A stretch of 64,000 nucleotides of DNA from assembly GCF_004010195.1 (NCBI RefSeq), contig NC_057718.1:71523486-71587485 (forward strand), read 5' to 3'. Below the pieces are notes generated by a model. It did no database searches. It was not told where the DNA came from and saw only the letters and a program-made list of their open reading frames with translations. Shown here piece after piece: positions 1-64,000 of the stretch. The stretch's first letter is position 1. Each line of letters begins with the position of its first letter. Both the position numbers and the translations under genes were made by a program. This DNA is from Chiloscyllium plagiosum. Taxonomy: Eukaryota.

Positions 1-668
1 CAATTTTGGTGTCATCTGCAAACTTACTAACTGTACCTCTTATGCTCACATCCAAATCATTTATGTAAATGACAAAAAGTAGAGGGCCCAGCACCGATCC
101 TTGTGGTACTCTACTGGTCACAGGCCTCCAGTCTGAAAAACAACCTTCCACCACCACCCTCTGTCTTCTACCTTTTGAGCCAGTTTTGTATCCAAATGAC
201 TAGTTTTCCCTGTATTCCATGAGATCTAACCTTGCTAATCAGTCTCCCATGGGGAACCTTGTTGAAAGCCTTACTGAAGTCCATATAGATCACATCTACT
301 GCTCTGCCCTCATCAATCTTCTTTGTTACTTCATCAAAAAACTCATTCAAGTTTGTGAGACATGATTTCCCACGCACAAAGCCATGTTGACTATCCCTAA
401 TCAGTCCTTGCCTTTCCAAATACAGGTACATCTTGTCCCTCAGGATTCCCTCTAACAACTTGCCCACCACCGAGGTCAGGCTCACCGGTCTATAGTTCCC
501 TGGCCTGTCTCTACCGTCCTTCTTAAACAGTGGCATCATGTTTGCCAACCTCCAGTCTACCGGCACTTCACCTGTGACTATCGATGATACAAATATCTCA
601 GCAAGAGGCCCAGTAATCACTTCTCTAGCTTCCCACAGAGTTCTCGGGTACACCTGATCAGGTCCTGA
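1..668 (-). mobile_element. CR1 LINE ORF2 reverse-transcriptase fragment
   Basis: ORF 168..905 contains GPDQVYPR, PGNYRPVSLTSVVGKLLE, QHGFVRGKSCLTNL and DVIYMDFSKAF. Confidence 0.93.
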
Positions 669-1404
669 TGTAGCGGAGGAAAAGATTGGAAGTCTCCTTC
701 CAATCCTCCAAACCAAAGGAGGAGCCAAGGGCACCCGCATGGGCCTCAGCTGTGCCTGCCTCTTCATTGGATATGTGGAACAGTCCATCTTCCGCAGCGA
801 CACTGGCATCACCCCCCACCTTTTCCTCCGCGACATCGATGATTGCATTGGCGTTACCACGTGCTCCCATGAAGAGGTTGAACAGTTCATCCACTTTACT
901 AACACCTTTCACCCCGACCTCAAATTTACCTGGACTGTCTCAGACTCCTCCCTCCCCTTCCTAGACCTCTCCATTTCTATCTCGGGTGACCGACTCGACA
1001 CAGACATTTACTACAAACCGACTGACTCCCACAGCTACCTAGATTACACCTCCTCCCATCCTGCCCACTGTAAAAACACCATCCCATATTCCCAATTCCT
1101 CTGCCTCCACCACATCTGCTCCCAGGAGGACCAATTCCACTACCAAACAACTCAAATGGCCTCCTTCTTCAAAATCCGCAATTTCCCCTCCGATGTGGTC
1201 GACAACGCTCTCCACCGCATCTCCTCCACTTCCCTCACCTCCGCCCTTGAACCCCGCCTATCCAATCGCCCCAGGACAGAAGCCCACTGGTCCTCATCTT
1301 CCACCCCACCAACCTCCAGATACATCGTATCATCCTCCGTCATTTCCGCCACCTCCAGACAGACCCCACCACCAGGGATATATTTCCCTCTCCACCCCTA
1401 TCAG
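669..1404 (+). mobile_element. Penelope-like element RT fragment inserted in the CR1, truncated by an assembly gap
   Basis: ORF 739 reads MGLSCACLFIGYVEQ...FLRDIDDCIG (YIDD mutated)...LPFLDL...YYKPTDSHSYLDYTSSHP, typical PLE RT/thumb motifs. Confidence 0.85.
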
Positions 1405-1961
1405 NNNNNNNNNNNNNNNNNNNNNNNNNNNNNNNNNNNNNNNNNNNNNNNNNNNNNNNNNNNNNNNNNNNNNNNNNNNNNNNNNNNNNNNNNNNNNNNN
1501 NNNNNNNNNNNNNNNNNNNNNNNNNNNNNNNNNNNNNNNNNNNNNNNNNNNNNNNNNNNNNNNNNNNNNNNNNNNNNNNNNNNNNNNNNNNNNNNNNNNN
1601 NNNNNNNNNNNNNNNNNNNNNNNNNNNNNNNNNNNNNNNNNNNNNNNNNNNNNNNNNNNNNNNNNNNNNNNNNNNNNNNNNNNNNNNNNNNNNNNNNNNN
1701 NNNNNNNNNNNNNNNNNNNNNNNNNNNNNNNNNNNNNNNNNNNNNNNNNNNNNNNNNNNNNNNNNNNNNNNNNNNNNNNNNNNNNNNNNNNNNNNNNNNN
1801 NNNNNNNNNNNNNNNNNNNNNNNNNNNNNNNNNNNNNNNNNNNNNNNNNNNNNNNNNNNNNNNNNNNNNNNNNNNNNNNNNNNNNNNNNNNNNNNNNNNN
1901 NNNNNNNNNNNNNNNNNNNNNNNNNNNNNNNNNNNNNNNNNNNNNNNNNNNNNNNNNNNNN
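1405..1961. other. Assembly gap (557 N)
   Basis: Run of N. Confidence 1.
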
Positions 1962-3550
1962 GTTCTTGCCTAATACCATCAAAATTAGCCTTCCTCCAAT
2001 TTAGAACTTACATTTTTAGATCTGGTCTATCCTTTTCCATCACTATTTTAAAATGAATTATGGTCACTGGCCCCAAAGTGCTCCCCCACTGACACCTCTG
2101 TCACCTGCCCTGCCTTATTTCCCAAGAGTAGGTCAAGTTTTGCACCTTCTCTAGTAGGTACATCCACATACTGAATCAGAAAATTGTCTTGTACACATTT
2201 CCCTCTGACTGTTGGGGGGATCTATAATACAATCCCAATAAGGTGATCAACCCCTTCTTATTTCTCAGTTCCATCCAAATAACTTCCCTGGATGTATTTC
2301 CGGGAATATCCTCCCTCAGCATGTTCTTGATACGTTTGGCTTGCCTCACATACATTCATGAGTTCGAGAGTGTGGTGCTGGAAAAGCACGGCAGGTCTCC
2401 CATGTTCCTAACCATGCCCTGAGTTCATCTGCCTTCCTTGTTAGGCCCCTTGCATTGAAATAAATGCAGTTTAATTTATTAGTCCTACCTTGTCCCTGAC
2501 TGTTTGACTCACTTCTGTTCTCAGCTGTACCCATCTCAGATCGACCTCTTTCCTCTCTATCTCCCTGGGTCCCACTCCCCCCACTTTACTAGTTTAAATC
2601 CTCCCAAGCAGTTCTAGAAAATTTCCCTGCCAGTATATTAGTCCCCTTCCAATTTAGGTACAATCTGTCCTTCTTGTACAGGTCACTTCTACCCTGAAAG
2701 AGGTTCCAATGATCCAAAAATGTGAATCCTTCTCCCGTACACCAGCTCCTCAGCCATGCATTCATCTGCTCTATCCTCCTATTCCTGCCCTCATTAGCTT
2801 GTAGCACTGGGAGTAATCCAGCTATTACTACTCTTGAGGACCTCCTTTTTAAATTTCTGCCTAACATTCTGTAATCTCCTTTCAGAGTCTCAACCTTTTC
2901 CCTTCCAGTGTCGTTGGTTCCAGTGACCTCCTGCTGGCCCCTCTCCCCTGTGAGAACATTCTGCACCCTCTCTGAGACATCCTTGATCCTGGCACCAGGG
3001 AAACAACACACCATTCTGCTTTTTCTCTGCTGGCCACAGAAACATCTGTCTGTACCTCTGACTACAGAATCCCTTAACACAATTGATCTCTTGGAAGCCG
3101 ACGTACCCCTAGTTGCATTAGAGCCAGTCTCAATACGAGAAACTTGGCTGTTGGTGCTACGTTCCCCTGAGAATCCACCCCCTACATTTTCCAAAACATC
3201 ATACCTGTTTGAAATGGGTGTAGCCTGCAATAGCTGCCTACCTCTCTTTCCCTTCCTGGAGTTAACCCATCTATGTGACTGTATGTGAGACTTTCCCCCC
3301 TTCCTATAACTGCCATCCATCACATACTGTTGCTGTTGCAAATTCCTCATCGCTTCTCTCCAACCGATCCATTCGATCTGTTAAGATTCACATCCAACAG
3401 CATTTGTGGCATATATAATCTGCAGTAACCCTTAAACTCTTTAAATTCCAACATCTGACAAGAAGTACATATCACTGCAAAGGCCAGTTTTGCTCCTTCA
3501 CAATCTACAGACCCAGAAAATAACACAGTCTTATAATAGCTATGGCTTAT

Positions 3551-3711
3551 TGTTGTGGTTGTGTTTGCCAAGCTGGGAATTTGTGTTGCAGACGTTTCGT
3601 CCCCTATCTAGGTGACGTCCTCAGTGCTTGGGAGCCTCATGTGAAGCGCTTCTGTGATGTTTCCTCCGGCATTTATAGTGGTTTGAATCTGCCGCTTCCG
3701 GTTGTATATGT
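3551..3711 (-). mobile_element. Short PLE-terminal insertion (family C) carrying a hammerhead motif
   Basis: Flanked by the direct repeat TATGGCTTAT (3541-3550 and 3712-3721); hammerhead core on the minus strand. Confidence 0.7.
3588..3627 (-). ncRNA. Minimal type I hammerhead ribozyme motif (family C)
   Basis: Reverse complement: gca CUGAGGA c gucaccu agau aggggac GAAA CG UC ugc. Intact core, stem II, ACGU palindrome and stem I gca/ugc. Confidence 0.8.
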
Positions 3712-3862
3712 TATGGCTTATATTTTAAGTTTAATCAAGAGACTTATCTCCAAAAACATATAATCAAGAAAGAATTCACTATACTCACTACTGCAGCCTC
3801 TCTCTTGGACAGACTTAAAACAACAATGAACTTATCTGATTCTGTGCTGTGAACTTCACCAA

Positions 3863-4176
<314 letters not shown>

Positions 4177-4395
4177 CCAGCACTGTCCTCACCATGTTTG
4201 TTCTTCTCCCTTTTAAAACTGCTGTTGTTTTGATTTTTTTTTCCAAGTTCCAAAACAATGCAACAGCGTATAAAACAGTAATTGCTGCTCCTAGAATTCG
4301 AGGAAATCACCTCCAGCACCTAAAATACCTCAAAAAAAAGAGCAGCTCTTACAGCCAGAAATTTTTCACGTCCTCCATCTTGGATTACCCAGAAG

Positions 4396-4990
4396 CACAG
4401 GTAGACAAGATGGTGAAAAAGACAATTGGTATGCTTTCCTTTTATTGGTCAGAGCATTGAGTATAGGAGTTGGGCGGTGGTTAGGCCTGTTTTGGACATT
4501 GGTTAGGCCTGTTTTGGAACATTGTATGCAATTCTGGTCTCCTTCCTATCGGATGGATGTTGTGAAACTTGAAAGGGTTCAAAAAGATTTACAAGGACGT
4601 TGCCTGAGTTGGAAGCTGGGACTGCTTCTCCTGGAATGTCTGAGGCTGAGGGATGACCTTATACAGGTTTATAAAATCCAGAGGGGCATGGATAGGACAA
4701 GTAGAGAAAGTTATTTCCCTTTGGGTGGGTGAGTCCAGAACTAAAAGTTTAGGGTGAGGTGGGAAAGATATAAAAGGGACCAAAGGGGCAACTTTTTCAC
4801 GCAGAGGGTGGTGCACTTATGGAATGAGCTGCTAGAGGAAGTGGTGGAGGCTGATACACCTGTCCAAATGCCTTTTAAATGCTGCAATTGTATGAACAGG
4901 AAGGGTTGAGCCAACTGCTGGCAAATGGGACTGGATTAGCTTAGGATGTGTGGTCGACATGGACGAGTTGCTGTACATCTCTATGACGAG
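4396..4990 (+). mobile_element. CR1 LINE 3' end fragment
   Basis: LVRPVLEHCMQFWSP..LERVQ..LRDDLIQVYKI in ORF 4445..4732, followed by a CR1-type 3' tail. Confidence 0.85.
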
Positions 4991-4999
4991 CAAGCACAA

Positions 5000-5545
5000 C
5001 CCACCTTCGTCTGTATTAGGTACTACGTCAAACTGCAGACACTTTCCCCAATTGCCATCATGTCTACTTGATGTCACGCATGTTTGAATATAGTCAAAAT
5101 ATATATTTTTGAAAATTATATATTTTCCAATCAACCTGGTCTGCAATGCAACTATATACCTCTGTGGAACAGGTGAAACTTGAACAAAGTCCACCTGACT
5201 CAAAATTATTCCAGTCTGTTTAACACCCATTATCTAACTCCACAACTGATAAACAATTAAAATATTGAAGGAAAAAAATCGTAGGGTTATGAGGAAAACA
5301 AGATGAGTCAGAAATCAGCCGAACTGCTGTTTGAAACAGAGAAATGACTACAATATCAGATTGTTGTCTGCCTGGACAATTAATTTAAACTAAAAACCCA
5401 AACATGTAAGCATTTTTGAATTCAAATGTTTCCTTTGCTTTAAAAATTGGAGCATCTCCACAAGCCAATAAGTTTAAGATAAACACCACACCAAGAAAAA
5501 CTAAGGAAAGAAGACTCTTGTCAGAGAATGCAAAATTGGTTGATT
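5000..5545 (-). repeat. Copy 1 of a ~0.55-kb non-coding segment, inverted relative to 23521-24066
   Basis: For example 5424-5490 CAAATGTTTCCTTTGCTTTAAAAATTGGAGCATCTCCACAAGCCAATAAGTTTAAGAT is the near-exact reverse complement of about 23582-23640; the match is collinear along the whole segment. Confidence 0.9.
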
Positions 5546-6037
5546 TGGAGATGGCAGAGTTTAAAAGAATTGTGAGAGGCAGGTTTTCCATTCAAAAGTT
5601 GGTGAGTGCGTAGAACGCGTCCAGGGAAGTTATTTAGGTGGAACTGAGAAATAAGAAAGGGAAAGGGATGTTCACCGTATTGGGGTTGTGCTATAGACAT
5701 TCTGTCTCCCCTTCCCCCCCCCCCCCCCCCCCCCAAGTCAGTTGTAAATTGGAGAAACAAATATATAAGAAGATCTCTGCTATCTGTAAGAATAATAGGA
5801 TGGTAATGGTAACAGATTTTTTTTCTATAGATATTTTTATTAGAAATTTAACATTTTTACAAGTTTACAAAAATAAACAAAACTCTCAAGTACAAACATT
5901 GATATACAATTAAATCTTAAATATATAATAGCCAAAATTTAACAAAAGAAAAGATACAGAGAAAGGAAAAAAAACAAAACTCAACTAACGACTAATCTAA
6001 CCTACAACTAACCAGAGTGTATATTTAAGTCTCTTAC

Positions 6038-6317
6038 GGAGATGCCGGTGTTGGACTCGGGGGTACAAAGTTAAAAATCACACAACACCACATGAAAGAA
6101 GTGAAACTATCACTGTATTCTAACAGATGAAAGGCTTAACAGACAATCAATTCTTCAGTGTATAATTTCAGTTACATCACACTGCAAATTTTTGCTATAA
6201 ATTCTGTGTTACGATCGAGCCCTCCACAATCACCTGATGAAGGAATGTCGCTCCGAAAGCTAGTGTGCTTCCAATTAAACCTGTTGGACTATAACCTGGT
6301 GTTGTGTGATTTTTAAC
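6038..6317 (+). mobile_element. 280-bp PLE-derived insertion (family B) in the L1 3'UTR, with short inverted arms and a hammerhead motif
   Basis: 12-bp TSD TAAGTCTCTTAC (6026-6037 and 6318-6329); inverted arms AGTTAAAAATCACACAACACCA (6069-6090) and TGGTGTTGTGTGATTTTTAACT (6297-6318). Confidence 0.85.
6231..6265 (+). ncRNA. Minimal hammerhead ribozyme motif (family B)
   Basis: cac CUGAUGA a ggaau guc gcucc GAAA GC UA gug. Core intact, AGCU palindrome, one mismatch in stem II. Confidence 0.75.
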
Positions 6318-6489
6318 TAAGTCTCTTACATTATTCAAATAAGAGAGAGACAAAAAAACAACGGATAACATAGAAATTGAGTAGTGAGATACATGCTCGG
6401 AATGTGTTAACATCAAATGTAACAAAACCCGTATTCGTGCGGGATTCCTCTCCTAAGGGGCCCCAGACCAACTAGGTTCGTAATCTCAA

Positions 6490-9400
6490 TTAAATAAAAG
6501 CCCTTGTTAGGATAGCCGTAATATTTATGTAATTCAAAAAGGGCTGCCATATTATATAAAATAATTCGGTCTTTCGGTGCACCATATTTGTAAGGAAGTC
6601 AAGGGAAATACATTCCATAATTAATCTGTGCCAATTTGAAAGTTCAGGGGAGCCCTCAGCCACCCAGTTTACCAAAATATTTTTCCTTGCACAGAAAGAA
6701 AGAATAGAAAATAGTCTCTTCCCGTACGTGTCCAGGGAGGGAAAGTTCGAAAAGGCCAAAAGGAAAGATACAAGGTCCACTTTAATTTCCGTTCCTAGAA
6801 TTTCTGTCAGGGTACTTGCTACTTTAGTCCAATATCTACGGATCTTATGACAGGTCCATAAGCAATGTACAAGAGTGCCCACCTCTATTTGACATTTGGG
6901 ACACATTGGAGATGCTCCTGCCTTAAATTTTGCCAATAGATCCGGTGCTATATGGGCCCTATGAAGTATCTTCAGCTGGGTAGCCTGAGTTCTGTTACAT
7001 ATGGTAATTCTTCTAGTATTTTCCCAAATGTCATTCCATGTTTCTATAGAGGTTTCTAATCCCAAATCCTGATCCCATGTTTTAAGCGGATTGTCCATAT
7101 CTCCCGATACTTCATCATGTAGTAAATGATAAATAGTACTGATGGAGGATACCCCCATTGGTCGTAGCACTCTACATTCTCTATCTGATTTATAAAGACT
7201 ATCTAATAACATAGTCTTCTTCTGTATATAATCTCGAATTTGGAAGTATCGAAAGAGGTCTCCATTAGGTAATCCGAATTTCTGACGCAGCTGTTCAAAA
7301 GACATCAAGACCCCATCTTTAAATAGGTCCCCAAGACATGAGATACCCCTGGATCTCCAGAGTTTAAAAGTGGCATCTGTTAACTCTGGTTGGAATCCCC
7401 ATGCTCCCACTATCGGCGCATAGGGGGATGTTTTATGTGAGTTGCCCTCATTTTGCTGCATTATATTCCAAGCTTTAGTATTATAGGGTTTTTACAGTGA
7501 TCCGTAATGATTTTCCTCTTGTCTAAAAATAAAAGGTTAATAAGTGGGTATTTAACTTGAGAAGCCTCGATGTCCAGCCAGATTGATTGTGGATCAGACA
7601 AGACCCAATCAGCTATGTAACTTAATAGGGAACTTAACTGATATTTCCTAAAATCTGGGAAGTCCAATCCTCCCCTTGCATGTGGAAGCTGTAGCTTCTT
7701 CAGCTTAATGAGGGGCCGTCTATGATTCCAGATAAAGGAACCCAACCAGCCATATAATTTACGTAGTGCCAGCCTCGGCAGCATCACCGGAAGCATTCTC
7801 ATAGGGTGTAGGAGACGGGGCAGGACATTCATTTTAATTAGTGCTATTCTACCCAGCCAGGAAATTGGAAGGTCTCCCCATCGCTGGAGGTCCTGCCTTA
7901 TCCTTTCCAGTAAATGCACAAAATTAGCCTTGTACAACTGACCAAATACTGGGGTAATAAAAATGCCTAAATATAAGAAACCCTCCAGGGACCAACGAAA
8001 GGGAAAAGGGCATCTGTCCACTAAGTGGGGTATCATAGCAAGGCCACCCATTGGCATAGCCTCCGATTTTGAAAAATTAATTTTATAGCCTGAGAATGCG
8101 CTAAATGTATTAATAACTTGGATTAAGCAAGGTACGGACATCAGACGATTACTGAGGAATAGAAGAACATCTGCATAAAGGGTAATTTTATGTTGACCTG
8201 TACCAATCCTCAGGGCCGTTATATTAGGATCCGCCCGTATAGCTTCTGCTCGTGGTTCAATTATTAGCGTAAATAACAATGGCGAGAGCGGACATCCCTG
8301 ACGGCAGCCCCTACCCACACTGAAACTATCCGAACCTAATCCATTGGTAACCACAACTGCCTTGGGATCACTATACAATGTTGAGACCCTTTTGGTAAAC
8401 ACCTTTCCAACGCTAAACCTTTCCAATGTGTAAAACAAATATGACCATTCAACCCTATCAAATGCCTTTTCCGCGTCTAAAGAAACTACTACTCCTGGTA
8501 TCTTTCCCTGATGGCAGGCTTGAATCATATTCAAAACCCTTCTAATATTATTGAATGATCTACGGCCCTTAATAATCCCCGTCTGATCCTCCTTTATGAT
8601 ATGTGGTAGTACCCTTTCTAGTCTCAATGCTAACGTTTTAGAAAGGATTTTAAAATCTACATTTAGCAAGGATATTGGTCTGTATGACGTACAATCTTCT
8701 GATCCTTTCCTTTTTTAAGGATAAGAGAGATATTTGCCTCTTTCAGCGAAGGCGGGAGACAACCCTGACTATATGCATAGTTATACATGTCCATAAGTGG
8801 ACCAGCCAATAATTCTGTAAATTCTTTATAGAATTCAGCTTGAAAACCATCTGGGTCCGGTGCCTTACCGCTCTGAAGTTGCCTGATTGCATCAAGTATT
8901 TCTTGGACTGTTAGGGGAGCATTTAAGACCAATACCTGTTCCGGAGTTAGACCCGCAAAGGTCAAATTTTTTAAAAAATGATTGCATCCTCCTCGTCCTG
9001 TCTTCACAATCCTGCGATTTATATAAATCAGAATAAAATTTTCTAAAGATTGCATTAATCTTTTTATGATCATAAGTCAAAATACCCATACTTTCCTTGA
9101 TAGACTTAATAGTTTGAGGGGCCTTTTTTTTCTTTGCTAAGTATCTACCCGGTTTGTTGCCAAATTCATATAACCTTTGTTTTGCAAATAATATTTCCCT
9201 CTTAGCCGTTTGGGTAAGCGTAGTGTTTAGAGCTGTCCTAAAATCCTTTGCAATTTAATAATAGAAGGTCTTTCAGCGTATGCTGTTTCAGCTGCTTTTA
9301 AGCCAGCTTCAAGCAGACGCTGTTGTTCTCCCTTTAATTTTTTCTGGGTTGCTGAGTAGGAGATGATCAAACCTCGCGCGTAAGCTTTGATGGTCTCCCA

Positions 9401-10262
9401 CATCATTGATGGGTTGCTAGCCGTACCCAAATTAATTTCTAAAAAAGTTTTAAATTCTTGAGAGAAGTACTTTACAAATTTACTATCTTTCCATAGGAAG
9501 GGGTCCATACGCCAATGCCGAGGGGATGTCCCGTTGTTCCTCGCCTTGGTTTCCATATATACAGCAGCGTGGTCGGAAATTGCTATACTACCTATTTTAC
9601 AGGATGATATAGAATTTTTAAAAAATCAAGGGGGCAAAAAACATATCAATTCTGGTATGACATTTATGTGGATTGGAGTAAAAAGAAAAATCTCTGCCCT
9701 GTGGATGAAGACATCTCCATACATCTACTAATCCTAATTCTTTATTCCGATCCACCAATTGTCTAGATCTGGGAGATACTCCTGCAGTACTCTTGGGAAT
9801 CCTACCTATTTCCGGATCCATAATACAATTAAAGTCTCCCCCTATAATTATATGACGGGCATCAAAAACCATCAATTTTGAAAAGGCTTCCGTTATAAAT
9901 TTAAAGGGGTGTGCCGGGGGGCAGTACAAATTTAAAATCCCATATTCCTCTCCATTTATAAGGGCTTTAATCAAAATATATCGTCCAGATTCGTCTTTAA
10001 TCTGATTTAGGATTTTGAAAGGGAAATTCTTCCGAACAAGAATAACAACTCCCCTACTTTTTGAGCTAAAAGAAGAAAAAAAGGCCTGATCAAATCCACC
10101 ATGTCGAAATTTCAAATGTTCTTTATCCAACAGGTGTGTCTCCTGTAGGAGAGCTATATCAACTCTTTCCTTCTTAAGATTTGATAATATTTTCTTCCTT
10201 TTAACTGGCGAATTACTCCCCTTGACATTCCAGGTGCACCACTTAACTGACTGATCAACCAT
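6490..10262 (-). pseudogene. L1 ORF2p (APE endonuclease, RT, CCHC), split by several frameshifts
   Basis: TWNVKG, LQETHL, GGDFN and TRID (EN); KAPDPDGF, SLDAEKAFDRV, GCRQGCPLSPLLF and LYAD (RT); CPKC...HCLWTC (zinc knuckle). Confidence 0.95.
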
Positions 10263-11124
10263 AATCGTCTGGGCAAATCAGAGACCCCTCAGGAGGGGAA
10301 ACCCTATCCAGAACATCCCGAGCATAGAGCATATAAAATTCACAAAACTAAAGGCTCTCTAATACACTCTCAACAGTATAATAAAAAACTATTTCTAAAT
10401 AATAATAAAAAAAAATTTAAATGGAGATTTTCCCCCTTGTTCCCAGGGGGTGTCACTTCCTTTCTAAAGGTCCATCATATCCTCTCCTAACCAATGCCCC
10501 ACCCTTGACCCAGGCGCTCCTCAATAGAATGAGAGAATTCAGATATAATACAAAGCTAGAGTTAACAGTGAGCACCCTATCTCCAACACCTGGATATATT
10601 TGGTAGTGTTAATACCATGTATAAACATATATAACTATAAAATTACAACCTCAACAAATAATAATTAAATATACTAATACAAAATAACAAGGGAAAACAA
10701 CCCCGCTCCTAGAGACAGAGGTAAAATAGAATAAGGTAACCACCTCCCCCCACTAACATTAACCAAACACCCCAGTTTATTTTTATATATATATAACCCC
10801 AAGGGGGGGAGAAAATTGTCAAATAGAGAACAAATAAATAAATCCCTCTTCCCCCCCCCCCCCCGCCCCCCCCCAAGATAATATTAAACAGTAAGGTAAG
10901 AAAAAAGGGGGGGATATAAACCGGAGTGGGGGAAAGGCAAACCAATATCCATTATCTCTTACAATTTATCTAAGAGAGTCCAAAAATTCTTTAGCCTTTT
11001 CTGGCGATCCGAAGTTATACACGGATCCTTCATGGTTAAAGCGTAGCGTCGCTGGGTAGCGTAAGGAGTACTGAATATTTAAGTCCCTTAAACGCTTCTT
11101 CGCCTCATCGAATGCCTTCCTCTT

Positions 11125-11802
11125 TCAGACCAGAGCCGGGGAAAAGTCCTGGAATAACATGATCTTGGATCCTTTATAGATCATAGCTTGGGAATCTTTT
11201 CCAAGATTTCTAGAAGCTTCTAGGAGTATCTGCCTCTCCCTATAGCTCTGCAGCCGAAACAGGACCGGGCAGGGATGCTGGTTTGAGCCGGGCCTGCGTA
11301 TTGCGACCCGGTAGGCCCATTCCACCCTTACCTGGCCTGATCCAGCTTCCAGATTTAAAAGCTGTGGCAGCCATTGCTCGAGGAACGCTGTAAGCTGGCC
11401 TTCCTCTTCCCGTTCGGGAAGGCCCAGCAAACGAATATTTTTTCGACGACCTCGATTATCGAGGTCATCAATGTGATTCTCTAAGGTCCGGACTCGTTGT
11501 TCAAGAGTCCGGACCTGATCCACGGCCGATTGCACTGTGGTTTCGGAGGTCGCGGCCTTTAGCTCCGCCCCTCCGACTCGGCCCTCGATTTCTTTAATGT
11601 CTCGGTCGTGCCTTTGCAGCACGGCCGAGAGTGAGTCCCATCGACTTCGGGATTCTTCGATGAAAGTGTCGATCTGCGCATCGAGTTTAGAGATGATTTC
11701 CACGAGGCTCGCCACTGTAGGTAAGTCTCCAGCTGCAGCTGGAGAGGGTGGGGGAGGGGTTCCTGCTTGCTGAGAGCTGCGGGCTCCCTTCCGTTTGGTC
11801 AT
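11125..11802 (-). pseudogene. L1 ORF1p (coiled coil plus RRM), truncated by a frameshift before the C-terminal domain
   Basis: LENHIDDLDNRGRRKNIRLLGLPE...VEWAYRV...IMLFQDFS are L1 ORF1 (Transposase_22-type) motifs. Confidence 0.9.
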
Positions 11803-12620
11803 TTTTACTAAAGATTAGATTGAGTAAATTTAATACTAAGCAACTAATTAAATTAAACAGCTATTTTGAATGATTTGGTGAGTGTGGTGGGGGTGGGTGA
11901 CCCACTTTACCCAAGTCTTGGGAGGAGCACTGTCGACTCAGACTTGCTGGGTCGCCGCCAGCTTGGATCCCGGTAACAGATTTTAACTTTCGAAACACAG
12001 ACTGGGACTGCCATAGTGTTAAAGGCTTGGAAGGAGAGGAATTTAAGTGTGTACAAGAAATGTTTCTGATTCAGTATTTACTACAGAAGGTGTGAAAATT
12101 GACCTATTCTTGGAAAGTAAGGTAGGGTAGGTGATTGAGGTGTCAGTGGGGGAGCATTGTGGGGCCAGTGATCAATTCTGTTAATTTTAAAATGGTGATG
12201 GAAAAGGATAAAAGTTGAAGTTCTAAATTGGAGGAGGCCAAGTTTGATGGTATTAGGCAAGAATTTTCAAAGGTTAATTGGGTGCAGATGTTTGCAGGGA
12301 AAATGGGAAGCTTTCAAAAATGAGGTAACAAGAGTCCAGAGACATTGTGTTCCTGCTGGGATGAAAGGCAAGGCTGGTGGGCTTATGGAATGCTGGATAA
12401 TGAGAAATTGAGGTTTTGGTTAAGAAGGAAGGATACGTCAGGTATAGACAACAGAGATTGAGTGAATCCTTAGAAAAGTATAAAAACAGTATACTTAAGA
12501 GAGAAATCAGGAAGGGCAAAAAGGGGACATAGCTTTGGCAGATAGGGTTAAAGAGAATCCACAGGGATTCTATAAATACATTAAAGTCAAAAGGGAGAGA
12601 GTAAGGCCCCTTAAAGATCA

Positions 12621-13372
12621 TGTAAAACCTGCGCCCACACCACCTCCCTCACCTCTATCCAAGGCCCTAAAGGAGCCTTCCACATCCATCAAAGTTTTAC
12701 TTACACATCCACTAATATCATTTATTGTATACGTTGCTCCCGATGCGGTCACCTCTACATTGCAGAGAATGGGCGGCTCCTAGCAGAGCGCTTTAGGGAA
12801 CATCTCTGGGACACCCGCATCAATCAACCACACCGCCCCGTGGCCCAACATTTCAACTCCCCCTCCCACTTTGCCGAGGACATGGAGGTCTTGGGCCTCC
12901 TTCACCGCCGCTCCCTCACCACCAGACACCTGGAGGAAGAACGCCTCATCTTCCGCCTCGGAACACTTCAACCCCAGGGCATTAATGTGGACTTCAACAG
13001 CTTCCTCATTTTCCCTTCACCCACCTCATCCTAGTTCCAAACTTCCAGCTCAGCACTGTCCCCATGACTTGTCCGGACTTGTCCGACCTGCCTAGCTCCT
13101 TTTCCACCTATCCACTCCACCCTCTCCTCCCTGACCTATCACCTTCAACTCCTCCCCCACTCACCCATTGTACTCTATGCTACTCTCTCCCCACCCCCAC
13201 CCTCCCCTAGCTTATCTCTCCACGCTTCAGGCTCACTGCCTTTATTCCTGATGAAGGGCTTTTGCCCAAAACGTCGATTTCAAAGCTCCTTGGATGCTGC
13301 CTGAACTGCTGTGCTCTTCCAGCACCACTAATCCAGAATCTGGTTTCCAGCATCTGCAGTCATTGTTTTTAC
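12621..13372 (+). mobile_element. Penelope-like element 3' part (GIY-YIG region plus terminal repeat, family A)
   Basis: DNA at about 12710-12760 translates as TNIIYCIRCSRCGHLYI (GIY-YIG-type); ORF 12840..13034 has AQHFNSPSH...LEEERLIFRLGTLQPQGINVDF; hammerhead remnant at 13244-13279 with GAAA changed to AAAA. Confidence 0.88.
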
Positions 13373-13644
13373 CCCACAAAGATCAGCAAGGCTGCCCATG
13401 TTTTCTGCCCTGAAGAACATTAGTGAACCAGATGTGTTTTTCTAGCAATCGGGAAATGGGTTCACGGTCTTCATTAGACTCTTAATTCCAGATTTTTATT
13501 GAATTCAAGTTCTGTCATCTCATGGTGGATTTGAATCAAGGTCTCCAGATTAACAATCAGTGATAATACCACTCAGCCACTGCCTCCCCTTCTGCTTGTG
13601 ATTGGTGCAATTTTTAAAAAAGGGGACAATGTGGCCTTACTCAG

Positions 13645-13916
13645 AGTCCCTACAACATGGAAGCAGGCCATTTTGCCCATTTGAATCCATACCAACACTC
13701 TCAAGAGCACCCACCTCCACCCGCCCCAGTGCAATTTAGCATAGCCAGTCCACCTAACCTGCACAACTTTGGACTGTGGGAAGAAACTGGAGCACCCAGA
13801 GGAAACCCACACAGACATGGGGAGAACTCTGCACATAGTTGCCCAACGGTGGAATTGAACCCAGGTCCCTAATGTTGTGAAGTACCTGTGTTAACCACTG
13901 AGTCACCTTGCTGCCC
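13645..13916 (-). mobile_element. tRNA-derived SINE (HE1/V-SINE-like), diverged
   Basis: Reverse complement has CAGTGGTTAACAC...GGGTTCAATTCC and the central GTGTGGGTTTCCTCTGGGTGCTCCAGTTTC domain. Confidence 0.85.
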
Positions 13917-16900
13917 TATTGGAAGAACCTTCTAAGATATTATCTCATCTCATTATTGTAGTAATTGACTCATCATTCAATAAAATGACACTAGCTCTTT
14001 CATTTAACTCCCCCACACCCCACCCATGTCTTGTCTGAAGATTTTAAAGCCCAATAATTGAACTGCCAGTCATTACCTTCTTCAACCAGGCACTGTGCTC
14101 AAGACCATTAATAGATTAAGGACAAAAGGTAGCAAAGGAGAGAAGATCAGCAAGGCAGCTTATGTGTGGAACTGCAGGAGATGGAGTTAGTAAATGGGTA
14201 TTTTGCATCAGTGTTTACTGTGGAAAGGACATGGAAGATGCAAAATGTGGAGAAATAAATGGTGACATCTTGAAAAATGTCCTTATTACAGAGGAAGTGT
14301 TGTTGGATGTGTTGAAACACTTAGAAGTGTATAAAGCCCCAAGACATGACCAGGTGTCCCCTAGAACTCTGTGGGAAGCGATTGCTGGGCCCTTTGCTGA
14401 GACATTTGTATCCGGATGTCAGAGGTGGGATGCTGGAAGACAGGATGTTGGCTAACGTTGTGCCACTATTTAAGAAAGGTGGTAAAGAAAGGCCAGGGAA
14501 CTATAGACCGGTGAGCCTGACTTTGATGCTGGAGGGAATCCTGAGCGGCAGAATTTACATTTTTGGAAAGGCAAGGACTGATTAGGGATAGGCAGCGTGG
14601 CTTTGTGTGTGGGAAAACATCTATCATGAACTTGATCGAGTTTTTTGCAGAAGTAACAAAGAGGATTGAGGGCAGAGTGGTGGACGTGATCTATATGGAC
14701 TTCAGTGGTGGAAGGTTGCTTTTCAGACTGGACACCTGTGAGCCACAAGGATCGGCACTGGGTGCAGAACTAGAGGGCATAGGTTCAGGGTGAGAGGGGA
14801 AAGATCTAAAAGGGACATATGGGGCAACTTTTTTCACACACAGGGTGGTGTGTGTATGGAATGGCTGTCAGAGGTGGTGGAGACTCATAGAATTGCAGAT
14901 GTAAAAGGCACCTGGGAGGGTATATGAATAGGGAGGGTTTAGAGGGATTTGGTGTAAGTCCTAGCAAATGGTACGAGGTTAGGTTAGGATATCTGGCTTG
15001 CACGAGTTGAACTAAAAGGGTCTGTGGCCATGGTGTATATCTCTATGACTCTATAACTCCTCTGCCTTGCAATTTTCCATGCACTAAAATAATTGCTGTC
15101 TACCCTTACCATGCTCCCTTGTGGTTTAACATGCTTGCATGTATTCTTCCTTCAAGTCTGACTTAGTTTTTCCTCTGTTATTGTTTGTGGATCACTTTCT
15201 ACTATACCTCCATTCTATATCTCTCTCCCTTCCAAACTAGGTTAACCCTCTACCAAAAGCTCCAGTTCAGATACAACCTATTGGAGTACAGATCACATTG
15301 TTCTAGAAACCCCAGAAATGGATCCTGTGTTCCAAGAATTTTAGGCCCTTCCTGTGTGTCAATTACTCAGTCATGCATTCACCTGTCTACTCCTACACAC
15401 ACTCATATGTGGCACTGGGAGTAATCCAGAGATTACAACCTTCGAGAATCTGCTTTTCAATCTACTACCTAGCTCTCTCAATTCTTGTTTCAGAACCTCC
15501 TCCCTGTTTCGCCTACATTATTGGTATCTAATTACCAATCTAACTGCTCACCCTCTCCCTTCTAGAATGCGTTGCAGATATTCAGTGACATCATTAAACG
15601 TGGCCTGAGGAGGCTGGACTCTAGCTGCACTCCCCAAAGAATCTTATACTGTTTTTCAGCAGTGAAAAACTCTCTCTCTTTTTGCATGAGATGTACTTAG
15701 TGCTATCCTTGAAGATCTTGGCCCATGGGAGGGGTCCCTTGGTTCTGCAATCGGTCAAATAAGCACGCAATTTGGTTTGGTTCTGGAAGATTTCACACTT
15801 TATTATCACAGCCGTGCTCAGGTTGTTCAGCAACACGGAGGTTAAATGCTTCAGTGTTCCTTGGAGAAATTGTGCAAATGGCTTAAAACAAAGGCAATTT
15901 TTATACAGTGTTTGAAAAGTGGTGCCGCCTTAATTATTACAGAGCAAATCCAATAAAATTTAATAAAATGACATAATAGACATAAGGGTAATTCAATTAT
16001 ATTACCTGGGAACTAACATTGTTTTGCACATCTTATCTCTCGGCACCTGTATCTCCAAGGTTAGCTAGGATGGTTAGTAATGTCCTGTCTGGTTTAGTTA
16101 ATTCCATACTGTGAAAGAAGCATTATCTGCTATTCTTTGGTTCAGTTAGTTCAGGAATGCAGTTTTTAACAGGGTAAAAAGCCATTTTAAACAAAGTTGT
16201 CAATTTGCAGCCTAGAAGCCATTGTTATGTTACTTTGTTACTTGCATTAAGAAGCCATTTTGTTGTGAGTAAGGGCATGTATTAGATGCTTGCTCCTGAT
16301 AATAGCCTAAATCCAGATTTTAGATCCTCATCCTGACTACCTGACTGTCTCTTTTCTGACTGGTACTTGAGTGAAGTTTTGCATATACTTGTGCTGGAAA
16401 CACACAGTTTTTATCCAAAGAGATCATTGGGATATCTATTGCTTAAGTGCAGTAGTGAGAATTTTTTTCCTGTCAACATTATGGTTGTATTTCTATTATG
16501 GTACAGGTTGTTTCAAAGTTTTTAAAGTGCTTACTTTTGGCATACAACCTAAAATATGTCAACTGTGACAATGCCATTGCAATGTTTGGCATTGGATTTT
16601 TAAACACTCTTTTTTAATGACGTGCATACTAGACTCAGGGTGAAGGTTAGAGCACGTGGAATTGAGATGAGGAACAATACGTATAACAAGCATTGACAAA
16701 ATAGAGGTTGATAAGATCTTTCCATTCATGGATGAATTTTGAACTCCAGGACATGGTTACAGAATTGAGAGACAATCTTAAAACTAAAATGCAAAGGAAT
16801 TTATTCTCCCACAAAATAGAAAAATTGTGGAATTTTCTACCCCTGAAATTTGTGGAGGCTCGATCACTGAAAGTATTTAAATAAAAAATAAATTCTTGAA

Positions 16901-17142
16901 ATATTGGGGGAGTTGAGGGCAATGAGGAGTTCTCATGCAAGATGCTTTGAGGTCCATGGCAAATAATCTATGATCTTATTGAATGGCAGGGCAGGCTTGT
17001 GGGGCTAATTAATATCCTGTTGGTCCTATTTCACATCTTCTAACTTTGATAGTAGTACGTTACGGCTTCAAAGTAATTGTAAGAATTTTGTGACTATTAG
17101 TCGATAATTATCTTAAGTAACCTTTTCTTTTCAGATACCAGA

Positions 17143-17172
17143 ATGACGAATGAAGAACCTCTCCCAAAGAAG
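17143..17172 (+). CDS. WTAP: WTAP first coding exon (exon 2; exon starts at 17135 with 8 nt of 5'UTR), MTNEEPLPKK
   Basis: Acceptor ccttttcttttcag|ATACCAGA ATG with A at -3; donor AAG|gtaagc. Contributes the first half of the basic PKKVRL NLS-like motif. Confidence 0.96.
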
Positions 17173-20100
17173 GTAAGCACAAAAACAAAATGCGTTAACT
17201 ATACCTGAAACTTGTGATAGCGAAAACTGATGACCTGTTTATTTTTCCTCTCTTCACAATAGGTTCGCTTAAGTGAATCGGATTTCAAAACCCTATCCAG
17301 AGATGAGTTGTGTTCCAGGTATTGCTTTGCTAAAATAAAATAATAAATGGGTGGTAACTGTTGAACATGCATAAGAAATTGAGGTAACATTTATTCTTGA
17401 CACATGATTTAGATGGGATTTTTTATGAAATTACAGGTTCAGATTTTTTCATATCAGATTGAGATCAAAAGTCTGGGTCTTTACTGCAATCCAGGGCGAC
17501 TTAGGCCGCTCACACTAATTTTTGCATTAGCCTGTTACAGCTGTATATGGTTCTTTTATGTTTGAAGGCTTTAAATGAAAGGGAGCTGTAAATCAGTAGC
17601 AAAACTGGTGCTCTATGGGGTTAAATATGATGTTTCTTATAGTTGGAACTTACGATTGAAAGTCATGCTTTGTATCGTAAACTTGTGATTACAGTTAGTA
17701 GGTTGGGTACAAATTAATGTTTAAGTGCTAAGAAGGGAAGGGTGTGTTAAATTAACATCCCTCGATGTTATTTGTAACCATAGTACCAGTATTCAACATA
17801 TCCAATCTGAAATGGGCTTTATATCCAGTCCTAATTTGAAAGAGTTATAAATGTATCATCACATACAGCAAACATAAAACCCAGTTAACAACAGTGCCAA
17901 CTTTTTCATGTTTTAAATGAAACCTAATGCCTGAATGTTCCTGGTCAAACTCTTAGAATAAAACATTTCCAGCAGTGGAAGAGCATTATTGAACTTGTGT
18001 TATTCCTGAAGAATGTGTTCAAGCAAACCCTAAATGCTGCATCATTGCTGTCATTAGAAGTGAAGTTCAGTTATCAGATGGAAGAATGTTAAATACTCTT
18101 TGCTCATGCTGTTGATAAACAATATGCATGCTTAGTCCAGGATTCGAGCTCATTGTAGACCAAACTCTCTCACTTTTCTTTCTTGATCTGCATCATTATT
18201 GTCTTCCTAACATTGTAATTCTCTAGAATTTCTCAACATTTTGCTCCAAGTCTCTCAATATCTGACTTCAGATATATAGGTTAGATTCCCCTTCATCCTC
18301 TTTATGAGAATTCATTTCCTCATCTAATCTTTCTCAAGGTCTGATAATTTACTGTTCTACCTGCTAAACTTGTTTCCCATCCAGCTGCTCAGCTTATTGA
18401 ATAAGTATTTTCACATTTTTTTTCTTCCCTTTTATTAATCCAGTGATCTGGCAGCCACTATTCCTGGAATAATCCCCAACAGGAATGCCCCACTTTGTTC
18501 CGCAGCACGTTATTCAGTATTATTTCCTCCTTTGTTTGATTGGAAACATTTTGATAGGGAGTCTTTCCTGTGCACATTTCAGGAAGTCATCTTGTCACCC
18601 TTTTGCACAATACTTCCCTAGTTTACACAAAGTTTACATTTTTAATCAGTACTTCAGTTTCTTCACCTTTTTTTCTTTAAACTGCATACATTGAATCAGG
18701 TATATTAAATGCCCAATTCTGCTCTCATTTAAGAGTATTATTTCTTCTTAAGCAAGAATGTAGTTAGAGCTTGCATGGAATCAGCCCAATTTGAATGATA
18801 TACCCAAGATTCCACTGTCTTGCTTTTCTCAGCCAAGGCTGATTCCGCTTATTGTTGGCTATATTTCCAATGCTCTTTGCCTTTCCCCTTTCTTGCGCTT
18901 TTTCTAGCACAGCAGTAGTGAACATTCCCCCGTGAGGCTGTATGGTCCTAGCCTTGCTGAAGTATCATCCAAGTTATACAGGGCCTTTTGCATCAAACCT
19001 GGTCCCAAAAATGCATAAATCTGAAGTTTTGCACCATTTCTTGGTGTTCTAAAGATAAATGCCAAGCTCAAGTTATTTTTATTCAACAAATTTTCCAAGG
19101 TTCCATGTACATTGCTAGCTACAATCTCATTGTGTTTTACCACTTCAAAGATTGAATCACATGAAGATAAGTCCCTTTGTTCTTTTGCACATTGTTAGAA
19201 CTGTCATTAAGGTTATACTGTCTCTCCTATCAAAACATACCACCATTCTATTTCCTAACTAAATTCCACTGGTCATTTCTCAAAATGATCAGGCAACCTA
19301 TTGTCTCATAGGTGATTTGTTAATATCTTCACTCCTTGCCACTCCAGATTTGGTGATTAGCATGTAATATTAAATTCATTGGTTTGGAAGTGATGCACTA
19401 AGATGGATAGAGAACAGGCTGGCAGACTGGAAATAAAGTATATAGGGAAGGAATACATAGCCTTTTTTCCAGGTGGCAGCCAATGGGCCCCAGCTATTCA
19501 CAATGTTAATGATTCAAATGAAGGAACTAAAGGTATATCTCCAAGTTTTCAGCCAACACAGCAGTGTCTGTGATTGTCACCTGAGACTGGATCAGAATCC
19601 TAGAACTTCTTTGTACCAGCACTGTGGGTGTACTATGCCATGTGAGATGTAGTGATTCAAGAAGGTGACCTTCTCCAAGGCAATGAAGGAGTGGGTCTTA
19701 CATTTTGACTTGTCAGCCAAACCTCCACCCATAAACGAATGAAAAGAAAATTTCACAAAGGCTCAGTTACACAATTTTTCTACCGTTTAACTGACACCTC
19801 TACATAAAATACAAGATTCCTGCCTCCATAGATTTGTCCATACGACTACTCAATTGGTTGATTCTTCTGTCCTGACCATGTTGACAAAGCAGTGTTTTAA
19901 CATCAGTCCTGTGACCTGGCGCAGTGCTTATGTGGTTTACATAATGTATATAAATGCAATCGCTCACTGCGTGGAGGACCTTCTAAGAGCATGGGACTTG
20001 GTGCATGTAGACAAAACCATCTCGAAATTAATTTCCTTTCTATTGCTAGCATCAGCAATCAATTGGATCTTCATGACAGTTATTCTCTTGAATTGGAAAA

Positions 20101-23100
20101 CTGCTGGTATCAATCTTAAAGAAGAAGAGAAAGAAACTAGCAAATTATGTCTTTGTCTTAATGTCTGTTGGATGATAGCTGCTAGAAACGTTTGTTCAGG
20201 GTAGAGTGAACAAGCATCACAATAGACAGCGAGGATTTATACAAGGTATATAAGGGTCTTCTCTGGGTACTGAGGTTCCTTCCTACAGTCTGAGGATCTG
20301 CAGGTTAGGTAGATGGGCTGTGCTAAATTGCCCATTGTGTATAGGGGTATGTCGGTTGGGTGGAATTCCCATGGGAAATGCAGGGTCACCCAGATAGGGT
20401 AGGGCAGTGGATCTGGGTGGGATGCTTTTCAGAAGTTTGGTGTGGATTGCTTCTGCACTGTAAGGGTTTAGGAATTCAACAATTCTGTCTAATAAACATA
20501 ATTGAATTTTGAGGGATAATAAAAGTAATGTGTATAAATATTCGTATGGATTTCTGGAAGGCTCTCAGTAAGGATCCGCTGAAGGTACTTAACAAAGATG
20601 AGTTTGTGTCAAATCAAATGCGTTAACTGGCTTGAATAGAAAGTAGGAGACAGTAAAGGCAATAATAGTGTGTGTTCCAGGTAGCAGGATTGATCTGTTC
20701 TCCAGGAATTGGTGGTGGAAAGTGCTGACAAATAGGGTGGTGGGATGTTAAGAGTTTGAGTGACAACTACTTGTCAATTTTGACCAATGTGCAAAGATGC
20801 AGTGTATTCTCTTTTGAACCAAAAGAGTATTTTGGTTTTTCTAAATGGTGAGAAACTCAGAACTGAGAATGCTCAAATTTTGATGTTCCAGTACAAAAAA
20901 AATTAAAACTTTTGGATATGTACAGTAATTAGGCCAATGAAATGATGGCTTTTGAGGGCTGAAATACAAGGGTATCGAAATTAAATTATAGTTGCACAGA
21001 ACTCTGGTTCAGATTAATCTGCAGTGTTGCATTCAGTTCTCGTCCATCACCACTTTTTAAAAAATGTACAGACTTAGCAGATATATACCATAGTTAAATC
21101 ATAAGGATAGTTGATATTCTCTAATATTAAGAGAAATGTAGTTAATATGCTTAATTTGTTTTGGATTTGATGGGATAGATGGAGGGAGTCTATTTCCCCT
21201 TATGGAGGAAGTCCAAATCAAACAGGCTCAAAATTAAAGCTAAGCCATTCAGGAAAGAAGTCAGGAAACATTTCTCAGTAGAACAATAATGAAATTTAGA
21301 ACTCTCTTCTAAATAATATTGAGACTAGGTCTGTTGAAACTTTCAAAACTGAGATAACCTTCGTTTCAGAAGGGTACAGATTTAATTGGATAGATAAATT
21401 TAATTATAGTTCTGCCAGTAATTGAAGGTAGAAAAAGCCCAAGAGTCTGAACTACTCGTGTGCCACTGACCAAATCAGATTATGTGAATGTAGTTTTACT
21501 GTATTTGCATAGGAAAATGTTATGTGTCTAATATTTGGCTCCCTTCCTTCCTCTAGATGGAAACAGCAAGAAGTCTATGTACATGCATTAGAGACTAAGT
21601 GCTCAGAGCTCAGCTGTAAGTTGCTTTAATTTGTTCATAATTGACTTGAATTTAGAAAATTTACGTTTAATTAAAATAGGCAATGAAAATTTTTAAAAAG
21701 TATTGAATCATTGATTGGTAGTCGCCAGTTGTATGTGTTAAACATTTGTTTTACTATATTAAATTATATAATGGAGATAAAATTCTGGGGTTGATTCTTT
21801 TAATTGAGTGTGAATTTGCATATTTTGAGTGCTCTCTTCCTGGTGATCAGGTCAGTTGCAAAATATAAGGGACGTAGTACTTATTCAAATCAATGTGACA
21901 ACAGAGTAGCAAGTAGTCATTTTAGTAGTGCAACAATTGCAGAATCATATCAAATGTTGAGCACTGCTGCAATTTCTTCAAATGTAGACAGGTTGGTTAT
22001 GACTGCTTTTTGTGAACAGCTGAATGGATATACTATCTGATACAATCCACCAGTCTTTGGGACTTGCATACCTGGCACCACACCTGCAATTCAACAATAT
22101 TTGCTGGACATTCCTAAGTATGTGAACAATTATGCTAACAAACAGTTTAGGATTGTTAGTTAAGCTCACAGGACAACACAATTGTGTGTTACATAGAAAC
22201 ATAGAAAAATACAGCGCAGTACAGGCCCTTTGGCCCTCGATGTTGCACCGATCCACAAGCCCACCTAACCTACACTAGCCCACTATCCTCCATGTGCCTG
22301 TCAATGCCTGTTTAAATGCCCATAAAGAGGGAGAGTCCACCACTGCTACTGGCAGGGCATTCCATGTTCTGGAAGCTTCGTATATTAGTACATTGAGGGG
22401 CGGCACGGTGGCACAGTGGTTAGCACTGCTGCCTCACAGCGCCAGAGACCTGGGTTCAANNNNNNNNNNNNNNNNNNNNNNNNNNNNNNNNNNNNNNNNN
22501 NNNNNNNNNNNNNNNNNNNNNNNNNNNNNNNNNNNNNNNNNNNNNNNNNNNNNNNNNNNNNNTTGTTGGGCCGAAGGGCCTGTTTCCACACTGTAAGTAA
22601 TCTAATCTAATCATCTAATCTAATCTATAAGGCTGTATTCACAGGCAGAAGTAACATGTACAGTCCATCTATCTCAACTCTGCAAAGTAAATGGCACCCA
22701 TTTATCAATTCATTTCTCAGGGCCCTGCTTTAATGGATCAGATTTGGCAGTTAATTGTCATAATTAATTGCATTCTGATTGGTAGTGCCTCTACCAATCA
22801 ATCCAGTTTCCAACTATTCACCATTCTTGTACAGTATAAATATTGAGTTTGCTCTTAAATTGGATTTTTTGCAAATTGTCCTGATGAATACAAGACAAAA
22901 AGCTTCACCAGATGTCTTTCTTGGCAGTAATAAAGTAGCATGTCAGAAAACCAATAGCTTTAGTTTTTGAATGATCCAACTTTTGATAGATGGTGAAGCT
23001 TTTTTTAAAAAAAAACCCTGCTTAGCCAAAAATAATTCGATATATCTTAAAGTTGCTTTCTTGAGTTTAATTGGTTCACTTTTTTAAGAATTTGCACTAC

Positions 23101-26100
23101 CTTACTTACTACTTCACGCCACCTCATCTTATAAAAGAGCAGAACACTTGAGAAATTTGGTAATATTAAATTTGTTAAAGCTTGATAAAACAGAAATTCT
23201 ACTGAACTTGCATTACATTGACTTAGAATTGTTGCTTTTGATTTTCATTATACTCTCCACAGCTACCCCTGTGAGTAGAATTTCACAGAATTCAAATGTA
23301 ATTTGAACCAAACTTAACATGTTTCCCTAAATTTGGAGTTGGTACAACTGCCTTGAGAGTGCCTTGTTGTGACTTATAATTAAAAGATTGATATGAAAGT
23401 ACAAGTAAAACTTGTATCTAATTCATTCCTGTGAATTCTGTAAAATGCAGTTTCGTTCTAAGGATTTGTTGGCAATGTGGTCAGATAATAGTTGAGGAAG
23501 AATGCATTTTTCATGTTGTGAACAGCCAAACTTGTGCTCTGACAAGATTAGAAGAGCATGGTTTTTCATGGTGTAGTGTTCATCTTAAACTTATTGGCTT
23601 GTGGAGATGCTCCAATGTTTAAAGCAAAGGAAACATTTGCTTGTAGACTTGGGTTTTTTGTTTAAATTATTATTCCGGGCAGGCAACATAATTTGATAAT
23701 GTAGTCATAAAATAGTACAGCTCAGAGGGGGTCAGTTGCCTGTTTCAAAGAGCAGTTTAGCTGGTTTCTGATCCACCACCTCTTTCCTCAACCCTACAAT
23801 ATTTTTCCTTCAGTATTTTAATTGTGTATCAATTGTGGAATTAGGTAATGGGCTGGAGTACTTTTGAGTCAGATGAATTTTGTTCAGGTTTCACCTGCTC
23901 TAGAGATGTGTAGTTACATTGCTGACCAGGTTGATTGAAAAGTCTAATTTTTTTAAAAGAACTGCTTATGGTGACCATATTCGAACATGCGTGGCATCAA
24001 GTAGAGTTGATGGCAGTTAGTAAAAGTGTCTGCAGTTTGAAGTAATACCTAATAGGAAGGAAGGTTGCTAATCAGTCAAGAACCGTGTGGAGTTTGCACA
24101 TTTTCCCCGTGTCTGCGTGGGTTTCCTCCGGGTGCTCCAGTTTCCTCCCACAATCCAAAAATGTGCAGGTTAGGTGAATTGGCTATGCTAAATTGCCTGT
24201 AGTGTTAGGGGAATGGGTCTGGGTGGGTTGCGCTTCGGCGGGTTGGTGTGGACTTGTTGAGCCGAAGGGCCTGCTTCCACACTCTAAATAATCTAATCTA
24301 ATCTAATCTAAACAAAGATCAATACAGCACAGGAATACACTGTTTGGACCTTCAAGTTTGCACCAATACATTTTGTGCTTCTATACTGAAACTGCGTTCA
24401 CTTAGAGGATTAATTCTGTTCCCTTCCTATTCATGTATTCACCCAGACGCTTCTTGAAAACTGCTATTGTGTCTGCTTTCACTACCTCTGGCAGCATGTT
24501 CCAGGCACTCCCCAACCTTTTGAGTGGAAAAACCTGCTTTGCGCATTTTTGTTTAAACCGCTCTAGCCTGTGATTGCTAGTAATGGCCCCTCCACTCTCC
24601 AGCCTTCTACTTCTCATTTTATCCATACTATTCCCAATCTTATAAACTTCTTTTAGGTCACCCTTTAACATCCTGCGTTCCAATGCAAACAAGCCCAGTC
24701 TATCCAACCTTTATTCATAGCTAAAATACCCCAAACCAAGCAACATCCTGTTAAAGCTTTTCAGTACCCTCTCCAAAGCATTGACATCTTTCTGGTAGTA
24801 TGTTGACCAGAAATGGACACAATATACCAAGTGTGGCCTTACTAAATTTGTATAAAACAGCATGACTTGTCTAGTGGTTGTTGCAGGTTCCGGGATTCAG
24901 ATGTTTCAGTAAGAACAGAGAAGATGGTAAAAGAGGGGGAGGTGTGGCATTGTTGATCAGGGACATTATCACAGTTGTAGAAAGGATGTTTGGGGACTCG
25001 TTAACTGAGGCTGAGGTTAGAAACAGGAAAGGAGAAGTCACCGCTGGGAATTTTCTATAGGCCTCCGAATAGTCCCAGAGATGTAGAGGAAAGGATAGCA
25101 AAGATGATTCTCGGTAGATGTGAGAGAGGCAGGGTAGTTGTCATGGGGGACTTCAACTATCCAAATATTGACTGGGATCACTACAGTACGAGTACTATAG
25201 ATGGATCAGTTTTTGTCCAGTGTGTGCAGGAGGGTTTCCTGACACAGTATGTAGACAAGCTGACAAGGGGCGAAGCCACTTTAGATTTAGTACTGGGTAA
25301 CGAGCCTGGCCGGGTGTTAGATTTGGAAGTAGGTAAGCACTTTGGAGACAGTGATCACAATTCTGTCAGGTTTACTTTAGTGATGGAAAGGTATAGGTGT
25401 ACTCCACCGAGCAAGAGTTACAGCTGGGGGAAGGGAGATTACGATGCAATTAGGAAAGATTTAGGAAGCGTAGAATGGGGAAGGAAACTGCAGGGGGTGA
25501 GCACATTAAAAATGTGGAGCTTATTCAAGGAAAAGCTCCTATGTGTCCTTGATAAGTATGTACCTGTGAGGCAGGGAGTAAGCTGTAGAGCGCGGGAGCG
25601 GTGGTTTACTAAAGAAGTGGAACCCCTGGCCAAGAAGAAGGCTTATGTTAGGACAAAATGTGAAAACTCAGTTAGGGCACTTGAGGGTTACAAGGAAGTC
25701 AGGAAAGACCTAAAAAGAGAGCTCAGTAGAGTCAGGAGGAGACATGGGAAGTTGTTGGCGGATAGGATCAGGGTTAACCCTAAGGCTATTCCATAGGTAT
25801 GTCAGGAATAAAAGAATGACGGGAGTTAACTTAGGACCAATCAAGGATAATAGTGGGAAGTTGTGTGTGGAGTCAGAGGAGATAGCGGAAGCACTAAATA
25901 AATATTTTTTGACAGTGTTCACTATAGAAAATGAAAATGTTGACTAGGAAGATACAGAGATACTTGCATCCAGACTAGAAGAGATTGAGGTTCACAAGGA
26001 AGAGGTATTAGAAATACTGCAGAGTGCGAAAATAGACAAGTCCCCTGGGCCGGATGGGATCTATCCTAGGATCCTCTGGGAAGCAAGGGAAGAGATTTCC

Positions 26101-29100
26101 GAGCCTTTGGCATTGACCTTCAAATCATCATTGTCTACAGGAATAGTGCCTGAGGACTGGAGGATAACAAATGTGGTTCCCTTGTTCAAAAAGGGTAGTA
26201 GAGACAACCCTGGTAATTACAGACCAGGTGAGTCTCACTTCAGTTGTTGGTAAAGTGTTGGAAAAGGTTATAAGAGATAGGATTTATAACCATCTAGAAA
26301 AGAATAATCTGATCAGGGACAGTCAGCACGGTTTTGTAAAGGGTAGGTCGTGCCTAATCATATTGAGTTTTTTGACAAAGTGACCAAACAGGTAGATGAG
26401 AGTAAATGGGTAATGTGGTGTATATGGATTTCAGCAAGGTGTTTGATAAGGTTCCCCACAGTAGGCTATTATACAAAATGCAGAGGAATGGGATTGTGGG
26501 AGACATAGCAGTTTGGATCAGTAATTGGCTTGCTGAAAGAAAACAGAGAGTTGTAGTTGATGGAACATGTTCATCTTGGTGTCCAGTTACTAGCGGCGTA
26601 CCGCAAGGGTCGGTGTTGGGTCCACTGCTGTTCGTCATTTTTATAAATGACTTGGATGAGGGCTTAGAAGGGTGGGTTAGTAAGTTTGCAGACGACACTA
26701 AGATTGGTGGAGTTGTGGATAGTGACGAAGGATGCAGTAGGTTGCAGAGAGACATAGATAGGATACAGAGCTGGGCTGAGAGGTGGCAAATGGAGTTTAA
26801 TGTGGACAAGTGTGAGGTGATACACTTTGGCCGGAGTAATTGGAATGCAAAGTACTGGGCTAATGGTAGGATTCTTGGGAGTACAGATGAGCAGAGAGAT
26901 CTCGGTGTCCATGTACACAGATCCCTGAAAATTGCCACCCAGATTGACAGGGTTGTTAAGGCATACAGTGTTTTGGCCTTTATTAATAGAGGGATTAAGT
27001 TCCGGAACCAGGAGGTTATGCTGCAGCTGTACAAAGCTCTGGTATGGCCACACTTGGAGTATTGTGTACAGTTCTGGTCGCCATATTATAAGAAGGATGT
27101 GGAAGCTTTGGAAAGGGTGCAGAGGAGATTTACAAGGATGTTGCCTGGTATGGAAGGAATGCCTTACGAGGAAAGGCTGAGGGCCTTGAGGCTATTCTCG
27201 TTAGAGAGAAGAAGTTTGAAAGATGACTTAATAGAGACATACAAGATAATCAGAGGGTTAGATAAGGTGGACAGGGAGAGCCTTTTTCCAAGTATGGGGA
27301 CGGCAAACACGAGGGGACACAACTTTAAAGTGAGGGGAGGTAAGTATAAGACAGGTGTAGTATCTTTACTCGGAGAGTAGTAAGAGTATGGAATGCTTTG
27401 CCTGCATCGGTAGTAGATTCGCCAACTTTAAGTGCATTTAAGTCATCATTGGACCAGCAAATGGACGTACATGGAATAGTGTAGGTGGGATGGGCTTCAG
27501 ATTAGTATGACAGGGCGGTGCAACATCGAGGGCCGAAGGACGTGTACTGCGCTGTAATGTTCTATCTTATAACAGGTGCTCCCAATCCACATTCCCCAGC
27601 TGAATGTTGGTTTAGTTGGCCTTCCCCCAATTTAGCGCTCTTCTTTTAGGATCACTCTTATCTTTGTCCATGAGTATTCTAAAATTTACGGAATTGTAAT
27701 CACTTTTCCCAAAGTAATCCCCTACTGAAACTTCAACCACCTGACCAGGCTCATTCCTCAACACCAGGTCAAGTATGGCACCTTCCCAAGTTGGACTATT
27801 TACATACTGCTTTAGAAAATCCTCCTGAATGCTCCTAACAAATTCTGCTCCATCTAGACCTCTAACACTAAGTGAATCCCAGTCAATGTTGCGAAAATTA
27901 AAATCACCACCACCCTGTTGCTCCTACATCTTCAGTCTACTTACGTATTTGTACCTCTACCTCTCGCTTGCTGTTGGGAGGTCTGTAGTACATCCCCAAC
28001 ATTGTTACTGCACCCTTCCTGTTTCTGAGCTCTGCCCATATTGCCTCACTGCTCGAGTCCTCCATAGTGCCCCCTTTCAGCACAGCTGTGACATCCTCTC
28101 TGACCAGTAATGCAACTCCTCCACCCTTTTTAACTCCCTCTCGATCCTGCCTGAAGCATCTATATCTTGGGATATTTAGTTGCAAATCTTGCTTGTCCCT
28201 CAATCAAGTCTCAGTAATATCAATAACATCATACTCCCAGGTACTAATCCAAGCCCTAAGTTCATCTGCCTTACCTATTACATTTCTCGCATTAAAACAA
28301 ATACACCTCAGACCACCAATCCCTTTGCGTTCATCATTGGCTACCTGCCTACTCTTTCCCTTAGTCACGCTGACTTCATTATCTAGTTCCTGTGAGGGCT
28401 TTAGATTAGACTCCCTACAGTGTGGAAACAGGCCCTTCGACCCAACAAGTCCACACCGACCCTCCAAAGAGCAACCCACCCCCTCTGACTAATACACCTA
28501 ACACTATGGGCAATTTAACATGGCCAATTCACCTGACCTGCACATCTTTGGACTGAGGGAGGAAACCGGAGCACCCGGAGGAAACCCACGCAGACACGGC
28601 GAATGTGCAAACTCCACACAGACAGTTGCCCGAGGCCGGAATTGAACCTGGGACCTTGGTGCTGTGAGGCAGCAGTACTAACCACTGAGCCACTGTGCTG
28701 CCCTCAGTTGCTATCTCCTTACTGTCCACTAACCACCTCATTTGATTCCCATCCCCCTGCCACATTAGTTTAAACCCTGCCCAGCAGGGTTCGCAAAAGC
28801 ACCCCCAAGGACATTGGTTCCAGTCTGGCCCAGGTGTAGACCGTCCAATTTGTAATAGTCCCACCTCCCCCAAAACTGGTCCCAATGTCCCAAAAATCCC
28901 TCCCTCCTGCACTATCTCTCAAGCCATGCATTTATCCTGATTACCACGCGGCACTCGGTCGCAATCCTGAGATTACTGCTGCTGAGGTCCAACTTTTGAA
29001 CTTGGTTCCTAACTCCCTAAAATCTGCTTGTAGGTTTAAAAAAAATGAATTGAGGTCCTATGTCATTGGTGCCAGTATGCACTACACCAACTGGCTTTTC

Positions 29101-32100
29101 ACCCACCCTCTTCAGAATGTTCTGATCTGAGACTTTCCTGACCCGTGCACCTGGGTGTCAACATACTAATTGGGAGTCTTGTTTTCAAACACAGAACCAC
29201 TTATCTACTCCCCTTACAATTGAACCCGCTATGACTATAGTCCTTCCACTCTCTTTCCTGTCCTTCTGTATAGCAGAGCCAGCCACAGTGCCATGAACCT
29301 GACTACTGCTGCCTTCTCTTGGCGAGCCATCTCCTCCAATACCTGTTTTGGAGGGAGGTGACCGCAGGGGTCACCTGCACTGCTTTCCTGCTCTTTCTCT
29401 GCCTTTTGGTCACTCATTCAATTTTTCCCTCAGCAATCCTAATCTGTGGTGTGACCAATTTGGTAAACGTGCTATCCACGACATCCAGATGCTTCAAAGT
29501 GAGTCCACCCACAGCTCCAGAGCTGTAATTCAGTCTAACAAGAGGTGCAGCTGGACACACTTCCTGCCGTGAATGAGTCAGGGACATCAGCCTTGTCCCT
29601 GAGCTCCCACATTGAGCAAGAGGAGCATAACATGGGTCTGAGATTTCCTGCCATTGTTAAGCTTAGTTTAGTCCAACTATAATGTCAAATAATAGATAAG
29701 CAGAAAAGGGAAAAAAAGAATTTTTTACCAATTACACGATAAAAAAGAAATAGAAAAACGAGGGTAGGTGAGGACCACTACACGTGTAGTGTCTCTGGTT
29801 CAGCTACTGCCCAAATATATCAGTTTACTCACTCTCCCAGATGGTAATTCGACTGCTCCCACTCAGCTCCTCGCTCTCAATGCTCCTGCTGCTGCTGCTT
29901 CAGAAATGGAGGCAGCTGATTCTTGAGGTAAGTCCTTTTAGATGAAAACTTACCTTTCCGGCAGCCCCCGGTCCTCGCTCTCACTGCTCCTGCTGCTGCT
30001 GGAGGCCGATTTTTGTTCTTTCCTACTTTCCTTAATACTTCAAGGGGTTCATCAGTTCCCTTCCTCCCAATCTTAAATTTTCTTTCTTGTTCATTCTGAC
30101 TAAGGTCCCTCATCATCCAAGGTTCACATAACATGCCTTACCTATCCTTTATTCTCGCAGGAATGTGCCACTACTAAACTCTTATCAGTTGTCATTTGAA
30201 ATAGTCCAACATGTCCAATGTGGATTTATTCTCAAACAGTTGCCTCTAATTGATGTTCTCCAGTCCTGTTGAATATTATTGTAGTTTGCCTTCTGCCAAT
30301 TTAACACACTCACCCAAGGGCTGATGTTATCACTATCCATGAGTATCTTAAAACTCTTGGTATTATGGTCACTATTCTTGAAATGCTCCCAACGGAAACT
30401 TCACTCACCTGGTTGAGCTCATTTCCTAAAGCCAGGTCCAGTATAACCCCTTCCCTGGTTGGACTTTTTATATACTGTGTCAAGAATCCTTCCTGAATGG
30501 TCTTTACGAATTCTGCCCCATTCAAGCTTCCGGCATGAAGTTAGTCAATATCGGGGAAGTTAAATCTGTCTACGTATTATTACCTCTGCTCATGAGTTTT
30601 TGCTGTTAATATTACAAAAGCAGATCTTGTAATTCATTTTTATATTGGATTATTCTCTTACTGTCTATTTGCCTCTTACTGTTCTTTCTCACCTATGTGC
30701 ACTTAAATTTTGAACCTGTGCTTCCTTATACCTTCAACCCATTATCTAATTCCTTTGTTGTTCAGGGAGCTCAGGCTCTATTTACCCACCCTTTCCCTGT
30801 TCAGGAATGTACTGACTGTATCCATACCATTTCCAGTTTAAAAGCTATATCCTCTTCCATTATATTTCTGTCTGGCAGTCTGAAGCTCGAAATTACCTAG
30901 TCTGATTCCTTCTCAATTCATTATCACTTCTGTGGTTAAAAATTTCTATTATTGTTCCTTCGTCTTGTCACAGATTGAGCACTACAATTGCTTGCAGATT
31001 GTTAAAGATTGAGCACTTCAGATTGTGATTGCCCTTCATCAGAGCTGAAGTTATGTTATACTTCCAATGGAGATCACATTTGAAAAAAGTTCTGATCTTC
31101 ATATCCCATTTGTTTGATGCTCTAGCTGATTTATAACTTACAGATAGTTTGCCACTTTTGCATGAGTGGTGGGGGCAGTTTTGAGGGCAAGCAATTGTAG
31201 TTTCTGCCTTGGTGTACCCATTTGGTGAACTCTGTTAGCATTGAATAATTGAAATCAAAAATCACGCTTTATATATGAAGGTTGTAGAAATGTGATAAAA
31301 TGTATAAAATTACTTTTATGGTAAAAGAAATCTGATCAAAATGTGGTACTATACGATTCTGCACCTGAACCTGACATTTAAATTCAGGATCATAACAAAC
31401 CAGGCATGTTGGCAAAGCTCATAAAGAAAAGAACTACAAAAGCTGCTAATCTGAAACAAAATCAGAAATTGCTGGAAAAACACAGGTTTGACAACATCTG
31501 TGGAGACAAAGCAATTAACATCCAAATTTTAAAGACTGGTCACTGCATCTGAAATGTTAACTTCTTTTCCTCTATAGATGCTTCCAAATCTGTTGAATTT
31601 CTGCAGCAGTTTCTGTTTTTGTTTGGCTAAGTTCATGTCAGTTTAATGTCGTGACAGGATAAAATAGTGAGTCGATGGTGAGACTGTGAATATTTGTGCC
31701 TGAATTGATGTGTAATCAACCTTGCAAAACAAAATGCAAAATATGTAACCGTGCTAATTAAAGTTATAATTGGAATGACCACCTTTGAGAAGCTATTCCA
31801 TAAATAAATGCTTGTTAATGTTGTATATTTGTTTGTACTTTCATGTTGTGATAGCAAATGATGTGAGTGGGTTAAGAGAGTCTGAAGAGAAGCTGAAGCA
31901 GCAGCAACATGAATCTGCTCGAAGGGAGAACATCCTTGTTATGAGGCTAGCTACTAAGGAACAGGAAATGCAAGAGTGTACTGTAAGTATTTTCTATTGT
32001 GTTTGGACCCTTTCTAATTTATTTACGTTAACATGAACACACTAATGAGGTATTGTGGATTACTAGTAAAGGAATGCTTACAATCAATAATGAAAACTAC

Positions 32101-35100
32101 AATTATTCTTTCACTCCCACATTTCAGAATTTTAACTTTTAAGACCATGATCTCAAATCATTTTAAATTAATTTTTTTCCACTTGTATTCTATGCCTTAT
32201 TTTAGTCAATCATTCATACAAATAGGAATAAGTAATTAAGCTCATTAGGGATGTTTATTCCTCGTCTCTTAATATTCTTACATGTGATTGATCCTAGTCC
32301 CCAGTATTTAAAGGCTCATGAGCCTTTTCATTTGCTTCTCCCAAACTTCTCTCTGTTCTGTCCAGTTTTTCCCTTCTGTAGTTCCACTTCTTTAATTCCA
32401 GAGCCACGCTCACCAGTGATAAGAAAATAAAGAGGAATAAATTTATTATCAATTAACAGTCACCGCAAGGCATCATCATTGCCCGTCTTTAAAAATTATA
32501 GTCTCTGGTGTAGAGTTTAATGTTTGAAATGCATGTGTTCTTGTTCTCATGTCTTACCTAATGTTTTGGAGTAATAGAATCAGTGACGTCCTTGGGGTTA
32601 CCATTGACCAGAAACTGGATCAGCCGTATGTCACAGACTACTCTTCACTTAACTGGGTGCGTGCAGCCTAATAGCCCTCAAATTCAATGCCATATAAGGC
32701 CAGGTACCCATTTGATGACAGCTTATCTGCCATCTTAAGTGTTAACTATTTGCATTATGTACTGTTGAAACTTGGCAAGTTGTACTTAAATGACCTTTAC
32801 CAACTAGAAAGCCAAGATCAGCAGACACATGAACACCACTACTTGCAAATTCGCCTCCAAATCACATCATCCTGACATTAAAGTGCAGAAGAACCTCGAT
32901 TATCCAGCATTCAAGTAACTGAATTTCGGATCATCTGAACAAGATCACAAGGTCCCGATGCATGACTGAATGTTATCTGGCATTCAATTAACCAAACTCA
33001 ATTCTCCCCGCCCATGCCCTTCGGATAACAGAGGTTCCTCTATATTAGATTAGATTACTTACAGTGTGGAAACAGGCCCTTCGGCCCAACAAGTCCACAC
33101 CGACCCGCCGAAGTGCAACCCACCCATTCCCCTACATTTACCCCTTTACCTAACACTACGGGAAATTTAGCATGGCCAATTCACCTAACCTGCACATCTT
33201 TGGACTGTGGGAGGAAATCGGAGCACCCGGAGGAAACCCACGCAGACACGGGGAGAATGTGCAAACTCCACACAGTCAGTCGCCTGAGTCGGGAATTGAA
33301 CCCGGGTCTCTGGCGCTGTGAGGCAGCAGTGCTAACCACTGTGCCACCGTGCCGCCCACAATGTTGGCGTTCCTTCCCTGTTGCTAAGTACAAATGTGGG
33401 AACTCTTCTCAAACAGCAATTGGGAGTGCCTGCACCACTTGCCTGATGAGTGCACTTCAAAAACATTCAAGAAACTTGTCACCATTTGAGGCACAGCTGT
33501 CTGCTTGATAGGCATCACATTCACAAACCTTCACTGCATCCTCAAAGCTCAGTAGTAGGTGTGTACCATCTACAAGATGCACAACAGCAATTCACCACAA
33601 AGGTCCTTAGCACTTGCCTAAGTCATGATCATCACCACCTAGAAGGATAAAAGCAGCACATTAATGGGACAGTACCACCTGCAAATTCCTCTCCAAGCCA
33701 CCTCCAGACTTTGGAAGTATATCACTGTTCCATCAGTGTCACTGGGTCATAATGCTCAAACTCCCATCCTGATAGCATTGTGGAAGTACCTACAGCAAAT
33801 TGATTTCAATAGTTGAAGAAGGCAGTATACCACCAGCTCTCAAGGGCAACCAGGCAGGGACAATAAACAGTGATCTAGCTAATGACATACACAGCCTGAG
33901 TGAATTTTAAAAAAAAGTTTGAACATATTATCTATCTACATCATGGCTTTTCACTGTTCTAATGCCTGCTTAATCTCCAGTTTATACAATTCCTGCAAAG
34001 CTAAATTTCCTCAACCCTGATGCCTTTGAAGTAATTTTCTTCAGCCTCCAAGGCCTTGCCATTCTTCCTGAAATGACTGGAATGATGTCTGAGTTATTTA
34101 TAAAGGGGTACCATAACTCTTGCTGGCCCACTGTTTCTATTTATAAAGTAATGGATTCTGTCCATTTCTAAAACAACGTTATCAACTTCAAAAGGTAAGT
34201 GTTGTCGGATGGAAGTAGATTACTGGAACTTTGGAATTTGAGCGAGCAAAAGAAGTCAACCAACTTAAACTGCCTTTCCCAGTTCTTGGTCTATATCCTT
34301 ATAGGTTACAGCAATTGCGCATCTAAGCTTTTTTTGTATAAACGCAATGAGTTTCCCTTTCTGCATTGAGTTCCAAAATAGGTGAAAATGTTTAGGGTGT
34401 AGGTTTGCTCGCTGAGCTGTAGGTTTGATATCGAGACATTTCATTACCTGGCTAGGTAACATCATCAGGTGAAAATGTTTCTGCGCATCTAAATCCTTTT
34501 GCCAATTAATTTAAATCTGTGCCCTTCATTTAAGTCTGCATGTGGTTTCTTCTTTTCTAGAGAAAACAGCCCCAACTTATTTAATATTTTTCCCCTAATA
34601 CAAAATTCTCAGTTCCTAGTAACATCCTCTTAAATTTCTTTTGTCCTTGCTAATTGATCAAATCATTCTCTTATGTGGTGCCCTCTAGCTGTGGTCTAAC
34701 TAGTGCTTTATTCAGTTTAACCAAACCCCCAGCTGATAGCCTCGATCCTTCTTTTTAAAAAAAACATGTGCATTGACATCCTTTTGTTCCTCCACACTTC
34801 TCAATATCCTGCAATTATTGTGTATGACCATGCCTATTGTTTTTCCAACTTGTCTTGTTGGAATTCCAAGTGCTCCTTTTTCTGCCCACTGGTCTAGATC
34901 ATTGATCAAGCAAACTAACTCTTATCAACCACGCACCCAATTTTTCTAGCACTGACAAATTTATATAACTGTCATCTCGTAAGTATTTACCAACTGCAGA
35001 CAGTTGTGTCTGAATTCCCAGGTGTCTTTGCTCCTGGACCCCTTTTTAATGTCAAGATTTGATTGACATTGCATTTCATTTTTAGTCCCAATCTATCACT

Positions 35101-38100
35101 GCACTTTATCGTAAAATTGACCCACAGATGCAATTTAATGAGTCTGTCTTTCTGAAGTCATCTACTAATATCATTTTAAATATATTTCATGTTTGTTGCA
35201 GGTTGGGGTAATACCAATTTGTCTAACTAGATCTTTCTAATCAATTTGTTCAGGGTTGTAATGACACACCACCTGAAACGTTTGAAATTTGTACAGTCAG
35301 AAGGGACTGTACTGCTGTCACGAGCCCAAAATTCATCTGCTTTAAATGCAGATCATGTTTCAGATTGGCAAATTACCATATCCTTCCACATCCGACAGAA
35401 ATTTACATGTACCTCAACCAATGTCGTCTTCTGTATCCATTGCATCCGATGTGGTCTCCATTACGTCAGGGAGACAGGACGCCAACTTGAAGATCGTATC
35501 AGAGAACTTCTCTGGGAAATCTGCACCAACCAGCCCCACTGCCCCGTGGCTGGACATGTCAGCTCCCCCTCCCACTGCCAAAGACACGCAGATCCTGGAT
35601 CTCCTCCATCGCGAAACCCTTACCACCCGATGCCTGCAGGAAGAAAACCACCTGTTCTGCCTTGGGACCCTGCAACTGCACAGGATCAACGTGGATTTCA
35701 CCAGTTTCCTCATTTTCCCCTCCCATTTATCTCTCAGTCCCCCCTTCGGCCCACAAGCCTCATTCCTGATGAAGGGCTTATGCCCGAAACATCGATTCTC
35801 TTGCTCCCGGATGCTGCCTGACCTGATGTGCTTTTCCGGCACCGCACTCTCTGCTTAGGCATTCAATACGATCTTCGATGACCTCCTCCTTTTCCCAACT
35901 CCACATTCTGATCGATGCCTAATAACTTTTAATGCCCTTGCTAGTCAAAAATGTAACAATCTTAGAGTCATAGTCATAGAAACATACAGCACGGAAATAG
36001 ACTGTTTGATCCAAGCAGTCAATGTCGAACGTAATCCCAAATTAAGTGAGTCCCACCTGCCTGTTCCTGGCCCATATCCCTCCAAACTTATTTGTGTATC
36101 CACCCAAATGACTTCGAAATGTTGTAATTGTAATACCTGCATTCACCATTTTCTCAGGAAGTTCATTGCAAGTGCAAACCACACACTGTAAAAAAAAACA
36201 ATCACCTCATCATTTTTAAATCTCTCTCCTCTCGTCTTTAAAAATGAGCCCCCAGTCTTCAAATCCCCATCTTCGAGTTAATGGTAGTTGACTTTTCCCT
36301 AACTGTGCTTCTCATTATTTATAAAGTTGTCAGGTTACCTCCCAATCTCCTACGCTCCAGTCTGTCCAGCCTTTCTTGACAACTCAAATCTTCTTAACCC
36401 TGTAACATCCTGGTAATTCTTTTCTAAACCCTTTCCAACCTGATAATGTCCTTCCTATAGCTGGGTGAACAGAACTGGACACAGTATCCCAGAAGAGGCC
36501 TCACTAATGTACTGTATAACCTCAACATAACATCCCAACTCCTACACTCAAAGGACTGACCTTTGCAGGCAAGCATGCCAATGCCTTTTTAACCACCCTG
36601 TCTATATGTGATGCAAACTTTAAAAAATTATGTACTTGCACCCCTAGGTCCCTCTGTTCTACAACACTGCCCAAGGCCTTAACATTAATTGTATAAGCCC
36701 TACCTTTATTTGTTGTATCAAAATGCAATACCCCGCATTTATTCAGATTGAATTCCATCTGCCATTTTTCAGCAAATTGACCCATTTGATCAAGATCCTT
36801 TTGTAATCTTAGAAAGCCTTCATTTTCTAAGATGCCACCAATTTTAGTGTCATCTGCAAACTTGCTAACCAGGCCTCCTGTATTCTCATTCAGATCATTT
36901 ATATAAATGACAAACAAGAGAACCCAGAACTGATGCCTGTGGAGCACTGCTGGTCATAAGCCTCCAGTCCGAATAGCAACCCTCCACCATTACTCTTAGC
37001 TCCTGCAGTAAGCCAAAGATGTATCCAATTGGAAAGCTCATGCTGAATCCTACGTGACCTATCTTTACTAATTAGTCTACCATTGTCAAAGGCTTTAGTA
37101 AATCCAAATTAACAGCATCAACCTTTTTTGGTAACTTCTCAAAAAAAGCTCAGTCAAGTTTTCCTTGCACAAAACCATGCTGACTATCCTTAATTTTTGC
37201 CCCTCTAAATGTCCATATATCTTATCACCTCCAACAATTTACCCACAAGCAAAGTCAGACTCAGGTCTATAGTTCCCCAGTTTCTCCTTACAACCTTCCT
37301 TAAACAAAGGTACAAGATTAGCCACCCTCGAGTCATCAGGCAGCTCACCTGTATTTATAGATTATGCAAATACTTCTGAAAGGGTTTTCGTAATTTCCTC
37401 CCTTACTTACCACAGCATTCTGGGATACATTAGTTTAGGTCCTGGAGATTTATCTGCTGTTTATAAGATTTTCCGAACTTCCTTCTGTAATATGAACTGT
37501 TTTTAAAATGAGGTTAAAAATCATACAACACCAGGTTATCATCCAATAGGTTTATTTGAAAGCAGGTACCTGTGGAACAGGACCATAAGACACAATTTAT
37601 AGCAAAAGATTACAGTGTCATGCAACTGAAATGAATTTAGTAAGTCTTTCATCTTTTAGAATGGGTTGCAGGTTTCTGTTCATTAATATGTAAATCCCAG
37701 AACTACTTTTATAGAACATAGGGAAGTATAGCACAGAACAGGCCCCTTGGCCCACGATATTGTGCCGAGGTTTAATCCTAATGTAAAATATACTAACAAC
37801 CTATGCACCCCTCAACTCACTGCTGTCCATGTGCATGTCTAGCAGTCGCTTAAATGTCCCCAGTGACTCTGCTTCCACCACTACAGCTGGCAACGCATTC
37901 CATGCATTCACAACTCTCTGCTCTTTATACATTCCTCCTAATATCTTCAAACTATGACTCCTCGTACTAGTCAATCCTGCCCTGGGGAAAAGTCTCTGGC
38001 TACTGACTCTATCTATTCCACTCTTCAATCAGGGCTCCTCTCCAGAGAGAAAAGTCCAAGCTTATTCAACCTTCCTTCATAAAGCAAGCCCTCCAGTCCA

Positions 38101-41100
38101 GGCAGCATCCTGGTAAACCTTCTTTGCACCCTCTCCAAAGCCTCTGTTTCTTTCCTTTGGTAGGGCGACCAGAACTGGACACAATATTCCAAGTGTGGTC
38201 TCACCAGGGACTTGTAGAGCTGCAGCAAAACCTTGCGGCTCTTAAACTTGATCCCCCTGTTACTGAAAGCCAAAACACCATATGCTTTCTTAACAACCAC
38301 TTGGGTGGCAACTTTGAGGGATCTATGCACTTGATTGGATTAGATTACTTAGTGTGGAAACAGGCCCTTCAGCCCAACAAGTCCACACCAACCCTCCGAA
38401 CAGCAACCCACCCAGACCCATTCCCCTACATTTACCCCTTCACCTAACACTACGGGCAATTTAGTATGGCCAATTCACCTAATCTGCACATTTTTGGACT
38501 GCGGGAGGAAACCGGAGCACCCAGACGAAATTCACGCAGAATGTGCAAACTCCACATGGACAGTTGCCTGAGGCAGGAATTGAACCCAGGTCTCTGGCGT
38601 TGTGAGGCAGCAGTGCTAACCACTGTGCCACCCTACTTGCACACCCAGATGTCTCTGTTCTTCCACACTGCCCAGAATCCTGTTTTTAATCCTATATTCA
38701 GTTCGACCTTCCAAAATGTGTCACTTCGCATTTATCCAGGTTGAACTGCCATTTCTCAGCCCAGCTCTGCATCCTGTCTATGTCGCGCTGCAGCCTGCAG
38801 TAGCCCTCTATACTAGCAACAACACCTCCAATCTTTGTGTCATCTGCAAATTTACTAACCCACCCCTCAACCTCCTCATCCAAGTCATTTATAAAAACTA
38901 CAAAGAGCAGAGGCCCAAGAACAGAGCCCTGCAGGACCCCACTCAACACTGACCTCCAGGCAGAATACTTTCCATCTACAACCACTCTCTGCCTTCTGTC
39001 AGTCAGCCAATTCTGAATCCAGATAGCCAAATCTCCCTGTATCCCATACTTTCTGACTTTCTGAATGAGCCTACCATGATGAACCTTATGAAATGCCTTG
39101 CTGAAATCCATATACACCACATCCACCGCTCGACGTGTCTTAACACCACCTCAAAGAACTCAGTAAGATTTGTGAGGCATGACCTGCCCCCCTCGAAGCC
39201 ATGCTGACTGCCTTTAATCACACTATGCTTTGCCAAATGGTCATAAATCTTATCCCTCAGAATTCTTTCCAAAACCTTGCTGACCACCAACGTAAGACAG
39301 GTCTGTAATTGCCAGGGATTTCCCTATTACCCTTCTTGAAAAGAGGAACAACATTCGCCTCCTTCCAATCCTCCGGTACGACTCCCGTGGAGAGGGAGGA
39401 GGCAAATATCCTTGCCAGCAGCTTAGCAACCTCCTTTCTCGCTTCCTGGAGCAGCCTAGGATAAATCTGGTCATATTCTTGAGATAACGTAAGGTTTTAT
39501 TTTAAAGTGACATCTACTTGCAGACACATTCTATTTCACTGGAAAAGCGCACAATCTGCAGGCAGTCAATCCATGTAATATTTTACACATTCCACTTTGG
39601 AAGTAGAACCAGTCTGACTTGAGCGTGAGAAACGGACAGACTCTAACCTCAAACCTTTGTCTGAACTGAGATGTCACTTTTTTTTAATATAGGTTTGGTG
39701 CATGCTTATTGGTTTTCAGCTTATGCATACTGGGTAATGTTCAGGTTCGTGTTTGGTTTTTCATTAAATTTTCATTAAAATCGAAGCCAGCAGAATTTAG
39801 GAATGGACTGTACAAAGTGCACCTTGTTTCCCCAGTATTCCTGTTTAAAAGATGGCAATTAATGTAAAGACTTTATCAGGAGCATGTAGAGGCCAAAGTC
39901 ATGTAAAACCTCCAAACAGCCAACAAGTACCCACTCTGCACACAGTTCTTTTGAGTTCAAGACAACAGTTTTGGTCATTTGCCTATGCAGTATGGGACAA
40001 TGGGCATTGAACTTTGAATAATAGACTATGGCAGGCATTCCTGCCCTTGATCACATCCGGATTGTATATATGGTTGTCTGATAGCAACTACCAACTAGAG
40101 GTGTGCCTCCATTAATTCTTTTATCTGTTTTCCATTGTTCCCTGCATTCACCACACGATAAGTTAACTTTATTACAGAAATTGTCATACTACAATTTTCA
40201 GTGCATTGTACAGTGCATATGTACTTTTTTTCGTATGAATAGAAAAGAGATGGAGTTATTTTCTATGCAGTCCTGTGCATTACCCCTCTTTGAAAGCTGT
40301 TTCTCAACACACTTTGTACATAGCTGAAGCAACATGCTTGTTTTATGCCACTCCTTCGGTAGTTTGCTGTTCAGATGACAACTTTACAAACCATTTATAC
40401 ATGGAGTCATTGCAGTGTAGAAGTTACTCAGCCATGGGGGTTTATTTCCTTGCATTGAATGTGTTCCTGCTAGTATATTTCCTCCAAGCACCCAGTTAAC
40501 TTTGTTTGATTCATTGATTCACCTTACATTTTATGTTAATGTGGCAAATAGATCCTAACTATCTGGAATAAGAAAAAAGTGATGGAAATGACTCAAGATT
40601 TGTCAGCATCTGTGGATAGAAATGGTTATCTGAAAGGTCTTTGGCCTCAAATCTTAACTATTTTTGATTGGATCATTGACCTGAAATGTTACCTCTATTT
40701 CTGCTCTTTGGGTGCAGCTAAGCTGGCTAAGTATTTCCTTGTAGACAGGCAGGAGCTGGAAAATCACAACAAGCCAGGCAGCATCTGGAGGTGCAGAATT
40801 TGACATTTTGTGTGTAACCCTGCTTCAGGACTTTGTGCAGCTTTTATTCCTTCAATGTTCAGTGTTGAAGTGAAACTTGTAAAGCTTAAATAATTGGCTT
40901 GGTTTCTTACAATGTTTGGATGTGATATTATCTATTGTTGAATTCTGATTTCTTAAAATGAATTTTAGTAAGTTTAGTACAAATCTACAAAGAGGTTAAT
41001 TTGGCAAACAACAAGTTAGTAACTGAATATTTTGAAATGTGAGTGTATTTATCTGGATGTTGGTGAAACCTCTGTTCTATGAACAATTTGAACACTTAAA

Positions 41101-44100
41101 ATTTTGGGTTATTATTAGTTCTTGGCCTGTGGACTTGGTATCATTTTTATTGTTGTTAACTATTCTAGTCTGGTTATCTTGACAATATCAAACCATGAGT
41201 CTTGTTGCAAGAAGGTATTTAAATTATAAGTGCTAATCGTAGAAAATAACTAAAGTTTGTTTATTCGTTCAAAATAAAACTTTTTTCCATATCTCTAACT
41301 CAATAGAAGTGCATTGAGGACTCCATATAGGAATCTCGATATTTCTTTAAGTGCTTAATCATAAATATTGATATTTAATTCTCAAAATTAATATCAGTAC
41401 AAATATGGAAGCTCATTCAATGTTGCCTGTGAAATATTTAAGTTAACTTATAAGCGCTAAGAAATATTTCATACTTTGGAAATACTGTCTTTTAGCATTA
41501 GTTTTTGTTCATTTGTTAAGTTTGAGGGAAGTTCAATATAGTTATATTGAAAGTAATCTCGGAATGCATTGCCCTTAACTCATAACACTCCATAGAGGAC
41601 ATGTATAACCACTTGAAACTGGACATATAAAGTTCAATTAGACAGTTTAATGAAGTAAGTGATGAAGTAAACCAAACGATCAAGTTTGACCTTTGAGTGC
41701 CAAGCACTCATAAATTTAGATCTTAATTGAACATATATTCTACTGCATCTGGAACTTGCATATTGTTACTAACTACCCCTAGGTAAGCAATAAGGAACAA
41801 GTTGGAGAAATGTCATGTTTATCTGCAAATGCTCATTCTATCACATTTGTGATGTGAAACTGTCATTAAAGGAGCAAGTATGATGTTTATGTATTTCTGA
41901 TTTTTGGCCTACACTAGAATATCTGGTATTTCATGTTGTTGATGGTGGCTCAGTGGTTAGCACTTTTGTGTCTCAGCACAGTGACCTGGGTTTGATTTCA
42001 CCCTCTGGCGACTCTCTGTATGGAGTTTGCAAGTTCTCCGCAAGTCAAAGAGTCATAGAGATACACAACTCAAAAATAGACCCTTCGGTCCAACTCTTGC
42101 ATGCCAATCAGGTATCCTAACCTAATCTAGTTCCGTATGCCAGCACTTGGCACCTATCTCTCAAAACCCTTCCTGTCCATAAACCTATCCAGATGTCTTT
42201 TAAATGTTGCAATTGTACCAACCTCCTGCACATCCTCCGGCAGCATCCTCTGCATGTAAACGTTGCCCCTAGGTTTCTTTTTATATCTTTTCCCTCTCAC
42301 CCTAAACCTATCCCCTCTAATTCTGGATGCCCCTACACAAGGGAAAAGACTTTGTCTGTTTATCCTATCCGAGCCCCTCATGATTTTATAAATATCTATA
42401 AGATCACCCCTTAGCCTCTGACACTCCAGGGAAACCAGCCCCAGCCGATTCAGCCTCTCCCTATAGCTCAAATCCTCCAACCCTGGCAACATCTTTGTAA
42501 ATCTTTTCTAAACCCTTCCAAATTTCACAACATCCTTCCGATAGGAAGGAGACCAGAACTGCACACAATATTCCAAAACTGTCCTAACCAATGTTCTGTA
42601 CAGCCGCAACATGACCTTCCAACTCATATACTCAATGCTCTGACCAATAAAGGAAAACATACCAAATGCCTCCTTCACTATCCTGTCTACCTGCGACTCT
42701 ACTTTCATGGAACTATGAATCTACACTCCAAGGTCTCTTTGTTTAGCAATGCTCTCCAGGACCTTACCATTAAGTGTATAAGTCCTGCTCTGATTTTCTT
42801 TTCCAAAATGCAGCACCTCACATTTATCTAAATCAAACTCCATCTGCCACTCCTCAGCCCATTGGCCCATCTGATCAAGATGGCATTGTAATCTGAGGTA
42901 ACCTTCTTCGCTATCCACAAAACTTCCAATTTTGGCGTTGTCTGCAAACTTACTAACTTTACCTCCTATGTTCACATCCATATCGTTTAAATTAAAGACA
43001 AAAAACAGTGGACTCAGCACCAATCCTTGTGGCACACCACTGGTTGCAGGCCTCCAGTCTGAAAAGTAACCCTCCACCACCAACCTCTATCTTCTACGTT
43101 CGAGCCACTTCTGTATCCAAATGGCTAGATCTCCCTGTATTCCATGAGGTCTAACCTTGTTAACCAGTCTCCCATGAGAAGCATTGTCGCACACCTTACT
43201 GAAGTCATCATAGATCACATCCACCGCTCTGTCCTCATCAGTCTTCTGATACTACTTCAAAAAACTGAATCAAGTGTGCTTAGATGTCATGTCTCTCACA
43301 AAGCCATGCTGATTATCCCTAATCAGTCCTTGCCTTTCCAAATATGTGTAAATCCTGTCCCTCAGGATTCCCTCCAACAACTTGCACACCACTAATGTCA
43401 GGTTCACCGGCTTATATTTCCCTGGCTTTTCCTTACCACCTTTCTTAAATAGTGGCACCACATTAGCCACCCTCCAGTCTTCTGACGCCTCACCTGTGAC
43501 TGTCAATGACACAAATATCTCAGCAAGAAGCCCAGCAATCACTTCCCTAGCTTCCCACAGAGTTCTTGGGTATACCTGATCAGGTCGTGGGGATTTATCC
43601 ACTTTTATGCATTTCAAGACATCCAGCGCTTCCTTCTCTGTAATATGGACATTTTTCAAGATGTCACCATCTATTTCTCCACATTCTATATCTTCCATGT
43701 CCTTTTCCACAGTGAACACTAATACAAAATACTCATTTGGTATCTTTTCCCCCATCTCCTATGGCTCTACACAAAGGTCGCCTTGTTGATCTTTGAGGGG
43801 CCCTATTCTCTCCCCGATTCCCTTTTATCCTTAATGTGTTTGTAAAATCCATTTGGATTCTCCTTACCCTTATTTGCCAAAGCTATCTCATGTCTCCTTT
43901 TTGCCCTTCTGATTTCCCTTTTAAGTATACTCCCATTGCCTTTATATTCTTCTAAGGATTCACTAGATATGTCCTGTCTATATTTGTCATAGGCTTCCTT
44001 CTTTTTCTTAACTAAACCCTCAATTTCTTAGTTAAAAATCACACAACACCAGGTTTTAGTCCAACAGGTTTAATTGGAAGCACACTAGCTTTCGGAGCGA

Positions 44101-47100
44101 CGCTCCTTCATCAGGTGATTGTGGAGGGCTCGATCGTAACACAGAATTTATAGCAAAAATTTGCAGTGTGATGTAACTGAAATTATACATTGTCTGTCTA
44201 GAGGCTTGTGTCAGATGTTTAAAGGTTAGCTCAGGAATGTTATTTGAGGGGGGCATTTTTGTGGGCGGCACGGTGGCACAGTGGTTAGCACTGCTGCCTC
44301 ACAGCGCCAGAGACCCGGGTTCAATTCCCGCCTCAGGCGACTGACTGTGTGGAGTTTGCACATTCTCCCCGTGTCTGCGTGGGTTTCCTCCGGGTGCTCC
44401 GGTTTCCTCCCACAGTCCAAAGATGTGCAGGTCAGGTGAATTGGCCAAGCTAAATTGTCCGTAGTGTTAGGTAAGGGGTAAATGTAGGGGTATGGGTGGT
44501 TTGCGCTTCGGTGGGTCGGTGTGGACTTGTTGGGCCGAAGGGCCTGTTTCCACACTGCAAAGTAATCTAATCTAATCTAATACTGTCTGTGGACTCTTGT
44601 TATCTTATTTTTGAAGGCTTTCCGTTTTCCAGTTGTCCCTTTATCTGCGAACATCAGCCCCCAATCAGCTTTTGAAAGTTCTTGCCTAAAACTGTCAAAA
44701 TTAGCCTTCCTCCATTTTAGAACTTCAACTTTTAGAACTGGTCTATCCTTTTCCATCCCTATTTTAAAATTAATAGAATTATGGTCGTTGGCCCCAAAGT
44801 GCTCCCCCACTGATACCTCAGTCACTTACCCTGTCTTATTTTCCAAGAGTAGGTCAATTATTGGCACCTTCTGTAGTAGTTATATCCACATACTGATTCA
44901 GAAAATGTTCTTGTCCACACTTAACAAATTTCTCTCTATTTACACTGATACCCCCACTTACCCTGTCTTATTTTCCAAGAGTAGGTCTATTATTGGCACC
45001 TTCTGTAGTAGTTATATCCACATACTGATTCAGAAAATGTTCTTGTCCACACTTAACAAATTTCTCTCTATTTAAACCGTTAATACTATGGTAATCCCAG
45101 TCTATGTTTGGAAAGTTAAAATCGCCTACCATAACCATCCTATTATTCTTCCAGATAAATGAAATCTCCTTACAAATTTGTTCCTCAACTTCTGGCTGAC
45201 TATTAGGAGGTCTGTAATACAATCCCAATGAGGTGACCATCCCTTTCTTATCTCTTCGTTCCACCCAAATAACTTTGCTGGATGTATTCCAATGAATATC
45301 CTCCCCAAGTAAAGGAGTAACGCTCTCCCTGATCAAAAACGCCACTCCCCCTCCTCTCTCGCCTCCCTTTCTGTCCTTCCATTAGCATTTGTGTCCTGGA
45401 ACATTAAGCTGCCAGTCCAGTCCATCCCTGAGCCATGTCTATGTAATTACAATGATATCCCATTCCTATGTTCATTGCCATGTCCCGAGTTCATCTGTCT
45501 TCCCTGTTAGGCCTCTTGCATTGAAATAAATGCAACTTAATTTATCTAACATATCTTCTTCTCTGTTTTGTTCTTTCCTGCCCTGACTGTTTGTTTGACT
45601 CACTCCCTTTCCTAACTGTACCAGTCTCCGATTGATCTCTTTCCTCACTATTTCCCTGAGTCTCACCGCACCGCACCCCACCCCAACATCTTACTCGCTT
45701 AAATCCTCCTGAGCAGCTCTAGGAAATCTCCCTGCCAGTATATTAGTCCCCTTCCAATTCAGGTGCAATCTATCCTTGTGCAGGTCACTCCTACCCCAGA
45801 AGAAATTCCAATGATCCAAAAATGTGAAGCTTTCTCCCATGCACCAGCTTCTCAGCCATACATTCTATCCTCAGTTCCTACCCTCACCAGCTCGTAGCAC
45901 TGGGAGTAATCCAGATATTACTACTGTCGAGGACCTCCTTTTTAAATTCCTGCCTAATATTCTATATTCTCCCTTCAGAATCTCATCCAAGTCTGTGTGA
46001 GTTTCCTCCCACAGTCCAAAGATGTGCAGGTCAGCTGGATTGGCAATGCAAATTGCCTGTAGTGTTCAGGGAGTGTAAGACTAGGTGATTAGACATGGGA
46101 AATGCAGGGTTTCAGGGATAGGGCAAGAGGATGGGTCTGGGTGGGATGCTCTTTGGAGGGTCTGTGTGGAGCCCTTGGGCAAAATGGTCTCTTTCCACAG
46201 GATTCGGTAATGATAGGAACAGAAGTAGGTCATTCAGCTCATCAAATTTGCTGTGCCAGTCAATGAGGTCATAGTTGATCTGATACTCTACATTTTCCCT
46301 ATAGCTGCCGACTCTCTTCCTGGTTTAAAAAATCTATCTTGCAGCTAATTTGCTTGATATTTGGTGGAGTAATATCAGCCTTGAGCTGGATTGTGACCAG
46401 TGAAAACTTTTTTAATACAGTACAGTGGCTAACAAACTTGTCTTGGAGCCACAGTTCAAAGGTTGAAATGAGATGCAGACAAAGCAATAAAATGTTCATG
46501 TACCATTCATGCTATGTATCCCATCCCTAGCTACCTTGATTTCTAGTAGGATTCACCTAAAAACAAGAAATGTGCAACAAGTATGTTTAGTTCAGTTCAG
46601 CTACTTTGTCTTTATTGATACGTGTTTGTCATGGCAAGATCAGATGTAAATCTGTTTTGAGGTTCAGCATTAAATTTGACTAAGGATTTTTCCAGTCTTG
46701 CCATCTGTTTCTGAAACAAAAGACTACTGTCTTGATTATTGTCTTGAGGAGATGTTGTTTAAAACATGATTTGGAGATGCCAGTGTTGGACTGGGGTGTA
46801 CAAACTTAAAAATCACACAACATCAGGTTATAGTCCAACAGGTTTAATTGGAAGCACACTAGCTTTGGGAGCGACGCTCCTTCATCAGGTGATAGTGGAG
46901 GGCTCAATCGTAACACAGATATAAATTCTGCTATAAATTCTGTGTTACGATCGAGCCCTCCGCTATCACCTGATGAAGGATCGTCGCTCCGAAAGCTAAG
47001 TGTGCTTCCAATTAAACCTGTTGGACTATAACCTGGTGTTGTGATTTTTAACTTTGTTTAAAACAGCATGTGCAAATTTGTTGAGAAGTTAGTGTAAAAT

Positions 47101-50100
47101 TGTTTACTGGGGTGCACTTGGATGAAAATAGTTTTCAAAGATAACCATGGAGGTGAAGGAGCAGATATGGGTATCCCTTATTTTGTTTACTGTAAAATTA
47201 AACTAAATAGAAATTGGACTTTTGTTAATTTCATTGTGTAACCTGAAATGAAGTATTAAAATATTAAGAATTAAAGCGGTTATAAATTCAAGGAGAAAAT
47301 GTCATGTATTCCTACATATTTTTAATAATACACTTGTTCTGTTTGTTTAATAATATATTAGGCAAGTTATCCTACTTTATTATTCAGTAAGCTACTGCCA
47401 AGTTTATGGAAGTAATGTGAAACAAAGTAACTGTGTCTTTATAGTCAATAGTTGAACAGGCCACAGTTTTAAACACAAGCAGTTGAAACTTTGGTATTAG
47501 CCATGCAAAAACAAAAAAATTGGCTTTCCTTAACCATGAGTTGGTTTTCAGTCTTGAAGCTGTTGGCAAAAATGTGATTTACAGCTGTATCTGTTGTACA
47601 TGACAACAGAGTCTGATTGTTTGCAATCTCCCTTCTGTTAAATGAGCATTTTTCTCTGCTTAATATTGTTGCTGTCCTCAGACTTATGTCTATAAACTCG
47701 ATTAATAAATATCTGTATCAAATGAGGTAAAAACAAGGGCTGCAAATGCTGGAAACCAGATTCTAGATTAGAGTGGTGCTGGAAAAGATTAGCAGGTCAG
47801 GCAGCATCCAGATGAAGGGCTTTTGCCCGAAACGTTAATTTTCCTGCCCCTCGGATGCTGCCTGACCTGCTGTGCTTTTCCAGCACCACTCTAATCTAGA
47901 ATCTGTATCAAATGATCATGACCAAGTAATGAATACGTGTCTCGTGTAATCTCTCACTTTCGTTAACTTGTTTTCAAATTGACAAGACCTCTCACAATCC
48001 ACCTCAAATTTGTAACCTTCTTAGCACTGTTGCCTGGGTTCAATTCCAGCCTTGAGCAACTGTCTGAGTGGAGTTTGCATGTTCTTCACATGTCTGCGTG
48101 TGTTTGCTCTGGATGCTCCAGTTATCTCTCAATCCAAAGATGAGCAGGTTGGGTGGATTGGCTGTGCTACACTAGTGAAAATATGAAGTTAGAGGATAGC
48201 GTGGGATGCTCTTTGGAAGGTCAGTGCAGACCTGATGGGTCGAATGGCCTCTCTACACTGTAGACTTGTTATGATTCTACAAAAAGTGCATGTAGTACAT
48301 TCCCTTAAATTATTAACTCCCATTAAAAGTTTTGAGTATTCATGATAGATAAGTATGATGTACTTTACGGATTAGGACCCATAGAGGAAACCATACATGT
48401 GGGTATGGGGCAGCACAAGATTAGGCTGAATTCTGTTGCTATTCTTCTCCCTTTTCAGTTTCTGACTGCATGTTCAAATAGCTTATTGTCAGATAGTAAG
48501 ACATGGCTACTGTAGCAGAGCATTGACTTCTGAAGCTTGATCCATTGAAACTTAGGTTGTTGCTGCAAAGAAAAGGGTAAGTGTTTTAACTGATGTGGAT
48601 GGTGCACCTGCAGTTTATGTAAGATGCCATTGGAGAGATAAAGGAATGATGTTAAGGTGTTGTTTGTTGATGGATCAAAATTGTTGAATGTGCAATAAGG
48701 CAAATCCTGTTCTGGTGACCATGTAACTACTTTTATTTTCAACAGAACCAGATCCAGTACCTCAAGCAAGTTCAACTGCCCAGTGCTGCTCAACTTCGAT
48801 CCACCTTGGTTGATCCTGCTATTAACTTGTTTTTCCTTAAAATGAAGACTGAACTGGAACAGACTAAAGACAAACTGGAACAAGCTCAAAATGAACTGAG
48901 TGCCTGGAAGTTTACACCTGATAGGTAAACAAACAAAATACTCCCCAGTCAAGACCTCCCTGACAATCCCACTGCAAGAATGTATGGTGGGATGGCCAAG
49001 TACTCTCTTAAGAGCAAGACAGCCTCAGCCTTTGAGCAAAAAAAAATCCAGATTCATTTACTACTCAGCTTGTTATGCTTAATGTAAAACATTGTCAGAT
49101 GAACATTCTGTTTCAGCTTTTTGCCCCTTCTACTTCAGAGGCCTGAAGGAGTCGGATTCTTCCAAAGAACTGGCCTGCATCCAACCAAAAAAATTCTTGC
49201 CCAGTTTAGACACTTGAAATTTGTTTTTTATAGAAGAAAATAAAGGGAGGAAAAGAAGTCACTTTTCTGCAAAAAAAGGGAGTGTAAAGTCTGCTGTACA
49301 CCGTTTCTGGTGGCTGTGTTTGCAGTCTGAGTTTGGAGGAGAGAACGTAGCTTTTCTCATCTCAGACACTGGGCCTGAATTGAGTTTTCGTGTAAATTCG
49401 TTTTAAAGTAATGGAATGCCCTGCACTCCAAACGTTGCTAGTGACTAATGGAAGTCAGTTTGGTGTAAGACTGAAGACTTCCTGCTTGTATCACGGTGAA
49501 CTTTCAAGAGTTGAAAAAAACATTGAAGTGACTTTAGAGCACAGTCAAAGGTTTCAATTTTTTGAACTGGCCATCAACTCTTGTGTTGAGTTGCATTTAT
49601 AAGCCATATTTCACACTGATCCATTCTGAAGCAACCTTCCCACTCTTGTGATTATGGTTTCTTTAACTTCATTAACTAACCAACTTGTATGTACTAGACT
49701 GTGAGTAGTCTCATAAATGTAAGTAGAAAAGTGGAAAGCTAACTGTTTGGTTAGTATTTTTTGTCAGTTAAATTCAAATCCCTCCCACTGGCTAACTATA
49801 TTGGAGGATGTTTTTTTTTCAAAACGTACCATTTTTTGTACTGGGTTTTTATTTCTGAGGTGACTTATCTCCATTAGTGACTTATCTGGAAATGCATCTG
49901 TTCAGTTGTAGAACCTAAGTGTACTGAAATTCAGTTTTACTCTGGGAATTGCAAGTGATTATTGTACATCTGAAGTTTTGCACCAGATAAAATGTCATTT
50001 TGGGGAACTTTGATTTTTCTTTTTTTGTCATTGGTGGAGGAATATTTAAACACATCGGGAGCTGAAAGGTGATATCGTGCCCTTCCATTTGAATGAGACA

Positions 50101-53100
50101 ACTTATCTAATTGACATCCTTCATATACAATTCAAAAAATCTGCCTGGTGTGTAGCTGAAATCAGTGTTACAAGTAGATTTCAATTTTGTGTATAAATTA
50201 TGTTGTTTCTTTATAAAGTACTATTTCAAAATAAATTGCTTGGGCACTGTGAAAATTAGATCTAGTCTCTTTCAAACAATGTGACAGCAGTTGTGCACTA
50301 AATCATAGCTTCAATTTCTCAGTTAAGCACGCAGACAATCTATTTTCATGGAAATGAAATGCTAAGTAGGTGCACCGCACCATTTGTTTTATTTCTTTTA
50401 CTGAACTCCCAGTTCCTTAAACAAAATACCTCAACTACAGGAGTTTGAATATTTGTGTCAGAATACATGCTTAGATTGCATTTTCTTAAAAATGTATTTT
50501 AAGAAGTTTGGTCCAGCTTGAGGCATTAAGATGTTATGATGACTGAGAAATTTTAATATTGTGACTTCCTAACTTTTCTGGTCACCAACCCACTGGGAGG
50601 AAAGTAATTACATAATGAAGTCCACAAATTGTAGTTTTTTTTGTATTACGATGTTTTTCCAAGTTCTCATTGTAAAGCTCAGAGTGAAATTTGCTGGTAA
50701 AAATCTAACCATATTAGCCTATTTTCATATTGTGGGACATATTCAATTTTATTGTTCAGTATTTTGTATATTTTTAATATTGCAGGATGACCTGTTTCAG
50801 TAAAAAGGAAATTTCACATACTTTTTAAAACTGCAAAACTAAATTTCTTGTTTGGTGAAATGTTTGTGTTGCATCAGTCTGTACCAGTGAATTTGAAGAT
50901 CAAACTGGTAGAGGTTAATTCAAGTCAGTGGAATGAATATTTTAAACAATATTATCACAAAGTAGCACTTTTTGGTTTTCCTTTAAGCCTCCATTGATCA
51001 TGCCATGCTCATTTTCCAAAGAACTATGTTTACAATTGCTTTAATGCGCATTCCCAAGACCATAGCATTTGATCACATTTGATCCCAGCTTTCAAATTAT
51101 ATCTGATTACTAACAATGTGGGAAGCCTTACCTGAGCCATGCAGGAATGGGTGTGTCTTTAATTTTATGCTAAAATAGTGTTTCAAGTTTTATGAATTTG
51201 TAAAATTTTCATTTTTTAATTATGTCTTGTGTCACAGTTTAGACGTGTTGTGTAAAATAAGAATTGTGTAGTTATGTGTGGTTATTTGTTATTATGCATT
51301 AATTGTTGATAGTACTTCTAAATGTAGAAGAGAAACTGTTACAGACGGCACGACAGATGGTCTGAGATGAAGTTCAGGCCATGACCTAAATCTTTTTATA
51401 CCAAAGTATTTTGGAAAGACTGTTAAAGCTGGTGATGGATGTTATTTCAACAATGTCAGTTTCTTAAAAATTGCTGTTGTGAAGGGGGGTAGAAGCACAT
51501 ATTTCATCGGCAATTCAGTGACAGCTTTAACTGTTTTATTTGATCCTTATTTTGAAGTCCTATAGGAATAGGCTTACAATATAGCATTATCTCCTACCTG
51601 TATGGTTTGTACAAATCCTAATTTAACGTTTAAATTACTCGGAGCTGTGCATTGCTTTTGATCCATCCTTTGAAAGTATGGTCATGCTTTAACTTTTTTG
51701 GAGGTGTGGGGAATGGAGAAAACAGAATTGCATTGACTATCTTCCATTCTGCCTATATATTGTACATTTCTGCACCACTGACACCATCATTTGAGGGTAT
51801 GGTTATGCTTTTTTTTCTTGGAGGTGCAGAGCAAGGACATAACAACAGAAATTTTTATTTTGAACTGACTGTCTACCTTTTATAATGTACGTTTCTGCAC
51901 TATTGGGTAATAGGAGCTCAGTTCCTGTGCTTCTAAAATTGTCAGCACTCAACTATTTGGTGCCTTTGTAGTTTTCAAGTATAATTGCATGGACTCAGTA
52001 GACTTTGAAAGCCTTAAAGGCAGTTACCACCATTTTTTTATGCGTGTGGATTGAGAGAAGTCTCCTCAACCTGTTCGACAAACTTTGGAGATTTTGTCAC
52101 TATTCTTGGTTCTTTGTTACTTTCATTGCCCGCTTGTTTTACTTCCACTGTAGAAACATTTCTAGTTTAAAAATATGAGAAATATATTGGGTCACCTGAA
52201 CAATTTATTGTTTTCTGTTTTTCTTTGTTTTAAGTTGCATAACTGTTGTACATTCTAAGACACTAACAGCGTTCTGTCTGCTTGGGTTGAAATTTGTTCT
52301 TCAGATGTGATGGTCTTCCATTGATCATTATAGGCTTCATGGCCAAGTCTAAACCTGTTGCTATCCTTATCCAGTGTACATGCAGACCCATTTCAACATA
52401 TGATACTGTATAATCAGGAGTGAGTGCTTCAATCTGATTTATCCCTTTTTACAAGGTTCAGTCTAAAAAACATGAGCTTTTGGCCAATTTTTAGTAATGT
52501 ATCATCCTGGCCAAAATCAGTTAGGTTATTACAGCCCTGGGATCAAACGTGGGATGGTGATTTGAATACCACAGAGTATTTGAGACCTTTGAATAATTAT
52601 TAATTGAGTTGGGACTGTTGTTCTTTTATCATGTCGATGACATTTTTATTTATTTCCCTCTCTTGCGGTCAGATTTCAGCTGTATAAACTTGTATTTTTT
52701 GTTTAACTGGCGATATGCTTAATCAAATTAAGATTATACCATGATGCATGAGAACTCTGGATATACTAATTTGGTATAAGTTCAGCGCTACAATCACATC
52801 TTCTGCTGGAGCTGGTTGACATTTGCTTCCAGAGCATCACTTTTATTTTCAAAAAAAAGACTTCATGCAAAACATTTTAAATAGTAAGGTTTTAACAGGG
52901 GGTTTGAAAGAAATCATACATTTAAAATAGAAGAAGCCAAGTCAAAGTGGCTGAAATACATTCGACTAGAAATGTTCGGGCTTTAATAGCATGTGTGGTG
53001 ATTCCATTTTGTGAAGAATTGTCATTTCTCTCTGTGATGGTAAGTGTCTGTCTTTACAGCCAAACGGGGAAAAAGTTGATGGCCAAATGTCGGATGTTAA

Positions 53101-56100
53101 TTCAGGAAAACCAGGAGCTAGGAAGACAGCTGTCCCAGGGACGTATTGCACAACTGGAGGCTGAATTAGCTTTACAGAAGAAGTACAGTGAAGAGCTCAA
53201 AAGCAGTCAAGATGGTGAGTGGAAGTCAGTTCTTGACTACATTTGTTGGAAGGAAATACATTCTTTCAAAGTAGTGCTTTCTATAACACATATGGTAATC
53301 ACTTGTCATTTTAATGGGTAAAGACAAGGTGTGTTTTTTATACTTGGGACCCAACTCCATCTCTCCTATCTTTCTCGACTGTACTCTTGTTGAACTTCCA
53401 GACTGCTCAACCAACATCCAGTTGAACAAAATTTACGCAATGTAAAAAGAGTCATTTTTGGGTCTTCACTCCAAACTGTGATCCAGAGGTGACCACCTAG
53501 ATGTCCTAGGGATCCTCTCCCTGACAACAGGTCTGAGCTTAGTATCTGTTCTAAGCCTTTATCATATTTGACCCATGGATGAGCTTATGATCCAATTTGC
53601 ATTATCACTAAGACTGCTTGTTACCACCTCCGCAACGAGGTCTTACTTTGTCTGTCTCCACTTCTCTGTTCCAGAAATTACATTTATATCTTCTTTGTCT
53701 CTAGATCAGACTATTCCAATACATCTTTGACTGATCTCCCATATTTCACCCTCCATAAACTTGACGTTATCCAAACGCTGCTGCCCGTGACTTCACAATC
53801 AACCCATACTTGATGTATGATGTTATCCAGTCAAGTAATGCTTAATTTTAAAATTCTCATCTTTGTTTTCAAATCCCTCCTCTTCAAAGGGGAATACAGT
53901 AGAAATGCTGACAATTGCCAGTTCCTCTGACCACAGGAGAGATGCCAGAGGACTGGAGAATGGTCAGTGTGGTACATTATTCAAGGAATAAACCTGGAAA
54001 CTGCAAGCTAGTCAGTCTAACCTCTGTGATAGGGAAAATATTGGAAACAATTGAAACATAATTAATCTGCACTTGGAGAGGCATGGATTACTCAAGAATA
54101 CTCAACATGATTTTGTTAAGGGGAGGTCATGTCTAATCAACTAGTTTGAATTTTTTTTCAAAAGAGGTGACCAAATGAATAAATGAGGGCAATGCATCTG
54201 ATATAGTTTACTTGGACTTCAGCAAGACTTTTGATAAGGCCCTATATGGGAGACTGGTAGCAAAAGTAAGAGTCAATGGGATCCAAAAAGATTTGACTGA
54301 ATTTCCAGAATTTGGTGAGTGTAAGGAATGATGGTTGAGGTATTTTTGTGATTGGACTGTCCAGAGGGGTTCAGCAGAGATCAGTGTTGGGACTGATTTG
54401 TGGTATATATAAATGATTTAGACTTGAAGGTAGGAGGGTTGATCAGTAAATTCACGGGTGATATGTGAATTAGTGGATGGTAAATATTGAGGAGGATAGC
54501 CTTGGAATACAGAAGGGTACGGATGGGCTAGTAAGACGGACTGATCTTGGAATTCAGTCCAAGTATGAGGTGATGCACTTAGGCAAGAAAAATGAGACCA
54601 GGCACGATGAACATTCGGAACCTGGGCAGCACCAAGGATCAGAGGGACCTTATTGCGCATGTTCACTGGTTTCGTAGGGTTATGGGACAAATAATTGAGT
54701 CAGGTGAGATGCTTTGACCTTATTAGTCGAGGCATAGAGTTTAAGTGCATGGAGGCTAGGCTGGAACTGTTGAAAAATGGCTAGGCCACAGCTGGAGTAG
54801 TGTGTTTAGTTCCAGAATGCACATAGGGATATGATTGCAGTGGAGAGGGTACACATGAAATTTACCAGATAGATCCCTGAGATGCAGAGTTTTATTTCTG
54901 AAGAGATTGTTTGGATTGGAGTTGTTTTCCTTGGAGCAATCTTGAAGGGGTATGATTGAGATGTGTAAAATTGAGGAGCATAGACAGGGTAGACAGGGAG
55001 GGACATTTCCTCTTTGGAGGGATCAGTAATTGATGCCATAGATTTAAGGTAAAGGGCAAGAAGTTTGGGGAGATGAAGAAAACGTTTTGATCCAGAGAAT
55101 GTTTGAATCTGTGTAGTGTGACATCCGGCCATTTGGCCCATCAAGTCCACATCAAGGGATGATCTTCAGTTTGTGGGGTTAGAAGAGATTGTAAAGAAGG
55201 GAGTCATAGAAGTCAACAGTACAGGAGAAAATGTCTTCAGACCAAAGAGTCAATCCCACCCACACCCATAATCCTGCATTTCCACTGGCTAATCCACCTA
55301 GCCTGCACCTCTCTGGCCACAATGGGCTATTTAGCATGGCCAATCCGCCTAACCTGCACATCTTTGGGAGGAAACCAGAGCACCCAGAGAAAACCAGTGC
55401 AGACACGAGAATGTGTATGGCGTTTACACAGTCGCCTGAGGGTGGAATTGAACCCAGATAGCTGCTGCTGTGAGGCAGCAGTGATAACCACTGAGCCACT
55501 TTGCTGAGAGTGCTGGCATTCTGGAACTCACTGCCTGTAAGGGTGATAGAGGCAGGAACCTTCAATATTGAAGTTTTTAGATATGTACTTCCAGTGCCAA
55601 GACATACAAGGCTATGGGTCAAGTGCTGGAAAATGGGATTAGAATAGTGAAATGGTTGTTTTTGACTGGCATAGACTCTCTGATCTAAAGGACCTTTCTG
55701 CTGTACTGTAGACCTCTATGACTCCCTCCTTTGCAACCTCTTCTAACCTCTCAAATCTACAACAGCTGTGTCCCTCGTGTTCTGAACTCTTGAGTTTGCT
55801 TGATTTAGTTAGTTTCTCTAATTGTGGCTGGTGCTTTCAGTAAAATAAACCTTAAACTCTGAGCCCTCTCTTGTCCCACCCCTCTTGTCTTTCTTCATCT
55901 GATGTGATTTGTAAGGTATGGTGGTATATTTTGTTTAATGCTGCTTCTGTGAAGTGCCTTGGAATGTTTTATCATGCTAAAGTACTATATAAATGTAATT
56001 TGTTTGAAATTTAGTTCCATTTTGCTCTACAGACGTTTTGCTCATATCAATTAAAGAAATGCCAGCTTGACAATGCATTTCTGACTCAGAGGTTGAGGAC

Positions 56101-59100
56101 TAAAGCACCCTATCCAGTACTGTGGAATGTTGCATTATTAGAAGATCATCTTTTTAGTGGTGTGTTAAGAGACAGTAACCATTAAGTTACTGAAAGACCA
56201 TGTGGTGCTGTTCTGAAGTGTAAATAGTTCTGCAAATATTCCCCTCATCTACTTCAATCAGTTGCTATTTGCAGAACTTGGAACTAAATCATTATATTTC
56301 TTTGTCTAAAAATGCTACAGAAGTAAGTAATAAATATTAAACTGATATTCGGTGAAGTTGAATGAAGTAATGAGAGAGCATAATTTGCATACATAGTAAC
56401 TTTTGGATCCTGAAGATTTATTCAACTGCAGGTTGGCTTTTTCCCAGAACTGGGAATAAATTGCATCCTGTTGAACCAGACAGAAAATGAGAGAAAATAA
56501 GCTCAGAAATGAGGGATTTTTGAATAAAATCTTTCATTATCATAAGATACTGTAATATATTAAAATTCTTATTACCATTGATGTAGTTTGAGACAAATAT
56601 TTCAGTCTCCCGGAAATTTACTTCGTATCCTGCCAAAATGGTTCATCGTGGATGACGAAAGTCCTACAGTCTGTCTTCATAAACAGTTATTCTGCCATTA
56701 GTATGCATTGGTTTCCTGATCTTTTACAATGACTAAAGCTCATTAAAAAAATAAATTACAGCCACATTTAATTAGGGAAAGCCTGGGTTTATATTGGCCA
56801 GATCGTCCTTAGCCTTTTTTTTTGATAATGTTGGGTTAGACTAAGGAAAATGATGTTACAGATAAATTTTCAAAAGACCTTTTGTATTCATTTGGATGTG
56901 GATGTCACTCTCATATCAGCATTTATTGTATGAGGACAGTTAAGAGTTGACCACATTGCTATTAGTGTGGAGTGACATCTAGCCAGACCAAGTAGAGACA
57001 ACAGCTTCCTTTCCTAAAAGACACTGGTGAACCAGAAGGGTTTTTCCAACAATTGATGATTTTGTGATCATCTTGATTCCAGCACTCTTATCAAATTCAG
57101 GACCTCAATATTTTGTCAGTCTCTCGATTAGTAGTCTCGTGATAATACCATTAGGCCATTGCCTTTCTTAAAGCATCACAGAAAAATTTGTTGCCAGAGG
57201 TTTATATCACGAAAGGCACTACAGCTGCAGAGGTCTGGAGATGACATCGAATTGGAAAACAGTAGAATGGAAACTAAACGGCATGATACTGGAAATCTGA
57301 AGTAAAACCAAAACCCATTGACAAATGTGGAGAGAGAAGCCAAGTTAATGTTTTGAGTTAAATATGACTCTTTTGAAGAGTGAAGAGATGTAGGTGCTAG
57401 TGTACTCTGGGTTCTCAGCTGGAATCTCTTTCTGATGTACCTATATAAGTAGCATTGATGATAAGCATGGAAGGCGTTCCATTAAATTTACAAATTACAA
57501 AGCTGCAGGACATGCTTGCTGTCAATGAGAAATGTCTGCAATTTGGCAGAATTCAATTTTTTTGGATCACAGAGTTTCATCTTTTCCATTTTCTTTACAA
57601 CTTCTGGCTCACATTAGCTGCTGCCCATTTTCAAGTGCCAGTGTGGATCCAATGGTATCAGAGGTAATGTTTTGACGTGGTTAGAGAATTAGGCAAAAGT
57701 GACGACTGAAGATGCTGGAAATCAGAGTTTAGATCAGAGTGGTGCTGGAAAAGCACAGCAGGTCAGGCAGCATCAGGGTGGAGAAATAAATGGGGGGGGG
57801 GAGAAAGGTAGCAAAGAGTCTTCAGAGCAGAGGAGATGATCTGGGGGTTGCAGTGAGAGAGACTCACTGAGATTCTTGTGGAGAGAGGAGGAGAACTTCT
57901 TCAAGGTAGGCATCCTTGCAAGAGGATTTGCAGTAAGGTTAAAATCAACTGGAGAATTGATTGGCTGACAGAGCAGAGAATTGGAATAAATGGGTCCTTT
58001 TCAAAGTGGCAGGCAGTGACAAGTGGGGTGCTGCAGGGTTCAGTGCTGGAACCTCATCTGTTCACAAATGCATTAACAACTGAGACAAAGGAATTGAATG
58101 CAATATTTCCAAATTTGCAGATGACATTGAGCTGGGTGGCAGTGTGTGCTGTGAGGAGGATGCTGGCTCAGTAGGCAAATACTTGGCAAATGCAGTAAAA
58201 TGTGGATAAATATGAGGTTCTCCATGTTTTTGGCTGCAAAAGCAGGAAGACAGATCGTTAGTGGCAGCAGTTCAGGGAAAGGTGAGATGCAACGAGACCT
58301 GGGTGTCATGGTGGAGCTGTCACTGAAGGTTGGCATGCAGATGTAGCAGATGGTGAGCAAAGCTAGTGGCATGCTGGCCTTCATAGCAAGCTGATTTGAG
58401 TATCAGAATAAGAATTTCTTGCACTTTTCCAGGATCTTGGTAAGGCTACACCTTGAGTATTGTGTGCAGTTTTGGTCTCCTTGTTTGAGGAAGGACATGT
58501 TTTGCTATTGAGGAATTCCAGCAAAGATTCACTAGATTGAAGCCTGGGTTGGCAGGAATGATGTGAGGAAAGTCTGGATCCACTGGGCTTGTACTCATAT
58601 AGGAATTTAGACGAAAGAGGGTGGGAGGGGTGGGGTGGAGAGTCTCTCAGAAACATATACAATCCTGATGGGACAGGACAGGCTAGATGTGGGAAGAATG
58701 TTCCCAAGTTGAAGTCCAGAACTAGGGATCACAGTCTAAGAATAAGGGGTAAGCCATGCAGGACTGAGATGAGGAAGAATTTCTTCACTAGGAGTTGTGA
58801 ACCTGTGGAATCCTCTTCATAGGAAACTGTTGGGGCCAGTTCATCAGATATTTTCAAGAGGAAGCTGAACATGGCCCTTGCCGCTAAAGGGATCAAGGGG
58901 TATAGAGAGAAAGCTGGAATATGATACTGAGATTGCTTGATCAGCTAGACTGCTATTAAGTCTTAGTCACTTAGAATGGTAAATGATTAAGAATTAATAG
59001 CAATCTAGGTTTGTTCAATTTATCACATCAGTTGTATGACACTTTGATGTTTTGCTATAAATTCTGTGTCCTATGATCCTGCCCCACTAGCTACCTGATG

Positions 59101-62100
59101 AAGGAGCAGTGCTCCGAAAGCTTGGACTTCCAAATAAACCTGTTGGACTATATCCTGGTGTTTGATTTTTAACAAGGTATTTTCTAAACAACCTGTTCAG
59201 AAATATTATTACAATGGTCTGGAGCAAATGGGACTTGAACCCAAGTCTCCTGGCTCAGAAGTACAGCTGCTACCACTGTGCCACAAGAGCCATTGATTCT
59301 CAGGATAGATGTTTTTAATCAACTGTTGAGAATGTTCTTCAAGATAGTATCACAGACCCAGCCATCTTTGCTTCGTCAGTGATTGTCCTTCCATCATGAA
59401 GTCAGAAGTGGGGATATTTGAATAAATTAGACTGAAGGTACTGGACATTGTTCAGTATTGCACTTGTAACATTTGTGCCACACAAGCCCATACAAGAGCA
59501 TCTCCAACAAGAGAGAATCTAATCATCCACTCTTGCTATTCAATAGCAGAGCCCTCTCTAAATCCCTGCAATCAATATGTGGGGATTACCATTTACTAGA
59601 AACTAAACTGAACGTCTAATTACTGTTCCTACAAGAGTAGGTCAGTCAGAAAATTCTGCAGCAGGTTCTCATTTGTTGTCCGAAAGCCTGTCCAATATTT
59701 AAAAAGGCCAAGAGTGTGGTGCTGGAAAAGTGCAGCCGGTCAGGCAGCATCCATGGAGAAGGAGAATCGACGTTTCTGAATTCCTGAAGAAAAGCTTTTG
59801 CCCAAAACTTAGATTCTCCTGCTCCTCGGGTGCTGCCTGACTGGCTGTGCTGTTCCAGCATCACACTCTTAACTCTGATCTCTAGCATCTGCAGTCCTCA
59901 CTTTCTCCAATATTAAAATGGTCTGAGTCTGAAATCTGATGTTATAATCTGCACTTTCTTGATTAATGTCAGTCCAATAACATTAGAGAAGCTCATCCTG
60001 CTTGATTGGTACTCCATCCGCCATCTTTATTATTCACTCCCTGGACAGTCCATGAAAAGTGGCAGCAGGGTACAGTATATTCAGTTACCACTGCAGCTAA
60101 GCCTATTTTTAACAGCATCCAAGCCTTCAATCTCTCCCATCTGGTAAGTGTAAATCAACTGACGTGTGGATCTGGAATTTTCCCTACCAAGCCGCCCAAA
60201 CTTTGAACTGTATTGCCTTTCCTCCTGTTTCAAAATCCTGGAACCACATGCCCTCCAAACCTTCTGTTCCTTACGTTAAATCTATGTCTGTTGTCATTGA
60301 TTCCTCCACCAACAGAGTTTTTTCCAGCCTACCCTAATTGTGCACCTCACAATTTTATATAACTTAAGGAGTAAATGAAAAGGAAAAATAAAGAATTTGC
60401 CAGTTCAGTGGCTTCACGATGGGTATTATCCTTCAGAACATAGAACATTGTAGTGCAGTACAGGCCTTTGGCCCTCACTGTTGCACCGACCTGTGAAACC
60501 AATCTGAAGCCCATCTAACCTGCGTTATTCCATTTTCATCCATATGTCTATCCGATGACCACTTAAATGCCCATAAAGTTGGTGCGTCAACTACAGTTAC
60601 AGGCAGGCTGTTCCACGCCCTGAGTAAAGAAACTGCCTCTGACATCTGTCCTATATCTATCGCCCTTCAGTTTAAAGCTATGTCCCCTCGTGCTAGCCAT
60701 CACCACCTAAGGAAAAAGGCACTTGCTGTCCACCCTATCTAACCCTCTGATTATCTTACATGTCTCAATTAAGTCACCTCTCAACCTCCTCTCTAATGAA
60801 AACAGCCTTGAGTCCCTCATGCTTTTTACATAAGACCTTCCTTCCATATCAGGCAACATCCTAGTAAATCTTCTCTGAACCTTTTCCAAAGCTTCCACAC
60901 CCTTCCTATAATGAAGTGACCAGAACTGTATGCAGTGCTCCAAGTGAGGCCACACCAGAGCTACAGCATGACCTCATGGCTTTGAAACTCAATCCCTCTA
61001 CTAATAAAAGCTAATACACCGTATGCTTTCTTAACAACCCTATTTACATGGGTGGTAACTTCCAGGGATCTGTGGACATGGATACTGAGATCTCTCTGCT
61101 CATCTACACTACCATTAGCCCAGTACTCTTTATTCCTGTTGCTTCTTCCAAAGTAAATCACCTCTCACTTTTCCGTATTAAATTCTTATTTGCCACCTCT
61201 TAGCCTAGCTCTGCAGTTTATCTACGTCCCTCTGTAACCCACAACATCCTTCGGCACTATCCACCACTCTACCGACCTTCGTGTCATCCGCAAATTTACT
61301 AACCCATCTTCCTACGCCCTCATCCAGTTAATTTGTCCTTGAACAGTATGTTGTATTCTAAGTGTACGTCTTGCTTGAATTTGAGTTACCGATTCATGCA
61401 GACAACTTCCACGGACAGCTGGAGACTTCTACTTATGTCTTATAGATGTGTTTTTTTTTCTTCAAAACCTTTCAATAGTTCTTTAACTGGGTTAAAACTT
61501 GGGAGAGTAAAATTCAAAACAGCTTCCAGTCTAGCAGCTTCTGCATGCTCAGCCTTCTGCCCAAAACCCAGAATGAATCAATTCAAACTATGGTTTCTTT
61601 TTCTTTTCCAACGTTTGACAACACTGGTCTGTCCTGATAGACCTATTCAGCATCCAATCAGCTGCCAATCTCTGAGTGCACATCTCTGTACTGAAATAAA
61701 TGGTGTTTTAGGAGCAGTAATGAACCTCCAATTATTTCTCCTGGCCAGTTCCTGTAAACAAACATCAGTTTGGACATTTTTACTCCCTTTCCAAAACAAG
61801 TTGTTCTCAAAGCTATCAATGTTCAATACTCAAATCCAAACCAAAATTGAGAAGAATAAAAGCAAAATAAAGGTCTCAACAAACTTGTAAGTATTAGTGT
61901 TCTCTAGCATCTGTTGCCCTTGCCCCTCTGGGTAATAGAGGTTGTTGGTTTTGAAAGATATCTTCAAAAGAGGCTTGGTAAGGAACTGCATTGCTTCTTG
62001 TGGATGGTTGATACCCTGTGATGGGGTGGCAGTTGAGTGGGTTGTTTTGCTCTGGATCATGTTTTGTTGGAGCTGCACCCATCCAAGTAATGAGTATTGC

Positions 62101-63472
62101 AACAAGTTCCTGATTTGTGCCTTTTAGATGGTGAACAGGAATTGAGGAAATAGCAGTTATTCAACAGCAGTTACTCCCTCAGAATTCCTAGCTCCTCTCC
62201 AAATTTTATAGCCATAGTACTTTTAAGGCTGATCCATTTGGTTTCTTGTCAATAATAACCCCAATGTTAGTGGAAGATTCAGTAATGGTAATGCTGCTGA
62301 GCATCAAGTGGTGATGGTTATCAGAGATACTCAGTGCTTATCACTTGCATGCTACAGATCTTGATTATCTAATGCCTTCTATGGCAAATGTTTCTTGTCA
62401 TTTGTTGGTCTGCACCTGGATGCTCTCCAGGTCTTGCAGCATCAATGATTGATTCAATAACTTGATGGTTGTGAATCCTGCACTTGTCTTTGAACATACC
62501 CACTTGGAATAGAGGGATAATGTAATAAATAGCTGGAACAAGTAGGGATGTTGTCTAATAATCTTGACAAATGTAATTTTTGAATAAATGTTCATTGAGT
62601 CCTTATGAAGTAAAAATTATTTTAGGAAGATCCAAACTTTGACTTTTTAATAATCGAGAAACATTTTCATACTAATACTTTAATTGGATTTAAAATAGCT
62701 TTTTTAGTTTATTCAAATTTAACATTGCTTTTAAAGGTAGTAATACTTTAGTTTTCTTGTGTGTTGCATGATTGTTGCAGCAGTATTTTCTCTGATATAA
62801 AATGTCTTGATGTTTTCAAAAGATTCTCAACTCCCACTTAGTGATTTTTTTTATATCTATTTCTGTATAGAGCTGAATGATTTCATTATCCAGCTTGATG
62901 AGGAGGTGGAAGGGATGCAAAGCACTATCATGGTTCTGCAGCAGCAGCTGAAAGAGGCACGCCAGCAGCTGGCTCAACTTCAAGGACAGCAGCATCATCA
63001 GGTGTTACTGTCAGGCACTAGTAGGACTCCAGCCCCTGAGCCTTCTACACAACGGGAAGGCATTACTAAAGACTGCAGCCGCCTTGTGAATGGACCAACC
63101 AATGGCGATTCATCCCCACAAGGGAGAGCTGCAGCTGCCTTTCAAGACCAGACCAATCTTTACAGAGAGTTAAGCAGCACAGAGGATGATTTCCTGTCAT
63201 CTCCAGGCAGTGGGAATAAACTTTCAAACCACAGTGAAGAAAGGTTGGACCAAGTAGGCAGCAGTAACGTGTATCAGCTAGGTGCTGGATATGAGAGTGT
63301 AGACTCCCCCACTGGTAGCGAGAACTCTCTTACTCAGCACTCAAATGACACAGACTCCATCAATGACCCTCAGGAAGATAAACCATTTGTTGTGAAAGGT
63401 ACCAGAACTATGGGTTCCCGCCACATTCAGAATGGGTTGGACTCAGTCAGCACAAAGGGGTCAGTTTTGTAA
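17143..63472 (+). CDS. WTAP: WTAP, pre-mRNA-splicing regulator / m6A methyltransferase complex subunit (Fl(2)d homolog); spliced CDS join(17143..17172,17263..17318,21557..21615,31855..31982,48746..48924,53060..53214,62871..63472), 1209 nt, 402 aa
   Basis: Manual splicing gives one open frame MTNEEPLPKKVRLSESDFK...RRENILVMRLATKEQEMQECT...LSAWKFTPDSQTGKKLMAKCRMLIQENQELG...ELNDFIIQLDEEVEGMQST...GSVL*, recognisable as vertebrate WTAP. All introns are GT-AG and phases match (30+56+59+128+179+155+602 nt). Confidence 0.98.
17263..17318 (+). CDS. WTAP: WTAP exon 3, VRLSESDFKTLSRDELCS(R)
   Basis: Acceptor ttcctctcttcacaatag|GTTCGC; donor CCAG|gtattg; preceded by a 90-nt intron. Confidence 0.96.
20255..20462 (+). 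mobile_element. Diverged 5'-truncated HE1/V-SINE-like copy
   Basis: GGTTCCTTCCTACAGTCTGAGGATCTGCAGGTTAGGTAGATGGGCTGTGCTAAATTGCCC matches the family core. Confidence 0.7.
21557..21615 (+). CDS. WTAP: WTAP exon 4, (R)WKQQEVYVHALETKCSELS
   Basis: Acceptor cccttccttcctctag|ATGG; donor AGCT|gtaagt; 59 nt, in phase with neighbouring exons. Confidence 0.96.
22195..22365 (-). mobile_element. CR1 3' tail fragment
   Basis: Reverse-complement similarity to the CR1 3' end at about 27400-27565 (GTACAGGCCCTTTGGCCCTCGATGTTGCACCG). Confidence 0.75.
22398..22626 (+). mobile_element. HE1/V-SINE-like SINE spanning a 103-N gap (22460-22562)
   Basis: GGCGGCACGGTGGCACAGTGGTTAGCACTGCTGCC (A box), GGGTTCAA (B box), and 3' tail CCGAAGGGCCTGTTTCCACACTGTAAG(TAATC)n. 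Confidence 0.9.
23521..24066 (+). repeat. Copy 2 of the ~0.55-kb inverted duplicated segment (intron 4)
   Basis: Collinear reverse-complement match to 5000-5545. Confidence 0.9.
24084..24310 (+). mobile_element. 5'-truncated HE1/V-SINE-like SINE
   Basis: GTGTGGAGTTTGCACATTTTCCCCGTGTCTGCGTGGGTTTCCTCCGGG core and (TAATC)n tail. Confidence 0.9.
24311..24870 (-). mobile_element. CR1 3' fragment
   Basis: ORF 24402..24707 has RLGLFALERRMLKGDLKEVYKI...AWNMLP. Confidence 0.85.
24871..27565 (+). mobile_element. CR1 LINE, near-complete ORF2 (EN and RT) with frameshifts, plus 3' tail
   Basis: GGGVALL, VVMGDFNYPNIDW, LDLVL and SDHN (EN); [34 protein letters not shown] and HLEYCVQFWSP (RT). Confidence 0.95.
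27575..30010 (-). mobile_element. CR1 LINE 5' half (EN, ORF1 remnants, probable 5'UTR) with a nested SINE
   Basis: ORF 27937..28203 (FRQDREGVKKGGGVALLV..YYRPPN) and ORF 28204..28479 (CICFNARNV..DVIDITET); boundaries approximate. Confidence 0.8.
28401..28703 (-). mobile_element. HE1/V-SINE-like SINE nested in a CR1
   Basis: Full A/B box head, central domain and tail on the reverse strand. Confidence 0.92.
30150..30570 (-). mobile_element. CR1 endonuclease fragment
   Basis: ORF 30310..30525 has IQEGFLTQYIKSPTREGVILDLALGNE. Confidence 0.8.
31454..31624. repeat. Old imperfect fold-back repeat, probably PLE-terminal-derived, about 230 nt upstream of exon 5
   Basis: AAACAAAATCAGAAATTGCTGGAAAAACACAGGTTTG..CATCT versus AGATG..CAAATCTGTTGAATTTCTGCAGCAGTTTCTGTTTTTGTTT. 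Confidence 0.6.
31855..31982 (+). CDS. WTAP: WTAP exon 5, (S)NDVSGLRESEEKLKQQQHESARRENILVMRLATKEQEMQECT
   Basis: Lies within ORF 31785..32036; acceptor gtgatag|CAAAT; donor ACT|gtaagt; 128 nt. Confidence 0.98.
32886..33042. mobile_element. Small MITE with pogo/Tigger-like terminal inverted repeats
   Basis: Left end CAGAAGAACCTCGATTATCC; right end GGATAACAGAGGTTCCTCTA followed by TA. Confidence 0.6.
33044..33357 (-). mobile_element. Young full-length HE1/V-SINE-like SINE
   Basis: Nearly identical (reverse complement) to 44263-44580; intact A/B boxes and (TAATC)n tail. Confidence 0.95.
34394..34466 (-). mobile_element. 73-bp PLE-derived insertion (family D), essentially a hammerhead motif plus a short tail
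   Basis: 14-bp TSD AGGTGAAAATGTTT (34380-34393 and 34467-34480); reverse complement CUGAUGA u guuaccu agcc agguaau GAAA UG UC. Confidence 0.8.
35375..35855 (+). mobile_element. Penelope-like element 3' fragment (GIY-YIG plus terminal repeat, family A)
   Basis: FTCTSTNVVFCIHCIRCGLHYVRETGRQLEDR (ORF 35246) and LQEENHLFCLGTLQLHRINVDF (ORF 35346). Confidence 0.88.
35762..35797 (+). ncRNA. Minimal hammerhead ribozyme motif (family A)
   Basis: auuc CUGAUGA a gggc uuau gccc GAAA CA UC gauu. Core intact; the ACGU palindrome has decayed to ACAU. Confidence 0.72.
35965..37500 (-). mobile_element. Decayed CR1 RT and 3' end
   Basis: ORF 36522..36947 has [26 protein letters not shown]. Confidence 0.88.
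37710..39472 (-). mobile_element. CR1 RT and 3' end with a nested SINE (38333-38630)
   Basis: ORF 38698..39126 ([24 protein letters not shown]) and ORF 38025..38330 (PHLEYCVQFWSP); SINE head and tail in reverse orientation. Confidence 0.92.
44083..44117 (-). ncRNA. Minimal hammerhead ribozyme motif (family B), perfect copy, in a PLE-terminal fragment at about 44031-44195
   Basis: Reverse complement: cac CUGAUGA a ggagc guc gcucc GAAA GC UA gug. All core bases, a 5-bp stem II, AGCU palindrome and stem I are intact. Confidence 0.82.
44263..44580 (+). mobile_element. Young full-length HE1/V-SINE-like SINE
   Basis: A box TGGCACAGTGG, B box GGTTCAATTCC, central domain, CR1-like tail and (TAATC)n. 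Confidence 0.95.
44808..45074. repeat. Near-identical ~132-bp tandem duplication inside the CR1
   Basis: CACTTACCCTGTCTTATTTTCCAAGAGTAGG...CTCTCTATTTA starts at both 44823 and 44955; visible as a repeated peptide in ORF 44611..45075. Confidence 0.95.
46767..47053. mobile_element. 287-bp fold-back PLE-derived insertion (family B) with two oppositely oriented hammerhead motifs (46857-46891 minus, 46967-47002 plus)
   Basis: Inverted arms of about 115 bp (about 46800-46918 and 46939-47055); 12-bp TSD TTGTTTAAAACA (46755-46766 and 47054-47065). Confidence 0.9.
47726..47900. mobile_element. 175-bp fold-back PLE-derived insertion (family A) with a damaged hammerhead in the loop
   Basis: 15-bp TSD ATCTGTATCAAATGA (47711-47725 and 47901-47915); arms TCTAGATTAGAGTGGTGCTGGAAAAG..GCAGCATCC and GGATGCTGC..CTTTTCCAGCACCACTCTAATCTAGA; loop caGATGAAGGGCTTTTGCCCGAAACGTT. 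Confidence 0.88.
48021..48262 (+). mobile_element. Diverged HE1/V-SINE-like SINE
   Basis: TTAGCACTGTTGCC..GGGTTCAATTCC..GTGGAGTTTGCATGTTCT core. Confidence 0.8.
48746..48924 (+). CDS. WTAP: WTAP exon 6, NQIQYLKQVQLPSAAQLRSTLVDPAINLFFLKMKTELEQTKDKLEQAQNELSAWKFTPD(S)
   Basis: Acceptor ttttattttcaacag|AACCAG; donor GATAG|gtaaac; 179 nt. Read by hand, since the ORF track does not show this frame. Confidence 0.98.
49139..49217 (+). CDS. WTAP: Putative alternative terminal exon of WTAP in intron 6, (R)GLKESDSSKELACIQPKKFLPSLDT*, giving a 176-aa isoform
   Basis: Strong acceptor ctttttgccccttctacttcag| 214 nt after the exon 6 donor; phase-compatible with exon 6; resembles the alternative human C-terminus as I recall it (RGLMASDYSEEVA...). 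Confidence 0.65.
50230..50235 (+). promoter_or_regulatory. Candidate intronic polyA signal for short WTAP isoforms (another AATAAA at 49239-49244)
   Basis: AATAAA hexamers in intron 6 downstream of the read-through stop; actual use cannot be judged from sequence. Confidence 0.35.
53060..53214 (+). CDS. WTAP: WTAP exon 7, (S)QTGKKLMAKCRMLIQENQELGRQLSQGRIAQLEAELALQKKYSEELKSSQD(E)
   Basis: Lies within ORF 52947..53321; acceptor gtctgtctttacag|CCAA; donor GATG|gtgagt; 155 nt; coiled-coil core. Confidence 0.98.
53450..56005 (+). mobile_element. L2-like LINE 3' fragment (about 53450-53880 and 55720-56005) split by a decayed CR1 (about 53890-55720) that itself contains a reverse SINE (about 55205-55505)
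   Basis: L2-type 3' end CTGTGAAGTGCCTTGG...TATATAAATGTAATTTGTT; CR1 RT DNA motifs (GACTTCAGCAAGACTTTTGATAAGG); SINE core in reverse orientation. Confidence 0.6.
57700..57950 (-). mobile_element. PLE terminal fragment (family A-related) without a hammerhead
   Basis: GATGCTGGAAATCAGAG..AGAGTGGTGCTGGAAAAGCACAGCAGGTCAGGCAGCATC is shared with the 13295-13360 and 47745-47810 regions. Confidence 0.65.
57951..58940 (+). mobile_element. Decayed CR1 RT and 3' end
   Basis: INGSFSKWQAVTSGVLQGSVLEPHLF in ORF 57878; TRDHSLRIRGKP..RKNFFT in ORF 58589. Confidence 0.85.
59092..59126 (+). ncRNA. Minimal hammerhead motif (family B variant) in a PLE-terminal fragment at about 58960-59172
   Basis: uac CUGAUGA a ggagc agu gcucc GAAA GC UU gga. 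Core and stem II intact; stem I damaged. Confidence 0.65.
59710..59905. mobile_element. Older fold-back PLE-derived insertion (family A) with a degenerate hammerhead
   Basis: Arms AAGAGTGTGGTGCTGGAA..GGAGAATC and GATTCTCC..TTCCAGCATCACACTCTT; degenerate direct repeat TCCAATATT(T)AAAA at 59691 and 59906. Confidence 0.78.
60435..61327 (-). mobile_element. CR1 3' fragment
   Basis: ORF 60707..60955 (WPHLEHCIQFWS..RRFTRMLP) and ORF 60961..61161. Confidence 0.9.
62871..63472 (+). CDS. WTAP: WTAP last exon (exon 8) coding part, (E)LNDFIIQLDEEVEGMQST...DSVSTKGSVL*
   Basis: Lies within ORF 62807..63472; acceptor ctatttctgtatag|AGCTG; Ser/Gly-rich C-terminus with GYESVDSPTGSENSLT; TAA stop. Confidence 0.98.
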
Positions 63473-64000
63473 CATTTAACAGGTGTTGTTTGCAATCTTT
63501 TTTATATAGTGTCTTTTTATTTGGCTGATGGCTGTTCAGTGACTGTTGAAGCTAGTGTGTAATTTTGTTTAAAATTCAGCTTTTGTGTTTTTGCTTTCTT
63601 GTAAAATTGTTGCTACTGTTTAAATTTTTTAAAGCATCATATTGTATTGGCTGTTATTGAAAGGATGTTGATACATGTAGACCTCAGCTATTTTTATATG
63701 ATTTAATCTGAATAAAATGTATTACTACAACTTTAATATTGGGGAGAAAAGTTGTGTAAAACTGGGGACTGTTGTGTACATCAGATATCTCGTGAAAAGC
63801 TATTGGCCCTTTTCCACAACTTTTGTACAGACCTGCAGCAAGTGAAGGTTGTACCAAGTATGTGTGATGATAATGTAAACTTGGCCGTAGCAGCTGTTAT
63901 TTTTCCAAAGGGAGTTTGGATGTTTTACTTGCTATATTCAGGTTTGCAGAGTCTATGTAGTTTGTTAACTACAATTTTTTTTCCACCATGCATATGTGTA
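63473..64000 (+). other. WTAP: WTAP 3'UTR (U-rich), candidate polyA signal AATAAA at 63711-63716; may extend beyond the window
   Basis: Follows the stop codon, has no recognisable repeats, is U/GU-rich and contains a canonical hexamer. Confidence 0.7.

Follow-up and report, generated by a model that had tools for sequence, protein, structure and literature searches.

Minimal hammerhead ribozymes (min-HHRs) in the pseudo-LTRs (pLTRs) of metazoan Penelope-like elements (PLEs) were described in 2014 by Cervera and De la Pena (PMC4209133), and a 2020 review (PMC7761336) still regarded what PLE hammerheads do in vivo as a mystery. For Poseidon_Ac (PAc) of the green anole, the passages of Frangieh et al. 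2024 consulted here (PMC11167929) report that initiation is internal, at the tail, that the main template is unprocessed RNA, and that protein assists the ribozyme. Our literature search found no report on PLE hammerheads in sharks, and the term shark is absent from the supplement table of PMC4209133 that was searched; the families may already be catalogued in Repbase or Dfam. Here we compare these systems with a 64,000-nucleotide stretch of the Chiloscyllium plagiosum genome (the window). We judge, with a probability of roughly 0.8, that its motifs are minimal type I hammerheads in the pLTRs of three PLE lineages, mostly in damaged, 5'-truncated insertions that are likely functionless for the host gene WTAP.

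A direct check of the window found all 11 hammerhead motifs of an earlier note at their coordinates and on their strands. The CUGANGA...GAAA...UH core is retained in 7 of the 11 (C3 denotes the first base of CUGANGA). Two motifs were fully intact: 3588-3627 (-; family C, stem I GCA/UGC, palindrome ACGU, predicted cut after GUC) and 44083-44117 (-; family A, stem I CAC/GUG, palindrome AGCU, predicted cut after CUA). In MFE folding both form stems I and II, a prediction of structure and not evidence of catalysis. The other nine were damaged. Among those of family A, 6231-6265 (+) retains its core with an A.C mismatch in stem II (predicted cut 6262/6263), 46857-46891 (-) is dead through G12>C, 46967-47002 (+) has a stem II mismatch and an additional A before stem I', and 59092-59126 (+) has a stem I mismatch and H17=U. 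Family B contributes 13244-13279 (+; G12>A, dead), 35762-35797 (+; palindrome broken to ACAU), 47809-47836 (+; dead, U4>A, without stem I) and 59781-59810 (+; G12>A, dead). The family D motif at 34435-34468 (-) lacks stem I, and its palindrome is broken to AUGU.

The motifs lie in recognizable insertions, and target-site duplications of 10-15 bp were present at 5 of the 10 window insertions examined. The family C stub, likely a Poseidon-type PLE end (~3550-3705, -), is bounded by a 10-bp duplication, the direct repeat 3541-3550/3712-3721 (insertion 3541-3721). The family A insertion at 6026-6329 (+) combines an inverted tail (6038-6090) with a forward pLTR piece (6089-6318) between 12-bp duplications, and the family D stub at 34380-34480 (-) has a 14-bp duplication. 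Three motif-bearing insertions are arranged head-to-head: the family A pair 46857-46891/46967-47002 (46755-47065, 12-bp duplication) and the family B insertions around 47809-47836 (47711-47915, 15-bp duplication) and 59781-59810 (59720-59892). The intact family A motif at 44083-44117 sits in a stub at 44030-44191 (-), antisense in a WTAP intron, and an older family A copy at 58989-59173 (+) lies sense in the last WTAP intron with an AATAAA at 59133-59138. In family B, the tail behind 13244-13279 extends to ~13372, and the copy at 35346-35843 (+) carries its hammerhead behind a frameshifted GIY-YIG remnant. Two further copies are absent from the list of the earlier note, namely a family A copy at 37513-37703 (-) with its hammerhead largely deleted and a family B tail without a hammerhead at 57704-57774 (-).

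The PLE origin proposed earlier was borne out by GIY-YIG or reverse transcriptase (RT) remnants upstream of each family. Family C gave the only near-whole copy (locus L075), in which a decayed, gapped frame encoding RT and, C-terminal to it, the GIY-YIG endonuclease lies between two hammerheads in direct orientation, 2267 bp apart. In family B, the endonuclease end lies directly upstream of the motif at 12615-13034 (+) and 35346-35760, and an RT piece between two motifs at L071 matches a Pfam RVT_1-positive frame. The endonuclease C-terminus occurs 498-746 nt upstream of family A in L001, L006, L007, L022, and L158, and ~394 nt upstream of family D in 5 of 14 loci tried. Pfam made no GIY-YIG assignment for the endonuclease fragments and a PDB sequence search gave nothing relevant to them; the GIY-YIG call is based on the visible motif and on the ESM Atlas, where the third match of 12615-13034 scored 0.96 and PF01541 occurs in 63% of its members. 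Direct repeats, that is, pLTRs from partial tandems, were found in L075, L078, and L071. The 14 regions considered as full-length A or B elements from paired matches proved to be inversions, nested or gapped, and no intact full-length element was recovered.

Four sequence families had been proposed. Families C and D align over their flanks and form one lineage, which leaves three lineages, and stem II is not wholly different between C and D. By their motifs, A and B may belong to Neptune and C and D to Penelope/Poseidon. On inspection of the sequences, a CxxC precedes the family B endonuclease, immediately before the GIY-YIG motif in the 12615-13034 remnant, and none was seen in family C. A Zn-finger-like linker is described as a Neptune feature in the consulted part of PMC8557442.

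Genome-wide, 219,118 exact core-plus-palindrome matches were obtained (167,821 + 51,297) versus 1,527 in reversed-pattern controls (1,299 + 228), a 143-fold excess that confirms the very large hammerhead population anticipated earlier. The predicted spacing of about one motif per 6 kb was likewise close: in 968,576 unselected bases, 123 A and B copies span the motif (1 per 7.9 kb), and the pattern itself matched 65 times versus 0 in the control. The core was kept in 74 of these 123 copies and 39 were fully intact, so that about two thirds are damaged; decay is fastest at CpG. Copies share 80-400 nt of flank. The exact matches also uphold the palindromic helix III (ACGU/AGCU), broken in the window at 34435 and 35762. 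Helix II opens with G10.1-C11.1 after one unpaired base, and G-U is frequent at this pair because of CpG decay.

Compensatory changes in stems I and II occur among C/D subfamilies, where 91.4% of cells in an alignment of 27 distinct copies were paired versus 27-44% when slid. The outer stem I pair was GC in 11, CG in 10, UA in 3, and UG in 2 of the 27 copies, and one stem II pair was CG in 12, UA in 7, and UG in 7, figures that count sequences, not events. Both-sided change was seen in only 2 of 9 pairs, a number reached by 121 of 500 shuffles. In family B (94 copies), a stem II pair was GC in 77 and AT in 5, and stem I consists of two pairs and, in 69 copies, a U.U mismatch. The non-CpG core diverged less from the group majority than the flanks did, at 3.3% versus 6.4% in family B and 3.8% versus 10.1% in family A, values biased by alignment selection.

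The 5' ends of the copies indicate which RNA was copied, a question on which the genome holds hundreds of thousands of natural insertion junctions. Ends at -14 to +8 were found in 95 of 164 family B copies, a few of whose 'unique' upstream flanks resemble diverged subfamilies, and in 25 of 51 family A copies; over half of B and half of A thus start at the 5' edge of the hammerhead rather than at the cut site. Most C/D copies begin elsewhere than at this edge. No cut-site footprint was present among the genomic 5' ends: family B truncations from +24 to +33 were flat, only 2 of 30 selected by script started at +28 (both inverted junctions), and by eye roughly 11 of 100 started at the cut site, with neighbours at 6-12. 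Long mutated copies contaminate the 1,341 family A truncation matches. We rejected the idea that the 5' edge is a splice acceptor like that of D. virilis, with a shared upstream exon in 0 of 120 edge-starting A/B copies. Inversions affect 62 of these 120 copies. The 3' ends form two clusters, family A tails ending at about +85 and +122.

An additional G was frequent at the edge starts. In family A, the base preceding A(-8) was G in 67, T in 23, and A in 10 of the first 100 of 3,293 matches, and one base further upstream it was G in 17, T in 65, and A in 18 of the first 100 of 2,727 (Fisher G:A, p = 3e-5). In family B, the base before the start was G in 66 and A in 34 of the first 100 of 8,622. 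About 10 of 16 examined G junctions in family A and 7 of 16 in family B are inversions, and the excess is confounded because the G can there derive from the inverted arm. Solo copies showed a weak excess (B 12/37, A 5/13), and for five solo insertions of family B the G falls within the target-site duplication. Judged from these junctions, the extra G likely marks a capped RNA start.

In family A, a poly(A) signal lies 11 nt past the cut site, and RNA reads that run across the uncut motif show it in use. In the window it is represented by ATTAAA at 6274-6279 (+; feature 6274-6294), and poly(A) was added at positions matching 6291 (308 reads) and 6294 (389 reads), strongly stranded; these reads are pooled over many genomic copies, not the 6231 copy alone. 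The hexamer was present in 25 of 30 unselected family A copies. We observed neither a step at the cut site nor a pile of starts in these reads, which come from one single-cell poly(A) sample, 2% read, in which 30-nt cleavage products would be lost. Family B reads occurred on both strands without piles of starts or ends, and no poly(A) site appeared among the loose ends shown; they are therefore uninformative on start site and cleavage. Where family A copies lie sense in introns, their signal could truncate host transcripts.

These observations suggest the following mechanism. In active tandem elements, the ACGU/AGCU palindrome would join two hammerheads, which would then cleave weakly and probably with the help of protein, a step taken from the literature that we consider somewhat more likely than not. 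Nearly all copies are single or head-to-head, and cis dimer cleavage would therefore not be available to them. Reverse transcription would begin within the RNA, at a fixed 'tail' located 75-125 nt beyond the core. In families A and B it would often extend only as far as the capped start of the RNA, which would lie 4-8 nt ahead of the core; because copying would span tail to capped end, every stub would hold an uncut hammerhead. We put the odds that the abundance of stubs arose in this way at somewhat better than even. The copied RNA was mostly uncut and ended at or above the 5' edge of the ribozyme, which agrees with the anole findings in vitro. In family A, transcripts also terminate within the repeat, at the poly(A) site ~30 nt past the cut site, with use of the signal seen in one RNA sample. 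More tentatively, and as a possibility that we favour less, the Neptune-type hammerhead would form part of a retroviral-R-like unit in which capped transcripts would start 4-8 nt ahead of the core and those of family A would be polyadenylated ~30 nt past the cut; first-tail priming, which would copy no more than the uncut 5' portion of the RNA, would then have seeded more than 200,000 core-intact motifs and, with them, portable poly(A) signals in the tens of thousands. The density of core-intact motifs, about 60 per Mb, exceeds any published count that we found. If such a unit exists, junction statistics and 5'/3'-end sequencing could put the function of PLE hammerheads to a direct test.

The motif could instead be retained chiefly because it forms a structured 5' end or binds protein (as promoter, leader, or RNP handle), cutting rarely or never in vivo, a reading compatible with the PLE origin. 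Genomic 5' ends that avoid the cut site, polyadenylated reads across the uncut motif, and the family B U.U mismatch all agree with it, as do the reported dispensability of cleavage in vitro and lack of RNA-seq reads ending at the site (PMC11167929, as far as consulted) and the low activity described even for dimers (in the part of PMC4209133 consulted). We nevertheless consider it unlikely, since the three lineages, whose stems differ, have all kept the palindrome, the UH site, and every catalytic position, the anole ribozyme does cut with protein (same portion of PMC11167929), and the core diverges less than the flanks in A and B, subject to the selection bias noted above. It appears improbable that the short copies form a non-autonomous family of their own, similar to retrozymes or SINEs, that spreads by means of self-cleaved and circularised RNA. 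Very many copies are 90-130 bp long, short tandem copies occur occasionally (L083; C1:2619545/2619751), and the consulted text of a preprint (10.64898/2026.07.22.740005) describes PLE-derived tandem retrozymes in one chondrichthyan. The copies are, however, nested truncations of one pLTR with common 3' ends that extend back into the endonuclease ORF, they start at the hammerhead edge or further upstream and not at the cut site, and those in the window are all single or head-to-head, with head-to-tail arrays at none of the 11 motifs.

The host gene appears to be a bystander and the location of the motifs incidental. Pfam PF17098 at 48743-48943 and 53058-53213 (+) verified the WTAP locus, whose coding span is 17143-63472 (+) with exons near 17143 and 31920 and at 48746-48925, 53061-53213, and 62872-63472; the exons near 17143 and 31920 are presumably WTAP, having been located by short peptide motifs. 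Eight motifs lie between the start-codon exon (~17143) and the last coding exon (~62872), and three upstream of the start codon. Five are sense in WTAP introns, 59092 (+) retains its AATAAA in the last intron while the family A signal works elsewhere, and conserved intronic hammerheads exist in amniotes (PMC6155905), so that some copies might have been adopted to regulate WTAP pre-mRNA by cleavage or intronic polyadenylation. This is very improbable: all five sense copies are damaged, the sole intact intronic copy is antisense, neither intact hammerhead (3588-, 44083-) being sense in WTAP, and the motif density of the window is in line with the genome average. Chance matches to a short degenerate pattern are refuted. 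The motif is indeed short, and the Rfam 15 check proposed earlier gave 7 matches at E<=10 with no hammerhead among them (the MIR171 and mir-2756 matches being merely the head-to-head insertions). A strict stem descriptor was too tight (1 of 11; 1 match in the window versus 1 in 30 shuffles) and missed the bulged family C stem. CTGANGA-N11-21-GAAA(CG/GC)TH matched 5 of the 11 motifs where ~0.03 per 64 kb is expected from the reversed-pattern rate, and the genome-wide excess, the unselected bases, and the common flanks exclude chance as well.

The motif class is already known, and the shark families are further PLE hammerheads. As in the min-HHRs described in the consulted portion of PMC4209133, they have a type I core, one unpaired base between 9 and 10.1, a G10.1-C11.1 pair, a palindromic 15.2-16.2, a short helix I, and a pLTR location, and they occur mostly as single truncated copies or as opposite-strand pairs 100-700 bp apart; the 219,118 matches here differ from the counts of about 4,000 in coelacanth and 9,000 in Xenopus given there, with different descriptors. 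Like PAc (PMC11167929, sections consulted), they combine a pLTR hammerhead with fixed 3' ends at two tail positions, and nothing points to templates that had been cut at the ribozyme; PAc was characterised biochemically, whereas the shark families are known from sequence and RNA reads. The 5'-edge pile-up with an extra G and the poly(A) signal behind the ribozyme are unlike PAc as reported there, and we found no cap-G or poly(A) signal at PLE hammerheads in the literature, including the consulted parts of PMC8557442, PMC3846280, and PMC2377424. The small dimer-cleaving hammerhead variants of Lunse, Weinberg, and Breaker 2017 (as cited in excerpts of PMC6765202 and PMC7761336) share the palindromic vestigial stem III near PLEs. 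Non-LTR retrozymes (PMC7229834; bioRxiv 10.64898/2026.07.22.740005; parts consulted) also have type I hammerheads, a derivation from PLEs, and extremely many copies (126,247 in axolotl). Their head-to-tail arrays give rise to circular RNAs, often with canonical loop contacts, whereas the shark hammerheads lie in dispersed, truncated or inverted pLTR ends.

All 11 hammerhead motifs that the earlier note had claimed for the window were found in place when the sequence was read directly, and none of them was detected by Rfam. They divide into family A (five motifs: 6231, 44083, 46857, 46967, 59092), B (four: 13244, 35762, 47809, 59781), C (one: 3588) and D (one: 34435). Of these four supposedly distinct families, A and B are indeed separate, while C and D, which align across the motif and the flanking sequence on either side, make up a single lineage. 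Complete hammerheads are present at 3588-3627(-) and 44083-44117(-); the core is mutated in four motifs (13244, 46857, 47809, 59781), and a stem or the palindrome is broken in five (6231, 34435, 35762, 46967, 59092). The host gene on the + strand is WTAP, as had been claimed (Pfam PF17098). Its coding span holds eight of the 11 motifs, five of them in sense and all five damaged, and nothing points to a WTAP-specific role. In the last WTAP intron, a sense family A copy carries a canonical AATAAA (59133-59138, +), which could be a candidate intronic poly(A) site.

The very large hammerhead population anticipated for this genome was observed. The pattern CTGANGA-N11-21-GAAACGTH gave 167,821 matches in the 3.556-Gb assembly versus 1,299 for a reversed control, and its AGCT version 51,297 versus 228, together one match per 16 kb; the motifs are not chance matches. 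Exact family patterns matched 13,972 (A), 15,499 (one B subfamily) and 8,801 (C) times, and the C/D length class 26,506 times (control, 127). An unselected sample of 100 stretches of 10 kb, drawn from 13 large contigs at round-number positions and totalling 968,576 non-N bases, contained 65 strict matches against 0 for controls. By homology, it held 123 motif-spanning A and B copies (core intact, 74; fully intact, 39), which extrapolates to roughly 450,000 copies genome-wide, roughly 140,000 of them fully intact.

Every family represents the terminal part of a Penelope-like element (PLE), in agreement with the origin suggested earlier. At five family A loci, the C-terminus of the endonuclease is 498-746 nt upstream of the motif; of 14 family D loci tried, four have the endonuclease about 394 nt upstream and one has it 656 nt upstream. 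In family B, an endonuclease end directly precedes motifs 13244 and 35762, and at L071, a locus elsewhere in the assembly, two B motifs have an RT piece between them. The B endonuclease frame has a GIY-YIG cluster as its ESM Atlas neighbour (0.96), and gave no call from Pfam or from a PDB sequence search. In family C, two direct copies 2267 bp apart (L075) enclose a decayed frame, interrupted by gaps, in which segments resemble RT and GIY-YIG. We tentatively place A and B in Neptune and C/D in Poseidon from sequence motifs and a CxxC that precedes the B endonuclease. Target-site duplications of 10-15 bp flank five of ten window insertions examined and three motif-bearing window insertions are head-to-head, an arrangement described for PLEs (PMC8557442, PMC3846280).

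Stubs (short truncated PLE-end copies) of differing families are often nested, B and C inside A (L059/L060, L034, L066, L236), which suggests a shared target preference. Two family A insertions (L081, L091) consist of two long head-to-head arms, with about 1.1-1.2 kb between hammerheads and CA-rich 3' non-coding regions. Some less common core-plus-palindrome motifs, whose stem II is unrelated (C1:178889-178916, C1:402530-402557(-), L123), may represent further PLE families. The window also contains a PLE-type RT fragment (658-1404, +; 78% to an RVT_1-positive frame in L066), nested in a CR1/L2-like LINE and cut off by an assembly gap (1405-1961); a long frameshifted LINE-1-like element (6490-11814, -) with an ORF1-like frame, endonuclease and RT by visible motifs; a long (TTTC)n microsatellite (about 3850-4190) adjoining the family C insertion; and an abundant SINE-like repeat unrelated to the hammerheads (13691-13919, 24052-24288, 28470-28706, 33122-33360, 38416-38644, 44259-44561, 48033-48266).

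Across 27 distinct C/D rows (30 loci retrieved without stem constraint plus two window copies), 91.4% of stem cells are paired versus 27-44% in slid controls, but both-sided change occurs in only two of nine pairs, with few events, a number reached by 121 of 500 shuffles. Counts for the outer stem I pair are GC 11, CG 10, UA 3 and UG 2, and those for a stem II pair CG 12, UA 7 and UG 7; family C has an A.G mismatch at one stem II position. Among 94 family B copies, 69 carry a U.U mismatch in stem I, and a stem II pair switches (GC 77, AT 5). Outside CpG sites, core positions differ from the group majority less often than flanking ones, as the earlier note expected (3.3% versus 6.4% in B, 3.8% versus 10.1% in A), under an alignment rule biased towards intact cores; at CpG sites of the core, decay is 15% and 38% in the two groups. 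This is consistent with selection that acted on master elements in the past, then neutral decay once copies were inserted.

Start positions were taken on copies anchored via downstream sequence and numbered with C3, where CUGANGA begins, as 0. Family B starts fall at -14 to +8 in 95 of 164 copies, with 35 over the next 38-41 positions, and family A starts in 25 of 51, with 16 over the next 38-41; C/D copies mostly reach further upstream than the hammerhead 5' edge. Upstream of edge-starting A/B copies, the DNA is an inverted copy in 62 of 120 and unrelated in 58, a few of the latter resembling diverged subfamilies among the matches listed. The predicted cut site showed no start peak: +28 starts occurred in 2 of 30 selected B truncations, both inversions, and B starts around it were flat by eye among the first 100 matches listed. 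Reverse transcription that runs across a cap characteristically leaves an extra G. In family A, G stands immediately before A(-8) in 67 of 100 (eye count, first 100 of 3,293 non-template matches) and one base further upstream in 17 of 100 (eye count, first 100 matches listed; G:A ratio, Fisher p=3e-5); A(-4) in family B is preceded by G 66 and A 34 times (first 100 matches listed), with genome frequencies of 20.5% (G) and 29.6% (A). Each of the two starts is a pyrimidine-purine step. The G excess, weak in solo copies, is confounded, since many junction G's fall within the target-site duplication or could come from the inverted arm.

RNA came from one single-cell poly(A) sample (X22), whose reads pool many genomic copies, mostly single. 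Family A reads, matched to positions 6040-6330, are strongly stranded in hammerhead sense, with poly(A) on 308 reads at 6291 and 389 at 6294, 12-15 nt past ATTAAA (6274-6279) and ahead of a GT-rich stretch; AATAAA or ATTAAA occurs in 25 of 30 unselected family A copies. Depth over the predicted cut is unbroken (943, 994, 1112), and these reads show no pile of starts or ends there. The family A poly(A) signal is therefore in use, on RNA with an uncut motif. With many copies pooled and any short cleavage products expected to be lost, these data are compatible with cutting. Family B reads in X22 lie on both strands, with nothing like the family A poly(A) pattern.

PLE hammerheads retain helix III as a palindromic vestige and cut weakly as dimers (PMC4209133; PMC6765202). 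In the anole element, reverse transcription begins internally at the tail, on unprocessed RNA, and acts on both strands of the target; its ribozyme depends on the protein (PMC11167929). Here, A and B transcripts would start 4-8 nt above the core, and priming at the first tail, the fixed 3' end of stubs, would yield cDNAs of 90-130 bp ending at the RNA 5' end; such a stop would account for stub size and for the hammerhead in nearly every stub. Head-to-head pairs may arise from two-strand priming or fold-back. As the family A poly(A) site precedes the tail, longer copies would require read-through transcripts. The putative job of the ribozyme is likely the occasional processing of tandem transcripts.

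Our literature search turned up no description of PLE hammerheads in sharks, of a poly(A) signal following the ribozyme, or of PLE junctions with a cap-G; a 2026 retrozyme survey took in one chondrichthyan (10.64898/2026.07.22.740005). The copy number and junction statistics should be of use to PLE specialists. Published counts, made with descriptors other than ours, include about 4,000 in coelacanth and 9,000 in Xenopus (PMC4209133), and 126,247 canonical motifs in axolotl (PMC7229834). The motifs are not retrozyme arrays; these predicted ribozymes have all the sequence features of the minimal hammerhead class described in 2014.
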